A stretch of 64,000 nt of DNA from the NCBI GenBank assembly GCA_965217115.1, contig OZ244239.1:1600001-1664000 (forward strand). Reading direction: 5' to 3'. This document shows, in pieces, positions 1 to 64,000 of the stretch. The translations under genes and the position numbers were made by a program. The number at the start of each line of letters is the position of its first letter. Position 1 is the stretch's first letter. Under the pieces are notes generated by a model. That model was not told where the DNA came from, did no database searches, and saw only the letters and a program-made list of their open reading frames with translations. The stretch comes from Bdellovibrionales bacterium. Its GTDB lineage: Bacteria; Bdellovibrionota; Bdellovibrionia; Bdellovibrionales; CAYMLA01.

Positions 1-2823
1 ATAAAGCCCCAAGAAAACAGTGAAGGGGAGGTGATACCCGATCGTGGTGTCCACATTGATTTCAACTCCGGAGCCGTGGAACCATTGAGATTTGGAGGCG
101 GTGAGGTACCTACCTTGATTTTTGGAATAAAATAATCCGTCCATGATTAAAGAATCCATGAAAACATTGGCGTATGTTCGCTTAAAGAACAAAGGAAAGG
201 TGCCTCCAAAACCTTTGTAGATATTTTGGAGAGGGAGAGAGTACTCTAAAGTGAGGTTGATTCCTGAACGAAATATAAATTCATTAGAAGGATAACCTCG
301 CATAAGAAAATTTTTATTGAGAAGAGAGATTTGGTAGGGAGAATTGGCTGTTGTAGCTCCGTAAATAGGGCTCACTGAATCTGACAAATGAAGGCCTCTG
401 AAGTTAAAAGAAACGTTTTGAAAATACTGATTAGCGGAAAAAAGATATCGCTTGTAATTAATATCGCTGTATTCGGAGAGGTAGTCTATGTATGAGATTC
501 CAATGGTTTGACCAGATATAGGAGTAGAGCGTTCTAAACTGAAGGATGAATTATTATAAAAGTAGGAAAGAGATGGGCCTGATCTTTTCTTGGAAAAGAG
601 AGAGTCAATACGGTTGTGAAAAGCCCAGCCCCAGGAGATTTGATGTTTTTTTCTGAACAGAGGTTGTTGTACGAGCAAGCTTCCGGTTTGTGATTGGTAG
701 GTTTCCTGTGAGCCAATAAGGCGATCGAAGCTCTGTCTGTAATTTAATTGAAAAGAAGGATGGTAGAAGTTATTGGTGTACCCAAAGTCAAGATTGGTTT
801 TATTGAGATAGGAGTTCCAGCCCCCTTGCAAGGAGTAGGAGTGCTTATTTAAAGGGTCTTTAGAGCCGGTGATTGCTTGAACGAGAACTCCTTGCTCGGA
901 GGGGTAAATAGAAGGGAGCCAGTAACGGGGAAAAAGATAGCCCCAAGGAGAGTAGTCTTCTTGAGAGAGAACGACTGTTGGAGAATCAGAGTGGAGGCGG
1001 GTATTTTTTACTTTAAGTTCAGGTATTAATGACTCTGTGAATGGGAGTCTTGAGGGGGTCAATTTTTGTTGAGCTTTGTTTTTTCTATATAAATGGATTC
1101 CTTTTCCTGTAAAACGGGAAAAGTACAGTGTGCCAGATAAAGGGTCAATAGCTCCGTTGAGCGCTCCTGTGGATTCGTTTGTCAGAGGGTAAACTTTTTT
1201 TAAATTTGGAGAAACGTGGTAGAGGTTGAGGAGACCAGATTGAGAAGAACAGGCGATAAAGCCTTGGGCTGTTTTTTCGAAGCTATGTATTTTGGTTAAG
1301 TTTATAAAAGGAGAAATTAGATATTTGATTTTTAAAGAATTGTCATTTTTTTCGGTGAAAGTTATTTTCTTCAACTGCGTCCCCTTACCAGAGGATTTTT
1401 CTAGAATTAAGAGATCGTTGTTGTTGATAAATAAAGGAGATGACAAAAGTATGCCTGTGGCTGGCATGAGAAGAGGGGCAGATTTTTGAGTGTTGATTTT
1501 CATAAGATTAAGGAGGGTTTTGTTGGCGTTATTTCCTGTGTAGGCGATGGAGAGTCCGTCGGGAGAGATAGCAAATTCACGCACTCTTTTACCGTGTGTT
1601 ATCCGTGTTGTTTTTTTAGTAAGAATATCTATTTTGTAAATATCTGAGAATAGGTTGTAATTTTTTTGCTTTGTGGCTTGGTTGAAGAAAATATTTTGAG
1701 AATCTGTGTGCCACACTAATTGGGAGACCTCTGTTCCAGTGAACAGAGTCTTGAGGCTTTTGCTCGTAAAAGGAGTTTCTGTGTCAGCTCTTTGAGTGGC
1801 TTGTATACGGGAGTTTCCTAAAAAATCTTTTGCAATGAAAATCATCTTTAAGCCGTCAGGACTAATAGTTATTTGATCGTATTCATTTTGTTTTCTGAGA
1901 AAAGGTGTATTCCTATTGGGAAAAACTATGTTTTTTTGTTGAGATTGTTTTTTTTCTATGGATTCGTAGACATCGTTTAAGAGTGTCACATAGTCGGTCC
2001 CAAGAGAGTTTAGAGCTGGGGAATTGATAAAGTAGTAGGGGATTTGTGCCGAGTGTTTCTGCGTGAGAGTATTGAGTGAATAGTGTGCGGGTTCTTCGAT
2101 TGACCGACTCTTATTGGCAATAGAGTTCATAAGAAGGCCACCTAAGAGGTAGGATCGTTGCCCGCCTGGCCATGTGGACGTAAATCTTTCGTTAATGATA
2201 TCCAGGGTGTTTTCTTTTAAAAGTTGATCTTCAATCAGGGCTCTTAATGTGGCTTGGGTGTAGGGGGAGCGGATTCGGCCAGCTTGACTTAATTGGGATT
2301 CGGTAGAGACGGCAATGCCTTCTATCCACCAACTGGGTAAAAGAATATTAGGGGTCACGATGGAGCCAAGAGCCCATCGCGCTGGCTTCATAATACCGTG
2401 GGCAGGCTCAAATGTCGCTAGATGGGTAAATTCATGGATGAGAAGCTCTAGGGTCCATTGGGAATAAAAACCTATGGAGCTAAGTGGTTTTGGAAGAACG
2501 GGAAAAATGTGGATAAGGGGATAGGGGGTGGACCTGGCAAAGCCGTTGGTGATATCGGAGGAGTCGTCGAGAACAAGAACTGTTTTTTTGGGAAGCTCTG
2601 AGAAAAGGGATGAAACTCTCGTGTAAGCTTGTTCAGTTTTTTGGGCGTAGTGTAGGCCTGTTTCAATCATGTGTTTTGGGGTGATAACATGAAAATGCCT
2701 TGTTTTTAGAGTGATCCATTGAAAATCAGGGTTTATTTTACCAAGAGCAACAGAGGTTTGTAGCAAGGCTAAAGTCAGGATAAGGAGGGAATTTGTTAAA
2801 ATAAAGGCCAATAGCTTTTGCAT
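1..2823 (-). CDS. Omp85/BamA-TamA family outer-membrane protein with N-terminal gluzincin-type metallopeptidase domain and PD40/WD40 beta-propeller (3' end runs off window)
   Basis: Hand translation from ATG at 2823 gives a signal peptide (MQKLLAFILTNSLLILTLALLQ), HEFTH and PSWWIEGIA, SPDG propeller repeats, the Omp85 motif LMRGYPSNEF, and GSGVEINVDTTIGYHLPFTVFLGLY at the edge. The same frame holds at both ends. It is presumably absent from the ORF track because no stop lies in the window. Confidence 0.85.
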   Translation of the reverse strand, partial: MQKLLAFILTNSLLILTLALLQTSVALGKINPDFQWITLKTRHFHVITPKHMIETGLHYAQKTEQAYTRVSSLFSELPKKTVLVLDDSSDITNGFARSTPYPLIHIFPVLPKPLSSIGFYSQWTLELLIHEFTHLATFEPAHGIMKPARWALGSIVTPNILLPSWWIEGIAVSTESQLSQAGRIRSPYTQATLRALIEDQLLKENTLDIINERFTSTWPGGQRSYLLGGLLMNSIANKSRSIEEPAHYSLNTLTQKHSAQIPYYFINSPALNSLGTDYVTLLNDVYESIEKKQSQQKNIVFPNRNTPFLRKQNEYDQITISPDGLKMIFIAKDFLGNSRIQATQRADTETPFTSKSLKTLFTGTEVSQLVWHTDSQNIFFNQATKQKNYNLFSDIYKIDILTKKTTRITHGKRVREFAISPDGLSIAYTGNNANKTLLNLMKINTQKSAPLLMPATGILLSSPLFINNNDLLILEKSSGKGTQLKKITFTEKNDNSLKIKYLISPFINLTKIHSFEKTAQGFIACSSQSGLLNLYHVSPNLKKVYPLTNESTGALNGAIDPLSGTLYFSRFTGKGIHLYRKNKAQQKLTPSRLPFTESLIPELKVKNTRLHSDSPTVVLSQEDYSPWGYLFPRYWLPSIYPSEQGVLVQAITGSKDPLNKHSYSLQGGWNSYLNKTNLDFGYTNNFYHPSFQLNYRQSFDRLIGSQETYQSQTGSLLVQQPLFRKKHQISWGWAFHNRIDSLFSKKRSGPSLSYFYNNSSFSLERSTPISGQTIGISYIDYLSEYSDINYKRYLFSANQYFQNVSFNFRGLHLSDSVSPIYGATTANSPYQISLLNKNFLMRGYPSNEFIFRSGINLTLEYSLPLQNIYKGFGGTFPLFFKRTYANVFMDSLIMDGLFYSKNQGRYLTASKSQWFHGSGVEINVDTTIGYHLPFTVFLGLY

Positions 2824-2871
2824 AAGGGGGATATTTGAGCATGTCTATTGATCTGGACGCAATCATAAAGT

Positions 2872-2899
2872 TTGACATTAAATATATAGGTTTTAGAAT
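2872..2899 (+). promoter_or_regulatory. sigma70-type promoter for pal operon
   Basis: TTGACA-N16-TAGAAT upstream of an AAGGAG RBS and the ATG at 2934. Confidence 0.55.
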
Positions 2900-2933
2900 G
2901 GGGTGACTTTATAATGAAAGAAGGAGCGCAATC

Positions 2934-3425
2934 ATGATTCATAAAATATTATTAGGTATCACATTATCAGCATTGTTTGTTGGCTGTGGAGGAAACAAAA
3001 AACAGGAACAAGGTAATCTTTTTGGTGGTGACGGTATTGAGTCTAGTTCGTTGAACTTTGGTGTAAGTGGAAGCGATACTGGGAAAATCCCTGGATTAAG
3101 CTCTGTGAGTTTTGAAACAGATCAGGCTCGCTTGTCATCAGTCACTCGTCAGGCTTTAGCTAAAAATGCAGAATGGTTGAAATCCAATTCGTCGAGAAAT
3201 CTACAAATTGAAGGTCACTGCGATGAAAGAGGGTCGATTGAATATAATTTAGCTTTAGGTGAGAGAAGAGCTAAGGCAGTGAAGGATTATCTTATTAATT
3301 TAGGTATTAGTTCAAAGCGAATGAGTATAATTAGTTATGGCAAAGAAAAGCCCCTTTCTTTGGGTAGTTCGAGAGGTGAGTTAGCAAAAAACCGTCGAGC
3401 TAATTTTATTCCACTTAAGAGGTAG
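2934..3425 (+). CDS. pal: Peptidoglycan-associated lipoprotein (OmpA C-terminal domain)
   Basis: Lipobox FVGC; motifs IEGHCDERGSIEYNLALGERRA and SYGKEKP...NRR. Confidence 0.93.
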   Translation: MIHKILLGITLSALFVGCGGNKKQEQGNLFGGDGIESSSLNFGVSGSDTGKIPGLSSVSFETDQARLSSVTRQALAKNAEWLKSNSSRNLQIEGHCDERGSIEYNLALGERRAKAVKDYLINLGISSKRMSIISYGKEKPLSLGSSRGELAKNRRANFIPLKR

Positions 3426-3440
3426 TTTATAAAAGCGCAT

Positions 3441-3758
3441 TTGGAGATGGGTATCCTACGGTTTCTTTTGTTCTCCTTGGGCCTTTATTTAGGGGGATGT
3501 GCTGTTATTGTGACAGTACCTGTGGATGATTTTATCTTGGCTGATACAGCAATTAAATTTGCTAAATTAGCCAAAGCTCCTCGCTATGCACCTGGTCAGT
3601 GGCATCGTGCAGAGGATGCTTATCGTCTTGGAAAGCGTTATTACAAAAAGGGAAATTATGAAAAGGCTCGGGAGTTTTTTCTCAAGGCACGTGTTTATGG
3701 GGAAAAGTCAGAAAATGCAGCTCGTTTGCTTCGTTATAAAAATGGAGAAAATTTCTAG
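3441..3758 (+). CDS. Small helical lipoprotein, DUF4398-like
   Basis: Lipobox LGGC; pattern A..AKAPRYAP..W..AE; lies in pal operon. Confidence 0.6.
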   Translation: MEMGILRFLLFSLGLYLGGCAVIVTVPVDDFILADTAIKFAKLAKAPRYAPGQWHRAEDAYRLGKRYYKKGNYEKAREFFLKARVYGEKSENAARLLRYKNGENF

Positions 3759-3773
3759 TATTGTGAGGTAAGG

Positions 3774-4412
3774 ATGAGTTTTTTGATGAGGAATATTTTT
3801 TTATTACTGTGCTGTCTGTTTTTGAGTTCATGTTTTCTTAAAACTCGACAACAGGTGAAAAATGAAAAAACCCAACAAGAGATGTCCTCCCATGTTGTGA
3901 AATTACAGAGAAACAATGCCGACTATGTTGTAAAAATACAAGCCATTGAAGACGGCATACAAGCCTTAGGGGGGCGAACTGAGGTTCTAGAGAAAAAAAT
4001 TACAGAGAGAGAACAGGCGGGTGGAGAAGAGCAAAAAAAGCTTCATGAAAAAGTGAATAGCCTTTCTCAGCAGATGGTTTTAATGAGACAAGCTCTATCA
4101 AAAATGGAGAGAAGTCTCTCTTCGGTGACCAAAAGGAAAATAGCTCAAAAAAAGAAACAGGGAAATTTTTCTGGAGCCGAGGCTGCATTTGCAAAAAAGC
4201 AATGGAAGGCGGCCATTCTTGGTTATCAAAAATACATAGATCTTAACCCAAAGGGAAAGTATAAGAGTCGCGCACTTTATCACACGGGGGTTTGTTTTCA
4301 AAAGCTAGGAAACAAAGAGGTGGCAGAGACTTTTTTTCGAGATGTTATTGGTTTGAATCCAAAGTCATCTTACAGCAAGAAGGCACGATCTTATTTAAAA
4401 CAGGCTAAATGA
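3774..4412 (+). CDS. cpoB: Tol-Pal associated coiled-coil/TPR protein (CpoB/YbgF-like)
   Basis: Lipoprotein signal, coiled coil and C-terminal TPR (AILGYQKY...ALYHTG); downstream of pal. Confidence 0.75.
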   Translation: MSFLMRNIFLLLCCLFLSSCFLKTRQQVKNEKTQQEMSSHVVKLQRNNADYVVKIQAIEDGIQALGGRTEVLEKKITEREQAGGEEQKKLHEKVNSLSQQMVLMRQALSKMERSLSSVTKRKIAQKKKQGNFSGAEAAFAKKQWKAAILGYQKYIDLNPKGKYKSRALYHTGVCFQKLGNKEVAETFFRDVIGLNPKSSYSKKARSYLKQAK

Positions 4413-5470
4413 TGTTGCTACGGCAAGTTTTGGCCATAGAAACGAGTTGTGATGACACGTCTGTGGCGATTGTTGATCACACGGGCTTGGTTAAAGGGAT
4501 GAAGACAGCAAGTCAGGATGATACTCACTTTCCTTTTGGTGGAGTGGTGCCTGAGATGGCTGGACGGAGTCATACTTTAAGTCTTTTGCCCACGATTGAT
4601 CGTCTGTTAAATGAAACAGGTATTTCTTTGCAGGATGTGAATGGCATTGCTGTGACCAATAGGCCTGGATTGGTGGGGTCTTTATTGGTGGGATTAATGA
4701 CGGCGAAGAGCTTGTCGATGTCTTTAAAAATTCCTTTTATTGGAGTGAATCATTTAGAGGGACATTTAGTGGCTCCTTTTTTACGTGATGAGAGTTATCG
4801 ACCTCCAGAGGATTTTACATATCCTTATTTGGGACTCGCTATTAGTGGTGGTCATACTAGTTTGTATAAAATATTAGGTTTTTCTGATTATCATTTGTTA
4901 GGCTCAACGATTGACGATGCGGCAGGGGAGGCTTTTGATAAGTTTGCTAAGCTATTGCGTTTGGGTTTTCCAGGCGGTGTGCATGTAGATCGCTTGGCAC
5001 AAAAAGGAGAGGTGAATGCTTTTAAATTCCCTCGTCCCTTGATTCGTGAAAATAATTATCACTTTAGTTTCTCAGGTTTAAAAACGGCTGGTTTGAGATT
5101 GGTTGAAAGTCTTTCAGAGGAAGAGATTGATAAGAATTTATCTAATTTATGTGCGAGTTTTCAGGAATCGATTGTGGATGTGTTATTACATAAATTGACT
5201 CGACTTGTAGAGGACTCAAATTATGAAAGGGTCATTATTACGGGGGGGGTGAGTGCGAATTCCCGTTTGCGTGAGAGGGCTGAACAGTGGGCAGAGAGTA
5301 AGGGGGTGCTTTTGGTTATTCCTCCCATTCGTTACTGCACTGATAATGCAGCGATGATTGGTTGGGCTGGTATTCAGCGCCTAAATAGAGGGGAGGCTTC
5401 GGGGATGAACTTAGCTCCATGCCCTCGACCTTATCCTAACGATTTTAAATCCATTGAAAAAAGGCGATAG
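4409..5470 (+). CDS. tsaD: tRNA N6-threonylcarbamoyladenosine synthase
   Basis: Motifs LAIETSCDDT, HLEGH, SGGHT, DDAAGEAFDK, CTDNAAMI. Confidence 0.97.
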   Translation: MMLLRQVLAIETSCDDTSVAIVDHTGLVKGMKTASQDDTHFPFGGVVPEMAGRSHTLSLLPTIDRLLNETGISLQDVNGIAVTNRPGLVGSLLVGLMTAKSLSMSLKIPFIGVNHLEGHLVAPFLRDESYRPPEDFTYPYLGLAISGGHTSLYKILGFSDYHLLGSTIDDAAGEAFDKFAKLLRLGFPGGVHVDRLAQKGEVNAFKFPRPLIRENNYHFSFSGLKTAGLRLVESLSEEEIDKNLSNLCASFQESIVDVLLHKLTRLVEDSNYERVIITGGVSANSRLRERAEQWAESKGVLLVIPPIRYCTDNAAMIGWAGIQRLNRGEASGMNLAPCPRPYPNDFKSIEKRR

Positions 5471-5476
5471 TAAAAA

Positions 5477-6298
5477 GTGACTAAAGCGGTTCTCTTTTCT
5501 TTGATGGAACAAATGGGAGTGTCACCTAAGCGTTCTTTAGGACAGAATTTTTTGATAAATGATCATGTTATTGAAAAAATTATTTGTAGAGTTGAGAAGT
5601 TTAAAAAAGAGAATAAAATCGATTGGATGCTAGAGATTGGTCCAGGTCTTGGGGCTTTGACCCGACGTTTGCGAATCTTAGATGGAAATATGTCTTTGTT
5701 AGAATTAGATCGAGAGTTTGCGCAGTATTGGCGTCAGGAGGGGCTTGATGTTTTAGAGGGAGATGCCTTGCAGGTGAATTGGCAGCCTGTTTGTGGACAG
5801 GGTCAGGGAATATTGGTGAGTAACTTGCCCTATCAAATATCCTCTAGCCTAGTTGTGGAGAGAAGTATCGATCCGTTAAATATTATGTCCATGGTCTTGA
5901 TGTTTCAAAAAGAAGTGGCTCAAAAAATAATTCAGCCCTGTGGGTCTAGTGAATATGGTTTTTTAAGCGTTATAGCACAGAGTTTTTGGTCTATAGAAAA
6001 AGTAATAGATGCGGGGCGTGGGGCTTTTTACCCATCTCCTAATGTGGCAAGTCGTGTATTGAGCTTTTTGGCACGAGATGTGGGCATTACTGATCGAAAG
6101 AGGTATTTAGAGTTTGTGAAATCGGCATTTTCCCATCGTCGTAAGCTTGTGATGAAGAATATACGCCCTTTTTTACAAAAATATAATTTATCACAGGAGA
6201 AGTTTGTCGAAAACCTACAGGAATTAGGTTATAACGTAAATAGTCGTGCCCAGGAAATCTCTATTGAGAATTACTTGGAGATATTTAAGAGTTTTTGA
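5477..6298 (+). CDS. rsmA: 16S rRNA m6(2)A dimethyltransferase
   Basis: Motifs KRSLGQNFL, EIGPGLGALT, SNLPYQIS, MFQKEVA. Confidence 0.95.
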   Translation: MTKAVLFSLMEQMGVSPKRSLGQNFLINDHVIEKIICRVEKFKKENKIDWMLEIGPGLGALTRRLRILDGNMSLLELDREFAQYWRQEGLDVLEGDALQVNWQPVCGQGQGILVSNLPYQISSSLVVERSIDPLNIMSMVLMFQKEVAQKIIQPCGSSEYGFLSVIAQSFWSIEKVIDAGRGAFYPSPNVASRVLSFLARDVGITDRKRYLEFVKSAFSHRRKLVMKNIRPFLQKYNLSQEKFVENLQELGYNVNSRAQEISIENYLEIFKSF

Positions 6299-6322
6299 AA
6301 ATCAAGATGGAGTGGATGCAAG

Positions 6323-6769
6323 ATGGGTGTATTAATCATTGCTGACAATAAAAGGGCTAGACATGATTATGAGATATTGGAAACCTTTGAAGCGGGTCTT
6401 GTCCTTCAAGGCAGCGAGGTTAAGTCGCTGCGTGACAGAAAGTTGCAACTAAAGGACTCTTTTGTTGAAATAAATAAAGGAGAAGCATTTTTAAGAAATG
6501 CCCATATTAGTGAGCATAAAGCAAGTAGCTATAATAATCATCATCCTGAAAGGCCGCGTAAGTTGCTTTTGCATGAATCTGAAATTGAGAAAATATATGA
6601 TAAAATTCGCCTGCGTGGCCTGACAGTTGTGCCATTAAAAGTTTATTTCAAAAAAGGCTGGGCAAAGGTTCTTATCGGTGTTGGTAAGGGTAAGAAGAGA
6701 CATGACAAAAGAGAGGATATTAAAAAGAAAGACATCCAAAGGGAAATGCGTCGTACAGGTCGGTATTAA
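6323..6769 (+). CDS. smpB: SsrA-binding protein
   Basis: Motifs NKRARHDY, EAGLVLQGSEVKSLR, GKKRHDKRE. Confidence 0.97.
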   Translation: MGVLIIADNKRARHDYEILETFEAGLVLQGSEVKSLRDRKLQLKDSFVEINKGEAFLRNAHISEHKASSYNNHHPERPRKLLLHESEIEKIYDKIRLRGLTVVPLKVYFKKGWAKVLIGVGKGKKRHDKREDIKKKDIQREMRRTGRY

Positions 6770-6771
6770 TT

Positions 6772-8274
6772 ATGAAAATATGGGGTTTAATTTTTTTTGG
6801 GGCTTTGTTACGTCTGTGGTTTTCTGTTACGACAGGGTTGGGTGATGATGAGGCATATTATTGGGACTGGCTGAGGCAGCGGGATTGGAGCTATTACGAT
6901 CATCCTCCAATGACGACTTGGTTAATTGGAATTTCTTCTTTTGTGTGGGGAGACACTCAATGGGGAGTCCGATTTTTCTCTTGGATTTTTACGACGCTAT
7001 CTAGTGTGATGGTTTTTCTTATTACAAAAGGTCTTTTTCATCGCCGAGCAGGCTTTTGGGCTGTTTTATTTTTTACATTGATTCCGATTTACTCTCTTGG
7101 TGGAATTCTTATGGTACCAGATGCTCCGATGATGTTTTTCTGGTTAATTTTGTTATATTTATTTTTACCAGAAAATGAGAAATACTGGCGAAAAACCGGT
7201 TTTTGGGTTTTATATGGATTGGTGTTAGGCGCAGGTCTTCTATCTAAATACACGATCGTGTTGTTAATGGTGTCGGTGTTTTTCTATCTGCTATCTTCTC
7301 CAAAGAACAGGTCACTCTTACTAAAAAAATCTCCTTGGCTTGGTGTGTTGGTTTCATTAATTTGTTTTTTACCTGTAATTATTTGGAACTACAGTCATGG
7401 CTGGCCTAGTTTTACATTTCACTTTTCTGAGCGTCATCAAAACTTAAATTTTGATTGGAGCCGTTTTGGTGAATTTATTGCTTCGCAAGCGGTATTTTTA
7501 ACTCCATTTTTTTTCGTAATAGTTCTGATTGTTTTGTGGCAATCATTTAAGCGTCGACATGAGGAGGCGTGGAGATACATTTTTTGGTTTTCCTTTCCGA
7601 CATTGTTGTTATTTATTGTGCAACCGTTGTTTTCTTCTTTTAAGCCCCATTGGACGGCTCCAGGGTATATACCTCTGCTGTGCGCCAGTGGTTTTTGGTG
7701 GTCGAATTTTTTAGATAGAAGATCATCGAAGAGGAGTCGTGTTATTTTATTAGGTTTTTTCATGTTATCTTTAGGATTGTTACCAACTCTTTTTTATATA
7801 CAAATTAAAAGGCCTTTTATTCATCGTGTGTATAGCATTTTTAAAGACTCTTCATCAAAAAAGTGGAATCCACGTTGGGATGTAACTAACGATTTATATG
7901 GATGGCCAAGTGCTGGAGAGAGGGCAAGGGAGCTTTATAGAGAATTAGAAGAAGAATTAGGACAGGGAAAAGTGTTTTTGGCCACCCATCGCTATCAGCT
8001 TACAGGACAGTTGAGTTTTTATTCAAAAATAAGAGCGTGGTCATTGGGAGACAAAGAGGATCAGTATGATTTCTTCTTAGAAAATCTTGGAGGGGAGACT
8101 TTGTTTTTGGGGAAATCGGCAATAATATTGGCAGACAATCGTTATAACAAATCACCATTAAAGAATATGAACTTCGAAAGATGTAGTAAAAGAGAAGAGT
8201 TAAACTTTTATCGTGGAAACCTACTAAGCCATCAGTTTTATTTTTGGAAGTGTTATAATTTTCAAAAGCCTTAA
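6772..8274 (+). CDS. GT39/ArnT-like (PMT_2) membrane glycosyltransferase
   Basis: DEAYYWDW...YYDHPP, many TM helices, LSKY. Confidence 0.85.
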   Translation: MKIWGLIFFGALLRLWFSVTTGLGDDEAYYWDWLRQRDWSYYDHPPMTTWLIGISSFVWGDTQWGVRFFSWIFTTLSSVMVFLITKGLFHRRAGFWAVLFFTLIPIYSLGGILMVPDAPMMFFWLILLYLFLPENEKYWRKTGFWVLYGLVLGAGLLSKYTIVLLMVSVFFYLLSSPKNRSLLLKKSPWLGVLVSLICFLPVIIWNYSHGWPSFTFHFSERHQNLNFDWSRFGEFIASQAVFLTPFFFVIVLIVLWQSFKRRHEEAWRYIFWFSFPTLLLFIVQPLFSSFKPHWTAPGYIPLLCASGFWWSNFLDRRSSKRSRVILLGFFMLSLGLLPTLFYIQIKRPFIHRVYSIFKDSSSKKWNPRWDVTNDLYGWPSAGERARELYRELEEELGQGKVFLATHRYQLTGQLSFYSKIRAWSLGDKEDQYDFFLENLGGETLFLGKSAIILADNRYNKSPLKNMNFERCSKREELNFYRGNLLSHQFYFWKCYNFQKP

Positions 8275-8319
8275 GCGCTTCAATCCAAGTTTGTACGGGC
8301 AGCTTAATAAGCTGAGTTA

Positions 8320-9135
8320 CTATGTTTTTTCATATTTATTACGGGCACTATTTTTCTTGGCTTGAGTCAAAAGGGGTTGCCCTTTATCTGCAACAAAAGA
8401 GATACAGCGATCAGCGAGGAAAGCTTTTTCAATTTGCTCGGGGAGTAACTTTCTTAGTTCTCCTTTTTTCATTTTGCCTATTTTAAGCTGTCCAATAGCA
8501 ATGCGTTGGAGTTTTAGAACATCAAAACCTATTTTGGCAAACATCTTTCGTATTTGACGGTTACGTCCCTCAGTTATAATAATTTTAATCCAGGACTTTT
8601 GAGAACTACCACGTTTTACGCGAGCTACAAACTTCGCTTTGACCTTTCCTTTACCTCCAGCGATAGAGACACCTTTGAGAAGTTTTATGAGATCGCTGTC
8701 AGAGGGTTTTCCATCGACCTTCACGAGATAAGTTTTAGTTATTTCTTTTTTAGGGTGCTGGATAGCTTGTGAGAATTCACCGTCGTTTGTTATAAGAAGT
8801 AGGCCTTCTGAATGCCAATCAAGACGGCCAACGGGAAAGACCCTCTCTTCTAAGTGTTCAACAAATTCTCTTATTGTGACTCGATCAGTGGGATCATCCA
8901 TAGAGGTCAAAACACTTAGGGGTTTGTTAAATGCGTAATAAACTTTTCTTTTTGGAGGCTTGATGAGTTTATCATCGACAAGAATACGATCTTTTTGTGG
9001 ATCTATTTTGACACCAAGTTCATAGGTTTTACGGCCATTAATTTTAATTTTGCCTTCAGAAATGAGAGTGTCGCATTTTCGACGGCTTGCAACTCCACAT
9101 TCTGAGAGCCACTTATTAAGTCTAATCAGATTCAT
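8320..9135 (-). CDS. rluB: rRNA pseudouridine synthase, RsuA/RluB family
   Basis: S4 domain RLNKWL...SRRK, PVGRLD, EGRNRQIR. Exact paralog is uncertain. Confidence 0.85.
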   Translation of the reverse strand: MNLIRLNKWLSECGVASRRKCDTLISEGKIKINGRKTYELGVKIDPQKDRILVDDKLIKPPKRKVYYAFNKPLSVLTSMDDPTDRVTIREFVEHLEERVFPVGRLDWHSEGLLLITNDGEFSQAIQHPKKEITKTYLVKVDGKPSDSDLIKLLKGVSIAGGKGKVKAKFVARVKRGSSQKSWIKIIITEGRNRQIRKMFAKIGFDVLKLQRIAIGQLKIGKMKKGELRKLLPEQIEKAFLADRCISFVADKGQPLLTQAKKNSARNKYEKT

Positions 9136-9206
9136 AAAAAGTCCTATGATAAAAAGAGAGGTGTAAGGTAGCCCCTCAAGAGCGGCGCGTCAAGAGGTAT
9201 CTCATG

Positions 9207-10997
9207 TCAAAGGGCTCTGTACATTCGTTTTTGAAATTTTTCATGGTCTTCAAATTCAGAGAGTGTGAGATTCTCCAACCACTTCCCTGATTTAGAGAAG
9301 AATAGAATCGAAGGCAAACCTCTGATTTTGTATTTTTGACGAAAACTCTTTATGAGAGGAGAATCTTTGGTTGCATCTAGTTTCATGAAAACAAAGCTTT
9401 TGCTGAGATTAGTTATTTTAGCGTGGTTAAATGTGTATTTTTCAAGCTCGTGACAAGCGACGCACCAATCGGCATAGACATCAATAAGAAGAGGCTTTTT
9501 ACTTTTAAGAGCTTCATTGAACTCTTTAGATGAATAAGTAATCCACTTGGGGCCTTTGACCTTCTGAATATTTTCCTGCTTTGTAGAGAAAAGGTTTTGA
9601 GGAAAAAATATTTTTATAAACCCAAGGCTTATAGATAATAAGCCGAAAATTGAGAGAATGATCAATAAACCTTTTAAGAGTTTGGATGTCTTGAATTTAG
9701 AGTTCCGTGTGAATCCTCCATTGAGAGCCCCGGAAATCACGAAATAAATTCCTGCGATGATATAGAAGACCCCAGGGCTGACCACGGGTTTTAAATAGTA
9801 CAGAGCCATTATGAGCATGGTAAATCCAAAAATAAATTTACTTAAGTTTAACCATGGCCCTGACTTGGGTAATTTATTAGATAGGTGGCTGAGCGTTCCT
9901 ATGAATAAAAAAAGTAAACCCATTCCTATTGCGTAGGTGAATAGAAGCCAGAATCCTAAAATTTGATTTCTTGTTTGTGCAACATAGGTGAGCACACTGA
10001 CAAGCACGGGACCAACACAGGGGCTGGCCACAATACCAGCAATGAGACCGACAATATAGGGTTTAAAGAACTCCCCACCAAATTGGGGGGCTTCAAATTT
10101 ATTGAAATAATTTTGTAAAATATGGGGAGTTTGTATTTCAAAAACCCCGTACATACTGAGTGCCATAAATGTAAAAACAAGAGCAATGAAAGCGACAACC
10201 CAGATATTACCGAGAAAAGCACCAAATAAAGCTCCCGTCGAGGCGGCAACAAGCCCCAGAATAGAATAAGTTGTTGCGATACCAAGGACGTACGTGAGGC
10301 TTTTGATAAAATTCTTCAAAATGGAGGGGTTCTTCTTATCTGAACCTATAACTGCGAGAGTAATAGGAATCATAGGAAATATACATGGAGTTAGACTGGT
10401 TAAAATACCAGCCAGAAAGACAAAGAGAAAAGTCAGTAGCCACCCTTTATTGAGTTGTTGAGTAAAGCTTAGAGTTGTTTTCTCTTTAGATAGAGAATTT
10501 GAAGATGTAATGATATTAAGGGGCAAAGTCATTTTAATGGTTTTTGGAAACTGACAAAACTCCTTAGTGCAGGCTTGGTATTTAAGGTGGGCAGGGATTT
10601 GATGTGGTCCTGGAAGAAGGGGAGAGTTTTCGGGAATTTCTATAATGGTTTCTAAAACTGCTGAGTCTTTTACTCCTCGGGTGTATTTTTTAGAAATGGA
10701 GTCGTAGAATTTTTTAACAGGAGAAATTGATAATGAACCAATATTAATGTCTTTATGATTTGGAAACGAGAGGGCAAATTTATCTTCATAGGCATGGTAT
10801 CCTTCGTGGAGACTAAGTTTAATTGTAATTCTGGTATTCTCTCCTAGATGCAGAGATGCTCTGTCAATTTCGATACTTGCATTTAGGGGGTTGTCTAACC
10901 ATTGAGTGGCGTATGAGGAGAGTGGTACAGAGAAAATAATAGAAAAGAATAGCTGTAACAGATGGCTCTTTATGTAATTCCCTGTACAATTCTTCAT
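9207..10997 (-). CDS. dsbD: Thiol:disulfide interchange protein
   Basis: N-domain QACTKEFC, TM motifs LTPCIFPM and ASPCVGP, thioredoxin WCVAC. Confidence 0.93.
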   Translation of the reverse strand: MKNCTGNYIKSHLLQLFFSIIFSVPLSSYATQWLDNPLNASIEIDRASLHLGENTRITIKLSLHEGYHAYEDKFALSFPNHKDINIGSLSISPVKKFYDSISKKYTRGVKDSAVLETIIEIPENSPLLPGPHQIPAHLKYQACTKEFCQFPKTIKMTLPLNIITSSNSLSKEKTTLSFTQQLNKGWLLTFLFVFLAGILTSLTPCIFPMIPITLAVIGSDKKNPSILKNFIKSLTYVLGIATTYSILGLVAASTGALFGAFLGNIWVVAFIALVFTFMALSMYGVFEIQTPHILQNYFNKFEAPQFGGEFFKPYIVGLIAGIVASPCVGPVLVSVLTYVAQTRNQILGFWLLFTYAIGMGLLFLFIGTLSHLSNKLPKSGPWLNLSKFIFGFTMLIMALYYLKPVVSPGVFYIIAGIYFVISGALNGGFTRNSKFKTSKLLKGLLIILSIFGLLSISLGFIKIFFPQNLFSTKQENIQKVKGPKWITYSSKEFNEALKSKKPLLIDVYADWCVACHELEKYTFNHAKITNLSKSFVFMKLDATKDSPLIKSFRQKYKIRGLPSILFFSKSGKWLENLTLSEFEDHEKFQKRMYRAL

Positions 10998-11104
10998 AAT
11001 TTAGAAGTATATACGTTCTTTTGTTAAAATTTCAAGTTTTCTGAATTAGTTTTTTAATTTAGCTTGAATACCTAAAAAATCTTAGACATATTCAGCCTTG
11101 TTAA

Positions 11105-11956
11105 ATGAACTCTTCAGAAAAAGGTCGTACCGTGTCAGTTGATACTGCTTGGAAAGATTCGGTCATTGTTGCATTTGATGCAGAAACAGACGGGGCCTAC
11201 CCGTTGGGGTTTGATTTTTGCGAAATTGGGGCTGTTAAATGGAAGAATGGTAAAATTATTGATGAGTACCAAACTCTTATAAAACCTCAAAAAATCATGG
11301 GTGATTTTGTTATTGGCATTCATGGTATTACTAACGAAATGGTAAGAGAGGCCCCGAGGGTTGATGAAGTGTTGCCTGAGTTTTTAAAGTTTATAGAAGG
11401 GGCTGTTGTGATAGCTCATTATGCGACTTTTGATGTGGGCTTTTTGATGGCTGATGTGGAGAAATTAAATTTGAAAATGCCAGAAAATCCTATTTTGTGT
11501 TCGAGCCTTTTAAGTCGTAGTTTGATTCCAGAGAGTCCCGATCACAAATTGCAAACGTTGATGAAATTTCTTAATTTAGATTCTGGGCAAGCCCATAGGG
11601 CATTGGATGATGCCAAGTCATGTTTACAGTTGGGTATTAAGTGCTTTGAGAGGGCGGGGAATGTCTCTATTAAGGAGCTACAGGAGTTGCAGGGTGTTTG
11701 TTTGGATTGGAAAAACTTCTCCATACAATCGTTAAAAAGTAAAATAGAGGGATTTTTTATTTTACTTGCAAGTATTGATGAAGGAGTAAGTTGTCGTATT
11801 CGCTATCAAGGGGGGTCGACACCTGGTAAGGAAAGAGCGGTAAGGCCTATTGGTATTGTGCGCGGACCAGATAAAGATTTTGTTTTGGCCCATTGCAGCC
11901 GATCTAAAAAAGATAAGCGCTTTTATCTTGATAAAATCACAGCTATTTTTAAATAA
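11105..11956 (+). CDS. DEDDh (DnaQ-like) exonuclease fused to C-terminal WYL domain
   Basis: AFDAETDG, IHGIT, AHYATFD and HRALDDA, then IRYQGG...RAVRP...AHC...KRFYLDKI (WYL). Confidence 0.85.
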   Translation: MNSSEKGRTVSVDTAWKDSVIVAFDAETDGAYPLGFDFCEIGAVKWKNGKIIDEYQTLIKPQKIMGDFVIGIHGITNEMVREAPRVDEVLPEFLKFIEGAVVIAHYATFDVGFLMADVEKLNLKMPENPILCSSLLSRSLIPESPDHKLQTLMKFLNLDSGQAHRALDDAKSCLQLGIKCFERAGNVSIKELQELQGVCLDWKNFSIQSLKSKIEGFFILLASIDEGVSCRIRYQGGSTPGKERAVRPIGIVRGPDKDFVLAHCSRSKKDKRFYLDKITAIFK

Positions 11957-11958
11957 AA

Positions 11959-12876
11959 TTAGTTTATGTTCTTTTTTTTAGAATTATCCTCTGCTCTTTT
12001 TTGATAGTTATCGATAAGACGCTGTGCGAGGTCTTCAAGTTCTTTAAAATCATCTTTTTGCCTTAATTTAAGTGGTCGAGGTTTGTCGTTGATAAGGTCA
12101 TTACAGAATTGTTCAAAAGCATAGACTGGGCCTGCAGATCTGTGGGAGAGTGTTTTCCCGATAAGAAAGAGAAGAGAGGCGAAGAAGACAAAAATAACAG
12201 AAAAAATAATAATGTAGGGGGTTAGAAAAGTTTGAAGAAGCTGGTTGTTGTCACCTACAAGCTCTAGAATCGTGACTCTAAGGTAAGTGTAGGAGAAAAC
12301 TCCAGCGATAAGAGCCAGGCCTAATCCGATAGAAGTCAAAATCGTTGCGTATCTTATCTGGAATTTTTTGTTAATCCATGTGTTTTTCCGTAGATTGTGC
12401 TCAGGCCATAGAATCTCACTCTCTTTTATTAAGGCGTAGACGATCATGAGATAACCAACCCACTGTAGGGCGTCGGCGAGGTTAAATGCGGGGCTAAACC
12501 ATTGACCATCGCTTATAACAATAAAATCAATAACGTATCCCCAGAGGATACGATCAGTGACATTTCCGATAATTCCTCCAATAAGAATTGACATACCAGA
12601 GCGAAGAATAAGGGATTTAATGGGAAGTAGGTATTGAATAATAGTGTAGGAGCAGAGTAAAAAGGCCCCTCCAGTAGACAGAGACACGACTCTAAGGACC
12701 ACAGATAAATCGGAAAAGAGCCCCAGCATAGTGCCGTAGTTTTTGTGTAAAACAAAACGCAGGAAGCCATAATCTTGTATGCCAACAATATCGGCAGCCC
12801 AGATTTTTGTTAAAAAATCTACCATCCATGTGATGAGTAAGGGCAAAAGAACAATGGTCCACTCTTTCTTCGTCAT
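11959..12876 (-). CDS. lspA: Lipoprotein signal peptidase II fused to 2-TM/HAMP-like C-terminal module
   Basis: DFLTK, NYG, GNVTDR, VIDFI and FNLAD, followed by ~150 extra aa with two TM helices and HRSAGPVYAF...LRQKDDFKEL. Confidence 0.85.
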   Translation of the reverse strand: MTKKEWTIVLLPLLITWMVDFLTKIWAADIVGIQDYGFLRFVLHKNYGTMLGLFSDLSVVLRVVSLSTGGAFLLCSYTIIQYLLPIKSLILRSGMSILIGGIIGNVTDRILWGYVIDFIVISDGQWFSPAFNLADALQWVGYLMIVYALIKESEILWPEHNLRKNTWINKKFQIRYATILTSIGLGLALIAGVFSYTYLRVTILELVGDNNQLLQTFLTPYIIIFSVIFVFFASLLFLIGKTLSHRSAGPVYAFEQFCNDLINDKPRPLKLRQKDDFKELEDLAQRLIDNYQKRAEDNSKKKNIN

Positions 12877-12961
12877 ATGCTCAATAGTAATATTTTAGAG
12901 CGAACCATTCAATTCTTCCGTGCTATTTACCTTAGACTAAAGTCTTTATTAAGTAAGTCAT

Positions 12962-12992
12962 TGTGTTTTAAAAGAGTTTCTTTTAAAACACA
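12962..12992. promoter_or_regulatory. Perfect 14-bp inverted repeat in divergent lspA/dacB intergenic region
   Basis: TGTGTTTTAAAAGA-GTT-TCTTTTAAAACACA. Confidence 0.45.
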
Positions 12993-13070
12993 GTGAAAAT
13001 GCTATAGTCTTTATTGCTCTCAAATCAAGATATTGTAAGATAGTTATGCAAGAATAGCAGGAGAAGAGTT

Positions 13071-14534
13071 GTGTTTAAAAATTGCATTTTTCTATTTATA
13101 ACGCTACTTGTTTCTTTTGCCCATGGGGATGTCGTTAAGAAATTAAATGGAGTTATTAGTAAATATGGTGTTTTGAAGAAGGAATTGGGCATTTATGTGA
13201 AACAGTCGAAGGGGAAGAGAGAAAAAGTCCTTTATCAGCTCAATGAGAAACGTTTAATGACACCAGCTTCTTTGAGTAAAATACCCACAGCAGGAGTTGC
13301 TCTCTCTGAATTGGGGCTTGAGTTTCAGTATAAAACTCAAATATTCATTGATGGTATTGTTAAAAATGGAGAACTTAAGGGGGATTTGTACTTAAAGGGA
13401 AGTGGTGACCCTTCATTTATTTCTGAAAAAATGTGGTATTTGGTTAATGAGTTTAGAAGAACAGGGGTTCGCAAGGTTAAAGGTCAGATCATTGTCGATG
13501 ACAGTGTCTTTGATCGTATTCGTTTTGAAAAAAATCGTGATCCTGACAGGGGGGATCGTGCTTATGATGCGCCAAATGGGGGAATGTCTTTTAATTGGAA
13601 TTCAGTGAATATTTTTATCCGTCCGAATCAGGTATTGGGTAAATCAGCAATTATTTATTTAGACCCACAAAACAAATGGATAGGGTTAAAAAATCGATTA
13701 ACAACAGTCAAAAAAATAAAATCACAGTCAAAGTCACAGTCAAAATTACAGCTAAAGTCAAACAAGATTAAGGTTGAAAGAAAGATAATAGGAAAGAAAA
13801 TCTTGATAGAGGTGAGTGGTCATATCCTTAAAGGGGATAAAGAGAAGGTTATTTATAAAAACATTCCTCTCCCATCTTTGTGGGCGGGCCATGTTTTAAA
13901 AAATTTTCTTGAACAAAGAGGGATTTCGGTAAAAGGGACTGTTCGTTTGGGGAAAGTGCCATCGACGGGAATTGTTGTTGCGGCTTCGAAAAGTAAACCC
14001 ATTATGCAAATTGCAGGGGATATGATGAAGTATTCCAATAATTATATTGCAGAGATGCTAACGAAGACTCTATCTATTAATAGAACCCCACCTCCGATTG
14101 TATCAGGAACAATGATCAAAGGGATGAGGTTAATAGAGGATTTTTTAAAGAATAAAATTGGCTTAAATGAGAATGAGTATACTATGGTGAGCCCTTCAGG
14201 GTTGAGTCGTAAAAATAAGTTTACTCCCAAAGCTCTATATAAAATCATGAATTATTTTAGAAAAAGTCCGATAGTATCTCCAGAATTTATGTCCAGTTTT
14301 CCCATTGCTGGAGTTGATGGCACGTTAAAGGAGAGGTTGAAGGGAGTGCTTAATTCAGGAAGAGTGCGTGCTAAGACAGGGGGCTTATCTGGAGTTGTTG
14401 GGTTGGCCGGGTTTGTGTCAACACAGAAAGAGGGGATAAGGTTATTTGTCTTTATGTACAATGGAAAATCTAGCGAGACAAAAATAAAAAATATGTTTGA
14501 TGAAATGGCTATGACACTTGTTGGGGCTCTATGA
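13071..14534 (+). CDS. dacB: D-Ala-D-Ala carboxypeptidase/endopeptidase PBP4 (S13)
   Basis: PASLSK (SxxK), GSGDP, SNN, KTG. Confidence 0.93.
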   Translation: MFKNCIFLFITLLVSFAHGDVVKKLNGVISKYGVLKKELGIYVKQSKGKREKVLYQLNEKRLMTPASLSKIPTAGVALSELGLEFQYKTQIFIDGIVKNGELKGDLYLKGSGDPSFISEKMWYLVNEFRRTGVRKVKGQIIVDDSVFDRIRFEKNRDPDRGDRAYDAPNGGMSFNWNSVNIFIRPNQVLGKSAIIYLDPQNKWIGLKNRLTTVKKIKSQSKSQSKLQLKSNKIKVERKIIGKKILIEVSGHILKGDKEKVIYKNIPLPSLWAGHVLKNFLEQRGISVKGTVRLGKVPSTGIVVAASKSKPIMQIAGDMMKYSNNYIAEMLTKTLSINRTPPPIVSGTMIKGMRLIEDFLKNKIGLNENEYTMVSPSGLSRKNKFTPKALYKIMNYFRKSPIVSPEFMSSFPIAGVDGTLKERLKGVLNSGRVRAKTGGLSGVVGLAGFVSTQKEGIRLFVFMYNGKSSETKIKNMFDEMAMTLVGAL

Positions 14535-15985
14535 ATTTAGGTAGAGGTGTTATTTTTTTAATATTAAGTGTCTCTTTTTGTAGATCTTTTTCTGGAGAGG
14601 AGTACACTCCTGTCAGTCATCAAAGTTTTTATTCTCAAGAAGAAGTTAATCAGGGGACACCGTGGGTACCGACGGCTTACAGTCAGCAAAAAAATATAAT
14701 TGGCTACAATAAGAAGACTTTCCATGTTTCTGATGAGCTTAAAACTCAGGTGGAATTTTGGAAGGATATTTACACTAAATACTCTTCAACTCAGGGAGTA
14801 TTGCATGACAGTGAGAAGATAGATCTTATTTATGAAGTGATTGATTTTCATGCTATTGAAAGCAATAAAAATATAAATAAATATGAAAAAGAAAAATTCA
14901 AAGAGAGGGCTATCAGGAGCAAAAAGAGGTATTACCGTCAGGTATTGAGAAAACTTCAAAAAAGAAAGAAAAATGAAAAACTAACACCTTTAGAGAGAAG
15001 AATAAAAAAAGCTTTTTCAGGGGACATGAGAAAGAACAAGTATTATTTGGCTTCTTTGAAGGGGAGACTGAGATTTCAATTGGGGCAGAGAGATTATTTC
15101 TTGAGAGGAATTTATTATTTTGGTCGTTACAAAAAACAAATTGAAGAAATTTTCTCTCAGTATAATCTTCCACTGGAGTTGACGCGTTTGCCACTTGTGG
15201 AAAGTTCATACAACATTCTGGCTCGTTCTAGGGTAGGAGCTAGTGGTATTTGGCAGATTATGCCGAGGACGGGAAAACAGTATATTAAGGTTAATAGAAT
15301 TGTTGATGAAAGAAATCACCCGATTATTTCTTCAGAAGTTGCAGCGAAAATTCTTAGGAAAAACTATAAACTATTGCAATCTTGGCCCCTTGCGATTACG
15401 GGTTATAATCATGGAGCCTATGGGATTAGGAAATTAGTGAGAAAGTATGGCATTCGAGATTTGGTAAAATTGATTAATAAAGGTAAGAAAAAGCGGTTTG
15501 GTTTTGCATCGAAAAATTTTTATGCAACTTTTTTGGCAGCCTTAGAAGTTGAGAGAAATGCGAAAAAATATTTTACTAAAGTTTATTATGCAAAGCCACT
15601 CAAGGATAAAAAAATAAAGTTGCATCGATCGATAAGTTATAAAAAGCTTTTAAGCTGGTTTGATGGTGATATCAAGGCAGCAAGGCTCTTTAACCCTCAT
15701 ATTTCACAATCTCGGAAAAGGAGAAAGAAATCTCTTATTCACTGGAAGACGAGTGTTTATGTACCAGTAGCTAAGTACAAGAGAGTTTCTAGGGAATTGA
15801 AGAAAAGGACCTTGTCAAAAAAATCTAGACGTAGAGTGAAGCGTCATAAGGTATCTAAGGGAGAGAGTTTAAGTTTGATTGCGCGCCGCTATGGGCTGTC
15901 TGTCAAGAGGATTTTGCTTTTTAACTCTATGAGAAAGCCTGATTATATTAAGGTAGGTCAGGTATTGTTAATTCCCAGCCATTGA
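14531..15985 (+). CDS. Lytic transglycosylase (SLT) with C-terminal LysM, MltD-like
   Basis: LPLVESSY, GASGIWQIMP, AITGYNHG; LysM HKVSKGESLSLIARRY. Confidence 0.88.
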   Translation: MNLGRGVIFLILSVSFCRSFSGEEYTPVSHQSFYSQEEVNQGTPWVPTAYSQQKNIIGYNKKTFHVSDELKTQVEFWKDIYTKYSSTQGVLHDSEKIDLIYEVIDFHAIESNKNINKYEKEKFKERAIRSKKRYYRQVLRKLQKRKKNEKLTPLERRIKKAFSGDMRKNKYYLASLKGRLRFQLGQRDYFLRGIYYFGRYKKQIEEIFSQYNLPLELTRLPLVESSYNILARSRVGASGIWQIMPRTGKQYIKVNRIVDERNHPIISSEVAAKILRKNYKLLQSWPLAITGYNHGAYGIRKLVRKYGIRDLVKLINKGKKKRFGFASKNFYATFLAALEVERNAKKYFTKVYYAKPLKDKKIKLHRSISYKKLLSWFDGDIKAARLFNPHISQSRKRRKKSLIHWKTSVYVPVAKYKRVSRELKKRTLSKKSRRRVKRHKVSKGESLSLIARRYGLSVKRILLFNSMRKPDYIKVGQVLLIPSH

Positions 15986-16091
15986 CAAAATCTTTGTAGG
16001 TTATTTCAGAGATTTTTACGTTATCGTGAGGCTTTCTTAGGTTAAAATTTTGTGATTTTTTGTTGTATAATGGGAAAAAAACGTATAGTTA

Positions 16092-17150
16092 GTGGTCATG
16101 GCTTTTGAATCACATAATGGAGGGCGTCGACCTCCCCAAGATTTAGATCAATTGATTGATGATTTTATATTACGACTCCAACAGAAGTTTAGAGGAGTAT
16201 TTAAAAATCCTCGATATTTTAGTCTTCTCTTTTCAGCTTTTATTCTTTTTGCTGGGCTTGCGAGCTCTTTTTACACAGTTGAGCCTGATGAAGAGGCGGT
16301 AATCATACGTTTGGGTCGTTATTCGGGAACCTATCCTCCAGGGCTTCACTTTAAGTTTCCATTTGGCATAGATCGATTGGAAAAATTGAAAACCAAGTTA
16401 GTTCACCAGGCAGAGTTTGGATTTAGGACGAAAAGTCCGTCTAGATTAAGACGGACAACTTATTATTCTAAAGGAAGTTTGAAAAGCGAATCTTCAATGC
16501 TGACAGGTGACCTTAATGTGGCTGATGTTGAGTGGGTGGTTCATTATCAAATATCAGATCCTTTTAAATATCTTTTTCAGGCCAGTGAGCCTATTCGTAA
16601 CTTGCGAGATGTTTCGGAATCTATATTGCGACGGGTGGTTGGTGATCGTGTCGTGACTGAGGTCTTGACGACTGGGCGTTTGGAGATGGCTTCAGATGCA
16701 AAGGTTTTGATGCAAGAGGTGTTGGATAAATATGATATTGGTGTTCGTGTTGTCGCTGTAAAATTACAAGATATTAATCCTCCAGAGATTGTGAAGCCTG
16801 CATTTAATGAAGTGGTGGCGGCTAAGCAACAACAGGAGCAGCTTATCAATGAGGCTGAAGAGGCTTATAACAAGGTGATACCTGAGGCTCGGGGAAAGGC
16901 AGAAAAATCTATTTCAAAAGCGAAAGGTTATGCTGAGGCCGTTGTGAATCGAGCTTCTGGAGATGCTAAAAAATTTGAATCTGTATTGCGAGAGTATAAA
17001 AAAGCTCCTGCGATCACTCGAAAACGTATTTATTTAGAAACGATGGAAGAAATCTACTCTCGATTTAATCAACTAACTATTGTAGATTCTAAAGTTAAGG
17101 GGTTGCTTCCAGTATTTCTCAAGGATAAAATTCAGACGTCAACAAAATAG
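16092..17150 (+). CDS. hflK: FtsH modulator HflK
   Basis: SPFH domain; MLTGDLNVADV, VKPAFNEV, PEARG. Confidence 0.93.
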   Translation: MVMAFESHNGGRRPPQDLDQLIDDFILRLQQKFRGVFKNPRYFSLLFSAFILFAGLASSFYTVEPDEEAVIIRLGRYSGTYPPGLHFKFPFGIDRLEKLKTKLVHQAEFGFRTKSPSRLRRTTYYSKGSLKSESSMLTGDLNVADVEWVVHYQISDPFKYLFQASEPIRNLRDVSESILRRVVGDRVVTEVLTTGRLEMASDAKVLMQEVLDKYDIGVRVVAVKLQDINPPEIVKPAFNEVVAAKQQQEQLINEAEEAYNKVIPEARGKAEKSISKAKGYAEAVVNRASGDAKKFESVLREYKKAPAITRKRIYLETMEEIYSRFNQLTIVDSKVKGLLPVFLKDKIQTSTK

Positions 17151-17158
17151 GAAAGGGA

Positions 17159-18136
17159 ATGATTTCTTTAAAGAGTAAACTAGTGTTAATGTTTTTTATT
17201 TTGTTTCTAATAGTGATGTCGTCTTCTTTGTATATCGTGAGGGAGGGGCAACAGGCCATTCGCACTCAATTTGGTCGCCCAGTTGGAGAGCCAATCACGG
17301 CTGCAGGTCCTCATTTGAAACTGCCTTTTATTCAAGATTTACGCTATGTCGATAAAAGAATCTTAACTTGGGACGGTGACCCTAATGAGATTCCTACAAA
17401 AGATAAAAAATTTATTAGAGTTGATACGACAGCAAGATGGAGAATTATAGATGCCCTTAAATTTATACAGACAGTGCAGAATGAGAGAGGGGCAATCACT
17501 CGTTTAGATGCAATCTTGGATGGTATTACTCGAGACACGATCTCTAACCATAATTTAGTGGAGGCGGTTAGAAATTCTAATTCGATTTTAAACAAGATTG
17601 AAAAAGCAAGAGTTGAAAAAGTAAAAAAAGAGGCCAGGGGAGAGATCGTTGAGGAAGAGGTGACTGGTGAAATTGAGCCAGTAGGTGTTGGCCGAGAGAA
17701 GTTGAGTGAGATTATTGCCAAAAGTGCTAATGAGGAGACTCAAAAATACGGAATTTCAATCATTGATGTGCAGTTGAGACGGATTTCGTATGAGAAGAGT
17801 GTTGAGGCTAAGGTTTATGAACGAATGATTTCAGAGAGAAGAAGAATTGCTGAGAAAATTCGATCTTATGGTAAGGCAGAGAAAGCGAAGATTGAGGGAC
17901 GATTGAGTCGTCACTTGCAACAAATTCAGTCAAAGGCCTACCGTGCAAGTCAGCAAATAAAAGGTAAGGGAGAGGCTAAGTCGACTGCTATTTATGCAAG
18001 GTCTCTTTCTAAGGGTGCTAAATTTTATGAATTTATCCGAACAATGGACGCCTATAAAAAATCATTAAAAGATGACACTAAATTTATTCTTTCCTCTGAC
18101 TCAGAATTTTTAAAATTATTAAAATCTCAGCAGTAG
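17159..18136 (+). CDS. hflC: FtsH modulator HflC
   Basis: SPFH domain; TKDKKFIRVD, VYERMISER, FYEFIRTMDAY. Confidence 0.93.
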   Translation: MISLKSKLVLMFFILFLIVMSSSLYIVREGQQAIRTQFGRPVGEPITAAGPHLKLPFIQDLRYVDKRILTWDGDPNEIPTKDKKFIRVDTTARWRIIDALKFIQTVQNERGAITRLDAILDGITRDTISNHNLVEAVRNSNSILNKIEKARVEKVKKEARGEIVEEEVTGEIEPVGVGREKLSEIIAKSANEETQKYGISIIDVQLRRISYEKSVEAKVYERMISERRRIAEKIRSYGKAEKAKIEGRLSRHLQQIQSKAYRASQQIKGKGEAKSTAIYARSLSKGAKFYEFIRTMDAYKKSLKDDTKFILSSDSEFLKLLKSQQ

Positions 18137-18148
18137 TTATTTTCCCAA

Positions 18149-18302
18149 ATGAGCAGCTATAGTGCTTATTCGAGGATACTGACAGGCCATCAAGGTTCCT
18201 GGGCAAAGTCTACAGACTAATACAACTCATTTTGAATGATGGTTTTCAAGTTTATGGTTCTACTACTAACGCGGGGTTAGTCATTGAGATTGGCCTTTTT
18301 TT
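18149..18302 (+). repeat. Copy 1 of 'gene 3' end + terminator' module (MSSYSAYSRILTGHQGSWAKSTD*)
   Basis: 18150-18216 matches 19170-19236 at 66/67 bp; diverged terminator-like hairpin at 18273-18302. Confidence 0.85.
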
Positions 18303-18501
18303 CTCCATTTTTCTTCCTAGATATTTTTCGAACTCGATCTCTAAGCTTAATCTCTTCATATCCAGATCTGAGTGCTTCTGCAATAAAATCAAAACTTGTT
18401 TTGTCAGATACGAGATTGCAGCTTCTATCAGAGATTTTTCTTGTACCAGTGGGAGTTATAACTGTAATGCCTTTTTCTACTCGGAGGCATAGAAATCGCA
18501 T
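18277..18501 (-). CDS. Possible small hypothetical protein or gene fragment
   Basis: 74-aa ORF ending at the copy-1 hairpin; no recognisable motif. Confidence 0.25.
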   Translation of the reverse strand: MRFLCLRVEKGITVITPTGTRKISDRSCNLVSDKTSFDFIAEALRSGYEEIKLRDRVRKISRKKNGEKKANLND

Positions 18502-18589
18502 AGAATTGTTGCAGGAATTTAAAATAAATAAAGAATTTAAAGCATTACTTAAAAAAATAATCTGACACTTTTTGTCTCTCCTTAGAGGT

Positions 18590-18677
18590 CTGTCTATTTT
18601 CTAGACAGGAAAAAACACTCAATTCTTCTTAATTTCGATCTGACTTTGGAATAGCAATAGCAATAGCAATAGCAATA
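18590..18677 (+). promoter_or_regulatory. Putative sigma54 promoter with upstream palindrome and (AATAGC)n microsatellite
   Basis: CTGTCTA-N5-TAGACAG at 18590-18608; TGGAATAGCAATAGCA (GG-N10-GC) from 18647; AATAGC x4.7 at 18650-18677. Confidence 0.45.
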
Positions 18678-18706
18678 AGCTATCAATTTCAATGGGAGAT
18701 TAAAAA

Positions 18707-19075
18707 ATGAGAAAGATGATACTATTATCAATGTTTATGTTTTGTTCGAGTTCTTTTGCGTTTGATCTAAATATCGTGCTGACCCCTACAGCTGCTGAAT
18801 GTAAAGCTATGGAGACGGAGGTTGAGGAGTCTTTAGCTTCTACAGGCGGGGTACCTTCTCTCACAGAAGAGGCAAAACGCGAAAGAGATAAGATTATCTC
18901 AGAAATAAGAACAAGAAAAGAGGACAAAGCAAAGCAGAATAATCGCAACCATGATATTAAACTTCAGTTTTATATAGAAAGAGGATATACTGCCCAACAA
19001 ACTGTTGAAGCATGGATTAAATATGTACGACATAGGGAATGTGCCTTACGTGACCTTAGACATGAGATTAAGTAG
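18707..19075 (+). CDS. Small secreted hypothetical protein
   Basis: Sec signal MRKMILLSMFMFCSSSFA, GGAG RBS, two Cys in the mature part. Confidence 0.75.
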   Translation: MRKMILLSMFMFCSSSFAFDLNIVLTPTAAECKAMETEVEESLASTGGVPSLTEEAKRERDKIISEIRTRKEDKAKQNNRNHDIKLQFYIERGYTAQQTVEAWIKYVRHRECALRDLRHEIK

Positions 19076-19165
19076 CTCAGAGTTTTATTAGGTTCTGAGA
19101 CAAACTAAAATTCACAAATCTCAGGCATTTTAAATGGAATAACGAGCAGCAGTCTTTAGAGATAG

Positions 19166-19296
19166 GGCTTGAGCAGCTATGGTGCTTATTCGAGGATACT
19201 GACAGGCCATCAAGGTTCCTGGGCAAAGTCTACAGAACTACTAATGTGGGTTTTAGGTTTTCGACTCTGTGACTAAAGAAGTAGGGCCAGTTATTC
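19166..19296 (+). repeat. Copy 2 of 'gene 3' end + terminator' module, terminator truncated
   Basis: Encodes GLSSYGAYSRILTGHQGSWAKST. 19271-19296 matches 27888-27913 at 22/26 bp, then breaks off. Confidence 0.85.
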
Positions 19297-19325
19297 TGAT
19301 CTGTACCCCAAAAATGGGACACAAA
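19297..19325 (+). mobile_element. Orphan IS3-family (IS150-like) terminal inverted repeat
   Basis: TGATCTGTACCCCAAAAATGGGACAC resembles IS3/IS150-group ends (TGAACTG(C/T)ACCCCAAAA...). It begins exactly where the copy-2 homology stops. No transposase in the window. Confidence 0.55.
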
Positions 19326-19327
19326 AT

Positions 19328-19358
19328 AAAAAGCCCCGTCTGTGATATGACGGGGTTT
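19328..19358 (-). terminator. Intrinsic terminator-like hairpin
   Basis: A-run then CCCCGTC-N8-GACGGGG; lies downstream of the minus-strand Cys-rich fragment. Confidence 0.55.
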
Positions 19359-19387
19359 ATTGTTTTAGGAGTACAGAAATGCGTAAA

Positions 19388-19571
19388 CTATCTGGCCTTA
19401 CAGTAACCTGTGCTTCCAGAGTTCCACTGACAAACACCACTGAGTTCATTACATTTTCCTTGAGTAGATCTAAAACGACAAAAACTAGCATTGGGATCAT
19501 CTTCAGCACCACTTCTCGCCTGACAAAACCCACTACTTGGTGGAACCCACTGACAAACACCACTGAGTTCA
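19388..19571 (-). pseudogene. Fragment of a Cys-rich repeat protein gene
   Basis: Frame not in the ORF track: ELSGVCQWVPPSSGFCQARSGAEDDPNASFCRFRSTQGKCNELSGVCQWNSGSTGYCKAR*. A 25-bp direct repeat (19424-19448 / 19547-19571) is spaced 41 codons. No in-frame ATG/GTG/TTG before an upstream stop. Confidence 0.6.
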
Positions 19572-19631
19572 CTGCTATTATTATTTATATAAGGATTTAG
19601 TTAGATTTACTGATCCAATTTGAAGAAAACC

Positions 19632-19645
19632 GTGATATTTGTCAT
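19632..19645 (+). promoter_or_regulatory. FNR-type box upstream of cco operon
   Basis: GTGAT-ATTT-GTCAT, close to TTGAT-N4-ATCAA. Confidence 0.45.
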
Positions 19646-19743
19646 GTTTTTTTGTTTGAATAGAGATAATAATAAGAGAGTTGTATCTAAGCTTAAATTT
19701 GGTATGTGGCCACTTTGTTGCTTTGCTATGGCAGGAGTTTTAA

Positions 19744-21885
19744 ATGACTGAGACTAAAGTATTTAAACAATGGAACTTCAGTGTAGAGGGTATGCACTGC
19801 ATAAGTTGTATTAGGAAATTGCAGAGTATAGCTAATAATTTTTCCAGTCTTGAAAGTATCAAGGTTGATTTTGATCATAAACGAGTGACAACTACGGGAT
19901 CAGGTGAATTTGACCCTATTGAATTCACAGAGCAAGTTAAAGAAGCAGGGTTTCAGGCAAGAGTGATCTCCAATCCTGAAACAGGAAATGAGAGCTTAAC
20001 GAACAAAGTTTTTCTAATGCGCCTAGCTGTTGCCGGAGCTTGCTCTGGGAATATTATGTTAATAGCAATCTCTGGTTATGCAGGAGCAGACGTATCAGAA
20101 TTTAGTGCCTTTCTAAATTGGTTAAGTTTTTTCTTTTTTATACCAGTACTATTTTTTAGCTCTTGGCCTTTTTATATCAATACCTATAATGCTTTTAAAC
20201 TAAAGAGAGTTTCAGTGGATGTGCCAATTGCTTTGGCTATTATTGCTGCGTCTGTAATTAGTTTTATAAACCTGATCAATAGATCAAATGTTTTGTACTT
20301 TGATTCGTTATCTATGTTTATATTTTTTCTTCTTGCTTCTAGGTACTTAATATTTCGTTTGCAAAGTAAATATTTGAGTCCTGTTAACTTAGAAGATGTG
20401 TTTAATCAACCAACAGTTATGAAAGAAGAAAATGGTGAGACCCTTAAAGTAATGATAGATAAGCTAGAAAAAGGCGATCGAGTTACCCTTGTATTAGGAC
20501 AATTTGTTCCCGCTGATAGTAGGTTAATGAGCGATATGGCTGAGTTTAACAATTCCTTTTTTTCAGGGGAGTCTTTACCAATTCAATTGAAGAAATACGA
20601 TAATGTTTATGCTGGAGCCAAATTAATTTCTGAAAAGGCAGTTGTAGAGATAGAAGAAAAAATATCAAATTCTAGAATATCAGATTTATTGTCTAAGATT
20701 AACAAAGCTCTTTTAGGACAAACTCCTAAGAGTTTACTTGCAGATAAGGGAGCCCATTATCTGAGTCTGGTGGTAGTTATCTTAGCTATTGGATTTTTTT
20801 CTTATTTCTCTACAATTGATATGCAAGAGTCTCTTAATAGAGTACTAGCTTTGTTAGTTATAGCTTGCCCATGTGCATTAGCAATAGCAACCCCTTTAGC
20901 TCATAGTTTAACTGTAAAAAAGGCTTTTAAGAAGAATATTTTGTTTAAGTCGGCTCAATCCATAGAGGAAGTAACTCAATGTGACACTATTGTTTTTGAT
21001 AAAACAGGAACTCTTACTGAAGATTCTTTAGATATTGTGGGGTGGTCACCTCGTGAACCCAATAATGAAGAAAAACAAATTGTTTTTTCTATGGAAAAAA
21101 CAAGTGAACATCCTATTGCTAAAGCTCTAATGAGAGATATTGGAGAGCAAATTTCGGTTGATTTAATTAATCGAATTGAAGTGCCAGGTTTAGGAATTAA
21201 AGCTGAATTTAAAGGGAAACTCTACGAATTAAGAGCTAATGACAGATCTAAAACAGGTGGAGTTTCTTTAATTGTGAATGGAAAAACAGAACTAACGGCA
21301 CTTGTTGCGGAAAAAATAGAAACATCTATTGTCTTAGGTGAACTTAAGTATTTAAGAGATTTAGAAAAAAAATGCTATCTGATTTCAGGAGATAGAAACG
21401 ATATAACTAAGGGAATTGGACAGTCTTTAGGTTTTAAAGAGAGTGAGATTTTATCAGAAACTTCACCTGAGTTAAAAGCTAGTTTTGTAAATGATCTTAA
21501 AGAAAAAGGGCGAAAAATTTTATTTGTAGGAGATGGTATTAATGATGCTCTTGCGATGAGTAAGGCTGATGTTTCTGTTTCTATGCATTCGGCGGCAGAG
21601 GCGACGTTTCGCTCATCAAGTATTCATTTTCTGGAAAAAGGAGTAGGGCAATTGCGCAGTTTATTTCATTTTTCTAATAGATGTCTTAAAGCTATAAAAG
21701 TTAATATAATACTGTCCTTGATCTATAATTTGACTTTTGCTATGATGGCTCTGTCTGGACTTATTAGTCCTGTTATGGCTGTAATTATTATGCCTCTAAG
21801 TTCGTTAACAGTCGTTGGGTTAACAATTTTAAATGTCCGCATGGGTGAGAAAATCAATTTTCGAGAGAAATTATGGAAATACTAA
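19744..21885 (+). CDS. ccoI: Cu-translocating P1B-type ATPase for cbb3 assembly
   Basis: HMA GMHCISC, CPCAL, DKTGTLT, SEHP, GDGIND; directly upstream of ccoS-ccoNO. Confidence 0.9.
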   Translation: MTETKVFKQWNFSVEGMHCISCIRKLQSIANNFSSLESIKVDFDHKRVTTTGSGEFDPIEFTEQVKEAGFQARVISNPETGNESLTNKVFLMRLAVAGACSGNIMLIAISGYAGADVSEFSAFLNWLSFFFFIPVLFFSSWPFYINTYNAFKLKRVSVDVPIALAIIAASVISFINLINRSNVLYFDSLSMFIFFLLASRYLIFRLQSKYLSPVNLEDVFNQPTVMKEENGETLKVMIDKLEKGDRVTLVLGQFVPADSRLMSDMAEFNNSFFSGESLPIQLKKYDNVYAGAKLISEKAVVEIEEKISNSRISDLLSKINKALLGQTPKSLLADKGAHYLSLVVVILAIGFFSYFSTIDMQESLNRVLALLVIACPCALAIATPLAHSLTVKKAFKKNILFKSAQSIEEVTQCDTIVFDKTGTLTEDSLDIVGWSPREPNNEEKQIVFSMEKTSEHPIAKALMRDIGEQISVDLINRIEVPGLGIKAEFKGKLYELRANDRSKTGGVSLIVNGKTELTALVAEKIETSIVLGELKYLRDLEKKCYLISGDRNDITKGIGQSLGFKESEILSETSPELKASFVNDLKEKGRKILFVGDGINDALAMSKADVSVSMHSAAEATFRSSSIHFLEKGVGQLRSLFHFSNRCLKAIKVNIILSLIYNLTFAMMALSGLISPVMAVIIMPLSSLTVVGLTILNVRMGEKINFREKLWKY

Positions 21886-22016
21886 TGATGACCATTCCCG
21901 TAACAATTACATTAGTGATTCTCTTTGTTTTGTTATTTTGGTTAGCAGCAAAAGATGGACAATTCGATGATTTAGAAACGCCAGCACATACACCACTTTC
22001 GGATGATGAAGAGTAA
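21873..22016 (+). CDS. ccoS: cbb3 oxidase maturation protein (47 aa, not in ORF track)
   Basis: MEILMMTIPVTITLVILFVLLFWLAAKDGQFDDLETPAHTPLSDDEE; GQFDDL is the family motif. Confidence 0.9.
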   Translation: MEILMMTIPVTITLVILFVLLFWLAAKDGQFDDLETPAHTPLSDDEE

Positions 22017-22057
22017 TTTAAACAATTAAACTTAATTTTGATTAGGAGATATTTTAA

Positions 22058-24223
22058 ATGAATACAAAGAGCCAAAAGCTTTCTTTAAATGATCATTATG
22101 ATGATCAGATTGTCAGGTATTTCATATGGGCGACAATGGGATGGGGGATTATTGCTTTCACTGCAGGTTTATTGGTGGCCTTACAATTAGCTTTTTGGCA
22201 ATTTAATTTTGATTTGGAATGGTTAACCTTTGGTCGTTTAAGACCACTTCATACCAATGCGGCTATTTTTGCCTTTGCGGGAAATGGGATTTTTGCAGGT
22301 ATATATCACTCCACTCAACGTTTGTGTAAAGCGAGAATGTTTTCGGACTGTTTGAGCCGGTTGCATTTTTGGGGCTGGCAAGCAATCATTGTGTCGGCAG
22401 CCATAACTCTTCCTCTGGGGCTGTCACAGAGTAAAGAGTATGCCGAATTAGAGTGGCCTATAGACATTGCCATTGCAGTTATTTGGGTTGTCTTTGCAAT
22501 TAACTTTTTTATGACTTTGAAGAAAAGACGTGAGAAACATTTATATGTAGCCATTTGGTTTTATATATCGACCATTATTACTGTAGCTGTGTTACACATA
22601 TTTAACTCGATTGAAATTCCAATATCATTGTTTAAAAGTTACCCTGTTTATGCAGGTATTCAAGATGCCTTGGTTCAATGGTGGTATGGTCATAATGCCG
22701 TGGCTTTTTTTCTAACAACGCCATTTCTTGGGTTGATGTATTATTATATACCTAAAGTTGCTAAGAAACCTGTTTATTCTTATCGTTTGTCTGTTATTCA
22801 TTTCTGGGCTTTGATATTTATTTATATCTGGGCAGGCCCTCATCATTTGTTAAATACGGCTTTACCAGATTGGGCACAAACTTTAGGTATGGCTTTTAGT
22901 ATTATGCTTTGGGCTCCTAGTTGGGGAGGGATGATAAATGGTATTTTAACTTTAAGAGGAGCTTGGCACTTATTGAGAACAAGTCCTGTTATTAAGTTTA
23001 TGGTTGTTGCATTAACATTCTATGGAATGGCTACTTTTGAGGGGCCACTTTTATCAATTAAATCGGTAAGTTCGTTAGCGCATTACACTGATTGGATTGT
23101 TGCTCATGTTCATGGTGGGGCCTTAGGTTGGAATGGTTTTCTTACTTTTGGTATGATTTATTACTTAGTGCCAAAACTTTACAAAACAGAGCTTTATTCT
23201 AAGTCTCTGGCCAACACACATTTCTGGTTAGGGCTCACTGGTATATTGGTTTATTACATTTCTATGTGTGCAGCAGGAATCACTCAAGGCCTGATGTGGA
23301 TGGATATTAATGAATCCGGAGCGCTTGTATATCCTGATTTTGTTGAAACTGTGACTCGTATTGTACCTCTATATCAAGTAAGGGCTTTTGGTGGACTTTT
23401 ATTTATTTTAGGTGCTTTGGTGATGGTTTATAACCTACTTAAAACTGTAGCCAGTGCTAAAGACTCTCCAGAAGATGCAGCAATTCCTGCCCCTATTGAG
23501 AAAAGAGTGATTCATGAAGAGAAGGGAAAGGAGTCAGGACATAGAAAACTAGAAAGTATGGCTTTTTTGTTTAGTGTGCTGGCTTTTATTGCTATCTTGG
23601 TAGGTTCAGCTATTGAGATCATACCTGTATTGTCTATGCAAAGTTATGTGAAGCACGATCAATTGATTGAGCCTTATACTCCTTTAGAATTAGCAGGAAG
23701 AGATATTTATATCAAAGAGGGGTGTTATACTTGTCACTCACAAATGATACGTAAACTACCATTTGATGTTTTAAGGTTTGGTAAAGCATCAACTGTTGAA
23801 GAGTCTATGTATGATCGCCCATTTCAATGGGGGTCAAAAAGAACCGGACCTGATTTGGCGAGAATTGGAGCTAAATACCCTAATCTTTGGCATTATAGGC
23901 ACATGAATAATCCTAGGGATGTGGTGTCCTTGTCCATTATGCCTAATTATCCATGGCTTTTAACTAAGAAGACGGATTTTTACTCCCTTCGTAAAAAACT
24001 ATCGGTGATGAAATATTTGGGGGTTCCTTATCGATCAGGAATTGTTGCAAATGCAGATAGGCACGCAGAGGAGGAAGCTAGAATTATCGCTCAGGATTTA
24101 CGGGCTCAAGGAGTTAAGGACGACCAGTTAGAGCAAAAAGAAATAGTGGCCTTGATTGCTTACCTTCAAGCTTTAGGACAAAAAGCTCTAGATGATTTCG
24201 GTAACTCGGATTTGATTGAATAG
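22058..24223 (+). CDS. ccoN: cbb3-type cytochrome c oxidase, fused subunits I/II (CcoN-CcoO)
   Basis: FGRLRPLHTN, QWWYGHNAV, GPHH and AHVH; C-terminal EGCYTCHSQMIR and WGSKRTGPDLAR. Confidence 0.96.
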   Translation: MNTKSQKLSLNDHYDDQIVRYFIWATMGWGIIAFTAGLLVALQLAFWQFNFDLEWLTFGRLRPLHTNAAIFAFAGNGIFAGIYHSTQRLCKARMFSDCLSRLHFWGWQAIIVSAAITLPLGLSQSKEYAELEWPIDIAIAVIWVVFAINFFMTLKKRREKHLYVAIWFYISTIITVAVLHIFNSIEIPISLFKSYPVYAGIQDALVQWWYGHNAVAFFLTTPFLGLMYYYIPKVAKKPVYSYRLSVIHFWALIFIYIWAGPHHLLNTALPDWAQTLGMAFSIMLWAPSWGGMINGILTLRGAWHLLRTSPVIKFMVVALTFYGMATFEGPLLSIKSVSSLAHYTDWIVAHVHGGALGWNGFLTFGMIYYLVPKLYKTELYSKSLANTHFWLGLTGILVYYISMCAAGITQGLMWMDINESGALVYPDFVETVTRIVPLYQVRAFGGLLFILGALVMVYNLLKTVASAKDSPEDAAIPAPIEKRVIHEEKGKESGHRKLESMAFLFSVLAFIAILVGSAIEIIPVLSMQSYVKHDQLIEPYTPLELAGRDIYIKEGCYTCHSQMIRKLPFDVLRFGKASTVEESMYDRPFQWGSKRTGPDLARIGAKYPNLWHYRHMNNPRDVVSLSIMPNYPWLLTKKTDFYSLRKKLSVMKYLGVPYRSGIVANADRHAEEEARIIAQDLRAQGVKDDQLEQKEIVALIAYLQALGQKALDDFGNSDLIE

Positions 24224-24260
24224 AGAATATTATAGTTTTATATTTTATTGGAGATGTTAA

Positions 24261-24440
24261 ATGAAAAAAGAAGTTTTGAGTCAGTTTGGGCAACCAGATT
24301 TAATATTGTTTGGATTTTTATTATTTTTCTTTTGTTTTATTGGAATGATCTTTTGGGTGTATCACAGATCACGCAAGGACCATTATACTAAAATGTCAAA
24401 ATTGCCTTTGGAGATAAGTCGAAATAGGGAGCAAGTATGA
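24261..24440 (+). CDS. ccoQ: cbb3 oxidase small subunit (59 aa, not in ORF track)
   Basis: One TM helix (LILFGFLLFFFCFIGMIFWVY) then ...MSKLPLE; ATGA overlap with ccoP. Confidence 0.85.
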   Translation: MKKEVLSQFGQPDLILFGFLLFFFCFIGMIFWVYHRSRKDHYTKMSKLPLEISRNREQV

Positions 24441-25006
24441 GCAAAGATAGACAAGATGAAATCATTGAAGGTCATAACTATGATGGTATTCAAGAATTAA
24501 ATAATCCATTGCCGAAATGGTGGATTTATTTATTTTATGTGACGATTGTCTTTGCAGTAGCATATACGGCTTATTATGAAATTTTAGGTGGTCCTAGTTC
24601 AGAGCAAGAGTTAACAATAAATATGAATAAAATCACAGAGAAAAAAATAGCTATGGAAAAAAAAGTTCCAGAACCTGTCGCTCAAGATGTGAAGACTATT
24701 TTGTCTAATAAAGAAGAACTGGCAAAGGGAAAGAAGACTTACACGCAAACATGTGCTGCCTGTCATGGCCAGAAAGGAGAAGGGGTGATTGGCCCGAATC
24801 TTACTGATAAGTATTGGTTGTATTCAAATGGGGATTTTAAAGGAATCCTAGTAGCTATTCGTGAAGGTTTTCCCAATAAGGGAATGCCACCCTGGAAAGA
24901 CGTTGTGCCTAAAAACTTACATGCACCTTTAGCTGCTTATGTTATGAGTTTGCAGGGAACTAAGCCGGTCAATGGTAAAGCTCCACAGGGAAAGTTTATT
25001 AAGTGA
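24437..25006 (+). CDS. ccoP: cbb3 oxidase subunit III, mono-haem form
   Basis: HNYDGIQELNNPLPKWW, single CAACH, GPNLTD, GMPPW. Confidence 0.92.
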   Translation: MSKDRQDEIIEGHNYDGIQELNNPLPKWWIYLFYVTIVFAVAYTAYYEILGGPSSEQELTINMNKITEKKIAMEKKVPEPVAQDVKTILSNKEELAKGKKTYTQTCAACHGQKGEGVIGPNLTDKYWLYSNGDFKGILVAIREGFPNKGMPPWKDVVPKNLHAPLAAYVMSLQGTKPVNGKAPQGKFIK

Positions 25007-26406
25007 CAGAAGAAGACCCTGATAGACAAGAACTAACAGTTATTCCAGATCGCCCACCGAGTTTGGATGAAAAGGGAACTCGTCTTTTTGTTATTCCAGC
25101 CAAAGTAAAAGGTAAATTTAGAAGTGCAAGAAATTGGGTTTATAGTTTTTTGCTATTTGTTTTTTTAGTTGTGCCATGGACGAATTATCAAGGGGAACAG
25201 AGTATTTTCCTCGATATAATAAAAAAACGTTTTGTTTTTTTTGGACATACTTTTTTCTCCCATGATGGGCCACTTTTATTCTTTCTTTTAGCTCTAGTTG
25301 TTTTCACCATTGTGTTTTTTACGGCTGTTCTAGGTCGAGTGTGGTGTGGATGGGCTTGTCCTCAGACTGTATTCATTGATTTTGTTTATCGTCGCATTGA
25401 AGAGTGGATTGAAGGTAATCACTTAATGCGGAGAAAATTAGGTCAGGAAGATTGGAGTTTTAAAAAAGTTTTAAAAAAGGTTATTAAGTGGTGTCTTTTT
25501 TTTCTAGTAAGTTCTCATATTGCTCATAGCTTCACCGCTTATTTTGTTGGAGCGAAAAGCCTGGTTTGGTTAACTATGGAGTCTCCGATGGAACATTGGG
25601 GATTATTTTTATGGGTGCAAATATTTACTATATTGATGATGATTAATTTTGGTTGGTTTAGAGAACAATTTTGTTTAATTGTTTGTCCTTACGGAAGACT
25701 TCAATCCACATTGATGGATAAAAATTCATTGGCAATTATGTATGACACTCATCGGGGAGAGCCTCGTAAGAAAAGAGGGATTAAAGATCAGGCTGGAGAT
25801 TGTATTGATTGTTTGAGGTGTGTGAATGTTTGTCCTACAGGAATTGATATTCGTAATGGATTACAAATGGAATGTATTGCTTGCACAGCCTGTATTGATG
25901 TTTGTGATGAGGTGATGGTTAAAATTAAAAAACCAGTGGGGCTTATTAGATATTCCAGTGAAGCGGAGTTGAGTGGAGAAAAAAGACGATCAATAAATTT
26001 GAGAACATTAGTTTATGCGAGTGTTCTTGTTGTTTTGATTACAGGTTTGGTAACGGCTCTTTCTTTAAGGTCAGACGTGGATGTGAAAATTGTTCGTGCA
26101 ATTGAGGCTCCTTATAGCTTTGTTGGTGATGGTGAAATCATAAATCACTTTAGAATTCATGTCACAAACCAAACATCTGAAAGTATTCAATTAGAGAATT
26201 TGATATTATTGGAAAATAGAATCCAACTGGTAAGTCCTCAGTTGAGGCAAAAAATTTCGGCGGGAGAATCCAAATGGATACATATATTTATGACTTTCTC
26301 TAAGGAACTGGTTAAGAATGGGAGGTTAAATGTAAAATGGATTTTAAATTACAGTGGAACAGAGAAAAAGAGCAGTAATGGAAGCTTAGTGCTATTATCT
26401 CCCTAG
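25003..26406 (+). CDS. ccoG: Cytochrome c oxidase accessory ferredoxin-type protein
   Basis: GRVWCGWACPQT, CPYGRLQ, CIDCLRCVNVCPTGIDIR, CIACTACIDVC. Confidence 0.95.
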   Translation: MTEEDPDRQELTVIPDRPPSLDEKGTRLFVIPAKVKGKFRSARNWVYSFLLFVFLVVPWTNYQGEQSIFLDIIKKRFVFFGHTFFSHDGPLLFFLLALVVFTIVFFTAVLGRVWCGWACPQTVFIDFVYRRIEEWIEGNHLMRRKLGQEDWSFKKVLKKVIKWCLFFLVSSHIAHSFTAYFVGAKSLVWLTMESPMEHWGLFLWVQIFTILMMINFGWFREQFCLIVCPYGRLQSTLMDKNSLAIMYDTHRGEPRKKRGIKDQAGDCIDCLRCVNVCPTGIDIRNGLQMECIACTACIDVCDEVMVKIKKPVGLIRYSSEAELSGEKRRSINLRTLVYASVLVVLITGLVTALSLRSDVDVKIVRAIEAPYSFVGDGEIINHFRIHVTNQTSESIQLENLILLENRIQLVSPQLRQKISAGESKWIHIFMTFSKELVKNGRLNVKWILNYSGTEKKSSNGSLVLLSP

Positions 26407-26478
26407 AAAAATGTAGATTTTACGCATTGCTCATTAAAGCCCCTTTTGTTAGAATTTGTTATTACTTAAGGGATTTTT

Positions 26479-27195
26479 ATGCTGAAAAAAAAGAAAGCAA
26501 TTGATTGTTTTACCTGTTCGGGACGTGTAAATGGCATATTTTGTGAGTTAGAGGGTGAAACTTTATCTTATTTAGATCAGAGTAAAAATTTTAATGTATA
26601 TAAAAAGGGACAAAATCTTTTTCTAGAGGGAAACCCTCCTTTTGGTCTTTACTGTATACATAGTGGGAAAGTCAAATTAACCAAATCAGATGCATCTGGA
26701 AAAGAAACAATAATTCGTCTGGCATCATCAGGAGAGATTTTAGGCCATCGCAGCTTATTTTCAGATAGCTCCTATAGGGCATCTGCGACAGTTTTAGAAG
26801 AAGGGCAGATCTGTTTTATTAGTAAGCAAACAATAAATGAGTTAATACAAAAAGAAGCTAAGGTGTCCCTGCAAATAATCAAGAAATTGAGTGAACAAAT
26901 TGGAATAGCTGAAGATAAAATTGCAAGCATGGCTCGTAAAAACCTACGAAAAAGATTTGCAGAGTTATTACTTTTGTTTAAAGAGAAATATGGTGTGCAA
27001 GAAGATGGTAAAATTTTTTTAGATATTAAATTAACTAGAGAAGAAATGTCATCTATGGTTGGTGCTGCTCCAGAAAATATTATTAGGTTAGTAACTGAAT
27101 TCAAGAAATCGGGTTATATAGAGCAAATAGGAAAGGATATTTATATACTAAATATTGAAGGTCTTGAGAGTGAAGCTGGTTTAAGTGACTTTTGA
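26479..27195 (+). CDS. Crp/Fnr family transcriptional regulator
   Basis: N-terminal CxxC-x8-C, cNMP-type domain, HTH LTREEMSSMVGAAPENIIR. Confidence 0.92.
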   Translation: MLKKKKAIDCFTCSGRVNGIFCELEGETLSYLDQSKNFNVYKKGQNLFLEGNPPFGLYCIHSGKVKLTKSDASGKETIIRLASSGEILGHRSLFSDSSYRASATVLEEGQICFISKQTINELIQKEAKVSLQIIKKLSEQIGIAEDKIASMARKNLRKRFAELLLLFKEKYGVQEDGKIFLDIKLTREEMSSMVGAAPENIIRLVTEFKKSGYIEQIGKDIYILNIEGLESEAGLSDF

Positions 27196-27202
27196 GAAAT
27201 AA

Positions 27203-27216
27203 CTGATAAATATCAG
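27203..27216 (+). promoter_or_regulatory. FNR-type palindrome
   Basis: CTGAT-AAAT-ATCAG. Confidence 0.5.
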
Positions 27217-27251
27217 AGATATTTTTTCTTACATAGATCACACTTTGTAAT

Positions 27252-27599
27252 ATGTGCGATGTAAGAACATTTAGGGCAGACTCTAAAATAGTCTCATTGA
27301 TCTGTAGACTTTGGCCTCCTAAGAAATTTTCTCAGAGTTTTATCCTTTTCTACGAAGGTCAAATACCTAATGTGGCAATATTATTGACTTCAGGAATTGT
27401 AGAAATTGAAAGTCCAACAGGAGTAAAAATATTTAAGCAGTACACTTTATTTGGGTTAGACGAGTTATTAGATAAAAAACCATCTTTAATGAGTGTTAAA
27501 ATTCTAGAAAACTCAGAAGCATGCATATTTGATAGTGTGTCTTTTTCTCAGAAAAATCAATTTTATGAGGAACTAGTGGAAGTTAATAACAGAACTTAA
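27252..27599 (+). CDS. Small protein with Crp-like cNMP-binding (cupin) fold, no HTH
   Basis: LFYEGQIPNVAILLTSGIVEI parallels LFLEGNPPFGLYCIHSGKVKL in the upstream regulator. Confidence 0.55.
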   Translation: MCDVRTFRADSKIVSLICRLWPPKKFSQSFILFYEGQIPNVAILLTSGIVEIESPTGVKIFKQYTLFGLDELLDKKPSLMSVKILENSEACIFDSVSFSQKNQFYEELVEVNNRT

Positions 27600-27759
27600 T
27601 TTAAATATAAAGAGGCTGTAAAAAAACTATTCGCCCAAGTTAAACCACCAGACCAAATCCCTTTTAAGGGAACAGGGGGTAAGAACGACTTTTATCAGTG
27701 ATTTATTTAGAGGATTTGTCGCTTTATCTTTGATTGCAGTGGTTTAGCATAGTTGCAGC

Positions 27760-27876
27760 GTGAAGCAAATGGCATCCAAGGCCGCCAACGCCCATAAAAA
27801 GGGACTGACAAGCTATGGGGCATATTTGAGGATGCTGACGGGCCATCAGGGTTCTTGGGCAAAATCTATAGACTAA
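27760..27876 (+). pseudogene. Copy 3 (longest) of repeated gene 3' end: VKQMASKAANAHKKGLTSYGAYLRMLTGHQGSWAKSID*
   Basis: Homologous to 18149-18220 and 19166-19236, with mostly synonymous differences. Confidence 0.7.
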
Positions 27877-27899
27877 CGTGGTTTTTGGATTAAAAAAGC

Positions 27900-27930
27900 A
27901 GGGCCAGCTATTCAAAACTGGCCCTTTTTT
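27900..27930 (+). terminator. Intrinsic terminator of copy 3
   Basis: AGGGCCAG-N10-CTGGCCCT followed by a T-run. Confidence 0.75.
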
Positions 27931-28127
27931 CACTGTCTTCTCGTCTGAGGTCTGATTATTTACCTAGCTGTTCCCAAGGTTGTACGTTGTCAAATCTTTG
28001 GGCATAACAATGGAAGTTCGACACCTGCATGTAAGGCTTAGGGTAGTAGAATAGTCACCTTAATTGGTATGATTTTAGCATCTCACAGTAGTAGGTAGGG
28101 AAAAAAATCATTACAAAGGAGAACGCT

Positions 28128-28727
28128 ATGAATGGAATGTATTTAAAAAATGGGCTGATTATCTTAATGTTGATGTCTTTAATACAAGGCTGTGCTCCAC
28201 AGAACTTTAATAGTAATCCCAAAAGTACTCTTAACTCCACCGATGGCTTCGTTGTTGATGACAGTTTTATAACATTGCCAAATCAAAAAGTCCTTAAATC
28301 CTTAAGGTATTATAAGAACTCTGGTTTTTGGAGTGGAAATAGTTATATAAATGCAGTGTTCCTTATGGAACAAAATAACTTCAGGATTGTTTTTGAGAAG
28401 GGATCGTCTGGCGGGGTTACTTCATGTTCATCTATTGACTTAGAAATAAATGAACTCGAAGAAGTTATTTCTTTGATGACTAATATGAGAATATCTAATT
28501 ATGTTTATAATGGACCACCAATTTCAGACTCAGAACATGTTTTTATTGAGCTATCTTTTAGAGGCCAGAGTTTTTCAGAACAAGCGTATCTGCATAGAAA
28601 CAACCGTCCCTTTGCTAAAAGTGGAGATTATGTGAACAATAACTCAAATGAAATCAGACAATACCTAGATTCAATTTTAGTACAAGAGTCAAGGGAGAAT
28701 CAAAGTAATGAGTGTATACTCATTTGA
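28128..28727 (+). CDS. Hypothetical lipoprotein
   Basis: AAGGAG RBS, lipobox IQGC; no family recognised. Confidence 0.75.
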   Translation: MNGMYLKNGLIILMLMSLIQGCAPQNFNSNPKSTLNSTDGFVVDDSFITLPNQKVLKSLRYYKNSGFWSGNSYINAVFLMEQNNFRIVFEKGSSGGVTSCSSIDLEINELEEVISLMTNMRISNYVYNGPPISDSEHVFIELSFRGQSFSEQAYLHRNNRPFAKSGDYVNNNSNEIRQYLDSILVQESRENQSNECILI

Positions 28728-28741
28728 GTAATGGTTTTTGC

Positions 28742-28903
28742 TCAGCCCAGGTTTATTATTCTTCGTTTTAAACTTTCGAGGGAATTTGTCCAGAATAGAT
28801 GACCTATTTCTAAACCAACACTTTGTCCTTCCCAGTCTTTCTTTTGTACAATTCCCTCTGATGTTACACTAAAGATCCATTGACCCATTGATTGAATACG
28901 GCA
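28742..28903 (-). pseudogene. Probable 3' fragment of an unidentified gene abutting hairpin element A
   Basis: CRIQSMGQWIFSVTSEGIVQKKDWEGQSVGLEIGHLFWTNSLESLKRRIINLG* reads protein-like; the upstream part of the ORF is palindrome sequence. Confidence 0.35.
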
Positions 28904-29055
28904 TTTTTTTCTAGAGTCTCTCCCAAAAGAATCCAGTTCTTTTCGGCGAGTTTGGCTTGGCGACTTCCATTGCATTTCTCTGCAATGGAAGGTGACAAAC
29001 GGATGTTTGAGCAAGAAAAGGGCTGGATTCTTTTGGGAGAGACTCTAGAAAAAAA
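28904..29055. repeat. Long hairpin element A (152 bp)
   Basis: Perfect 33-bp arms (28904-28936 / 29023-29055); inner perfect 11-bp stem CTTCCATTGCA-N6-TGCAATGGAAG; motifs CGAGTT (28947-28952) and TGTTTGAG (29004-29011). Confidence 0.92.
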
Positions 29056-29241
29056 CCAGCGCCACTATTTATCACAAAGAACATCAAAGATGTCGTTGAT
29101 GGGAGCAGTTTATTGGGAGAGCCCATGGTTTTGGGTTCCCGTATTTTTTTGTGTGAAAAACGGGGTAAGATGGTAAAGGTAGATGCAGAAGATAAAAATC
29201 TGAGCTATTTTGGTAATGGGTGTTCGCAATAGCTTGATTAT

Positions 29242-29326
29242 TGGTGCCCAATGAGGGAGTCGAACCCCCACGCCTTTCGGCACTAGATCCTAAGTCTAGC
29301 GTGTCTGCCAGTTCCACCAATTGGGC
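29242..29326 (-). tRNA. tRNA-Leu(TAG)
   Basis: GCCCAAT...ATTGGGC-A-CCA acceptor stem, CTAGA-CTTAGGA-TCTAG anticodon arm, long variable arm, GGTTCGACTCC. Confidence 0.97.
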
Positions 29327-29396
29327 GATAAAAAAGCTAAGATAAAATTTAACAATTTTGTCTCTTTGTCGCAATGAAAAAAAGAGACTTCTAACC

Positions 29397-29786
29397 CTAT
29401 TTTTGTTCGATGAGCCTACGATATTCAGGGGCGCGTATGATATTGGCCAATTCTTTCTCGTTGTCCATTTCTATGCGAATGAGCCAGCCTTCGTTCATGG
29501 GGTCATCATTTAAAATACCTGTATTGCTCTCGATGCCTTCATTGACCTCGATGACCGTGCCTGAAACTGGGGCAATAAGGTCATTGGTTGCCTTGACGCT
29601 CTCGATAACACCAAAAGGTTCTGATTGAGTGACCTTTTGACCTTCTTCTGGAAGTTCAGCGTAGACGATCTCCCCAAGTGAATCTTGGGCATATTCGGTG
29701 ATTCCTACGGTGACGATATTTTCATCTACATTGGCCCACTCGTGGTCTTTTGTGTAATGATTTTCTTCTGGTATATTAAACCCCAT
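29397..29786 (-). CDS. gcvH: Glycine cleavage system H protein
   Basis: YTKDHEW, VGITEYAQ, IESVKA (lipoyl Lys). Confidence 0.96.
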   Translation of the reverse strand: MGFNIPEENHYTKDHEWANVDENIVTVGITEYAQDSLGEIVYAELPEEGQKVTQSEPFGVIESVKATNDLIAPVSGTVIEVNEGIESNTGILNDDPMNEGWLIRIEMDNEKELANIIRAPEYRRLIEQK

Positions 29787-29794
29787 TTTATCTC

Positions 29795-30907
29795 CTACTC
29801 GCTCTTTGGCTTTACAAAGGGTGTTTTAACAACAAGAGATTTAGCTTTTCGGCCACGAATGTCAATATAGAATTCAGTCCCCTGAGCTGAGATATCAGTA
29901 GGGAGGTAGGCGATACCAATAGCTTCCCCCAGAGAGGGCGACATTGTGCCACTTGTCACATGGCCAATTTCTTGTCCATCACTGTTGATGATCTTAGAAC
30001 CCTGCCGTGCAATGCCCTTATCAAGGATTTTAAAGCCGACAAGCTTTCTCTGTGATTTTGACTCCTTGGCATTAAGGAGAGCCGTTTTTCCAATAAATTC
30101 TTTAAGTTGAGGTTTTACAACCCAGCCTAATCCAGCTTCGTAGGGGGTGGTTGTGTCAGTGATTTCATTTCCGTAAAGACTGTATTTCATCTCTGTTCTT
30201 AGGGTGTCACGGGCTCCGAGGCCGGCTGGTTGCAAATGATATTTTTTTCCTACCTGAAGGAGGTGATTCCAGAAACTTGCAGCGCCGTCCTTTTGGATGA
30301 AGAACTCAAACCCATGCTCTCCTGTGTAACCCGTGCGAGCGAGAATACCCTGGTCATTTTTCCAACTGATATGTTTGAAGGAAAAAAGAGAGGTGTCGCT
30401 GACATTTTGCTCAAAAACCTCGTCCATAAGCTTTAACGCTTTGGGTCCTTGTATGGCAATCTGCGCCCAAAGCTCACTGTCGTTACTCAATTCGGCATTA
30501 AATTTATTGTTACTTACAACCCAATTCCAATCTTTTTCGATATTAGCGGCATTGACACATAGGAGGTAGTGATCGTTTTTTTCTAAACAATAGATAATAA
30601 GGTCATCGACAATACCTCCCTCTGGATTTGTTAATAAGGAGTATTGAGCTTGACCGTTTTCTAATTTAGCCACGTGGTTTGTCGTTAGCCATTCTAATGT
30701 CTCAAGAGCATTGGGGCCACTGACCCGAAACTCACCCATGTGGGAGACATCAAAAATACCGACATTATTACGTACAGCTTCATGCTCTATGCGTAACCCT
30801 TTGTACTGCACAGGCATGGACCAACCAACAAAAGGAACCATGCGTGCACCTAAGCGAATGTGTTCATTGTAGAGAGGAGTTTTTTTTGGATTTTCTACGT
30901 CACTCAT
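29795..30907 (-). CDS. gcvT: Glycine cleavage system aminomethyltransferase T
   Basis: KTPLY, FDVSHMGE, RTGYTGE, GLGARDTLR. Confidence 0.96.
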   Translation of the reverse strand: MSDVENPKKTPLYNEHIRLGARMVPFVGWSMPVQYKGLRIEHEAVRNNVGIFDVSHMGEFRVSGPNALETLEWLTTNHVAKLENGQAQYSLLTNPEGGIVDDLIIYCLEKNDHYLLCVNAANIEKDWNWVVSNNKFNAELSNDSELWAQIAIQGPKALKLMDEVFEQNVSDTSLFSFKHISWKNDQGILARTGYTGEHGFEFFIQKDGAASFWNHLLQVGKKYHLQPAGLGARDTLRTEMKYSLYGNEITDTTTPYEAGLGWVVKPQLKEFIGKTALLNAKESKSQRKLVGFKILDKGIARQGSKIINSDGQEIGHVTSGTMSPSLGEAIGIAYLPTDISAQGTEFYIDIRGRKAKSLVVKTPFVKPKSE

Positions 30908-31018
30908 TATTGGTCCCTTTAATTAATCTACCTCAAGTAAAAAAAAACGACGGGAGGTAGAGGGCCTTAATAATGGTTGAAAATAATCAGATAAGAAACC
31001 AATTATGCATAGAGTCGT

Positions 31019-32089
31019 TTAGGTTTTTGATTTTAATGACTGAAATTCAATTTTGAACTGTGGAGGTACTCTGAGTTCGTTGGCTTTAATGTCTAGCTCA
31101 TCAGGAAGTTTAACAAGGGTTCCTCGGGGAATCTCCTGTGCGTTGTTATTTTTTTTAAGCCAAGTGAGAAATTCTCTCTGAGGTCCACGGCATATGAGCT
31201 GCCGTATTTTCCCTTTTTCCTTGAGTGAATCTCCCGTCGTTCGTGCTGTGTTTCTTGGAAAAGGCTTTGGGGCTTCTCTACTAGCAAGAAGGTAGCTGTA
31301 AGTGAGGGTTTTATTTTTAATAGTGAGCTGTTTTTCAATATTTTGAAACCACGGTGGTTGTTGCCAGTGAATCCTGTGATGACACCAGTCTTTTTTTGAT
31401 TGTTCTAACAAAGGGCAGGGGTTTTGATGGGTACAGGGGCCCCAAATATAAAAACCTTTGTTTTGGAGATAGGCCCTCCACTCCATGAGTCTTCGTCCAT
31501 CAGCACGAGTGGATGGTTCAATGAAAACAAGGTGATCAAGCTGTTCAATCCAAGGGGGCATTTCATTTAGTTCCGTGAGTGAATATGAAAATAAGCCAAG
31601 AGATTTTTTTTCAGGAGAGATAAGATTGTTGTCCCAACAATGATGCCAGGAAGAATTGATTTCGATGTTTTTCACGACGGATTTATGGAGTCCTATTGCT
31701 TTTTCTGAAGTTTCGATACAGGTGAGAGAATTAATGCTGATTTCATTGTTTGTGATAAATGGTAGAGAACCAGCCCCTGTCCCTGAGCCAAAATCTAGAA
31801 GATGATGGGTGTTTTTTGCAAAATCTAAACGATTGATTTCTCTGTAGAGGCTTAAGCTTCTTATGAAGTTAAGCGGAAGATAATAGGAGCTATAGGCAAT
31901 TTGTGTAAAGGCTTCTTCCCAGGGAGTCGCGCTGTGGGGGTTGTCGATGTAATAGTCTGAGAGAGTTTTTATGCTCTCGGCGATTTTTTTTGTATCAGTG
32001 AGTTTAAGTCGGTGTTGTTGGAGATGGAGCGCTATGATTTTTTCTAGAAAAGGAGGAACTTGATAGGGAGATAACTTGTAAGAGTTCAT
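31019..32089 (-). CDS. Rsm22/METTL17-family SAM-dependent methyltransferase
   Basis: AY..YYLP, LDFGSGTG, SYSLTEL, IEPST, GPCTHQNPCPL...DWCHH. Confidence 0.8.
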   Translation of the reverse strand: MNSYKLSPYQVPPFLEKIIALHLQQHRLKLTDTKKIAESIKTLSDYYIDNPHSATPWEEAFTQIAYSSYYLPLNFIRSLSLYREINRLDFAKNTHHLLDFGSGTGAGSLPFITNNEISINSLTCIETSEKAIGLHKSVVKNIEINSSWHHCWDNNLISPEKKSLGLFSYSLTELNEMPPWIEQLDHLVFIEPSTRADGRRLMEWRAYLQNKGFYIWGPCTHQNPCPLLEQSKKDWCHHRIHWQQPPWFQNIEKQLTIKNKTLTYSYLLASREAPKPFPRNTARTTGDSLKEKGKIRQLICRGPQREFLTWLKKNNNAQEIPRGTLVKLPDELDIKANELRVPPQFKIEFQSLKSKT

Positions 32090-32191
32090 AGAAATAGCGT
32101 ATTTGTTTAGATAGCATTCGTCCAGTGTTTCTAATAACTTAAAATTAAAATAACGATTCAGTGTGTGAGGGTATTTTCAATCTAGAGGTGA

Positions 32192-33202
32192 TCAAAAGTT
32201 CTTAAGAGAGTTAAGGACTGTATTTACAGATAAATATTTCATTTGCTCATGGTTTAAAATGAATTCTTTAGGTGGAGTTAAGGTTCTGACAATTGGACCT
32301 CTGGGGGACCAACGGGTGGGAGATTGGGTTGGTGTCAGAGGGTAAAGTCCTATCGTGGGAGTGCCAAGACTGGCGGCCAGGTGAGCAACTCCAGTGCTTG
32401 GTGCAATAACTACTTTGGCTTGAGACAAAACAGTTAAAAGTTCGCTAGAGGAGAGTTTTGTATTTAGCCATTGTAGATTATTTACAGTGCTGTTGAGTGT
32501 GAGTTTTTCTTGGATGGGAGAGAGCCAAGGGTTGTCGCTGTGGGTTCCAGTGATAACAACTCTATCTGTTTGTATGAGTTGTTCAATAAGCTGAACGTAG
32601 TGTAGAGTGGGCCAATTAAGTGCTGAGCCTCCCATGCCTGGATGGATAACGATATAAGACTGAGGTTTGAGGTTGTATTTATTGAGAGAGTTTTCATTTT
32701 CTTGATTGATTTTCGATAATGTGAGTTGTAGGTGTGGTAGAGGGGTCGTTTTTTGTTGGAGTAATTTTTCGATGACCTGTTGATTATATTCAGCTTCATG
32801 GAGAGTACTTTGATGACGTTTTTGTCTAAGACCCTGTGTGAAAAAAACAAAAGAATGCCATTGACTATGATTGCCTATACGCTTCGGAACACGGCAAATC
32901 CAAAGAGCTAGATTGATCCACCATGGAGCGTGAAAAGAGATGGAAAGAGAAAACTGTTCCTGTCGAAGCCATCGACAAAGTTGAAAAAGATTCTTCCAGG
33001 AAAAGTATCGCAAAACTGATTCATAATTTCTTTTGGGGACACTGTTTTCAGGAATGAATTCCAGTCCTCTGGTGATAAGCCATGAGCACTTGTGGTTCTT
33101 GAGAGCAGGAAGTTGATCAATAGGAAGGGTGCAGACAAGATCTCCAATACGATCTACACGAATAAGGAGGGTTTTTTGTGGCTGTGTCGCTTTTATATTC
33201 AT
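32192..33202 (-). CDS. GT9 family (LPS heptosyltransferase-like)
   Basis: IRVDRIGDLV, HPG, STGVAHLAASLGTPTIGLY. Confidence 0.88.
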   Translation of the reverse strand: MNIKATQPQKTLLIRVDRIGDLVCTLPIDQLPALKNHKCSWLITRGLEFIPENSVPKRNYESVLRYFSWKNLFQLCRWLRQEQFSLSISFHAPWWINLALWICRVPKRIGNHSQWHSFVFFTQGLRQKRHQSTLHEAEYNQQVIEKLLQQKTTPLPHLQLTLSKINQENENSLNKYNLKPQSYIVIHPGMGGSALNWPTLHYVQLIEQLIQTDRVVITGTHSDNPWLSPIQEKLTLNSTVNNLQWLNTKLSSSELLTVLSQAKVVIAPSTGVAHLAASLGTPTIGLYPLTPTQSPTRWSPRGPIVRTLTPPKEFILNHEQMKYLSVNTVLNSLKNF

Positions 33203-33271
33203 TAGGATGATTTTATAATGAACTTGAGATTAGTGCAAGGCTTGTGCAAGTCCTCTGGAAAGAGATTTTAA

Positions 33272-34018
33272 GTGAGAGAAATATTTATGAGCGATAAAAT
33301 AATCAATCAAGCGTTGTACTCAGGAGAGAGAACTGGTAGGTTTTTTGCCATGAAGATTGAATCACAGGAAAAAGAATCTGAAATAAGGCGGAAAATAATA
33401 CAAGTTTGTCAGCGCCTATATCAACGGAATATGCTAGCGGCGGCGGATGGCAATGTGAGTTATCGTTTGTCTGATAAAAAAATATTGATAACTCCTACGG
33501 GAAAGCCAAAGGCTTTTATTGGGATTGATGACATTGCAATTGTCAATATTGAAGGAGGTATTCTTGAAGGACAACCTTCCAGTGAGAAGATGATGCACCT
33601 TCAGATTTATAGAAGTTGTCCTCAAGCGGTTTGCGTGGTTCATGCCCATCCACCGACAGCGATTGCTTGGAGTATTGCTTATCCTGAATTAAAAGAATTA
33701 CCCTCTTCAGGTTTGTCTGAAGTGATTTTAGCAGTTGGAAAAATTCCTTTTGTTCCCTATGCGAGGCCAGGAACCATTGATATGGGTGAGGTGTTAAAAT
33801 CCTATCTTCCTGAGTTGAGAGCTATGATCTTATCAAGACATGGAGCCTTGACCTGGGGAGAGAGTTTGGATGAAGCGGTAGGAGGAATGGAGAGGATAGA
33901 GCATTCCTGTGAAATTTTGTTTAAAGCTGAAAGGTTGGGTGGAATTACAGACTTGCCAAAAGAGGAAGTTAATTATTTAAAAGAACTGCGTAGAAAAATA
34001 GGAGATAAAATATTATGA
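33272..34018 (+). CDS. Class II aldolase/adducin family (FucA/Ald2-like); start may be 33350
   Basis: DGNVSYR, ITPTG, PSSEKMMH, VHAHP, RHG. Confidence 0.88.
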   Translation: MREIFMSDKIINQALYSGERTGRFFAMKIESQEKESEIRRKIIQVCQRLYQRNMLAAADGNVSYRLSDKKILITPTGKPKAFIGIDDIAIVNIEGGILEGQPSSEKMMHLQIYRSCPQAVCVVHAHPPTAIAWSIAYPELKELPSSGLSEVILAVGKIPFVPYARPGTIDMGEVLKSYLPELRAMILSRHGALTWGESLDEAVGGMERIEHSCEILFKAERLGGITDLPKEEVNYLKELRRKIGDKIL

Positions 34019-35040
34019 AAAATATGATATCAAAATCTCTTAAATATGAACAGGGTCAGATATTTATTTTGAATCAACAAAAACTTCCCCACGGGGAAGA
34101 GTGGTTAAAAAGTCAAACACCTGATGACATGGTGGAATTTATTAAAGAGTTAAAAATACGTGGAGCTCCTCTGATTGGTGTAGCGGCTTGTATCTGTCTG
34201 GCTCAATACGCCTTGTCTGGTGTAAGTCGTGGAGATGTGTTGTTGGCGGAGAAGAAACTGCGTAATTCACGGCCAACGGCAGTTAATTTAATGAACGGCT
34301 TGGACCGTATGTTAAGCGCCTATGAAGTGTCTGGTGGAAAAGCTTCTTCTTTAGAAGAAATGGCTGAAGATATTTTCTTTGAAGATGTGCAGCTTTGTGA
34401 AAAAATAGCAATGAATGGTTCTGAATTAGTGAAAAAAGGCGAGGGAATACTCACTCATTGTAATACGGGAGGTCTGGCGACCGTAGGTGTGGGAACGGCT
34501 TTGGGTGTGATTCAAAGAGTTCATGAAAAAAATAAAGACATTCATGTTTATGTGAATGAAACCCGTCCTCTTTTGCAAGGGGGGAGGTTGACAGCATGGG
34601 AGTTGGATAAAGCTCAAGTTCCCTACACTCTGCTCTGTGATAGTATGGCGGCGCATCTGATGGCAGAGGGAAAGGTGGATCGTGTTTTTGTCGGTGCTGA
34701 TCGTATTGCTAAAAATGGAGATTTTGCTAATAAAATAGGAACTTATTCATTGGCTGTGAATGCAAAATATCACGATGTCCCCTTCTATGTGGTAGCTCCT
34801 TATACGACCATTGATGTTGAATGTGAAAAAGGTAAAGATATTCCCATTGAGCAACGTGGAGAGGATGAGGTTCGAGGGGTTCGGGGTTCTTTTGGCAGTG
34901 TTGTGTGGAGTCCGAAAACTTGTGAAGTTTACAACCCAGCGTTTGATGTAACGCCTGCGAGTTTGGTGACAGGTTGGGTCTTGGATAGAGGTGTTTTTAA
35001 TCGTAAAGAATTTTATCATTTTATAACTGGAGGTATTTAA
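34015..35040 (+). CDS. mtnA: Methylthioribose-1-phosphate isomerase
   Basis: IRGAPLIG, RPTAVNL, THCNTGGLAT, ETRPLLQG, NKIGTY. Confidence 0.95.
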   Translation: MKNMISKSLKYEQGQIFILNQQKLPHGEEWLKSQTPDDMVEFIKELKIRGAPLIGVAACICLAQYALSGVSRGDVLLAEKKLRNSRPTAVNLMNGLDRMLSAYEVSGGKASSLEEMAEDIFFEDVQLCEKIAMNGSELVKKGEGILTHCNTGGLATVGVGTALGVIQRVHEKNKDIHVYVNETRPLLQGGRLTAWELDKAQVPYTLLCDSMAAHLMAEGKVDRVFVGADRIAKNGDFANKIGTYSLAVNAKYHDVPFYVVAPYTTIDVECEKGKDIPIEQRGEDEVRGVRGSFGSVVWSPKTCEVYNPAFDVTPASLVTGWVLDRGVFNRKEFYHFITGGI

Positions 35041-35042
35041 GT

Positions 35043-35888
35043 ATGTGGGCTGTTATTGGTGGATCTGGATTTGAAAAATTTGATGCATTTACAATAATTG
35101 AGGAGTTAGAGACTAAGACTTTTTTTGGTGATTGTTCCAGTGGTTTAAAGCGAGTGCGCTTAGGGGATGTTGAGTTTTTATTCTTGCCTCGCCATGGAAC
35201 TTCTCATGAACTCTTACCTTCTGAAATTAATTATCGAGCAAATATTTTTGCTCTAAAGAAGTATGGAGCAAGTAAGGTGATGTCGATATCTGCGGTGGGT
35301 TCCTTGCGAAAGGAGCTAAATCTAGGTGATATGGTTGTGCCTTATCAGTACATTGATCGCACGAAATCTTTGCGTCGACAGACCTTTTGTGGCGATGGAA
35401 TTGTGGGACATGTTTCTTTAGCTAAGCCAGTGACGATGGAGCTGGTTGAGCAGGTACAGGCGGTGGCTGATAAAATGGATTTCAAAATTCATTTTAATAA
35501 AATGGCTATTACAATGGAGGGGCCTGCTTTTTCAACAAAAGCAGAGTCAGATTGTCATCGTCAATTTGGTGGGGACCTTATCGGTATGACGGCCTATCCA
35601 GAATACGCTCTTATTAGAGAGGCGGGATTGGCTTTTTTGCCTTGTAGCTTTGTAACAGATTACGACTGTTGGGATGAGAATCGTCCCCATGTGACTTTGG
35701 AGGCATTCAAAGACGTGATGAGAGTCAATAATCAGAGGGCTTTTAATATGGCATCGGCGCTCATCTCCAATGGTGAGGAAGTGCTGCCACAGGGGTGTCC
35801 AGATCAGGGGTTGAAGACAGGCATTATGACTCCTAGGGATAAGTGGACCAATGAGCAAAAACAGTGGCTTTCAGTGCTTTTGGGCTAA
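35043..35888 (+). CDS. mtnP: Methylthioadenosine phosphorylase (MTAP family)
   Basis: IGGSG, PRHG..H, NYRANI, EGPAFSTKAES, GMT, VTDYDCW. Confidence 0.92.
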   Translation: MWAVIGGSGFEKFDAFTIIEELETKTFFGDCSSGLKRVRLGDVEFLFLPRHGTSHELLPSEINYRANIFALKKYGASKVMSISAVGSLRKELNLGDMVVPYQYIDRTKSLRRQTFCGDGIVGHVSLAKPVTMELVEQVQAVADKMDFKIHFNKMAITMEGPAFSTKAESDCHRQFGGDLIGMTAYPEYALIREAGLAFLPCSFVTDYDCWDENRPHVTLEAFKDVMRVNNQRAFNMASALISNGEEVLPQGCPDQGLKTGIMTPRDKWTNEQKQWLSVLLG

Positions 35889-36027
35889 AGACCATGAATA
35901 TAATTCTCTAAATAGTGTAAAGAGGAGAACAATTGTTTTATGCGCCGAATTATTTTGTTTTTTGCTGCTAAGTAGGTTATTCTCCCAGTTCAACTAAAAT
36001 GACGCTAGGCAGCGAAGGTTTAGAGAA

Positions 36028-36765
36028 ATGACTTACATTGGTTGGATGAAAATTTTTAGAATTGTTGCATTTTGTTTTTACGGAGTGTCTTCCTATGGTC
36101 TAGGTTCTGGTCCACGAGTTAATTTGCTTAATGGCGTTGTCATCGGTGAGATGGATACGACTTCGGGCAAAATTCCGGTTTATGATCGTAGAGCCCATTT
36201 TGGTGGTTGGTTGTCAGATAGGACAAAAAAGACCTGCTTTAATACCCGTGCATTGGTTTTGCAAAGAGATTCAGAGACAACCGTTAAAACGGCAGAAAAT
36301 AATAAATGTCGTGTTACGGGCGGACGTTGGGAAGGGGTTTATTCAGAGGGTTTATTTTTGAAGGGCGGTGACGTGGATATTGACCACATGGTCCCCCTTT
36401 ATAATGCCTATTACTCTGGTGGATGGAAGTGGTCTAATGGCAAACGTTGTCATTACAATAATTATATGGAAAACCCTTATCACTTGATAACAGTTTCAAG
36501 GGTTGAGAATCGCAGTAAGGGTGCTCAGGGCCCTGATGTTTATATGCCTCCTAAGAGGAGCTTTAAATGCAGTTATTTGGCCTTTTGGTTAAGAGTTAAG
36601 AGAATTTGGAAGTTAACGATGACTCCTTTAGAATATAGGACTATTCGTGGGGAACTAAGAGACCTTAAGTGTGATGATACGTTTTACACCATGAAGAAGA
36701 GTGAGTTGCTCAAAGAGTGGCGAAATGTGCGAAATATTCGTGAAGCATGCTCAGACAGGGATTAG
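36028..36765 (+). CDS. Secreted HNH-type nuclease, DUF1524 family
   Basis: Signal-like N-terminus; YDRRAHFGGW, CFNTR, DIDHMVPL, NRSKG. Confidence 0.8.
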   Translation: MTYIGWMKIFRIVAFCFYGVSSYGLGSGPRVNLLNGVVIGEMDTTSGKIPVYDRRAHFGGWLSDRTKKTCFNTRALVLQRDSETTVKTAENNKCRVTGGRWEGVYSEGLFLKGGDVDIDHMVPLYNAYYSGGWKWSNGKRCHYNNYMENPYHLITVSRVENRSKGAQGPDVYMPPKRSFKCSYLAFWLRVKRIWKLTMTPLEYRTIRGELRDLKCDDTFYTMKKSELLKEWRNVRNIREACSDRD

Positions 36766-37499
36766 TTATCTAGAAGGAAATGAAGAATTTGCGGAAGATC
36801 CTTGGGGGGCATTACCTCAGGGGGATGGGCGCTTTTGAAGTAAACTTGATTAATCTGAGGAGCTTTCTTAGATACGATGTGTAGGTTTCGTGGGTCGTTG
36901 TCAAAAAACCAAATCTCTTGATATTGCTGGCGCTCTAATGTTTCTTGAAAGAAGGCTAATTTAAATTCGGCATCATTCATGGATTTCTGAGGTTTCAGAA
37001 TCAAATTCCTGTTATTTCCTATAAGGGGTAGAGAGTGTCTTTGCAGTTGTTCGGCAGTGCCTTTTCCCATTCGTTCCACATCTCTTCCAGTTAGGTAAAA
37101 AACATCAGCATATTGCTGAAGAGTTTGGAGATAGTGGACGGCCCCCTCAACAGGAGTGTCGTAAATCAAGTAATCCTCGTGGAAGAAACATTGCAACCAA
37201 TATTCGTAGGCGTCTTTAAGTAGGGGTTCAGGGGATGTGATATTGATACTGGCGAGGGCATCTTGAATTCCCCAGAGATAGCGATTTATATTGATTTTTT
37301 CAATTTGAGGAGCCTGTAGGGAGTATTTTTTTTGAGTTTCAGGGAGAAGAGCAAACTCTCTTAAAATTTGTTGAATTCGAGGGCTGACGTCGAAGAGGGT
37401 TGAGTCAAGATCAAAGACGAGTAGAAATGAGTGCCCCTGCTTTTTTGCAGTCTTACATTTTGAGAGAAGATTTATAAGAAGGCTGGAGTCGTGCGTCAT
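36762..37499 (-). CDS. HAD-family hydrolase/phosphatase
   Basis: FDLDSTL, YLTGR, FFDND. Confidence 0.82.
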   Translation of the reverse strand: MTHDSSLLINLLSKCKTAKKQGHSFLLVFDLDSTLFDVSPRIQQILREFALLPETQKKYSLQAPQIEKININRYLWGIQDALASINITSPEPLLKDAYEYWLQCFFHEDYLIYDTPVEGAVHYLQTLQQYADVFYLTGRDVERMGKGTAEQLQRHSLPLIGNNRNLILKPQKSMNDAEFKLAFFQETLERQQYQEIWFFDNDPRNLHIVSKKAPQINQVYFKSAHPPEVMPPKDLPQILHFLLDN

Positions 37500-37613
37500 G
37501 GCAAGGAATGTAACAGGTGAAACAAAAAAAAGTAAAGAGATTCCTCGACCTGTTTGTAGAAAATTGTTATATGCGGTCTAAATAATAAAACGGATAAAAA
37601 AGGGGGGGGGCAT

Positions 37614-38528
37614 ATGAGACAGTTAACAATTATCTTGCTGGTTTTGATGGCTGTTTCAGGCTGCACTCGTGATAGGGGGCCAATCGGTAGCGAAAAAAAC
37701 CCTCTAAAACTTTACTTTGTTCCTTCTGTGGATGCCAAGGTTATTGAAGATAATTCTAAGTCTATTCGTAAATATTTAGAAAAAGAAACGGGGTATAGAT
37801 TTAAGGTCTCTATTCCAGCGTCTTATGTTGCGGTGGTGGAGGCATTTGGCACTAAACGAGCCGATATTTCAGCATTGAATACTTTTGGTTATCTTATGGC
37901 TAATCAGAAATATGGAGCGCAGGCTTTATTGACAGTTCTTCGCTATGGACACGCCACCTATCGGGGGCAGATAGTCACTCGTGCGGATAGTGGTATAGAT
38001 TCTCTTAAAGATCTTGAAGGCAAAAAGTTTGCTTTTGTTGATCCATCATCGACTTCAGGATACTTGCTGGCACTTAAAGAGTTGAAGCAAGCAAAAGTAA
38101 AGCCTAAAAAAACAGTATTTGGATTTAAACACGATAACGTTATTACGATGGTCTATCAAAAGCAGGTGGACGGAGGTGCAACATTTTATTCACCACCTGA
38201 AAATGGCAATATTCAAGATGCTCGTCGTCTGGTTAAAACTCAATTTCCAGATGTGGAAGAAGTGATAAAAATCATAAAGCTAACTGATCCGATACCAAAT
38301 GATCCTATTGTTTTCCGTGAGGACTTGCCTCAAGAGGTGAAACAGAAGGTCGTGGATGCTTTATTAAAATACGTTGGTACGCCTAAGGGAAAAGACGCAT
38401 TTAAGAAGCTCTATGGTGTAACAAATTTACAAAGAGCAACAGACAAAGATTACGATGGTGTTCGTGTTATGTTGAAGACTCTTGGGACGACAGCTCAGGG
38501 CTTACTCTCAAAGAAGAAGAAAAAATAA
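37614..38528 (+). CDS. phnD: Phosphate/phosphite/phosphonate ABC substrate-binding lipoprotein
   Basis: Lipobox VSGC; FVDPSSTSGY, IPNDP. Confidence 0.88.
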   Translation: MRQLTIILLVLMAVSGCTRDRGPIGSEKNPLKLYFVPSVDAKVIEDNSKSIRKYLEKETGYRFKVSIPASYVAVVEAFGTKRADISALNTFGYLMANQKYGAQALLTVLRYGHATYRGQIVTRADSGIDSLKDLEGKKFAFVDPSSTSGYLLALKELKQAKVKPKKTVFGFKHDNVITMVYQKQVDGGATFYSPPENGNIQDARRLVKTQFPDVEEVIKIIKLTDPIPNDPIVFREDLPQEVKQKVVDALLKYVGTPKGKDAFKKLYGVTNLQRATDKDYDGVRVMLKTLGTTAQGLLSKKKKK

Positions 38529-38553
38529 TTAGAGGAAAAATCGCGAACAGAAG

Positions 38554-39336
38554 GTGGAAAAAATTTTAGGAAATAAAATCTTATCAGTGAAAAAATTAGA
38601 AAAGACCTACCCCAATGGTGTTCAGGCATTGAGGGGCATTGATTTGGATGTCTATAAGGGGGAATTTTTAGTTATTATTGGTTTGAGTGGTTCTGGTAAA
38701 TCTACTTTACTACGTTGTTTGAATCGACTTCATGAGCCAACCAATGGTGAAATTATTTATAACGACACAGATATTGCCAAGGTTCAGGGTGGTGATATTC
38801 GTCATTTGCGCAAAAAAATGGCGATGATATTTCAACAATTCAATCTTATTGAGAGGCACTCTGTGTTGAGTAATGTTTTAATGGGTCAACTGGGGAACAC
38901 AAGAACTTTTGCGTCAATTTTTGGTTTGTTTTCTGAAAAATGTAAGAAGAAGGCTTTAGAGTATTTAAGTCTTGTTGGAATTGTAGATAAGGCACAAAAC
39001 CGTGCAGATCAATTATCTGGTGGTCAACAGCAGCGTGTGGCTATTGCTAGAGCGTTGATGCAGGACCCAGATGTTTTGTTGGCTGATGAGCCTGTAGCGA
39101 GTTTGGACCCAGCGACCTGTCATGTGGTGATGGATTATTTAAAAAAAGTGAACGAAGAATTAGGAATTACAATTATTTGTAATTTGCATTTTTTAAGTTT
39201 GGTTCGTCAGTACGCAACGCGAGTGATCGCCTTGAAGGCGGGAAATGTGGTCTACGAGGGAAGCCCTAAAAACATTGATGAAAGTTGGTTTGAAAGAATT
39301 TATGGAGAAGGGGCCAAGGAAGTTCATGTCGATTAA
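38554..39336 (+). CDS. phnC: Phosphonate-type ABC ATPase
   Basis: GLSGSGKSTLLRCLN, LSGGQQQRV, ADEPVASLDP. Confidence 0.92.
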   Translation: MEKILGNKILSVKKLEKTYPNGVQALRGIDLDVYKGEFLVIIGLSGSGKSTLLRCLNRLHEPTNGEIIYNDTDIAKVQGGDIRHLRKKMAMIFQQFNLIERHSVLSNVLMGQLGNTRTFASIFGLFSEKCKKKALEYLSLVGIVDKAQNRADQLSGGQQQRVAIARALMQDPDVLLADEPVASLDPATCHVVMDYLKKVNEELGITIICNLHFLSLVRQYATRVIALKAGNVVYEGSPKNIDESWFERIYGEGAKEVHVD

Positions 39337-39351
39337 AGAGGTTTCTATTTT

Positions 39352-40368
39352 ATGATGAAGCGAATGATTTTTGATTCTATTATTATTGGTTATTTTTTCA
39401 CTGTGATTCTGGTGGTGTTAGTCCAACCAGCTGAAGACTATATGCTGGAGTTACAGCGAAATACTTTTATTTTTTTGGGTCTGATAATTGCCGGTGGATT
39501 GCTGAGTTTTATTCTCAATAAAAAAGGGATTAAAACTTTGGGGGGGGCTCTTTTTGCGTCGCCTCAGAGGGAAAATTTAGAAAAAGCAGAGACTTGGTAT
39601 AAGACATTTTGGGGTATTGAATTTATTTTAGTCTTTGTTGTGACTTGTATCGTCGGAGCCTACCAAACAGACTTTAGTTTGTATGAGCTTTTTGATGAGA
39701 ATGGCTTTGCGGGCATGGTTCGTTTAATGACTGGTATTATCAATCCTAATTTTGATGTTCTTCCTGAAGCTGTGATGAATGTGATTGAAACTATTTTTAT
39801 TGCCTTTATGGCGACTGTGATTGCTATTCCAGCGGCTTTTGTTTTGAGTTTTCTATGTGCAAAAAATGTAATGACTCATCCAGCGGCTTTTGTCGTGTAT
39901 GTGGTGTTACGTTTTGTGTTGAATGTGACTCGTTCGGTAGAAGCTTTGGTTTGGGCAATTATTTTCTCTGTTTGGGTGGGGATTGGCCCTTTTGCTGGAA
40001 TGTTGGCTTTGATGCTTCATTCGGTGGCATCTTTAGCGAAGCAGTATTCTGAAATTGTGGAATGTGCTGATGATGGGCCAATAGAAGGTATCTTGGCAAC
40101 AGGAGCAAACCCTTTACAGGTGGTTTGGTTTGCGATTGTGCCTCAGATTGTTTTACCCTATGTCTCTTTTACTATTTATCGTTGGGATATCAATGTGAGA
40201 ATGGCAACAATCATTGGTCTTGTTGGTGGTGGTGGTATTGGAACTATGTTGATCAAGTTTCAAGGACAGGCGATGTGGCCAGAGGTGGGTTGTATTATTG
40301 TAGTCATTGCAGCTGTCGTGTGGTTAATGGATACGGCTTCGGCATATATACGAGAGGCAATTAAATAA
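39352..40368 (+). CDS. phnE: Phosphonate-type ABC permease
   Basis: GIGPFAG, YRWDINVRMATIIGLVGGGGIG. Confidence 0.92.
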   Translation: MMKRMIFDSIIIGYFFTVILVVLVQPAEDYMLELQRNTFIFLGLIIAGGLLSFILNKKGIKTLGGALFASPQRENLEKAETWYKTFWGIEFILVFVVTCIVGAYQTDFSLYELFDENGFAGMVRLMTGIINPNFDVLPEAVMNVIETIFIAFMATVIAIPAAFVLSFLCAKNVMTHPAAFVVYVVLRFVLNVTRSVEALVWAIIFSVWVGIGPFAGMLALMLHSVASLAKQYSEIVECADDGPIEGILATGANPLQVVWFAIVPQIVLPYVSFTIYRWDINVRMATIIGLVGGGGIGTMLIKFQGQAMWPEVGCIIVVIAAVVWLMDTASAYIREAIK

Positions 40369-40379
40369 TCTAAGGAGGA

Positions 40380-41132
40380 TTGAGTATGCGCATTTTTTTA
40401 TTGGTAACAGTGCTTTTGGCAAGTCAATTTTCTCTTGGATTGCAGACGTTATTTTGTGTAAATGGAGTAAAGAGTGATCGTGTAATAGATTTGTCATCTC
40501 TTATAGCAGAACCTTCTTTTGAGTTAAAGATACAGCCAGATAAGAAAAATTCTTTCTATGTATCTATCATGGAAAGATTAAATAATAGAGGGAAACACAT
40601 TTTATCTTGGAAAAAGGTGCCTTGTTACACCAGAGGGTTTGGTTTTTGGAAATGTTATAATAGAAGTCGATTGATCTTAAAAGTGAAAAATTTAACAGAA
40701 GACCTAGAAGATAGGGGTGCTAACCCTATCCATGTCTCGTGGGTATCAGATCGGAGAACCCGTCTTAGGGGCAAAAAGAAAGGTATAGAATTTTCCGAGC
40801 ATGATTGTTCATATAACAGAAAAACTTATATAATTAATTACTTACGACCTGGTTATGACCCCCACGGGCATGTGATTTATCGCTATCATAAAAAAACGAA
40901 TGGCAAATTTTCGGAATTACATAGAGGAGTTTCAGTGAATAATTGCTATGAGGGAAAAAGTGAGAAGGTTAGGGAAATTCTTGAAAAATTATTGAAAAAT
41001 GATGGGTCCATAGATAAGTATTTAATATCTGATCTACAAATCAAAAAAGATCGATCGATTGAAGTCTCTCTTAAACTTGAAAGAGATAATATTGAGGAAA
41101 AAGAAACTCTTCATTTATCTCTTTGTAACTAA
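40380..41132 (+). CDS. Secreted hypothetical protein
   Basis: Signal peptide, Lys-rich, several Cys; no family recognised. Confidence 0.7.
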   Translation: MSMRIFLLVTVLLASQFSLGLQTLFCVNGVKSDRVIDLSSLIAEPSFELKIQPDKKNSFYVSIMERLNNRGKHILSWKKVPCYTRGFGFWKCYNRSRLILKVKNLTEDLEDRGANPIHVSWVSDRRTRLRGKKKGIEFSEHDCSYNRKTYIINYLRPGYDPHGHVIYRYHKKTNGKFSELHRGVSVNNCYEGKSEKVREILEKLLKNDGSIDKYLISDLQIKKDRSIEVSLKLERDNIEEKETLHLSLCN

Positions 41133-42452
41133 TCATAAGATATTAAGAGAGAGTTCCATGGAGTTTTGAGCTTCAAGTATCTGCTTATTGCGACGCTCTT
41201 TTTTGTCACGAATGTGTTCTTTGAGTGGGGGGAATAACCCAAAATTAATGTTGATTGGTTGAAAGTGATCCATGCGTTCTTTAGCTGTGATGCCTTGGAG
41301 TAAAGAGCCTAAGGCTGTGGCGCGATGGGGAGGGGTGAAATTCTGACCATTTAGTTTTTGTGTTAAAAAATGGGAGACGAGTAAGCCCGTGCAGGTAGAT
41401 TCAAAGTAGCCTTCGACGCCTGTTATTTGACCAGCAAAAAATAGCAAAGGATCTTTTTGGCAAGACAGGTCTTTATTGAGTTTTTTAGGAGTATTGATGT
41501 AGAGGTTGCGATGAATACTGCCGAGCTTGAGAAAATCAGCATTTTCTAAGCCAGGGATAAGTTTAAAAACGTCCTTTTGTGCCTTGTAAGTCATCTTCGT
41601 TTGAAAACCAACCATGTTATAGGCTGTGGCTTCTTTGTTTTCCTGTCTTAATTGCACAATGGCATAGGTTTCTTTGCCCGTTTGCGGTAGATAGAGTCCC
41701 TTCGGTTTCATGGGGCCAAAGCGGGGAGTTTCTGGACCGCGTTCAACCATAACTTCAATAGGCATACAGCCTTCAAAATAAGGGATTTTTTCAAATCCTT
41801 TAGGCTCAACTTTCTCAGCCTCTCTCATGGCATTTATCAAGGTGTAATATTGGTCTTTGTTTAGGGGGCAGTTGATGTAGTCATCAGTGCCTTTTCCGTA
41901 GCGATCGGCTTTCCATGCGATATCCATGTTAATGGATTCGGTGTCAATAATGGGGGCAATGGCATCAAAAAAATAAAGAAATTCATCACCGAAGTATTTC
42001 TGCATATTGGTTGCTAGATGAGGGTGAGTGAGTGGCCCAGTGGCGATGACAGCAGGTCTAGGGATTTGAGAAAAATCGGTGATAACGTTTTTTGAAACGG
42101 TGATATTGGGATGGTCATTTATTTGTGTGGTGATCGATTGAGAAAATTTTTCACGATCGATACCTAGAGCCATACCAGCAGGAACTTGTGTATCAAGAGC
42201 TGTCTTGAGAATGTAACTGTTCAGTTTTTCGGCTTCCCATTTGAGTTGTCCAGGAGCTGTGGTGACCTGTAAGTTACCGAAAGAATTAGAGCAAACGAGC
42301 TCGGCAAAGAGATTGGTTTTATGGGCGGGGGTCATGGTTTGGCTTCTCATTTCTATGAGGTGAACTTTAAAATTTCTGTGAGCTAATTGTAGAGCACATT
42401 CACTGCCAGCAAGCCCCGCTCCAACGATAGTGATTGTCTTGGGTGTGTTCAT
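41133..42452 (-). CDS. trmFO: Folate/FAD-dependent tRNA m5U54 methyltransferase
   Basis: GAGLAGSE, AELVCSNS, FFDAIAP, YFEGCMPIE, AGQITGVEGY. Confidence 0.97.
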   Translation of the reverse strand: MNTPKTITIVGAGLAGSECALQLAHRNFKVHLIEMRSQTMTPAHKTNLFAELVCSNSFGNLQVTTAPGQLKWEAEKLNSYILKTALDTQVPAGMALGIDREKFSQSITTQINDHPNITVSKNVITDFSQIPRPAVIATGPLTHPHLATNMQKYFGDEFLYFFDAIAPIIDTESINMDIAWKADRYGKGTDDYINCPLNKDQYYTLINAMREAEKVEPKGFEKIPYFEGCMPIEVMVERGPETPRFGPMKPKGLYLPQTGKETYAIVQLRQENKEATAYNMVGFQTKMTYKAQKDVFKLIPGLENADFLKLGSIHRNLYINTPKKLNKDLSCQKDPLLFFAGQITGVEGYFESTCTGLLVSHFLTQKLNGQNFTPPHRATALGSLLQGITAKERMDHFQPININFGLFPPLKEHIRDKKERRNKQILEAQNSMELSLNIL

Positions 42453-42469
42453 CGTGTATTCCTAGAAGT

Positions 42470-42844
42470 ATGAGTTCTGATAATTCTCGCCGTAGGCGAC
42501 CAGCAACAGCCTCTGATGTCCTACAGAGTTTATTTTCAAATGGCAAGTCTCTATCGTCTCAGTTTAAGCGATGGAAGCTCTGGCGCAAATGGGAGGATAT
42601 CGTCGGAGAGACTATCGCAACCCATTCGGCCCCTGTGGGGTATAATGTGAAAGGAACGTTGTTTGTTTGGGTTGAGAGTTCTGTTTGGATGAATCAACTC
42701 CATTATATGCGTCCCCACATGATTGGAAATATTAATAGAGATATGGGAGATGGCTGGGTGAAGCGTATTCATTTTACCATGGATAAGAAGTCAGTCCCTT
42801 CTGTGAATGAATCGACGGAGTCTTTCCGCAATTTTTTAAAGTGA
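42470..42844 (+). CDS. DUF721 / DciA-family protein
   Basis: W..IVG..IA.HS.P...GTLFV.VESSVW...L pattern; ATG at 42470 avoids overlap with trmFO. Confidence 0.75.
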   Translation: MSSDNSRRRRPATASDVLQSLFSNGKSLSSQFKRWKLWRKWEDIVGETIATHSAPVGYNVKGTLFVWVESSVWMNQLHYMRPHMIGNINRDMGDGWVKRIHFTMDKKSVPSVNESTESFRNFLK

Positions 42845-43750
42845 TGTGAGATGTTTTTTACAGGTCCAATTTTCAATAAACTTTTTTGGAGATAATGGAA
42901 GACCTTTCCATAGAACTTCCCAGTGAAGATGTGCGGCTTGAACACGCCCTGTTGCTCCCGCTTTGCCAAGAATTTGTTGTGATGAGATATTCTGTCCTAC
43001 GGAAACGTTGATTTCAGATAAATGCATATAACGGGAGAAGATTCCTACTCCGTGATTAACAACTACAACACGCCCAGGAACGACCATGTGTTCAGCAAGA
43101 ACGATTTTCCCCTGTCCTATACTGCGAATAACAGTTCCTGTTCTGGCTCTAAGATCGACTCCAGAGTGATAGTAGCTGTAACCACTGGGAAGGGTTCTTG
43201 GAGATGCAAATGAGGACACTTCAATGGATTTTAGAGGTAGGGAGAAGCACTGGTCAGTCATTTTTATGAGAGGTCTCTCCCAGAGTAGGCCCATTTTTTT
43301 TCGTTCTGCCGCTTTTCTCGAATTTTGCTTTTGACTGACTTTTTTCCAAACAGCGGATGGCAGTCGTAAGGGCTTGGCTGTACTTAAAAGAGGCTTCTGT
43401 ATAGTGATATTTTTTTGAAACCAAACCCAATTGGATTTGGTTTCTTTCCAGTATCCTTTTAAAGTAACGGTAGAAGAGCTATGGAACCCAACGCTACCAA
43501 TGAATTTTTTTTTGAAGTTGACAAAACTCATGGATTTTCCGTTTAAAACAAGAGAGATGTGAGTTGAGAAGAGAGTGTCTGGGATGGTGAGAGAGAGAAT
43601 TTCTCCGACTTGCATGTTTTTTGGAACTTGCTTGAGCCATTGAGAGTGTTGTGTGAGTGATGGAAAGGGGTCTATAAGCCGTGGAAAAAATAAAATCCCC
43701 GATAAAAGAGAGAACATAAAGCTGGTTTCTATGATTATATTTTTTTTCAT
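42836..43750 (-). CDS. M23 family metallopeptidase
   Basis: HSGVD, YMHL, HLHWE; start moved to MKKN at 43750. Confidence 0.85.
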   Translation of the reverse strand: MKKNIIIETSFMFSLLSGILFFPRLIDPFPSLTQHSQWLKQVPKNMQVGEILSLTIPDTLFSTHISLVLNGKSMSFVNFKKKFIGSVGFHSSSTVTLKGYWKETKSNWVWFQKNITIQKPLLSTAKPLRLPSAVWKKVSQKQNSRKAAERKKMGLLWERPLIKMTDQCFSLPLKSIEVSSFASPRTLPSGYSYYHSGVDLRARTGTVIRSIGQGKIVLAEHMVVPGRVVVVNHGVGIFSRYMHLSEINVSVGQNISSQQILGKAGATGRVQAAHLHWEVLWKGLPLSPKKFIENWTCKKHLTSL

Positions 43751-44050
43751 TGAATCTCGCAGATTGTTGTTTTTATTAAATATTAAAAAAAACCCCAGTG
43801 CAACTCTCTGTGAGCATTTATTTGTAATGTCCGTGTCATGAAAAAAAACAGATTCTATTGCGCCTTGAGCTTCCTTTGTCAAGAGTGTTACTGAAAAAAA
43901 ATAAAGCATGGTGTTTTGCGCTACAGAAAAGGCTTTTAGAGTGTCTTTAAATGATAAAAACAAAAGAAAATGTCGTTTTCTATTGATTAGTCTTTTTTTT
44001 CAGGCTTTAATGGGGGCAATTATATAAAGCTAACAACAAGAGGAGATCTT

Positions 44051-44326
44051 ATGAACAAAGCAGAGCTTATCGAAAAAGTAGCGAATTTAACTGACATGAC
44101 CAAAGCTGATACTGAGAGAATGTTGGATGCGACAGTTGATACTGTACGTAAAACAGTGAAAAAAGGTGATGATGTGAAACTTGTGGGTTTTGGAACATTC
44201 ACTAAAGCTAAACGTAAAGCTCGTTCTGGTCGTAATCCTCAAACTGGTGAAACTATTAAGATTCCAGCAGCCTGGTATCCTAAGTTTCGTCCTGGCACTG
44301 AATTTAAAACTTTAATTCGTGGTTAA
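44051..44326 (+). CDS. hup: HU family DNA-binding protein
   Basis: MNKAELI, GFGTF, GRNPQTGE. Confidence 0.95.
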   Translation: MNKAELIEKVANLTDMTKADTERMLDATVDTVRKTVKKGDDVKLVGFGTFTKAKRKARSGRNPQTGETIKIPAAWYPKFRPGTEFKTLIRG

Positions 44327-44378
44327 TTTTAGTTTTTTATTGAATTCTTAATTATATATTATAAGAAGACGATTAAAG

Positions 44379-44405
44379 AGGTTGGTTTTATGCCAACCTT
44401 TTTTT
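44379..44405 (+). terminator. Intrinsic terminator after HU gene
   Basis: AGGTTGG-N7-CCAACCT followed by a T-run. Confidence 0.7.
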
Positions 44406-44421
44406 GTATCAGGAGCATGAG

Positions 44422-45414
44422 ATGAATTCATTTAACTTTAAAACTTTAAAGAAAATAGGCGTTTACACCAGTGGGGGAGACGCTTCGGGGATGAACGCAG
44501 CTATTCGCTCGGTGGTGAGAGTGGCCATTTCTCAAGGTTTGGAAGTAGTGGGTGTTCGTCATGGTTATGGGGGGATGTTGGAGGGAGATATTATTCCCAT
44601 GGATTTACGATCGGTGGCTAATGTGATTCAGCGGGGGGGAACTCTTTTAAAGACAGGACGCTCTTCATTGTTTTTTCAAGAAGAGTCACGAATTCAGGCA
44701 GTGGAAGTTTTAAAAAGCCATGGTATAGAGGCTTTGATTTGTATTGGTGGTGATGGATCTATGCGTGGTGCCCGTTGTTTGTGGGAGGAGCATGGTATTC
44801 CAATAGTCTCTGTGCCAGCGACCATTGATAATGATGTTCCTTGTACTGAGACGACAGTGGGGTTTGATACATCTGTGAATACAGCTTTGGAGGCTATTGA
44901 CCGAATTCGTGATACGGCCTCTAGTCATGATCGTTTGTTTATTGTTGAGGTTATGGGGAGAGATTCAGGATTTATTGCTCTTGATGTCGGTTTAGCAGGT
45001 GGCGCTGAAGAGGTTTTTATTCCTGAGCATCCAACGAGTGTGGATCAAGCGATTGAACATATTAAACGTGGTTTAGTTAATGGAAAGATGAATAGTATTC
45101 TGATAACTGCTGAGGGGCAAAAAGTGGGGCGAGGCTATGATTTGGCTGAAGCTATCCGTAAAAAATCAGGACTTGAGGCAAAGGTTTGTATTTTAGGTCA
45201 TATTCAAAGAGGTGGGGCGCCGACGGCAGGGGATCGTATATTGGCGAGTCAAATGGGAGCTGCAGCGGTAACGACGTTGTGTGAAGGTTTTTGTGATGTT
45301 ATGATTGGGCGACAAAATGGTCAGTTTGTTAGGGTTCCTCTTGAAGAGGTTTTAGCCACAAAGAAAAGTATTTCAAAGGATTTAATAGAACTTATTCAGG
45401 TGTTATCAAATTGA
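44422..45414 (+). CDS. pfkA: 6-phosphofructokinase
   Basis: TSGGDASGMN, GGDGS, TIDND, VEVMGR, LGHIQRGG; AGGAG RBS supports ATG at 44422. Confidence 0.95.
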   Translation: MNSFNFKTLKKIGVYTSGGDASGMNAAIRSVVRVAISQGLEVVGVRHGYGGMLEGDIIPMDLRSVANVIQRGGTLLKTGRSSLFFQEESRIQAVEVLKSHGIEALICIGGDGSMRGARCLWEEHGIPIVSVPATIDNDVPCTETTVGFDTSVNTALEAIDRIRDTASSHDRLFIVEVMGRDSGFIALDVGLAGGAEEVFIPEHPTSVDQAIEHIKRGLVNGKMNSILITAEGQKVGRGYDLAEAIRKKSGLEAKVCILGHIQRGGAPTAGDRILASQMGAAAVTTLCEGFCDVMIGRQNGQFVRVPLEEVLATKKSISKDLIELIQVLSN

Positions 45415-45418
45415 GGGT

Positions 45419-45850
45419 GTGATGGAAAAGGAAGTGTTTGAAAAAAATCCTGAAAGTCGTAATTACCACAAACATTGTGATGGTTCTGATCGGTGGTTGA
45501 GATCAGAGAGTGGTTATTTGGCTGGGGTTTGTGAGGGAATTTCTCGAACGTTGGGCGTTCCTCCATGGATTGTGAGGGTGGCTTGGTTAGTTGCCATTTT
45601 ATTTTTTGGAACAGGTGTTTTCTTTTATCTAGCTTTGGCGGTCTGTTTGCCAGAAGAGGGAAGATTGCATGAGGCGTATCAAACTAAAGTTTTAGGTGTT
45701 TGTCTGGGGCTAAGCCGCCGATTAGAGATTGAAGTAGGCGTGATACGTCTATTAGTTGTTTTACTTGGAGTTCTCTCTTTGGGATTGGTGGTCGTTGGCT
45801 ATTTTATGTTCTATTTTGTGACTAAAGTTTATAGGGGCAAACAGTATTAA
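45419..45850 (+). CDS. Tandem PspC-domain membrane protein
   Basis: Two repeats: LAGVCEGI...VR and VLGVCLGL...IR. Confidence 0.8.
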   Translation: MMEKEVFEKNPESRNYHKHCDGSDRWLRSESGYLAGVCEGISRTLGVPPWIVRVAWLVAILFFGTGVFFYLALAVCLPEEGRLHEAYQTKVLGVCLGLSRRLEIEVGVIRLLVVLLGVLSLGLVVVGYFMFYFVTKVYRGKQY

Positions 45851-45855
45851 AGGTG

Positions 45856-46656
45856 TTAGTCATCTTTTGGCTTTAGAGAGCCAAATTTTTCTCGATAGGT
45901 TTTAAGTTGAGTTAGTTTACGAATGTTTTGCTGTAGAAGGGCCTCAAAAACCCCTAATTCTTTTTCAGTGGGAACATTATGTAAGAGCATTCTTCTAAAA
46001 GTGGTGTAAGCATTGATTTTTTTCTCCTCGATATTAAATCCCAAAATAGAAATCCAGCGGCGAATGGTTTGATCGGGAAAAAGGTGCGGATTATCGGGAA
46101 AAAGGTGAGGAGGAGAGAGCTCTTCAGTGTCTTCTTTGTCTTTATCAAAAAGCCCCCATGCTTGTCTCATAGTGTAGAGAGTGAGGAGTGTGGCTTGAGA
46201 GAGGTTGAGACTTTGGTTTTTTCCGTAGATAGGTATTTTACAGAAAAATTGGCAGTAGGCGACATCATCAGAACTGAGCCCAGAGTCTTCGGGACCAAAA
46301 ATAAAATAAGTGTGTTTGTTACGTTGTTCTTTGTATTCGGGAGTTTCTTCAATTTCTTGAAAAATATCGGGAAGAATTTTGACTTTGCGCTGTTGCCCTT
46401 CACGGGCTGTTAGAGCAATTTTAAGTCCATCGCCTTCTTGTTGGTAAAATTCGTCCCAATTATTGTATTCGATATGGTTGCGTAGAGGTTCTTGTCCTGT
46501 GGCAGCTGCCTGTCTAGCTTTGGAGTTGATTTCACATTGGCGACCGATGATAACTAAACGGTTTACGCCAAAATTGGTCATCGCTCTTGCGGTGGCGCCA
46601 ATGTTGCTGGGATAAATAGGGCGAACAAGTACAATGGAGACAGTTGTTTTTTTCAT
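45856..46656 (-). CDS. TrmJ/LasT-family SPOUT RNA methyltransferase
   Basis: NIGATARAMTNFG, FGPEDSGL, SLNLSQA. Confidence 0.9.
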   Translation of the reverse strand: MKKTTVSIVLVRPIYPSNIGATARAMTNFGVNRLVIIGRQCEINSKARQAAATGQEPLRNHIEYNNWDEFYQQEGDGLKIALTAREGQQRKVKILPDIFQEIEETPEYKEQRNKHTYFIFGPEDSGLSSDDVAYCQFFCKIPIYGKNQSLNLSQATLLTLYTMRQAWGLFDKDKEDTEELSPPHLFPDNPHLFPDQTIRRWISILGFNIEEKKINAYTTFRRMLLHNVPTEKELGVFEALLQQNIRKLTQLKTYREKFGSLKPKDD

Positions 46657-48431
46657 AGTGAGTGAGCGAGTTTAAGACCATTTCTGATGGATATTTCTTT
46701 ATCGGGGTCTTGTTGGGTTATTTTTTCTAAGGAATCAACTAAGTGCTGCGACCACTCGGGTGGGTTTGTTGTATGGAGTGTGAGTTCATAGATTTCGAGA
46801 CGAGCCAGCCAATCTTGGGGAAAATCAGTGTCAAGTTCATCTAATGAAGATTTTAAAATAGACTCTTGAGAGTCCAAGTTGTTTGTAGCGCTTGCACTCT
46901 TGGTTCGAACGTCACGGATAACTTGGTAGATATTATGTAGCTGTTGCTGCTTATTTGTGTATTGACGGGGACGGAGAGTTTTAACAGGAGGTGGTTGAAG
47001 CGAAGAGGTGTAGGAGTCAGAGTCGGCAGGGCCACTGTAAACAGAGGAGATATTTTGGCCGAGGGCCATGTCAAAAACCCCCCATTCTGGTTGAAAGAGA
47101 ATTTGATCTTTGTAGCTGACGGAGCATTGCTCAAAGGAGAGGATGAGTAGAGTGTTATTTTTTTTAAGTTTGTTTTTAAGGATACCAGAAACTTGAATAC
47201 CTGATTCAAAATCAAGAAAAATATTTTTCTCCTCGATAAGACCGAGTTTTTCTAATAAATCTACAGGTGCTTTTGAAAGGCATTGAGGGTGGTTTTTTAT
47301 CAATCCAATGGGAGTGCTATAGCCGTGTTGGTGGTATTGAGAGTCGTGGCCCCCTAGTTGTTTATTTTCATAACAAATTTGCGTGGGGCCTTCAAATCGA
47401 AAATAGATAGGTTGATCGTCTTGTTTGAGAAAGTCGACGAGTTTTCCAGATATTTGTAAACCGGTGTTTAGTTCCACTGTATTTATGGATTGAGCGCGTT
47501 GGGCTTCTTCTAATCCCCGTAGGCCGCCGCACGTAAAGGCCATTTTTTCTTTCAAGTCATTGAGGATTTTTGTGAGAGTTTTAAAATCGGGTGTAATAAA
47601 AAGTTGTGGTTGAGGTTCTGTAATATCATAGGCATATTGAAGACAGTCTATAGAAAGGCTGATTTTTTTGACATTTTGTTTTAAACAATCGCGAGATTCT
47701 CCTATGGAGGAGAGCAGGCCAGCTCCAAAGATCTTAGGATTCTCAGTGGAGCCAATCAGGCCGTATTCAGCTGTCCACCAGTTCATACGACTAAGAAGAG
47801 CTGCTTCAGAGATGTATGAGATGTTTTTTGTGATAAAAATAAGATTATCTTCAGCTTGTTTAATTTCTTCGAGTGTTGAGTTAGGATTTTCTTTTAAGTC
47901 TGAAAGAATTCGAATAGCGTCGTATTGTTTTAAGTCTTCGCAGCTAATAAGAGCCTTTTTGGATACTTGAGCATAGTCTTTTAAGTATTTAGCGTATTCA
48001 GGGTTAGAAATAATAGGTGCATGTCCTGCGGCTTCGTGAATAATATCGGGAGATGGAGTGTAATGAATATGATCGAGAGTTCTCATTTCTGCAGCAATGG
48101 GAAGGTAGCCCAATGATTGTAGTTCCATAAAAACAGAAGGGGGTATGAAGCCACTGACAGGAACAGCTTGCCAGCCAAATTTTTTTAGAGCCTTGCTTAT
48201 ATTCTCAACACGTGGAATTTCTTCGGTATCAATTCCTGTTTTTTTCAGACCCTCTTCGTAGGATTCATGGGCGTGAATAGTTAAATAATTTTTTAATTGT
48301 CTTAGTATGTAACGCCAAACAGCTTGATCGATTGGTGTGTAACGAGAGTAGTCCTGAGCGACAACAAATTTTCGCAATCGAAGAGGTAGCTCTTCGTAGT
48401 CCGTGGAAAGTTTTTGTTCTGATGTGGTCAT
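46653..48431 (-). CDS. phhA: Biopterin-dependent aromatic amino acid (phenylalanine) hydroxylase, long form
   Basis: YTPSPDIIHEAAGH, WWTAEYGL, GAGLLSSIGE, ITEPQPQLF. Confidence 0.88.
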   Translation of the reverse strand: MTTSEQKLSTDYEELPLRLRKFVVAQDYSRYTPIDQAVWRYILRQLKNYLTIHAHESYEEGLKKTGIDTEEIPRVENISKALKKFGWQAVPVSGFIPPSVFMELQSLGYLPIAAEMRTLDHIHYTPSPDIIHEAAGHAPIISNPEYAKYLKDYAQVSKKALISCEDLKQYDAIRILSDLKENPNSTLEEIKQAEDNLIFITKNISYISEAALLSRMNWWTAEYGLIGSTENPKIFGAGLLSSIGESRDCLKQNVKKISLSIDCLQYAYDITEPQPQLFITPDFKTLTKILNDLKEKMAFTCGGLRGLEEAQRAQSINTVELNTGLQISGKLVDFLKQDDQPIYFRFEGPTQICYENKQLGGHDSQYHQHGYSTPIGLIKNHPQCLSKAPVDLLEKLGLIEEKNIFLDFESGIQVSGILKNKLKKNNTLLILSFEQCSVSYKDQILFQPEWGVFDMALGQNISSVYSGPADSDSYTSSLQPPPVKTLRPRQYTNKQQQLHNIYQVIRDVRTKSASATNNLDSQESILKSSLDELDTDFPQDWLARLEIYELTLHTTNPPEWSQHLVDSLEKITQQDPDKEISIRNGLKLAHSL

Positions 48432-49447
48432 CTTTGAGTTATTTCCTTGGACAGTAGTGCTTGATTTTTGTTTAGGTGATTCTTAATGTAGTCTTCGATG
48501 GATTTTTCTAAAGGCCATTGAGGAGCTGAAATTCCTTGGTTTTTGAGTTTATTTATGTTGGCTTTTGTGTAGTATTGATAGCGTTCGCGGATATCTGTGG
48601 GAATATCTATCCAATCAATGTTTATGTCTTGCTTCAGCAAGCTGTCAAAGATGCAAGTTGCTAGATCAAGCCATGTTCGAGCTTGTCCAAAACCTAAATT
48701 ATAAATACCTGATTGAGCTTGCCCATCAAGCAATTCAACAACCCAACGGGAAATATCTTTAACATAAACAAAATCTCGCATTTGTTCACCATCAGCATAA
48801 TTATCTCTATGGGATTTGAACAGCTGTAAAGACTGTCTGTCTTTGATCTGATGGAAGGCTTTAAAGACAACGCTGGCCATGTCGTCTTTGTGATATTCGT
48901 TGGGGCCAAAGACGTTGAAAAAGCGCAGACCATACCAGTTGGGGGGGGTGTGAGTTTGTTTGCTAGCCCAACGATCGGATTTGACTTTAGACTCTCCATA
49001 GGGATTGAGAGGCTGTAGTTTTTCGGAGTCGAGAGTGTCGTCAAACCCTAGGTTTCCATCGCCGTAGGTGGCGGCACTGCTTGCGTAGATATAGGGGATA
49101 CTTTGATCAGCACACCAGGAGAACAGGCGATTGGTGTATTGAGTGTTGTTTTCTTCAAGAAAGTCGGTGTCCATTTCAGTTGTTGAGGAGCAGGCCCCCA
49201 TGTGAATAATGGCCTGGATAGTTGAATTGGGTTCAGAGTTTGGCTGGGCTTTTTTATGTAGGCTCTCTTCAAGGTAGGACCAAATTTCGTCTTTTAGGAG
49301 AAATTTATCGTAGTGAAGGCCCTTTAGAAGATTGCGAGTCTCAAGTCCTACGGAATCAATACAGACAATATTTGTGCGATTTTGCTGATTGAGCTCCCAC
49401 ACGATGGCACTACCAATAAATCCGTTTGCTCCCGTAACTAAAATCAT
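48428..49447 (-). CDS. hldD: ADP-L-glycero-D-manno-heptose 6-epimerase
   Basis: VTGANGFIGS, HMGACSSTTE, YASSAATYG, PLNPYGESK, YQYYTKA. Confidence 0.94.
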   Translation of the reverse strand: MILVTGANGFIGSAIVWELNQQNRTNIVCIDSVGLETRNLLKGLHYDKFLLKDEIWSYLEESLHKKAQPNSEPNSTIQAIIHMGACSSTTEMDTDFLEENNTQYTNRLFSWCADQSIPYIYASSAATYGDGNLGFDDTLDSEKLQPLNPYGESKVKSDRWASKQTHTPPNWYGLRFFNVFGPNEYHKDDMASVVFKAFHQIKDRQSLQLFKSHRDNYADGEQMRDFVYVKDISRWVVELLDGQAQSGIYNLGFGQARTWLDLATCIFDSLLKQDINIDWIDIPTDIRERYQYYTKANINKLKNQGISAPQWPLEKSIEDYIKNHLNKNQALLSKEITQR

Positions 49448-49586
49448 GGCTGAATCCTATATCAATCTATTTGATTTAGCAATTAAGAAGGTTATTGTCT
49501 GTTAAATCACTACTCAGGCTCAAGGTCACTTCTCTAAGTAGAAAAGACTACTTCTACGGTCTAAATTCTGCTAATAGAAATAAGCT

Positions 49587-50579
49587 ATGATGGAACGTTT
49601 ATCTATGTTGGTTATTTTATTGATTGTTCTTGCAGGGCAGGGGGCTTTTTTAGGTTCTCTAGGGAGTTTTTTACAGAGCAACAGTGAAATTATTTCGATC
49701 TTAGGTTGGCAGAAAAGCCATGTTCAGAAGATTGATTGGAAGGAGATCAACCGTCAAGTTCGTGAAGAGGAAGGGCCTCGTAGCACGGTTTTTCCCCTAT
49801 GGGCTTATGCAAGTCATGTGCAAGATCCTGAGAATTTAGAAGTGGGTGTGGAATCGGGTGAGGTTTCTGTGGGTAGGCCCTATGTTTGGTTGCGAGTAAA
49901 GGGTTTCTATCGACGAACTTGTCAACAGATACGTCAGGGGTTGAAGCCAGGATCGATGACAGTCTTAGATTTACGAGGCAATCGTGGAGGGCTGGTGAGT
50001 GTGGCTCACTGTGTGATGGAACTCTTTGTCCCTAGGGGAACAAAGCTTTGGAGTTATCGAGATTATCAAACGGGTGAAAGTGTGAGAGTTTTTCTGGCCG
50101 CGCGGAGGATGTTGAGTGCTGATCCTTTGGTTGTTCTTGTAGATGGGCAAACAGCCTCCGTGGCTGAGGTTATGGCAGGTTCCTTGGGTGAATTAAAAAG
50201 AGCTGAGATTGTGGGACGACGTACACAGGGCAAGGGAACGGTTCAAGTTGGATATATGGACTCTAGATGGCGGGGAAGCGTGCATTATCAGACCCGGTAT
50301 CTCTTTGTTTTGCCTTCGGGAAAAGGGTTTCAGTTTCAAGGATGGCAGCCAAGTGTATTGGTTGAAGGTTTTTCATTGAGAGGAAAAGGGGAGAGAGAGG
50401 CTTACAGGGAACATGCTCAATTGGCAGAGAAGCTCTCTGAGTGGAATGATGGTAAAAAATCCAATCTCTCTAAGAGTTCTTCTTGTACCGTGACAAGTTA
50501 TGATAAGACTCAGCCTTATATGTTAGAGGGCTTGTTAAAGAGCGTGCTTGATTGTCAAAATAAGAAAGGCGAGGGATGA
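49587..50579 (+). CDS. S41 family peptidase without evident PDZ domain
   Basis: LDLRGNRGG, TASVAE, TQGKGTVQ. Confidence 0.75.
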   Translation: MMERLSMLVILLIVLAGQGAFLGSLGSFLQSNSEIISILGWQKSHVQKIDWKEINRQVREEEGPRSTVFPLWAYASHVQDPENLEVGVESGEVSVGRPYVWLRVKGFYRRTCQQIRQGLKPGSMTVLDLRGNRGGLVSVAHCVMELFVPRGTKLWSYRDYQTGESVRVFLAARRMLSADPLVVLVDGQTASVAEVMAGSLGELKRAEIVGRRTQGKGTVQVGYMDSRWRGSVHYQTRYLFVLPSGKGFQFQGWQPSVLVEGFSLRGKGEREAYREHAQLAEKLSEWNDGKKSNLSKSSSCTVTSYDKTQPYMLEGLLKSVLDCQNKKGEG

Positions 50580-51253
50580 TTAAAACAAATTTATTTCATT
50601 GTGAATTTATCAGAGCAAAGCGCTCTTCTTCGAGAAACTTGATGATTGTTTTACATGGTCGAGGGGATAGTTTAAAACCTTTTAGGGGTTTTTCTGGAGA
50701 GTTAAAGTTGCCAGAAATGAATTTACTTTTACTCAATGGCCCCCGTCGTTATGCAGGGGGGTATTCTTGGTATTCTCTTGAAAAAAACAAGTCTAAACAT
50801 GTGCGTCAAGTTAGAGAGGATTTGTTTTTACTCCTAGAGGAATTAGAAATTCAGGGTTGGAAATCAAAGAATATATTTCTTTTTGGCTTTTCCCAGGGAT
50901 GCTTGGTCGCTTGTGATTTTGCGATGAATTACTCTAAAACCTTGGGGGGAGTCATAGGGGTGAGTGGTTATTTCCATTTTCCACCAAATTGGCGTGCCCG
51001 TTTGTCTCAGGAGGCCAAAATGACACCCTGGTTAATTACCCATGGTCGTCAGGATGATGTTTTATCTGTGGATGAAACACGTGAGGGAGTTTGTAGGTTG
51101 AGGCGTGCAGGGATTTCAGTTCGTTGGTTAGAGATGGATAAAGAGCATGTGATTGCAGATGGGGAACTGCCTGTTATGCGCCACTGGGTGCGTTATTACA
51201 TAGAGAGGCCTCGATCTTCTCTGCGAGAGGCGGTTATTCCTCTGATGAGTTAG
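50576..51253 (+). CDS. Phospholipase/carboxylesterase (alpha/beta hydrolase)
   Basis: LHGRG, GFSQG, HGRQDDV, EH. Confidence 0.88.
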   Translation: MIKTNLFHCEFIRAKRSSSRNLMIVLHGRGDSLKPFRGFSGELKLPEMNLLLLNGPRRYAGGYSWYSLEKNKSKHVRQVREDLFLLLEELEIQGWKSKNIFLFGFSQGCLVACDFAMNYSKTLGGVIGVSGYFHFPPNWRARLSQEAKMTPWLITHGRQDDVLSVDETREGVCRLRRAGISVRWLEMDKEHVIADGELPVMRHWVRYYIERPRSSLREAVIPLMS

Positions 51254-51434
51254 AGGTGTTGTGTTTCTGTCACATTTCCTTTAAAGCACGCTTAGGTGGC
51301 GGACCTTTTTTATGATGGAAATTCAATGTGTACAGGGAGTTAGGATTGAGTTAAAGTTCTGTTTCTTTGGATAAGCAGCATACGAACAACACCAAAACCA
51401 TTGAAAAAGAAAATATTTATTAAGGAGAATTATT

Positions 51435-53120
51435 ATGAAAGAGACATTAGGTTTTTTGTTGCTCACTTTATCGATCAACTTATGGTCGGGTTCGGTTCAT
51501 GCTTCTCTTGCAGGACTTCCCCAAGCGGCAAAAGAGGCTGATCGCAGTGCAACTTTGAATCTTTATGGTTCGAGCTATCCGAAAACATTGAATCCAGTTA
51601 TTTCATCCACACTTTTGGAGACGACTATTTTGGATTCGATTTTTGAAAGTCTAATGATTCAAGATTTAGATACGGGTGAAATAGAATGTTATCTCTGTAC
51701 AGAGTATAAGTACAGTAAGGACAAAAAATCTGTGACGTTTACTTTGCGTAGAGATGCAAAATTCCATGACGGGAAGCCTTTGACGGCGGAAGATGTGATT
51801 TTTTCTTTTAAAGTTTACATGCACCCTAAGGTGGATAATCTAAATAGAAAATCTCCTCTCTTAGCTACGGTGAAGAGAGTTGAAAAGCTGGGAAAGTACA
51901 AACTAAAAGTTTATTTCAAGGCTGTTCGTTTCAATAATATTATCGGTACAAGTATATATGTTATTCCGAGACACCGTCTCTCCTACTTTGAAAAAAGCCC
52001 AGAGAAGTTTAATAAAGATCAAAAATTTGGTCGTAACCCCATGGGTTCTGGGCCATATAGATTTAAAAAATGGCGAGCAGGTAAGTACGTAGAGATTGTT
52101 CGTAATGATGATTGGTGGGGTTTTAAAGACCCCCGTTTTAAGAACACCTATAATTTTAAGAAAGTTCGATTTAAAATCGTTACAAACGACAACGTAGCTA
52201 TACAGGCTTTTCGTAAGGGAGAGTTTGATTTCATGGGACTCGCATCTTATAATTTTACGGCTTTAAAAGAAGACCTTGCCAGGGGTGAGAAGCTAAAGGT
52301 AAGTCCCCTTCACTTCATACCCAAGATCAGTACATCATTTATGTTTATTTCTTGGAACAGTCGTAAACCAAAGTTTAAAGATGCTAAGACGAGATTGGCA
52401 TTGACGTTATTGACCAATCGCTTTGAGGCGTTGAAAAAGTTCTCTAAGGGTTTAAGACCTCCCACCAACGGCCCCTGGGGAATAAACTCACCCTTTTCTT
52501 GTCCTGAGAAAAAATGTCCTGTTCCTAAATTTGATCCTAAAAAGGCTCAAAAGCTATTGGCAGAAGCTGGTTGGAGAGACTCTGACGGCGATGGAGTTTT
52601 AGATCGCACTGTTGATGGGAAAAAACAAAAATTATCTTTTAGTATTTTAGCTTCTCAGGGAGATTACTATAAAAACGTTCTTGGTGTTTATATGACCGAG
52701 ATGAAGAAGGCTGGAATAGATGTTAAAGCGAAGCAAATGGATTGGACGGCGTTGATTAAGCAAGTAGATGATTTAAAATTCGATTCTTATTTTTCGGGTT
52801 TTTCTCAGAGCTACCCTATATCTCCAAGGTCACTGTGGCACTCGTCAAACACTAAAAAAACAGGTTCTAATAGCTGGAACTTTGTCAGTAAAGAGGCCGA
52901 CAAACTGATTGATCAATTTGAAAAGGAGTTTGACACCAAGAAACGTCAAAAAATCGGTCAAAAGATACATGAAATAATTTACAGGGAACAACCTGTGATC
53001 TTTCATCATGAGGGTGGAGGATGTTATTTTGGTATTAACAAAAAGCTAAAAGGTGTGACTAAGTCTGATTACAGTGATAATTGCCTTTATTGGCCCCGTT
53101 GGTACAAAGCCAAGAAGTAA
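51435..53120 (+). CDS. Peptide ABC transporter substrate-binding protein (family 5)
   Basis: FHDGKPLTAEDV, GSGPYRF. Confidence 0.9.
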   Translation: MKETLGFLLLTLSINLWSGSVHASLAGLPQAAKEADRSATLNLYGSSYPKTLNPVISSTLLETTILDSIFESLMIQDLDTGEIECYLCTEYKYSKDKKSVTFTLRRDAKFHDGKPLTAEDVIFSFKVYMHPKVDNLNRKSPLLATVKRVEKLGKYKLKVYFKAVRFNNIIGTSIYVIPRHRLSYFEKSPEKFNKDQKFGRNPMGSGPYRFKKWRAGKYVEIVRNDDWWGFKDPRFKNTYNFKKVRFKIVTNDNVAIQAFRKGEFDFMGLASYNFTALKEDLARGEKLKVSPLHFIPKISTSFMFISWNSRKPKFKDAKTRLALTLLTNRFEALKKFSKGLRPPTNGPWGINSPFSCPEKKCPVPKFDPKKAQKLLAEAGWRDSDGDGVLDRTVDGKKQKLSFSILASQGDYYKNVLGVYMTEMKKAGIDVKAKQMDWTALIKQVDDLKFDSYFSGFSQSYPISPRSLWHSSNTKKTGSNSWNFVSKEADKLIDQFEKEFDTKKRQKIGQKIHEIIYREQPVIFHHEGGGCYFGINKKLKGVTKSDYSDNCLYWPRWYKAKK

Positions 53121-53138
53121 AAGAGGGTTTTTTAACTT

Positions 53139-54134
53139 ATGTGGACATATATTGCTCGCCGTTTACTTTTAATGATTCCCACGTTTTTTTTAATAACGGC
53201 GATTTCTTTTTTTATTATGCAGCTGGCTCCAGGTGGGCCTTTAGAGGCTAAGCTGCGCAGTGGAGGCGAAGGTGAAAGCTCTGCGGCAATGGTTGTCACC
53301 CAGGAGGCCAAAGAAGCTCTGATGAAGCTCTATGGTTTTGATAAGCCTGTTCATGAGCGTTATTTCAAATGGGTGGGTGATATAGTTACTTTAGATTTTG
53401 GTGAATCTCTCTTTGAATATCGTCCTGTTATAAGTATGATTATCGAAAAATTAGAAGTGGCATTGTTATTTGGAATCACTTCAACGATAGTCTCCTATTT
53501 GGTTTGTATGGTCTTGGGGGTGTTTAAGGCGATCTATCGCGATACGGTTTTTGATCGTATTACGACCATGATTACGTTTGGAACTTACTCAGTGCCTGTG
53601 GTGGTCACTGCTATCGCGTTGATTATTGTATTTTCAGTGAAGTTAGATTTGCTGCCAGTGATTGGTCTTCATGGTGATGATTATGAAGATTTAGACACTT
53701 GGAGTTATTTGGTGGATCTAGCAAAGCACTTTGTTTTGCCTTTTGTGTGTTACGTGATTGGTAACTTTGCGTTCTTAACTGAGTTGCAGAAAAAATCTAT
53801 GCTGGAAGAATTAAACAAGGATTACATTCGCACAGCTCGGGCAAAGGGACTCTCTGAAAAAGTTATTTACTTTAAACATGCCTTTCGCAATGCCTTGATT
53901 CCTATTGTGACAAGTTTGCGAAATATTATGGTGGCTTTTTTAGGAGGGTCGTTCATTGTTGAAATGATTTTTACTATTCCAGGGCTGGGGTATTTGGGGT
54001 TTAATGCTCTATTGAATCGAGATTACCCTGTGATTATGGCTAATTTAACAATCACGGCTATTTTAGGAATGATCTCCATGCTTTTAACAGATATTTTGTA
54101 CACGGTTGTGGATCCACGTATTGATTTCGACTAA
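53139..54134 (+). CDS. Peptide ABC permease (OppB/YejB-like)
   Basis: YIARRLL, LAPGGP, DYIRTARAKGL, VDPRI. Confidence 0.92.
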   Translation: MWTYIARRLLLMIPTFFLITAISFFIMQLAPGGPLEAKLRSGGEGESSAAMVVTQEAKEALMKLYGFDKPVHERYFKWVGDIVTLDFGESLFEYRPVISMIIEKLEVALLFGITSTIVSYLVCMVLGVFKAIYRDTVFDRITTMITFGTYSVPVVVTAIALIIVFSVKLDLLPVIGLHGDDYEDLDTWSYLVDLAKHFVLPFVCYVIGNFAFLTELQKKSMLEELNKDYIRTARAKGLSEKVIYFKHAFRNALIPIVTSLRNIMVAFLGGSFIVEMIFTIPGLGYLGFNALLNRDYPVIMANLTITAILGMISMLLTDILYTVVDPRIDFD

Positions 54135-54147
54135 AGGATAAAGAGAG

Positions 54148-55257
54148 TTGAGACATAAAAAGAAAAGTGAATTTTGGAAACGTTTTAATCGCAATAAACC
54201 TGCGAAGATTTCTTTTTATATTTTTACTGTCATTTTATTAATATCTCTTTTTGCAAATCTTGTTTCTAATGACAGGCCTTTATTAATGTCATATGGGGGG
54301 AATTTGTATTTTCCTGCAGCGATTAAGTATTTACCTAAAGACTTTGGTGAAGAGGGGTTTGTCGTGGATTACTTTGCCATGCATGACAAAATCGCCAAAA
54401 ACGGTTGGGCTATTTGGCCTCCAATTAAACAAAAACCTTTTGAGCAAAACTTAAATTTTGAAAGACTCCCCGCGCGCCCAGGTTCATCGTCTGTTGTTTC
54501 CAAAACAAGTGACTATGAAGGCTATAAGGTCTTTCATATATTGGGAACAGATACGGGGGGAAGGGATTTATTAACTCGCTTGATTTATGGATGCCGTACC
54601 TCTTTGCTAATGGCAACGCTTATTACATTGATTTCTCTCTTGCTTGGAGTGTTTTTAGGGGCGTTGATGGGGTATCGTGGAGGTGTTTTTGACCTTGTTA
54701 TAGGGCGGGTTTTAGAGACGATAGGTTATTTTCCAGTGATCTTTTTAATGATTATCTTAGTGGCATTTATCGAAGACCCCAGCAATTCTTATATTATAGG
54801 GATTTTTTCAATTTTAGGTTTGTCGCCGTTTGCTTTTTATATGCGAGGGCAAGTTCTTAAGGTTAGAAAAATGACATACATTGAAGCGGCCCATGCTTTG
54901 GGACAGAGTGATTTTAAAATTATGTTTAGTCATATTTTACCAAATGCCATAAGCCCTATTTTGGTTTTAGTTCCTTTTACAATCACGGGAAATATTACGG
55001 CTTTGGCGACAATTGATTTCTTAGGTTTTGGAGTGCAACCTCCAACGTCAAGTCTCGGATTGATTTTACGTTCGGGCTATGATGATTTAGCAAATCGTTG
55101 GTGGTTAATAGCCTCATCCTCAGTCGTGTTAGTTGTGATTCTTTTGTTGGTAAATTTTATCGGTGAGGGAGCAAGAGATGGTGTTGATCCTAGGGCTAAT
55201 ATCACGGAAAAAGTTATTGATGATCTGGAAAAGAAAGAAAGGTTAGCCCATGCATAA
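54148..55257 (+). CDS. Peptide ABC permease (OppC/YejE-like)
   Basis: LGTDTGGRD, YIEAA, HILPN, GEGARD. Confidence 0.92.
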   Translation: MRHKKKSEFWKRFNRNKPAKISFYIFTVILLISLFANLVSNDRPLLMSYGGNLYFPAAIKYLPKDFGEEGFVVDYFAMHDKIAKNGWAIWPPIKQKPFEQNLNFERLPARPGSSSVVSKTSDYEGYKVFHILGTDTGGRDLLTRLIYGCRTSLLMATLITLISLLLGVFLGALMGYRGGVFDLVIGRVLETIGYFPVIFLMIILVAFIEDPSNSYIIGIFSILGLSPFAFYMRGQVLKVRKMTYIEAAHALGQSDFKIMFSHILPNAISPILVLVPFTITGNITALATIDFLGFGVQPPTSSLGLILRSGYDDLANRWWLIASSSVVLVVILLLVNFIGEGARDGVDPRANITEKVIDDLEKKERLAHA

Positions 55258-55322
55258 GGACCATTTATCATCTCAGAAGATGGTGTTGAATTGCTGTAAG
55301 TTATTGAAATTGGATTTTGTGT

Positions 55323-56315
55323 ATGAGTGAGAAAATTTTAGAGATTAAAAATTTAGAGACAGTTTTTTACACCGAAAAGGGCATTGTTCGTGCTGTCGAT
55401 GGAGTGTCTTTTGATGTTAAACCAGGAAAAACTCTAGGTATCGTTGGTGAATCAGGCTGTGGAAAATCAGTGACATCTCTATCGATTATGGGTTTAGTGA
55501 TGCCTCCAGCGGGTAAAATCCGTGGTGGAGAAATTTTATTCCATGGTACAAATGAGACTAACCAGAATAGCACAAAGGATTTGTTAAAATTTTCTCAGGA
55601 TGAAATGCGCAATGTGCGTGGAAAAGATATCTCTATGATTTTTCAAGAGCCGATGACCTCTTTGAATCCTGTTTACAGAGTAGGGGATCAAATATCTGAA
55701 GTGTTTATTCTTCATTATGGAGCTACGAAAAAAGAGGCATGGGATCGTTCAATAGAAATGCTACAAAAGGTGGGAATTCCATCGCCTGAGGAAAGAGTAA
55801 ATGATTACCCCCACTCTCTTTCGGGAGGGATGAGACAACGGGTGATGATTGCAATGGCTCTTGCTTGTCGTCCAAAAATTTTGATTTGTGATGAGCCGAC
55901 AACAGCCTTAGACGTAACGATTCAGGCACAAATATTAGACTTAATGAGAAAACTTCAAGAAGAAGAGGACATGGCTATAATTTTTATTAGTCATGATTTA
56001 GGAGTGATTGCCGATCTTTGCGATGATGTGATGGTGATGTATTCGGGTAAAACGGTAGAATTTTCAGAGACAAAGAGCTTATATCGAAACCCTAGTCATC
56101 CGTACACAAAGGCTTTGTTGCAATCGATTCCTCGTTTGGGACAGAACCCTGATGAAGAGTTGAGGACAATACCTGGCTTGGTTCCGAGCTTATTGGAGCT
56201 TCCACGGGGTTGTCATTTTGCCGATCGCTGCTCCTATGTTAAGAGTGAGTGTCGTCAGGAATTACCACCTTTGAGAAAGAAAGATGATGGACATTTGGTG
56301 AGATGTATTTTGTGA
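55323..56315 (+). CDS. oppD: Peptide ABC ATPase (OppD-like)
   Basis: [32 protein letters not shown]. Confidence 0.9.
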   Translation: MSEKILEIKNLETVFYTEKGIVRAVDGVSFDVKPGKTLGIVGESGCGKSVTSLSIMGLVMPPAGKIRGGEILFHGTNETNQNSTKDLLKFSQDEMRNVRGKDISMIFQEPMTSLNPVYRVGDQISEVFILHYGATKKEAWDRSIEMLQKVGIPSPEERVNDYPHSLSGGMRQRVMIAMALACRPKILICDEPTTALDVTIQAQILDLMRKLQEEEDMAIIFISHDLGVIADLCDDVMVMYSGKTVEFSETKSLYRNPSHPYTKALLQSIPRLGQNPDEELRTIPGLVPSLLELPRGCHFADRCSYVKSECRQELPPLRKKDDGHLVRCIL

Positions 56316-56345
56316 ACATAAATAAAATAAAATGAGATAAAAATT

Positions 56346-57326
56346 ATGAGTCAATTCTTGTTAGAAGTAAAAAATTTAAAAAAGCACTTTCCTATTAAGG
56401 GAGGGATTTTTATGCGTGAAGTGGCAAATGTTCACGCTGTAGATGGCATCTCTTTTTCTCTGCGTAAAGGGGAGACCCTAGGTGTGGTTGGAGAGTCTGG
56501 CTGTGGTAAGTCCACTTTAGGAAAGACATTGTTAAAGCTTCATAGCATTACCGAGGGGGAAGTTTTTTTTGAAGGCAAAAATATAACAGAGCTTTCAAGA
56601 GATGAAATACGCCCCTTAAGAGGTGATATGCAAATTATTTTTCAAGATCCTTTTTTTTCGTTAAACCCTCGTCACACGATCCAACAAATTATGTTAGAGC
56701 CTTTAGGAATTCATGGTATTGGAAATGATGAAAATGAGAAAATTAAAATAGCTAGTGAGATTTTAGAAACATGTGGCCTGCGTGCGGAAACGTCATTAGA
56801 TCGTTATCCCCATGAATTTTCGGGCGGGCAGAGGCAGAGGATAGGAATTGCTCGCGCATTGGTTTTAAATCCTAAATTAATTATTGCTGATGAGCCAGTT
56901 TCGGCTTTAGATGTTTCAGTTCAATCGCAAATTTTGAATCTTCTTAAGAAATTACAAAAAGACTTTGATTTAACGTATATATTTATTTCCCATGATTTGG
57001 CGGTGGTTCAGTATATAAGCTCCCATATATTGGTGATGTACTTGGGGCAGGTGGTGGAATATACAGACAGAGAGAGCTTGTATAAAAACACGATGCATCC
57101 CTATACCAAGGCTCTTGTGTCGGCGATTCCCGTGCCTGATCCTGAAGCTAATATTGAGCGCATTGTGCTTGAGGGGGATGTCCCAAGTCCTATTGATCCC
57201 CCGAATGGTTGTCGATTTCATCCTCGTTGCCCTCAAGCGATGGAGCTGTGTAAAAGTAAGGTTCCTGAGTTGAGGGATTTTGGGGGTGGGGATGGGTTTC
57301 AGTGGGTTGCATGTCATTTGTATTGA
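56346..57326 (+). CDS. oppF: Peptide ABC ATPase (OppF-like)
   Basis: [33 protein letters not shown]. Confidence 0.9.
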
Positions 57327-57337
57327 TTTTGGCAAGG

Positions 57338-57464
57338 GGCTGAGCTTTTTAAGCCGCCTTCTATTATTTATCTCAGACATGCGGTTGGCAGCAGTGCTCG
57401 CTCTGCGAGCACTGCACCAATCCGAACTCGATAAAGAATAGAAGGCGGCTTAAAAAGCTCAGCC
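57338..57464. repeat. Long hairpin element B (127 bp)
   Basis: Perfect 28-bp arms (57338-57365 / 57437-57464); inner 11-bp stem GCAGTGCTCGC-TCT-GCGAGCACTGC; motifs CTCAGACA (57372-57379) and AACTCG (57425-57430). Confidence 0.92.
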
Positions 57465-57761
57465 TTGAAATCTTCACTTGGCTGGGAACAGCGGGGAGGG
57501 AGATAGAGGGACGGCTTAAAAGGCTCAGCCTTGAAATCTTCACTTGGCTGGGAACAGCGGGGAGGGAGATAGAGGGACGGCTTAAAAGGCTCAGCCTTGA
57601 AATCTTCACTTGGCTGGGAACAGCGGGGAGGGAGATAGAGGGACGGCTTAAAAAGCTCAGCCTTGAAATCTTCACTTGGCTGGGAACAGCGGGGAGGGAG
57701 ATAGAGGGACGGCTTAAAAGGCTCAGCCTTGAAATCTTCACTTGGCTGGGAACAGCGGGGA
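57446..57761 (+). repeat. 66-bp tandem repeat, ~4.8 copies
   Basis: Units start at 57446, 57512, 57578, 57644 and 57710; identical except one A/G position. Confidence 0.95.
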
Positions 57762-57819
57762 ACAGTGGGGATAATGGGGGGGGGCTTTGAAATCCACTGG
57801 CGGGGAACAGGGGGGGGTT

Positions 57820-58560
57820 ATGGGTGATAGTGGGGTGAAGAGGCAGGCGGTGGCGACGGTTTACTTGATTGTGTTTTTTTTGCTTCTTCCTATAATGGTG
57901 GTGTCATTTTATTTTGCTCATCTTGCTGATAACGAAGCGAGCGATTTTTCAAATTCTCCAAATTTTAGTTCATCGCCCCATCGTCATGGTGAGCGTTATA
58001 GGTTGAGGGGTGAGGTGGATTATACATCTGTAAAGTTTCCTGTGAAGTTTCTAAAAAACCTTCCATTGAAGCTTTCTGTGGAAAATGAAAAGATATATAA
58101 AATCAAAGATGCCATTTCTTATAAAGTAGTGAAGCAAGTGTTTAAAAATAATCAATGGCAGAGAGATTGTAGTTTTTCACAGGACTGTTTTCTGAAAAAA
58201 GTGAAAGAACTAAGAGTGATTGAAGGGCAAAAAGAAAAAGCGATTACAATTGTCGTTACGCCAGGGACAAAATTTCGTGTGTCTATTAATGAGATTTTTA
58301 GAAAAATAGATGAGAAAACTCGTTGGTGGATACGTTATAAGAGTCTTCCTAAAAAAATAGAGATTTGGGGAACCTACGAGCATGGTTATCTCTCCGATGG
58401 CTTACTTGACAGGCTCTATGTTTTTCCTCAAAAGGATTTGGACGAATTCAAACGCAGTCTGATTATCAAGGGAGCAAGAAAATCTCAGTGGCTTAATAGC
58501 ATAGGGGTGTTTTTGTTGTTTCTTATGTCGATGAGCTTATATTTTAGTTTGAAAAAATAA
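57820..58560 (+). CDS. Hypothetical membrane protein (N- and C-terminal TM helices)
   Basis: ORF 57787-58560; ATG at 57820 preferred because the upstream part is degenerate repeat. Confidence 0.7.
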   Translation: MGDSGVKRQAVATVYLIVFFLLLPIMVVSFYFAHLADNEASDFSNSPNFSSSPHRHGERYRLRGEVDYTSVKFPVKFLKNLPLKLSVENEKIYKIKDAISYKVVKQVFKNNQWQRDCSFSQDCFLKKVKELRVIEGQKEKAITIVVTPGTKFRVSINEIFRKIDEKTRWWIRYKSLPKKIEIWGTYEHGYLSDGLLDRLYVFPQKDLDEFKRSLIIKGARKSQWLNSIGVFLLFLMSMSLYFSLKK

Positions 58561-58604
58561 AGGTCATCAAGTGGCGATAGTTTTAGGAACGAGGTTTTTT
58601 TTAT

Positions 58605-59969
58605 TTAGATCTTAACTTGAGGGTGAGGCGGGCGGAGGCCTTTCTTTTTTATTTTTTCAATCAAGGTTGTACGATTGAGTTTGAGTATGATGGCAGCTTG
58701 ATTGCGATTCCAGCCTGTTTTTTCCAAAGCAGATAGGATGAGAGCGTTCTCGTACTTGTCCACAGCAGAGTTAAAATCGAGACCTGAATCAGGAATGGAG
58801 AGATGTTTTTCTGTGGAAGTGATATTTTTTTGATACTTTTCTGGAAGATCTGAGACTTGAACCTCGCCGCTTCCCTTTAAAATAGCAAGGCGTTCTACTA
58901 AGTTCTCTAGTTCACGAATATTACCAGGCCACTTGTACTCGAAAAGAACTCTGAGAGCCCCATCAGAGAACCCTGTAAGTTCACTTGATTTCATCTGATT
59001 AAACTTCTTCATAAAATGATGGAGAAGTAATGGAATATCTGCTCCCCTCTCTCTGAGTGCAGGAGTCTTGATGGGAATAACATTGAGTCGATAATAGAGA
59101 TCTTCGCGAAAACGTCCTTCAGCGACGGCCTTTTCTAGATCAATGTTCGTTGCAGTAATAATGTGTACGTTGACTTGAATTGTTTTGGTACTTCCTACAG
59201 GTTCAAACTCTTGTTCTTGCAAAAATCTTAGAAGTTTTACTTGTAGGGCAGGAGACATATCACCGACTTCATCGAGAAAAATAGTTCCTTGATGGGCCAT
59301 TTCAAAACGTCCAAGGCGATTGGCAATGGCTCCAGTAAAGGCGCCTTTGATGTGGCCAAATAACTCGCTCTCCAGAAGTTCGTTGGGAATAGCTCCGCAG
59401 TTGACAGGGACGAAGGGTTTTCTAGCTCTAGGGGAGCTATAATGAATAGCTTTAGCGATAAGCTCCTTACCAGTGCCACTTTCTCCAGTGATGAGAGTGG
59501 TGGAGTTTGAAGTAGAAACGCGTTCGACGAGATTAAGGACTTTTTTAAGTTCAGGATGTTTTCCAATGATACTGTTGAATTGATATTCTTTACTGAACTT
59601 AAGCGATTCTTCTGAGGTACAGCTTGCAATGATCGATAGAAAAACCTCAGTATTGAAGGGCTTAGCGATGAAATGTGAAATTCCAGATTGAGAGGCAGCG
59701 ACGGCTAAGTTAATATTTTCTTGATTGCTCAGAGCAATGATCTGTGTTTGTGGGTTTTGTTTCTTAGTGTTTTTAATAAATTCAAGACTTTCAGGAATTT
59801 CGAGGTCAATGATAGCTAGATGAAAAAAAGGGCAGGAAGATTGTAAAGAGCGAGCTTCTTGCAGGCTAGAGACTGTTATAACTTGGTAGTTTTCTTTGCT
59901 TAGAATACGAGACAAAGACGAACGCACGCTGGATTGTTGATCAAGAATAAGAACTCTTTGAGAATTCAT
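58605..59969 (-). CDS. Sigma54-dependent response regulator (NtrC family)
   Basis: Receiver domain, GESGTGKE, GAFTGA, WPGNIREL, Fis-type HTH. Confidence 0.94.
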   Translation of the reverse strand: MNSQRVLILDQQSSVRSSLSRILSKENYQVITVSSLQEARSLQSSCPFFHLAIIDLEIPESLEFIKNTKKQNPQTQIIALSNQENINLAVAASQSGISHFIAKPFNTEVFLSIIASCTSEESLKFSKEYQFNSIIGKHPELKKVLNLVERVSTSNSTTLITGESGTGKELIAKAIHYSSPRARKPFVPVNCGAIPNELLESELFGHIKGAFTGAIANRLGRFEMAHQGTIFLDEVGDMSPALQVKLLRFLQEQEFEPVGSTKTIQVNVHIITATNIDLEKAVAEGRFREDLYYRLNVIPIKTPALRERGADIPLLLHHFMKKFNQMKSSELTGFSDGALRVLFEYKWPGNIRELENLVERLAILKGSGEVQVSDLPEKYQKNITSTEKHLSIPDSGLDFNSAVDKYENALILSALEKTGWNRNQAAIILKLNRTTLIEKIKKKGLRPPHPQVKI

Positions 59970-60205
59970 AAGTACGTTCCTTTATGAAAATTTCTCTCTA
60001 GTCTTTTAATGTATCCAAAGTGGTTTTTTGTGTCAAAAATCAATGTCAATTTTTTGGCTTTTGCTTGAAGAAACTAGACGAAAACGTAAAGGCATTTGTT
60101 GTTTTAGATCATAGTCCAGGAGGGGTTTTCTCGACGAAGGGCGAAAAATGAGAGTGATCTTCCCAGGGGTTTAACCTTGACCTTTTTTAATCAAAGGAGT
60201 ACTCA

Positions 60206-61594
60206 ATGCCTATGAAGAAAAGACGTTTATCCTCTATTGTTCTGGCTGCAGGTCAGGGAACCAGAATGAAGTCACAGATCCCAAAGGTTTTACATCCTGT
60301 TGCAGGTCGTCCTATGATATCCCATCTTCTTGGGCAGTTGAAAAAGAGCCAAGTTGATGAAATCCGATTAGTCGTTGGCCATGGTGCGGAGGCTTTGGAA
60401 AAAGTCGTTCTCTCCCAAGGAGTGATCTGCTTTAAGCAGAAGAGTCAGAGAGGAACAGCGGATGCTGTTAAATCGGCTGATTTAGAGACCTTGGAAGGAG
60501 ATGTTCTTATTGTTAACGGAGATCATCCTTTAATCACATCTGATGATGTCAAAGATTTTGTACAGAGTTTTCGTAGTGAAGGGGCTGATCTGGCTGTCGT
60601 GATGGTTCATCTAGATTCTCCAAGAGATTTTGGTCGTATTATACGTCAAGGAAACTTGGTGAGAGCAATTGTAGAAGCAAAGGATGCGTCTTCGGAGACG
60701 TTGAAAATCAAAGAAGTGAATACGGGTATTTATATTGTTAGGGCAGAGGTTTTGTCTGAATTAATCAATGGAGTTAAAAATCAAAATGCTCAATCTGAGT
60801 ATTATCTGACTGATCTCGTAGAATTGGCCAATGAACGTAATATGAATGTTATAGGTATCCAAGGTAAGAAGACTGTGGCGCGCGGAGTGAACAATCAATT
60901 GGATTTGGCTAAGGCCACTCGAGTGTTGTACCGGCGTAAGGCAAAGGAGCTTTTAGAGAGCGGAGTTATTCTTGTAGATCCATTGAATACTTATATTGAA
61001 TCAACAGTTAAAGTCGGGAGCACCACTGTTATTCAGCCTGGTGTTCATTTGCGAGGAAATACGAAAATTGGTGAAGCCTGTGTGATAGAACCAAATGTTT
61101 ATATTCAAGATAGTGAAATTAGCCATGGAGTGCATATTCGTGCGGGTTCTTATTTAGAGGGGGTATTCATAGATATGTCAGCAGTTGTTGGCCCCTATGC
61201 TCGCTTACGTCCAGGAACAAGTATTGGTGAGAATGCCCATGTGGGCAATTTTGTTGAAATGAAAAAAGTTTCTTTTGGCAAAGATTCGAAGGCAGGGCAT
61301 TTGACCTACCTTGGAGATGCTGAAATTGGCGAGGGTGTTAATATCGGTTGTGGAACAATCACATGCAACTATGCCCCTGATCGTAAAAAATATAGGACGA
61401 AGATTGGTGATGGAGCCTTCATTGGTAGTGACACGCAATTTATCGCTCCAGTAGAAGTCAAAAAAGGAGCGATCATTGCTTCAGGTTCGACAATCACTAA
61501 AGATGTACCTGAAGGCTCTTTGGCAGTCGCTCGTGGGCGGCAAAAAAACATTGAAAACTATGCTGATCGTTTAGGCGAGAAAAAGAAAGATTAG
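60206..61594 (+). CDS. glmU: Bifunctional UDP-GlcNAc pyrophosphorylase / GlcN-1-P acetyltransferase
   Basis: LAAGQGTRMKS, EYYLTD, GNFVEMK, HLTYLGD. Confidence 0.97.
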   Translation: MPMKKRRLSSIVLAAGQGTRMKSQIPKVLHPVAGRPMISHLLGQLKKSQVDEIRLVVGHGAEALEKVVLSQGVICFKQKSQRGTADAVKSADLETLEGDVLIVNGDHPLITSDDVKDFVQSFRSEGADLAVVMVHLDSPRDFGRIIRQGNLVRAIVEAKDASSETLKIKEVNTGIYIVRAEVLSELINGVKNQNAQSEYYLTDLVELANERNMNVIGIQGKKTVARGVNNQLDLAKATRVLYRRKAKELLESGVILVDPLNTYIESTVKVGSTTVIQPGVHLRGNTKIGEACVIEPNVYIQDSEISHGVHIRAGSYLEGVFIDMSAVVGPYARLRPGTSIGENAHVGNFVEMKKVSFGKDSKAGHLTYLGDAEIGEGVNIGCGTITCNYAPDRKKYRTKIGDGAFIGSDTQFIAPVEVKKGAIIASGSTITKDVPEGSLAVARGRQKNIENYADRLGEKKKD

Positions 61595-61606
61595 AGGAAA
61601 AAAGCC

Positions 61607-63454
61607 ATGTGCGGTATAGTCGGATATATAGGTGCCCAGTCTCCTAAGAAAATAATTCTAGATGGATTAAAAAAATTAGAATATCGAGGCTATGACAGTG
61701 CTGGATTGGCAGTGTTTGATCACGGGAAATTAGTTAGGGTGAGGGCCGAGGGAAAACTTGTTCATCTGGAGAATAAGGTCAGTGATAGAGAGTTCTCTGG
61801 GAATCTAGGTATTGGACATACTCGCTGGGCGACCCATGGTGTTCCTTCGGAGAGAAACGCCCATCCCCATCAAGTAGATAAAGTTTGTATTGTTCATAAT
61901 GGCATTATAGAGAATTATAATTATATACGAGAAGAATTACAGTCACTCGGAGTGCAATTTCAATCAGAAACTGATTCCGAATTGGTGGCCCATCTTATTG
62001 CTCGGGAAATTAAAAAAGAAAAGGACATTTATAAATCTATTCGCAATATCATTCCGCAATTAGAGGGGGCTTTCTCTGTTCTAGCTATTTGGGAAGATGA
62101 ACCAAATAAAATGATTGCATTTAAAAATGGTCCTCCATTGATTGTGGGAAAGGGCGATAGGGAGTTCGTTATTGCCAGCGATGTACAGGCGATTATTTCT
62201 TACACCAAAGAGGTGATTTATTTAGAAGATCATGAAGTGGCGGTTATTGACAGTGAAGATTCATTAACTGTTTATTCGGCGAACGGTGTTGTTATTGAGA
62301 AGGAGTCATGTTTTTTAGATTGGAGTGCTGATCTAGTGGAAAACCAAGGTTATGCTCATTTCATGTTGAAGGAAATCTACGAGCAACCAAGGGCTTTTGC
62401 TTCTTCCTTAGAGCCTCATATTGATCTAAAAAGCATGAGTGTCCGTTTGCATCGAGATCAGGTTAAAGATGCCCAATTAACAGATCAACAATTATCAGAA
62501 GTGAAGAGGGTGTTGATCATAGCCTGCGGAACAAGTTTTTATGCGGGGATGTATGGTAAATATTTATTAGAAAAGTGGGCGCGTTTACCAGTAGAAGTCG
62601 ATATAGCCAGTGAGTTTCGTTATCGTGAACCGATTATTGAAAAACACACACTGGTTATCACCGTTTCACAAAGTGGGGAAACGGCGGATACTTTGGCTGT
62701 ATTAAGACAGGTTAAGAAGTTAGGAGCGAAGGTTCTAAGTATTTGCAACGTAGAGAATTCAACAATTGATCGAGAAGCCGATGGGCATCTTTATCTAAAC
62801 GCAGGCCCGGAGATTGGTGTGGCCTCAACAAAAGCTTTTATTAGTATGTTGGCAATTCTAAATGTGTTTTCTATCTTTATGGGACGTTTAAGAGATAATT
62901 TATCACTTGATGAAGAAAAACAAATTGTTAAAGATATTCTCTCGGTCCCTTCAAAAATGGAAGGCGTGTTGTCTTATGATAGTTTCTTTGCCGAGGCATC
63001 AAAAACTTTAAGAGAATTTCGAGGATTTCTCTATATGGGAAGAGGAGTCAATTTTCCTATTTCTATGGAGGGAGCCTTAAAGCTCAAAGAGCTGGCATAC
63101 ATGCATGCAGAAGGATATGCCGCTGGAGAAATGAAACACGGTCCTTTGGCATTGGTTGATGATCGTATGGCAGTGGTGATGACAGTTCCTGATGACGGTC
63201 TCTATGAAAAAACAATGAGTAATTTAGAGGAAGTCCGAGCGCGTGGGGGGCGGATCATAGCCATTGGCTCTGGAGAAAATAAAAGATTACAGGAGATCAG
63301 TGAACATTATCTGTCCCTACCCAAATCATCTTGGAATGTAAACCCTATTTTAGCAGTTATTCCTATGCAACTAATGGCCTATCACTTAGCAAATTCTCTA
63401 GGATTGGACGTAGACCAACCAAGAAATCTAGCAAAATCTGTCACAGTAGAATGA
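61607..63454 (+). CDS. glmS: Glutamine-fructose-6-phosphate aminotransferase
   Basis: MCGIVG, GHTRWATHG, SQSGETADT, PRNLAKSVTVE. Confidence 0.98.
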   Translation: MCGIVGYIGAQSPKKIILDGLKKLEYRGYDSAGLAVFDHGKLVRVRAEGKLVHLENKVSDREFSGNLGIGHTRWATHGVPSERNAHPHQVDKVCIVHNGIIENYNYIREELQSLGVQFQSETDSELVAHLIAREIKKEKDIYKSIRNIIPQLEGAFSVLAIWEDEPNKMIAFKNGPPLIVGKGDREFVIASDVQAIISYTKEVIYLEDHEVAVIDSEDSLTVYSANGVVIEKESCFLDWSADLVENQGYAHFMLKEIYEQPRAFASSLEPHIDLKSMSVRLHRDQVKDAQLTDQQLSEVKRVLIIACGTSFYAGMYGKYLLEKWARLPVEVDIASEFRYREPIIEKHTLVITVSQSGETADTLAVLRQVKKLGAKVLSICNVENSTIDREADGHLYLNAGPEIGVASTKAFISMLAILNVFSIFMGRLRDNLSLDEEKQIVKDILSVPSKMEGVLSYDSFFAEASKTLREFRGFLYMGRGVNFPISMEGALKLKELAYMHAEGYAAGEMKHGPLALVDDRMAVVMTVPDDGLYEKTMSNLEEVRARGGRIIAIGSGENKRLQEISEHYLSLPKSSWNVNPILAVIPMQLMAYHLANSLGLDVDQPRNLAKSVTVE

Positions 63455-63760
63455 GAAGAAGGTTATTTTTCTATAAAGTGCAGGAATTCATCATAGAAAA
63501 CATCTATGAAAATTAAACAAATTACAGCGCGTACAAGTTTTGCACACAACCCCCCATTAAACTAAAAATAGACCTAGAAAAAGAATTAAAGATTTTTTTA
63601 TACACTGCTCAATAGGGGTAGAAGGATGTCTACTTAAATAATTTTAAGGTGTTAGGTCTTGGTGTGGTTTACATGAAACATAAACTAATAAAACATACAT
63701 GTTATTAATTTTAGAAATTTAGTTTTTCATACCCACTTAATAGATTTTTAAAAGGAGAGC

Positions 63761-63803
63761 TTAAAGCAAAAAGGACTATTTTAAATAGTCCTTTTTGCTT
63801 TAA
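63761..63803. terminator. Bidirectional terminator-like perfect palindrome
   Basis: TTAAAGCAAAAAGGACTATTT-T-AAATAGTCCTTTTTGCTTTAA (21-bp arms). Confidence 0.75.
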
Positions 63804-63869
63804 TGAAATTTTATTGTCTTTGTGTGTAAAGCTTAGTTACAAACCTAGTGTTTTAGATGTAAGTAGATC

Positions 63870-64000
63870 TCATCTACAAAGGTTTTTCATCATACGAGCA
63901 AAGGTCCTTAGCGCAGAGTCTATATCATCAGTTCCTTTCTTATAAAGACTCAAATGAGGGACCCATATATTAGAAAGACTTGAGCCTAATATTTCTGTTT
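63870..64000 (-). CDS. Probable 3' end of an unidentified gene entering from the right edge
   Basis: Open frame ...TEILGSSLSNIWVPHLSLYKKGTDDIDSALRTFARMMKNLCR* ends upstream of the palindrome. Confidence 0.4.
   Translation of the reverse strand, partial: TEILGSSLSNIWVPHLSLYKKGTDDIDSALRTFARMMKNLCR

What the first reader, a model, noticed from the sequence alone, without database searches (positions are those of the whole stretch)
28904..57464. Two long hairpins with unrelated stems but the same bulged internal-loop motif: candidate structure-defined ssDNA/RNA element family
Seen: A (28904-29055) and B (57338-57464) share one architecture of perfect outer arms (33 and 28 bp), an imperfect middle and a perfect 11-bp inner stem. 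The arms and inner stems have no sequence similarity. The middle segments do align once one element is reversed: CTCAAACATCCGTTTGTCA vs CTCAGACATGCGGTTGGCA (15/19) and CGCCAAGCCAAACTCG vs CACCAATCCGAACTCG (13/16). On one strand both read [arm]-CGAGTT-[stem-loop]-ATGTYTGAG-[arm]. Folded, CGAG faces TGAG and could form tandem sheared G.A pairs. Inference: full stem turnover with a conserved bulge is what one expects of a site recognised as a folded single strand (as with attC, REP/REPIN or HUH-nuclease substrates, single-strand origins, or a structured RNA). From memory only, and unverified, a compact TGTYTGAGCGNAGCGAGTT motif occurs in bacterial intergenic palindromes; these would be a circularly permuted form of it. 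Both copies sit at rearrangement scars, and no cognate enzyme is visible in the window.
Basis: partly seen in the sequence, partly recalled or inferred. Interest (0 to 1): 0.82.

Follow-up and report, generated by a model that had tools for sequence, protein, structure and literature searches.

The report
Pan-bacterial folded-DNA hairpin repeat superfamily
The two hairpins are 2 of about 105 copies in this genome of a DNA repeat whose small lopsided loop stays fixed while its stems change, and the same loop, turned inside out, marks repeats in distant bacterial phyla, so it is likely an undescribed signal read on folded single-stranded DNA by a protein that is not yet identified.

Summary
Observation confirmed. 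The hairpins are 2 of 105 copies (40 type A, 65 type B) in this genome; relatives with the same core are Bdellovibrionales. Earlier notes of this scan found the family in this genome but called it Bdellovibrio-only.

New here:
(1) The same loop in permuted, capped form (TGTYTGAGC-GNA-GCGAGTT) marks palindromes in viral and metagenome contigs and multicopy repeats in Fusobacteriota and Ralstonia records.
(2) It looks like folded DNA, not RNA. Caps are GNA or GNNA DNA mini-hairpins (38 of 62 unique, 1/16 by chance), and arm mismatches favour the motif strand (G.T 61, A.C 19).
(3) At one orthologous site a host word is single in 16 of 16 core-less genomes and doubled in inverted form in 10 of 12 core-bearing ones, so arms are likely copied from flanking DNA.
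(4) Hairpin A rides in a MITE with terminal inverted repeats and 8-bp target duplications (17 of 30).

No Rfam family and no mover enzyme were found. Best reading (0.55): a REPIN-like selfish ssDNA repeat superfamily with an unknown trans-acting nuclease. Main rival (0.2): a host priming signal.

The parts
28743..29082 (+). Left-truncated copy of a 210-520 bp MITE that carries hairpin A; aligns to positions 156-516 of a 517-nt full copy elsewhere in the genome
28904..29055 (+). Hairpin A: 33-bp perfect arms (41 nt with two G.T pairs), conserved loop, inner stem
28947..28952 (+). Loop strand CGAGTT of A
29004..29011 (+). Loop strand TGTTTGAG of A; its GA faces the GA of CGAG (predicted tandem sheared G.A pairs)
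   Evidence: the pairing is inference
28964..28991 (+). 11-bp inner stem and 6-nt loop of A
29062..29083 (-). Right terminal inverted repeat of the MITE
29242..29326 (-). tRNA-Leu(TAG) whose 3' end faces the MITE about 160 nt away (neighbour, not part of the element)
57323..57337 (-). Conserved 3' tail of B; it overlaps the TGA stop (57324-57326) of the facing oligopeptide ABC ATPase gene 56346-57326(+)
57338..57464 (-). Hairpin B: 28-bp perfect locus-specific arms, conserved loop, inner stem
57425..57430 (-). Loop strand CGAGTT of B
57372..57379 (-). Loop strand TGTCTGAG of B
57391..57415 (-). 11-bp inner stem and 3-nt loop of B
57465..57496 (-). Conserved 5' leader of B (found about 60 nt before the core in 53 of 65 B copies)
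57438..57761 (.). Tandem array, 4.9 x 66 bp, made of the B leader plus outer arm

Best explanation
The hairpins belong to a multicopy repeat superfamily whose constant part is a small asymmetric loop that is likely read on folded single-stranded DNA by an unidentified trans-acting nuclease, REPIN-fashion, while the arms are likely rewritten from neighbouring host DNA by fold-back copying. Shown: copy number; invariant loop with replaced stems; the permuted GNA-capped form in other phyla; strand bias of mismatches; a host word present once in core-less and twice inverted in core-bearing orthologous sites; TIRs and 8-bp duplications around type A. Inferred: (a) the motif strand folds when single-stranded during replication or repair; (b) a protein binds the loop and nicks nearby, which moves the core; (c) template switching perfects and extends the arms in both directions until they meet a stop codon, tRNA end, ribosome-binding site or promoter that cannot be overwritten; (d) one copy was captured by an ISL3-like MITE and amplified about 40-fold by a DDE transposase no longer found in this genome.
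For: 105 copies. On 14 B-type copies from several genomes, 16 of 16 arm pairs change on both sides while loop columns stay fixed; 84.3% of cells pair against 67.6% shuffled. Compact form: 119 viral stretches; 124 metagenome stretches for a 31-nt pattern, scan stopped at its limit; 15 copies in a 0.96-Mb Ilyobacter record and 13 in a 1.8-Mb Ralstonia record, controls 0 and 1. Flanking inverted repeats in 56 of 80 unique metagenome hits and 15 of 35 GNA-capped viral hits, against 1 of 24 non-GNA hits. Caps are GNA in 89 of 120 (38 of 62 unique); 4-nt caps are GTTA or GCTA in 14 of 36 and GNRA in 2 of 36. GCGNAGC and GCGNNAGC are DNA mini-hairpins, much less stable as RNA (PMC13037366, passages). 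Arm mismatches G.T:A.C are 61:19 in 59 arms of other genomes and 34:13 in 41 unique B arms here. Site 1: inverted copy of a host 11-mer in 10 of 12 core-bearing and 0 of 16 core-less loci, 28 of 30 scorable; 2 of 2 syntenic genomes of other genera are core-less and one keeps a similar word. Site 2: five unrelated arm pairs around the same core among 30 loci. MITE: 8-bp duplication with at most 1 mismatch in 17 of 30 scorable A copies, 14 perfect. Template switching as the corrector of inverted repeats: PMC5941160 (abstract).
Against: No mover was found. Y1_Tnp is missing from this genome, from the two next-richest genomes and from three plasmid records. No motif lies beside 8 Y1 loci. No transposase or nuclease family is enriched among 123 neighbours of the compact form. 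GxxExxY, DUF559 and HNH counts do not follow copy number in 31 genomes. No clean insertion polymorphism with exact ends was seen for B. At site 1 the core-bearing rows are not one clade (3 changes, p-AU 0.0001), so gains and losses are unresolved. Retention of the loop at that site in genomes whose flanks are about 77% identical may mean a host function. The structure counted was derived from these sequences. A few copies have the MITE module inside crude ORF calls that I did not curate.
Confidence: 0.55

Rival explanations
1. The loop is a host priming or restart signal, akin to a primosome assembly site or single-strand origin. PriA or primase would start synthesis on it, which helps rolling-circle replicons and lets chromosomal copies spread and be kept without an enzyme of their own.
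For: The full compact motif lies on the plus strand about 70 nt 3' of a conserved hairpin in the intergenic region of Vibrio filamentous phages and satellites with Rep_trans proteins, and in a 3.4-kb Bacillus plasmid with a Rep_trans-like protein. The ColE1 record holds the tip GAGCGTAGCGAGT. Mini-hairpins occur at phage priming sites (PMC13037366, passages). PriA is present in this genome. No dedicated enzyme was found.
Against: ColE1 lacks the TGTYT half, and B cores align to it no better than to shuffles (41 against a null maximum of 42). Plasmid hits are mostly chromid-sized records; 2 small plasmids were seen among the listed rows. The Bacillus hairpin is not shared by other plasmid types. 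Replichore bias is opposite for A (25 of 34 clusters leading-like) and B (12 of 18 lagging-like, p 0.24). That the ColE1 tip lies in its primosome site is recalled, not read.
Confidence: 0.2
2. The element works as structured RNA, a 3' stabiliser, terminator or processing site at gene ends, as described for ERIC and REP repeats.
For: The 3' end of B lies within 30 nt of a facing stop in 21 of 65 copies (5' side: 5) and in 17 of 21 clusters. In other genomes it is 19 of 59 against 4, with 4 at tRNA 3' ends. G.T bias fits G.U as well. At site 2 the motif strand is the mRNA strand. Repeats at gene 3' ends affect mRNA stability (PMC3184786, passages).
Against: The motif strand is antisense to the facing gene or tRNA. 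At site 1 it lies upstream of a promoter-like sequence on its own strand. Caps are DNA-type GNA or GNNA, not GNRA. No Rfam family reaches its gathering score.
Confidence: 0.1
3. Nothing reads the loop. Cores are passengers of MITEs and local duplications, the loop is merely inherited, and ordinary template switching keeps the arms perfect.
For: Type A is a MITE passenger, and two TIR-bearing loci have other internal sequence without the hairpin. B arrays are local duplications with shared flanks.
Against: Template switching should erase an asymmetric loop, yet the loop is the invariant part across families, phyla and two permutations. Where the core is lost, a plain palindrome is left (L414, L437).
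Confidence: 0.1
4. B copies are attC-like recombination sites of a gene-cassette system.
For: Several B clusters alternate same-direction copies with single small, often secreted-type genes.
Against: The three tyrosine recombinases over the cut-off lie more than 10 kb from B copies. Many clusters hold no gene between copies, and flanks are duplicated with the element. Other genomes have mostly single copies.
Confidence: 0.05

Closest known systems
REP / REPIN elements with RAYT (Y1 HUH) transposases (PMC4690160, passages)
   Same: Multicopy extragenic imperfect palindromes, likely read as single-stranded hairpins; back-to-back doublets occur.
   Different: No GTAG-type tag at the hairpin foot, and the constant part is an internal loop that exists in two circular permutations. 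Arms are host-derived. No Y1 gene in the three richest genomes.
ERIC/IRU, Correia and other bacterial MITEs (PMC3184786, passages); ISL3-family ends (recalled)
   Same: Type A sits in a gene-less element with about 22-bp TIRs and 8-bp target duplications. Copies are frequent near gene 3' ends.
   Different: Duplication is 8 bp, not a TA flank. Type B has no TIR or target duplication. The loop occurs without the MITE and the TIR without the loop.
DNA mini-hairpins GCGNAGC / GCGNNAGC at phage G4, St-1 and alpha3 priming sites, RSF1010 ssiA and N4 promoters (PMC13037366, passages); primosome assembly sites (PMC5778457, passages)
   Same: The compact form is capped by exactly these mini-hairpins and occurs in some rolling-circle replicons.
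   Different: Adds a fixed TGTYT/GTT loop under tandem GA. The open form in this window has no such cap. Mostly chromosomal and multicopy.
Integron attC sites (recalled)
   Same: Structure-defined, strand-specific hairpins with variable stems; some arrays flank single genes.
   Different: No integron integrase nearby and no attC end boxes seen by eye; copies carry duplicated flanks.

Membership tests
REP/REPIN-RAYT | Multicopy extragenic imperfect palindrome | tested here: met
   105 copies, nearly all between genes by a crude gene set
REP/REPIN-RAYT | Conserved GTAG/GTGG tetranucleotide 5' of the hairpin | tested here: not met
   Not in the flanks printed (read by eye); feature from PMC4690160
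REP/REPIN-RAYT | RAYT gene flanked by the repeat | tested here: not met
   No Y1_Tnp in G000, G008, G019; no motif in 8 Y1 loci of G005, G007, G080
REP/REPIN-RAYT | Cleavage of the folded strand by an HUH nuclease | not testable with these tools
   needs biochemistry
MITE (type A carrier) | Terminal inverted repeats | tested here: met
   about 22-bp TIRs, 65 pattern hits
MITE (type A carrier) | Target-site duplication | tested here: met
   8 bp with at most 1 mismatch in 17 of 30 scorable copies; 10 of 40 could not be scored
ISL3 family | Cognate ISL3 transposase with the same ends | tested here: inconclusive
   PF01610 not found in this genome; TIR not multicopy in 200 other genomes of the order; the remnant frame has no outside homologue. 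The ISL3 label rests on recalled end features
MITE (type B) | TIRs and target duplication | tested here: not met
   No end duplication in single B copies
Rfam structured RNA | Match at gathering score | tested here: not met
   Window: only a tRNA; 11 loci: only sub-threshold miRNA and lncRNA models
Structured RNA | Expression of the folded strand | not testable with these tools
   No RNA holder listed
Primosome assembly site / single-strand origin | On the single-stranded strand of rolling-circle replicons | tested here: inconclusive
   True for a Vibrio phage group and one Bacillus plasmid; small plasmids not enriched
Primosome assembly site / single-strand origin | PriA- or primase-dependent priming | not testable with these tools
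   needs an assay
Integron attC | Adjacent integron integrase | tested here: not met
   hits at genome 605 kb, 743 kb and 1679 kb, none beside a B array
Integron attC | attC end boxes and extrahelical bases | not tested
   only looked at by eye

The most novel reading that the evidence does not exclude
A pan-bacterial selfish DNA motif with no enzyme of its own. It recruits the host's priming or restart machinery through a fixed ssDNA loop, inserts as a 60-nt core, and builds its arms as an inverted copy of the target, which would be a new kind of mobile element and a portable ssDNA priming signal shared with rolling-circle phages.
Probability: 0.2. Interest if true: 0.85.

Novelty: new variant of a known kind. 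Interest (0 to 1): 0.62.

Why it matters
If right, many unannotated 100-250 bp intergenic palindromes in distant phyla share one ssDNA recognition loop. That gives a defined, short substrate for finding a new hairpin-reading nuclease or host factor. Arms copied from the target would also explain why such repeats escape sequence-based family searches and why they end flush with stop codons and tRNA ends. The searches made found no description of the motif; closed-access papers and supplements were not searched, and an older description under another name cannot be excluded.

Tried and rejected
Rfam at gathering score and at E 0.5: nothing relevant.
Movers: Y1_Tnp, Rep_trans and ISL3 not found in this 99%-complete genome; the one GIY-YIG hit is in a 655-aa frame, probably UvrC. 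GxxExxY 1 of 31, DUF559 2 of 31, HNH 31 of 31 genomes with no link to copy number. A retron-like reverse transcriptase lies far from any copy. No gene for a mover between back-to-back copies.
TTGAT/TCAA likeness of the B tail to IS200/IS605 ends (recalled): not supported, no Y1 gene and opposite strand use in A and B.
Replichore bias: opposite in A and B.
ColE1 alignment: not significant.
Plasmid searches with window B and with the MITE body: chance hits only. MITE body in 250 genomes of the order: only short weak hits.
Sequencing runs: no RNA holder listed; four contig sets of one sample showed no empty site.
The loose pattern matched 24 of 31 relatives, but most counts were at control level; clear excess only in G000, G008, G019, G007.
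The compact form matched 2 of 201 genomes of this phylum.
Reversed-pattern control: 88 viral hits with mixed loops, commonest 12 of 88.
Literature searches gave no description of the family (listings only).
Full report
OBSERVATION. Both hairpins are as described: perfect arms of 33 and 28 bp, 11-bp inner stems, middle segments alike at 15/19 and 13/16, arms unrelated. The window lies at 1,600,001-1,664,000 of a single 2.17-Mb contig. The exact loop pattern occurs 88 times there against 8 for its reverse. A relaxed pattern finds 105 copies in 55 clusters: 40 near-identical type A and 65 type B. A B-specific scan of the species-genome collection gave 12 loci, all titled Bdellovibrionales or families of that order, so this genome is probably of that group (inference). 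Related cores with other inner stems occur in G008, G019, G007, G080, G005 and genus g27; 35 of 301 genomes of the phylum matched a stricter pattern, some by chance.

TYPE A IS A MITE PASSENGER. The A hairpin sits inside a 210-520 bp element with about 22-bp terminal inverted repeats. Of 40 copies, 30 could be scored and 17 have an 8-bp direct repeat with at most one mismatch, 14 of them perfect. Four of the 13 misses are the first members of tandem pairs. The ends resemble ISL3 ends (recalled, no paper read; one search gave nothing useful), but no ISL3 transposase was found and the remnant frame has no outside homologue. Two loci carry the left TIR with other internal sequence, so carrier and hairpin are separable. 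The window copy is cut on the left at 28743.

TYPE B. It has a conserved leader (53 of 65), core and tail, and locus-specific arms. No end duplication was seen. Its 3' end lies within 30 nt of a facing stop codon in 21 of 65 copies against 5 on the 5' side, and in 17 of 21 clusters. ORFs were called by a simple rule and a few run through the hairpin. The window copy ends 11 nt from the TGA of an ABC ATPase gene. In 59 arms from other genomes the figures are 19 against 4, four of them flush with a tRNA 3' end. There are exceptions: at site 2 below the motif strand is the sense strand.

THE LOOP IS WIDESPREAD IN PERMUTED FORM. TGTYTGAGC-GNA-GCGAGTT occurs in 119 viral stretches. With the neighbouring GAGGAC/CCGCAG loop that g27 open copies carry (the joined form was first seen in L079) it occurs in at least 124 metagenome stretches. 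Of 80 unique full-flank hits, 56 have flanking inverted repeats above the 99th percentile of shuffled pairs. It is multicopy in an Ilyobacter record (15, control 0) and a Ralstonia record (13, control 1), with a shared 3' tail hairpin. In this phylum the compact form is rare, 2 of 201 genomes. This goes beyond earlier notes of the scan, which called the family Bdellovibrio-only. Whether open and compact forms share descent or only a reader is not shown.

DNA OR RNA. With the cap left free, 89 of the first 120 viral hits (38 of 62 unique) have a GNA cap, and inverted flanks go with GNA (15 of 35) and not with other caps (1 of 24). Among 36 four-base caps, GTTA and GCTA make 14 and GNRA 2. GCGNAGC and GCGNNAGC are unusually stable DNA mini-hairpins, weaker as RNA (PMC13037366, passages). 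Arm mismatches read on the motif strand are G.T 61 and A.C 19 in other genomes, and 34 and 13 here, so that strand is the one that folds; kin are not independent. It is usually antisense to the facing gene. No Rfam family fits. Expression could not be tested.

WHERE ARMS COME FROM. Site 1, a divergent spacer in genus g27 (30 loci fetched of 43 genomes with a match): an 11-nt word next to the promoter-like sequence is present once in all 16 scorable core-less loci and has an inverted copy in the left arm of 10 of 12 core-bearing loci. In L387, L392 and L394 the right side instead matches the left, so copying ran both ways (by eye). The core-bearing rows are not one clade (3 changes; p-AU 0.0001; 28 rows, L394 too short and L396 not parsed), so some core-less loci such as L395 may be losses. 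Two syntenic genomes of other genera are core-less and one keeps a similar word, which favours a host origin of the word. Site 2, a spacer between flagellar-type genes (30 of 44 loci): five loci carry the core with five unrelated arm pairs, and two others keep a plain palindrome without it (by eye). Template switching is a known corrector of inverted repeats (PMC5941160, abstract). What is odd is that the lopsided loop survives this process: in alignment A1 all 16 arm pairs change on both sides while the loop is fixed.

THE MOVER WAS NOT FOUND. Y1_Tnp, Rep_trans and ISL3 are missing here. Y1_Tnp is also missing from G008 and G019 and from three plasmid records (their chromosomes were not searched). 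Among 123 neighbours of the compact form most are housekeeping genes; single GIY-YIG, HNH and integrase genes and four DUF559 genes of one lineage appear. Three nuclease families do not track copy number. I did not scan the whole proteome against Pfam.

PRIMING RIVAL. In Vibrio filamentous phages and satellites the motif ends the conserved intergenic region on the plus strand, about 70 nt after a hairpin whose loop fits the nick described for the CTX phage origin (PMC4439123, passages; the match to that origin is my inference). It also lies in a small Bacillus plasmid with a Rep_trans-like protein. ColE1 has only the tip. Small plasmids are not enriched and strand bias to replication is inconsistent.

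VERDICT. Real, and larger than the two copies: a structure-defined ssDNA repeat superfamily that works like REPINs but fails REP membership tests, with likely host-derived arms, and with one subfamily carried by a MITE. New variant of a known kind; interest 0.62. Papers seen: passages of PMC13037366, PMC4690160, PMC3184786, PMC4439123, PMC5778457; abstract and outline of PMC5941160; other papers as listings only. No supplements were read.

Noticed in passing
G000:C1:1868366-1869313 (L302:1873-2814, - strand): Stand-alone reverse transcriptase of about 315 aa (RVT_1, E 2.6e-12) near the rpsG gene, beside a gene that looks like a restriction subunit; retron-like by size.
   Followed up: partly
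G000:C1:742000-746000 (L303): Phage-type integrase (365 aa) with small neighbouring genes, probably an integrated element.
   Followed up: partly
window 63761-63803: Perfect 21-bp palindrome with a 1-nt loop and A/T runs, probably a two-way terminator.
   Followed up: no
G000 B clusters, e.g. 1814846-1821780, 913682-919938, 474942-482935: Same-direction B copies alternate with small, often secreted-type genes; in the first cluster each copy carries a copy of the end of the neighbouring housekeeping gene.
   Followed up: partly
G000 upstream of many B copies, e.g. 881676-882747: Pyrimidine-rich tandem repeats derived from the B leader, of very different lengths.
   Followed up: no
L416-L428, spacer of site 2: Core-less loci hold other short GA-rich hairpins (GCGGAGC- and GCCGAAGG-type), so this spacer looks like a hot spot for mini-hairpin repeats.
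   Followed up: no
L022, L049 and related viral loci: The compact motif lies inside a 352-359 aa phage gene with no Pfam match, on the antisense strand and without flanking inverted repeats.
   Followed up: partly
L043 (2275-nt circular virus-like contig): The compact motif lies between two convergent genes.
   Followed up: partly
G005 (L162): 27 HNH and 17 weak Y1-like genes in one 2.8-Mb genome; an HNH-type gene starts upstream of two cores.
   Followed up: partly
P0002 (own genome, 373 aa): A peptidase C1-type frame whose first 24 residues are read from the MITE end.
   Followed up: no
L396: A different palindromic insert without the core at site 1.
   Followed up: no
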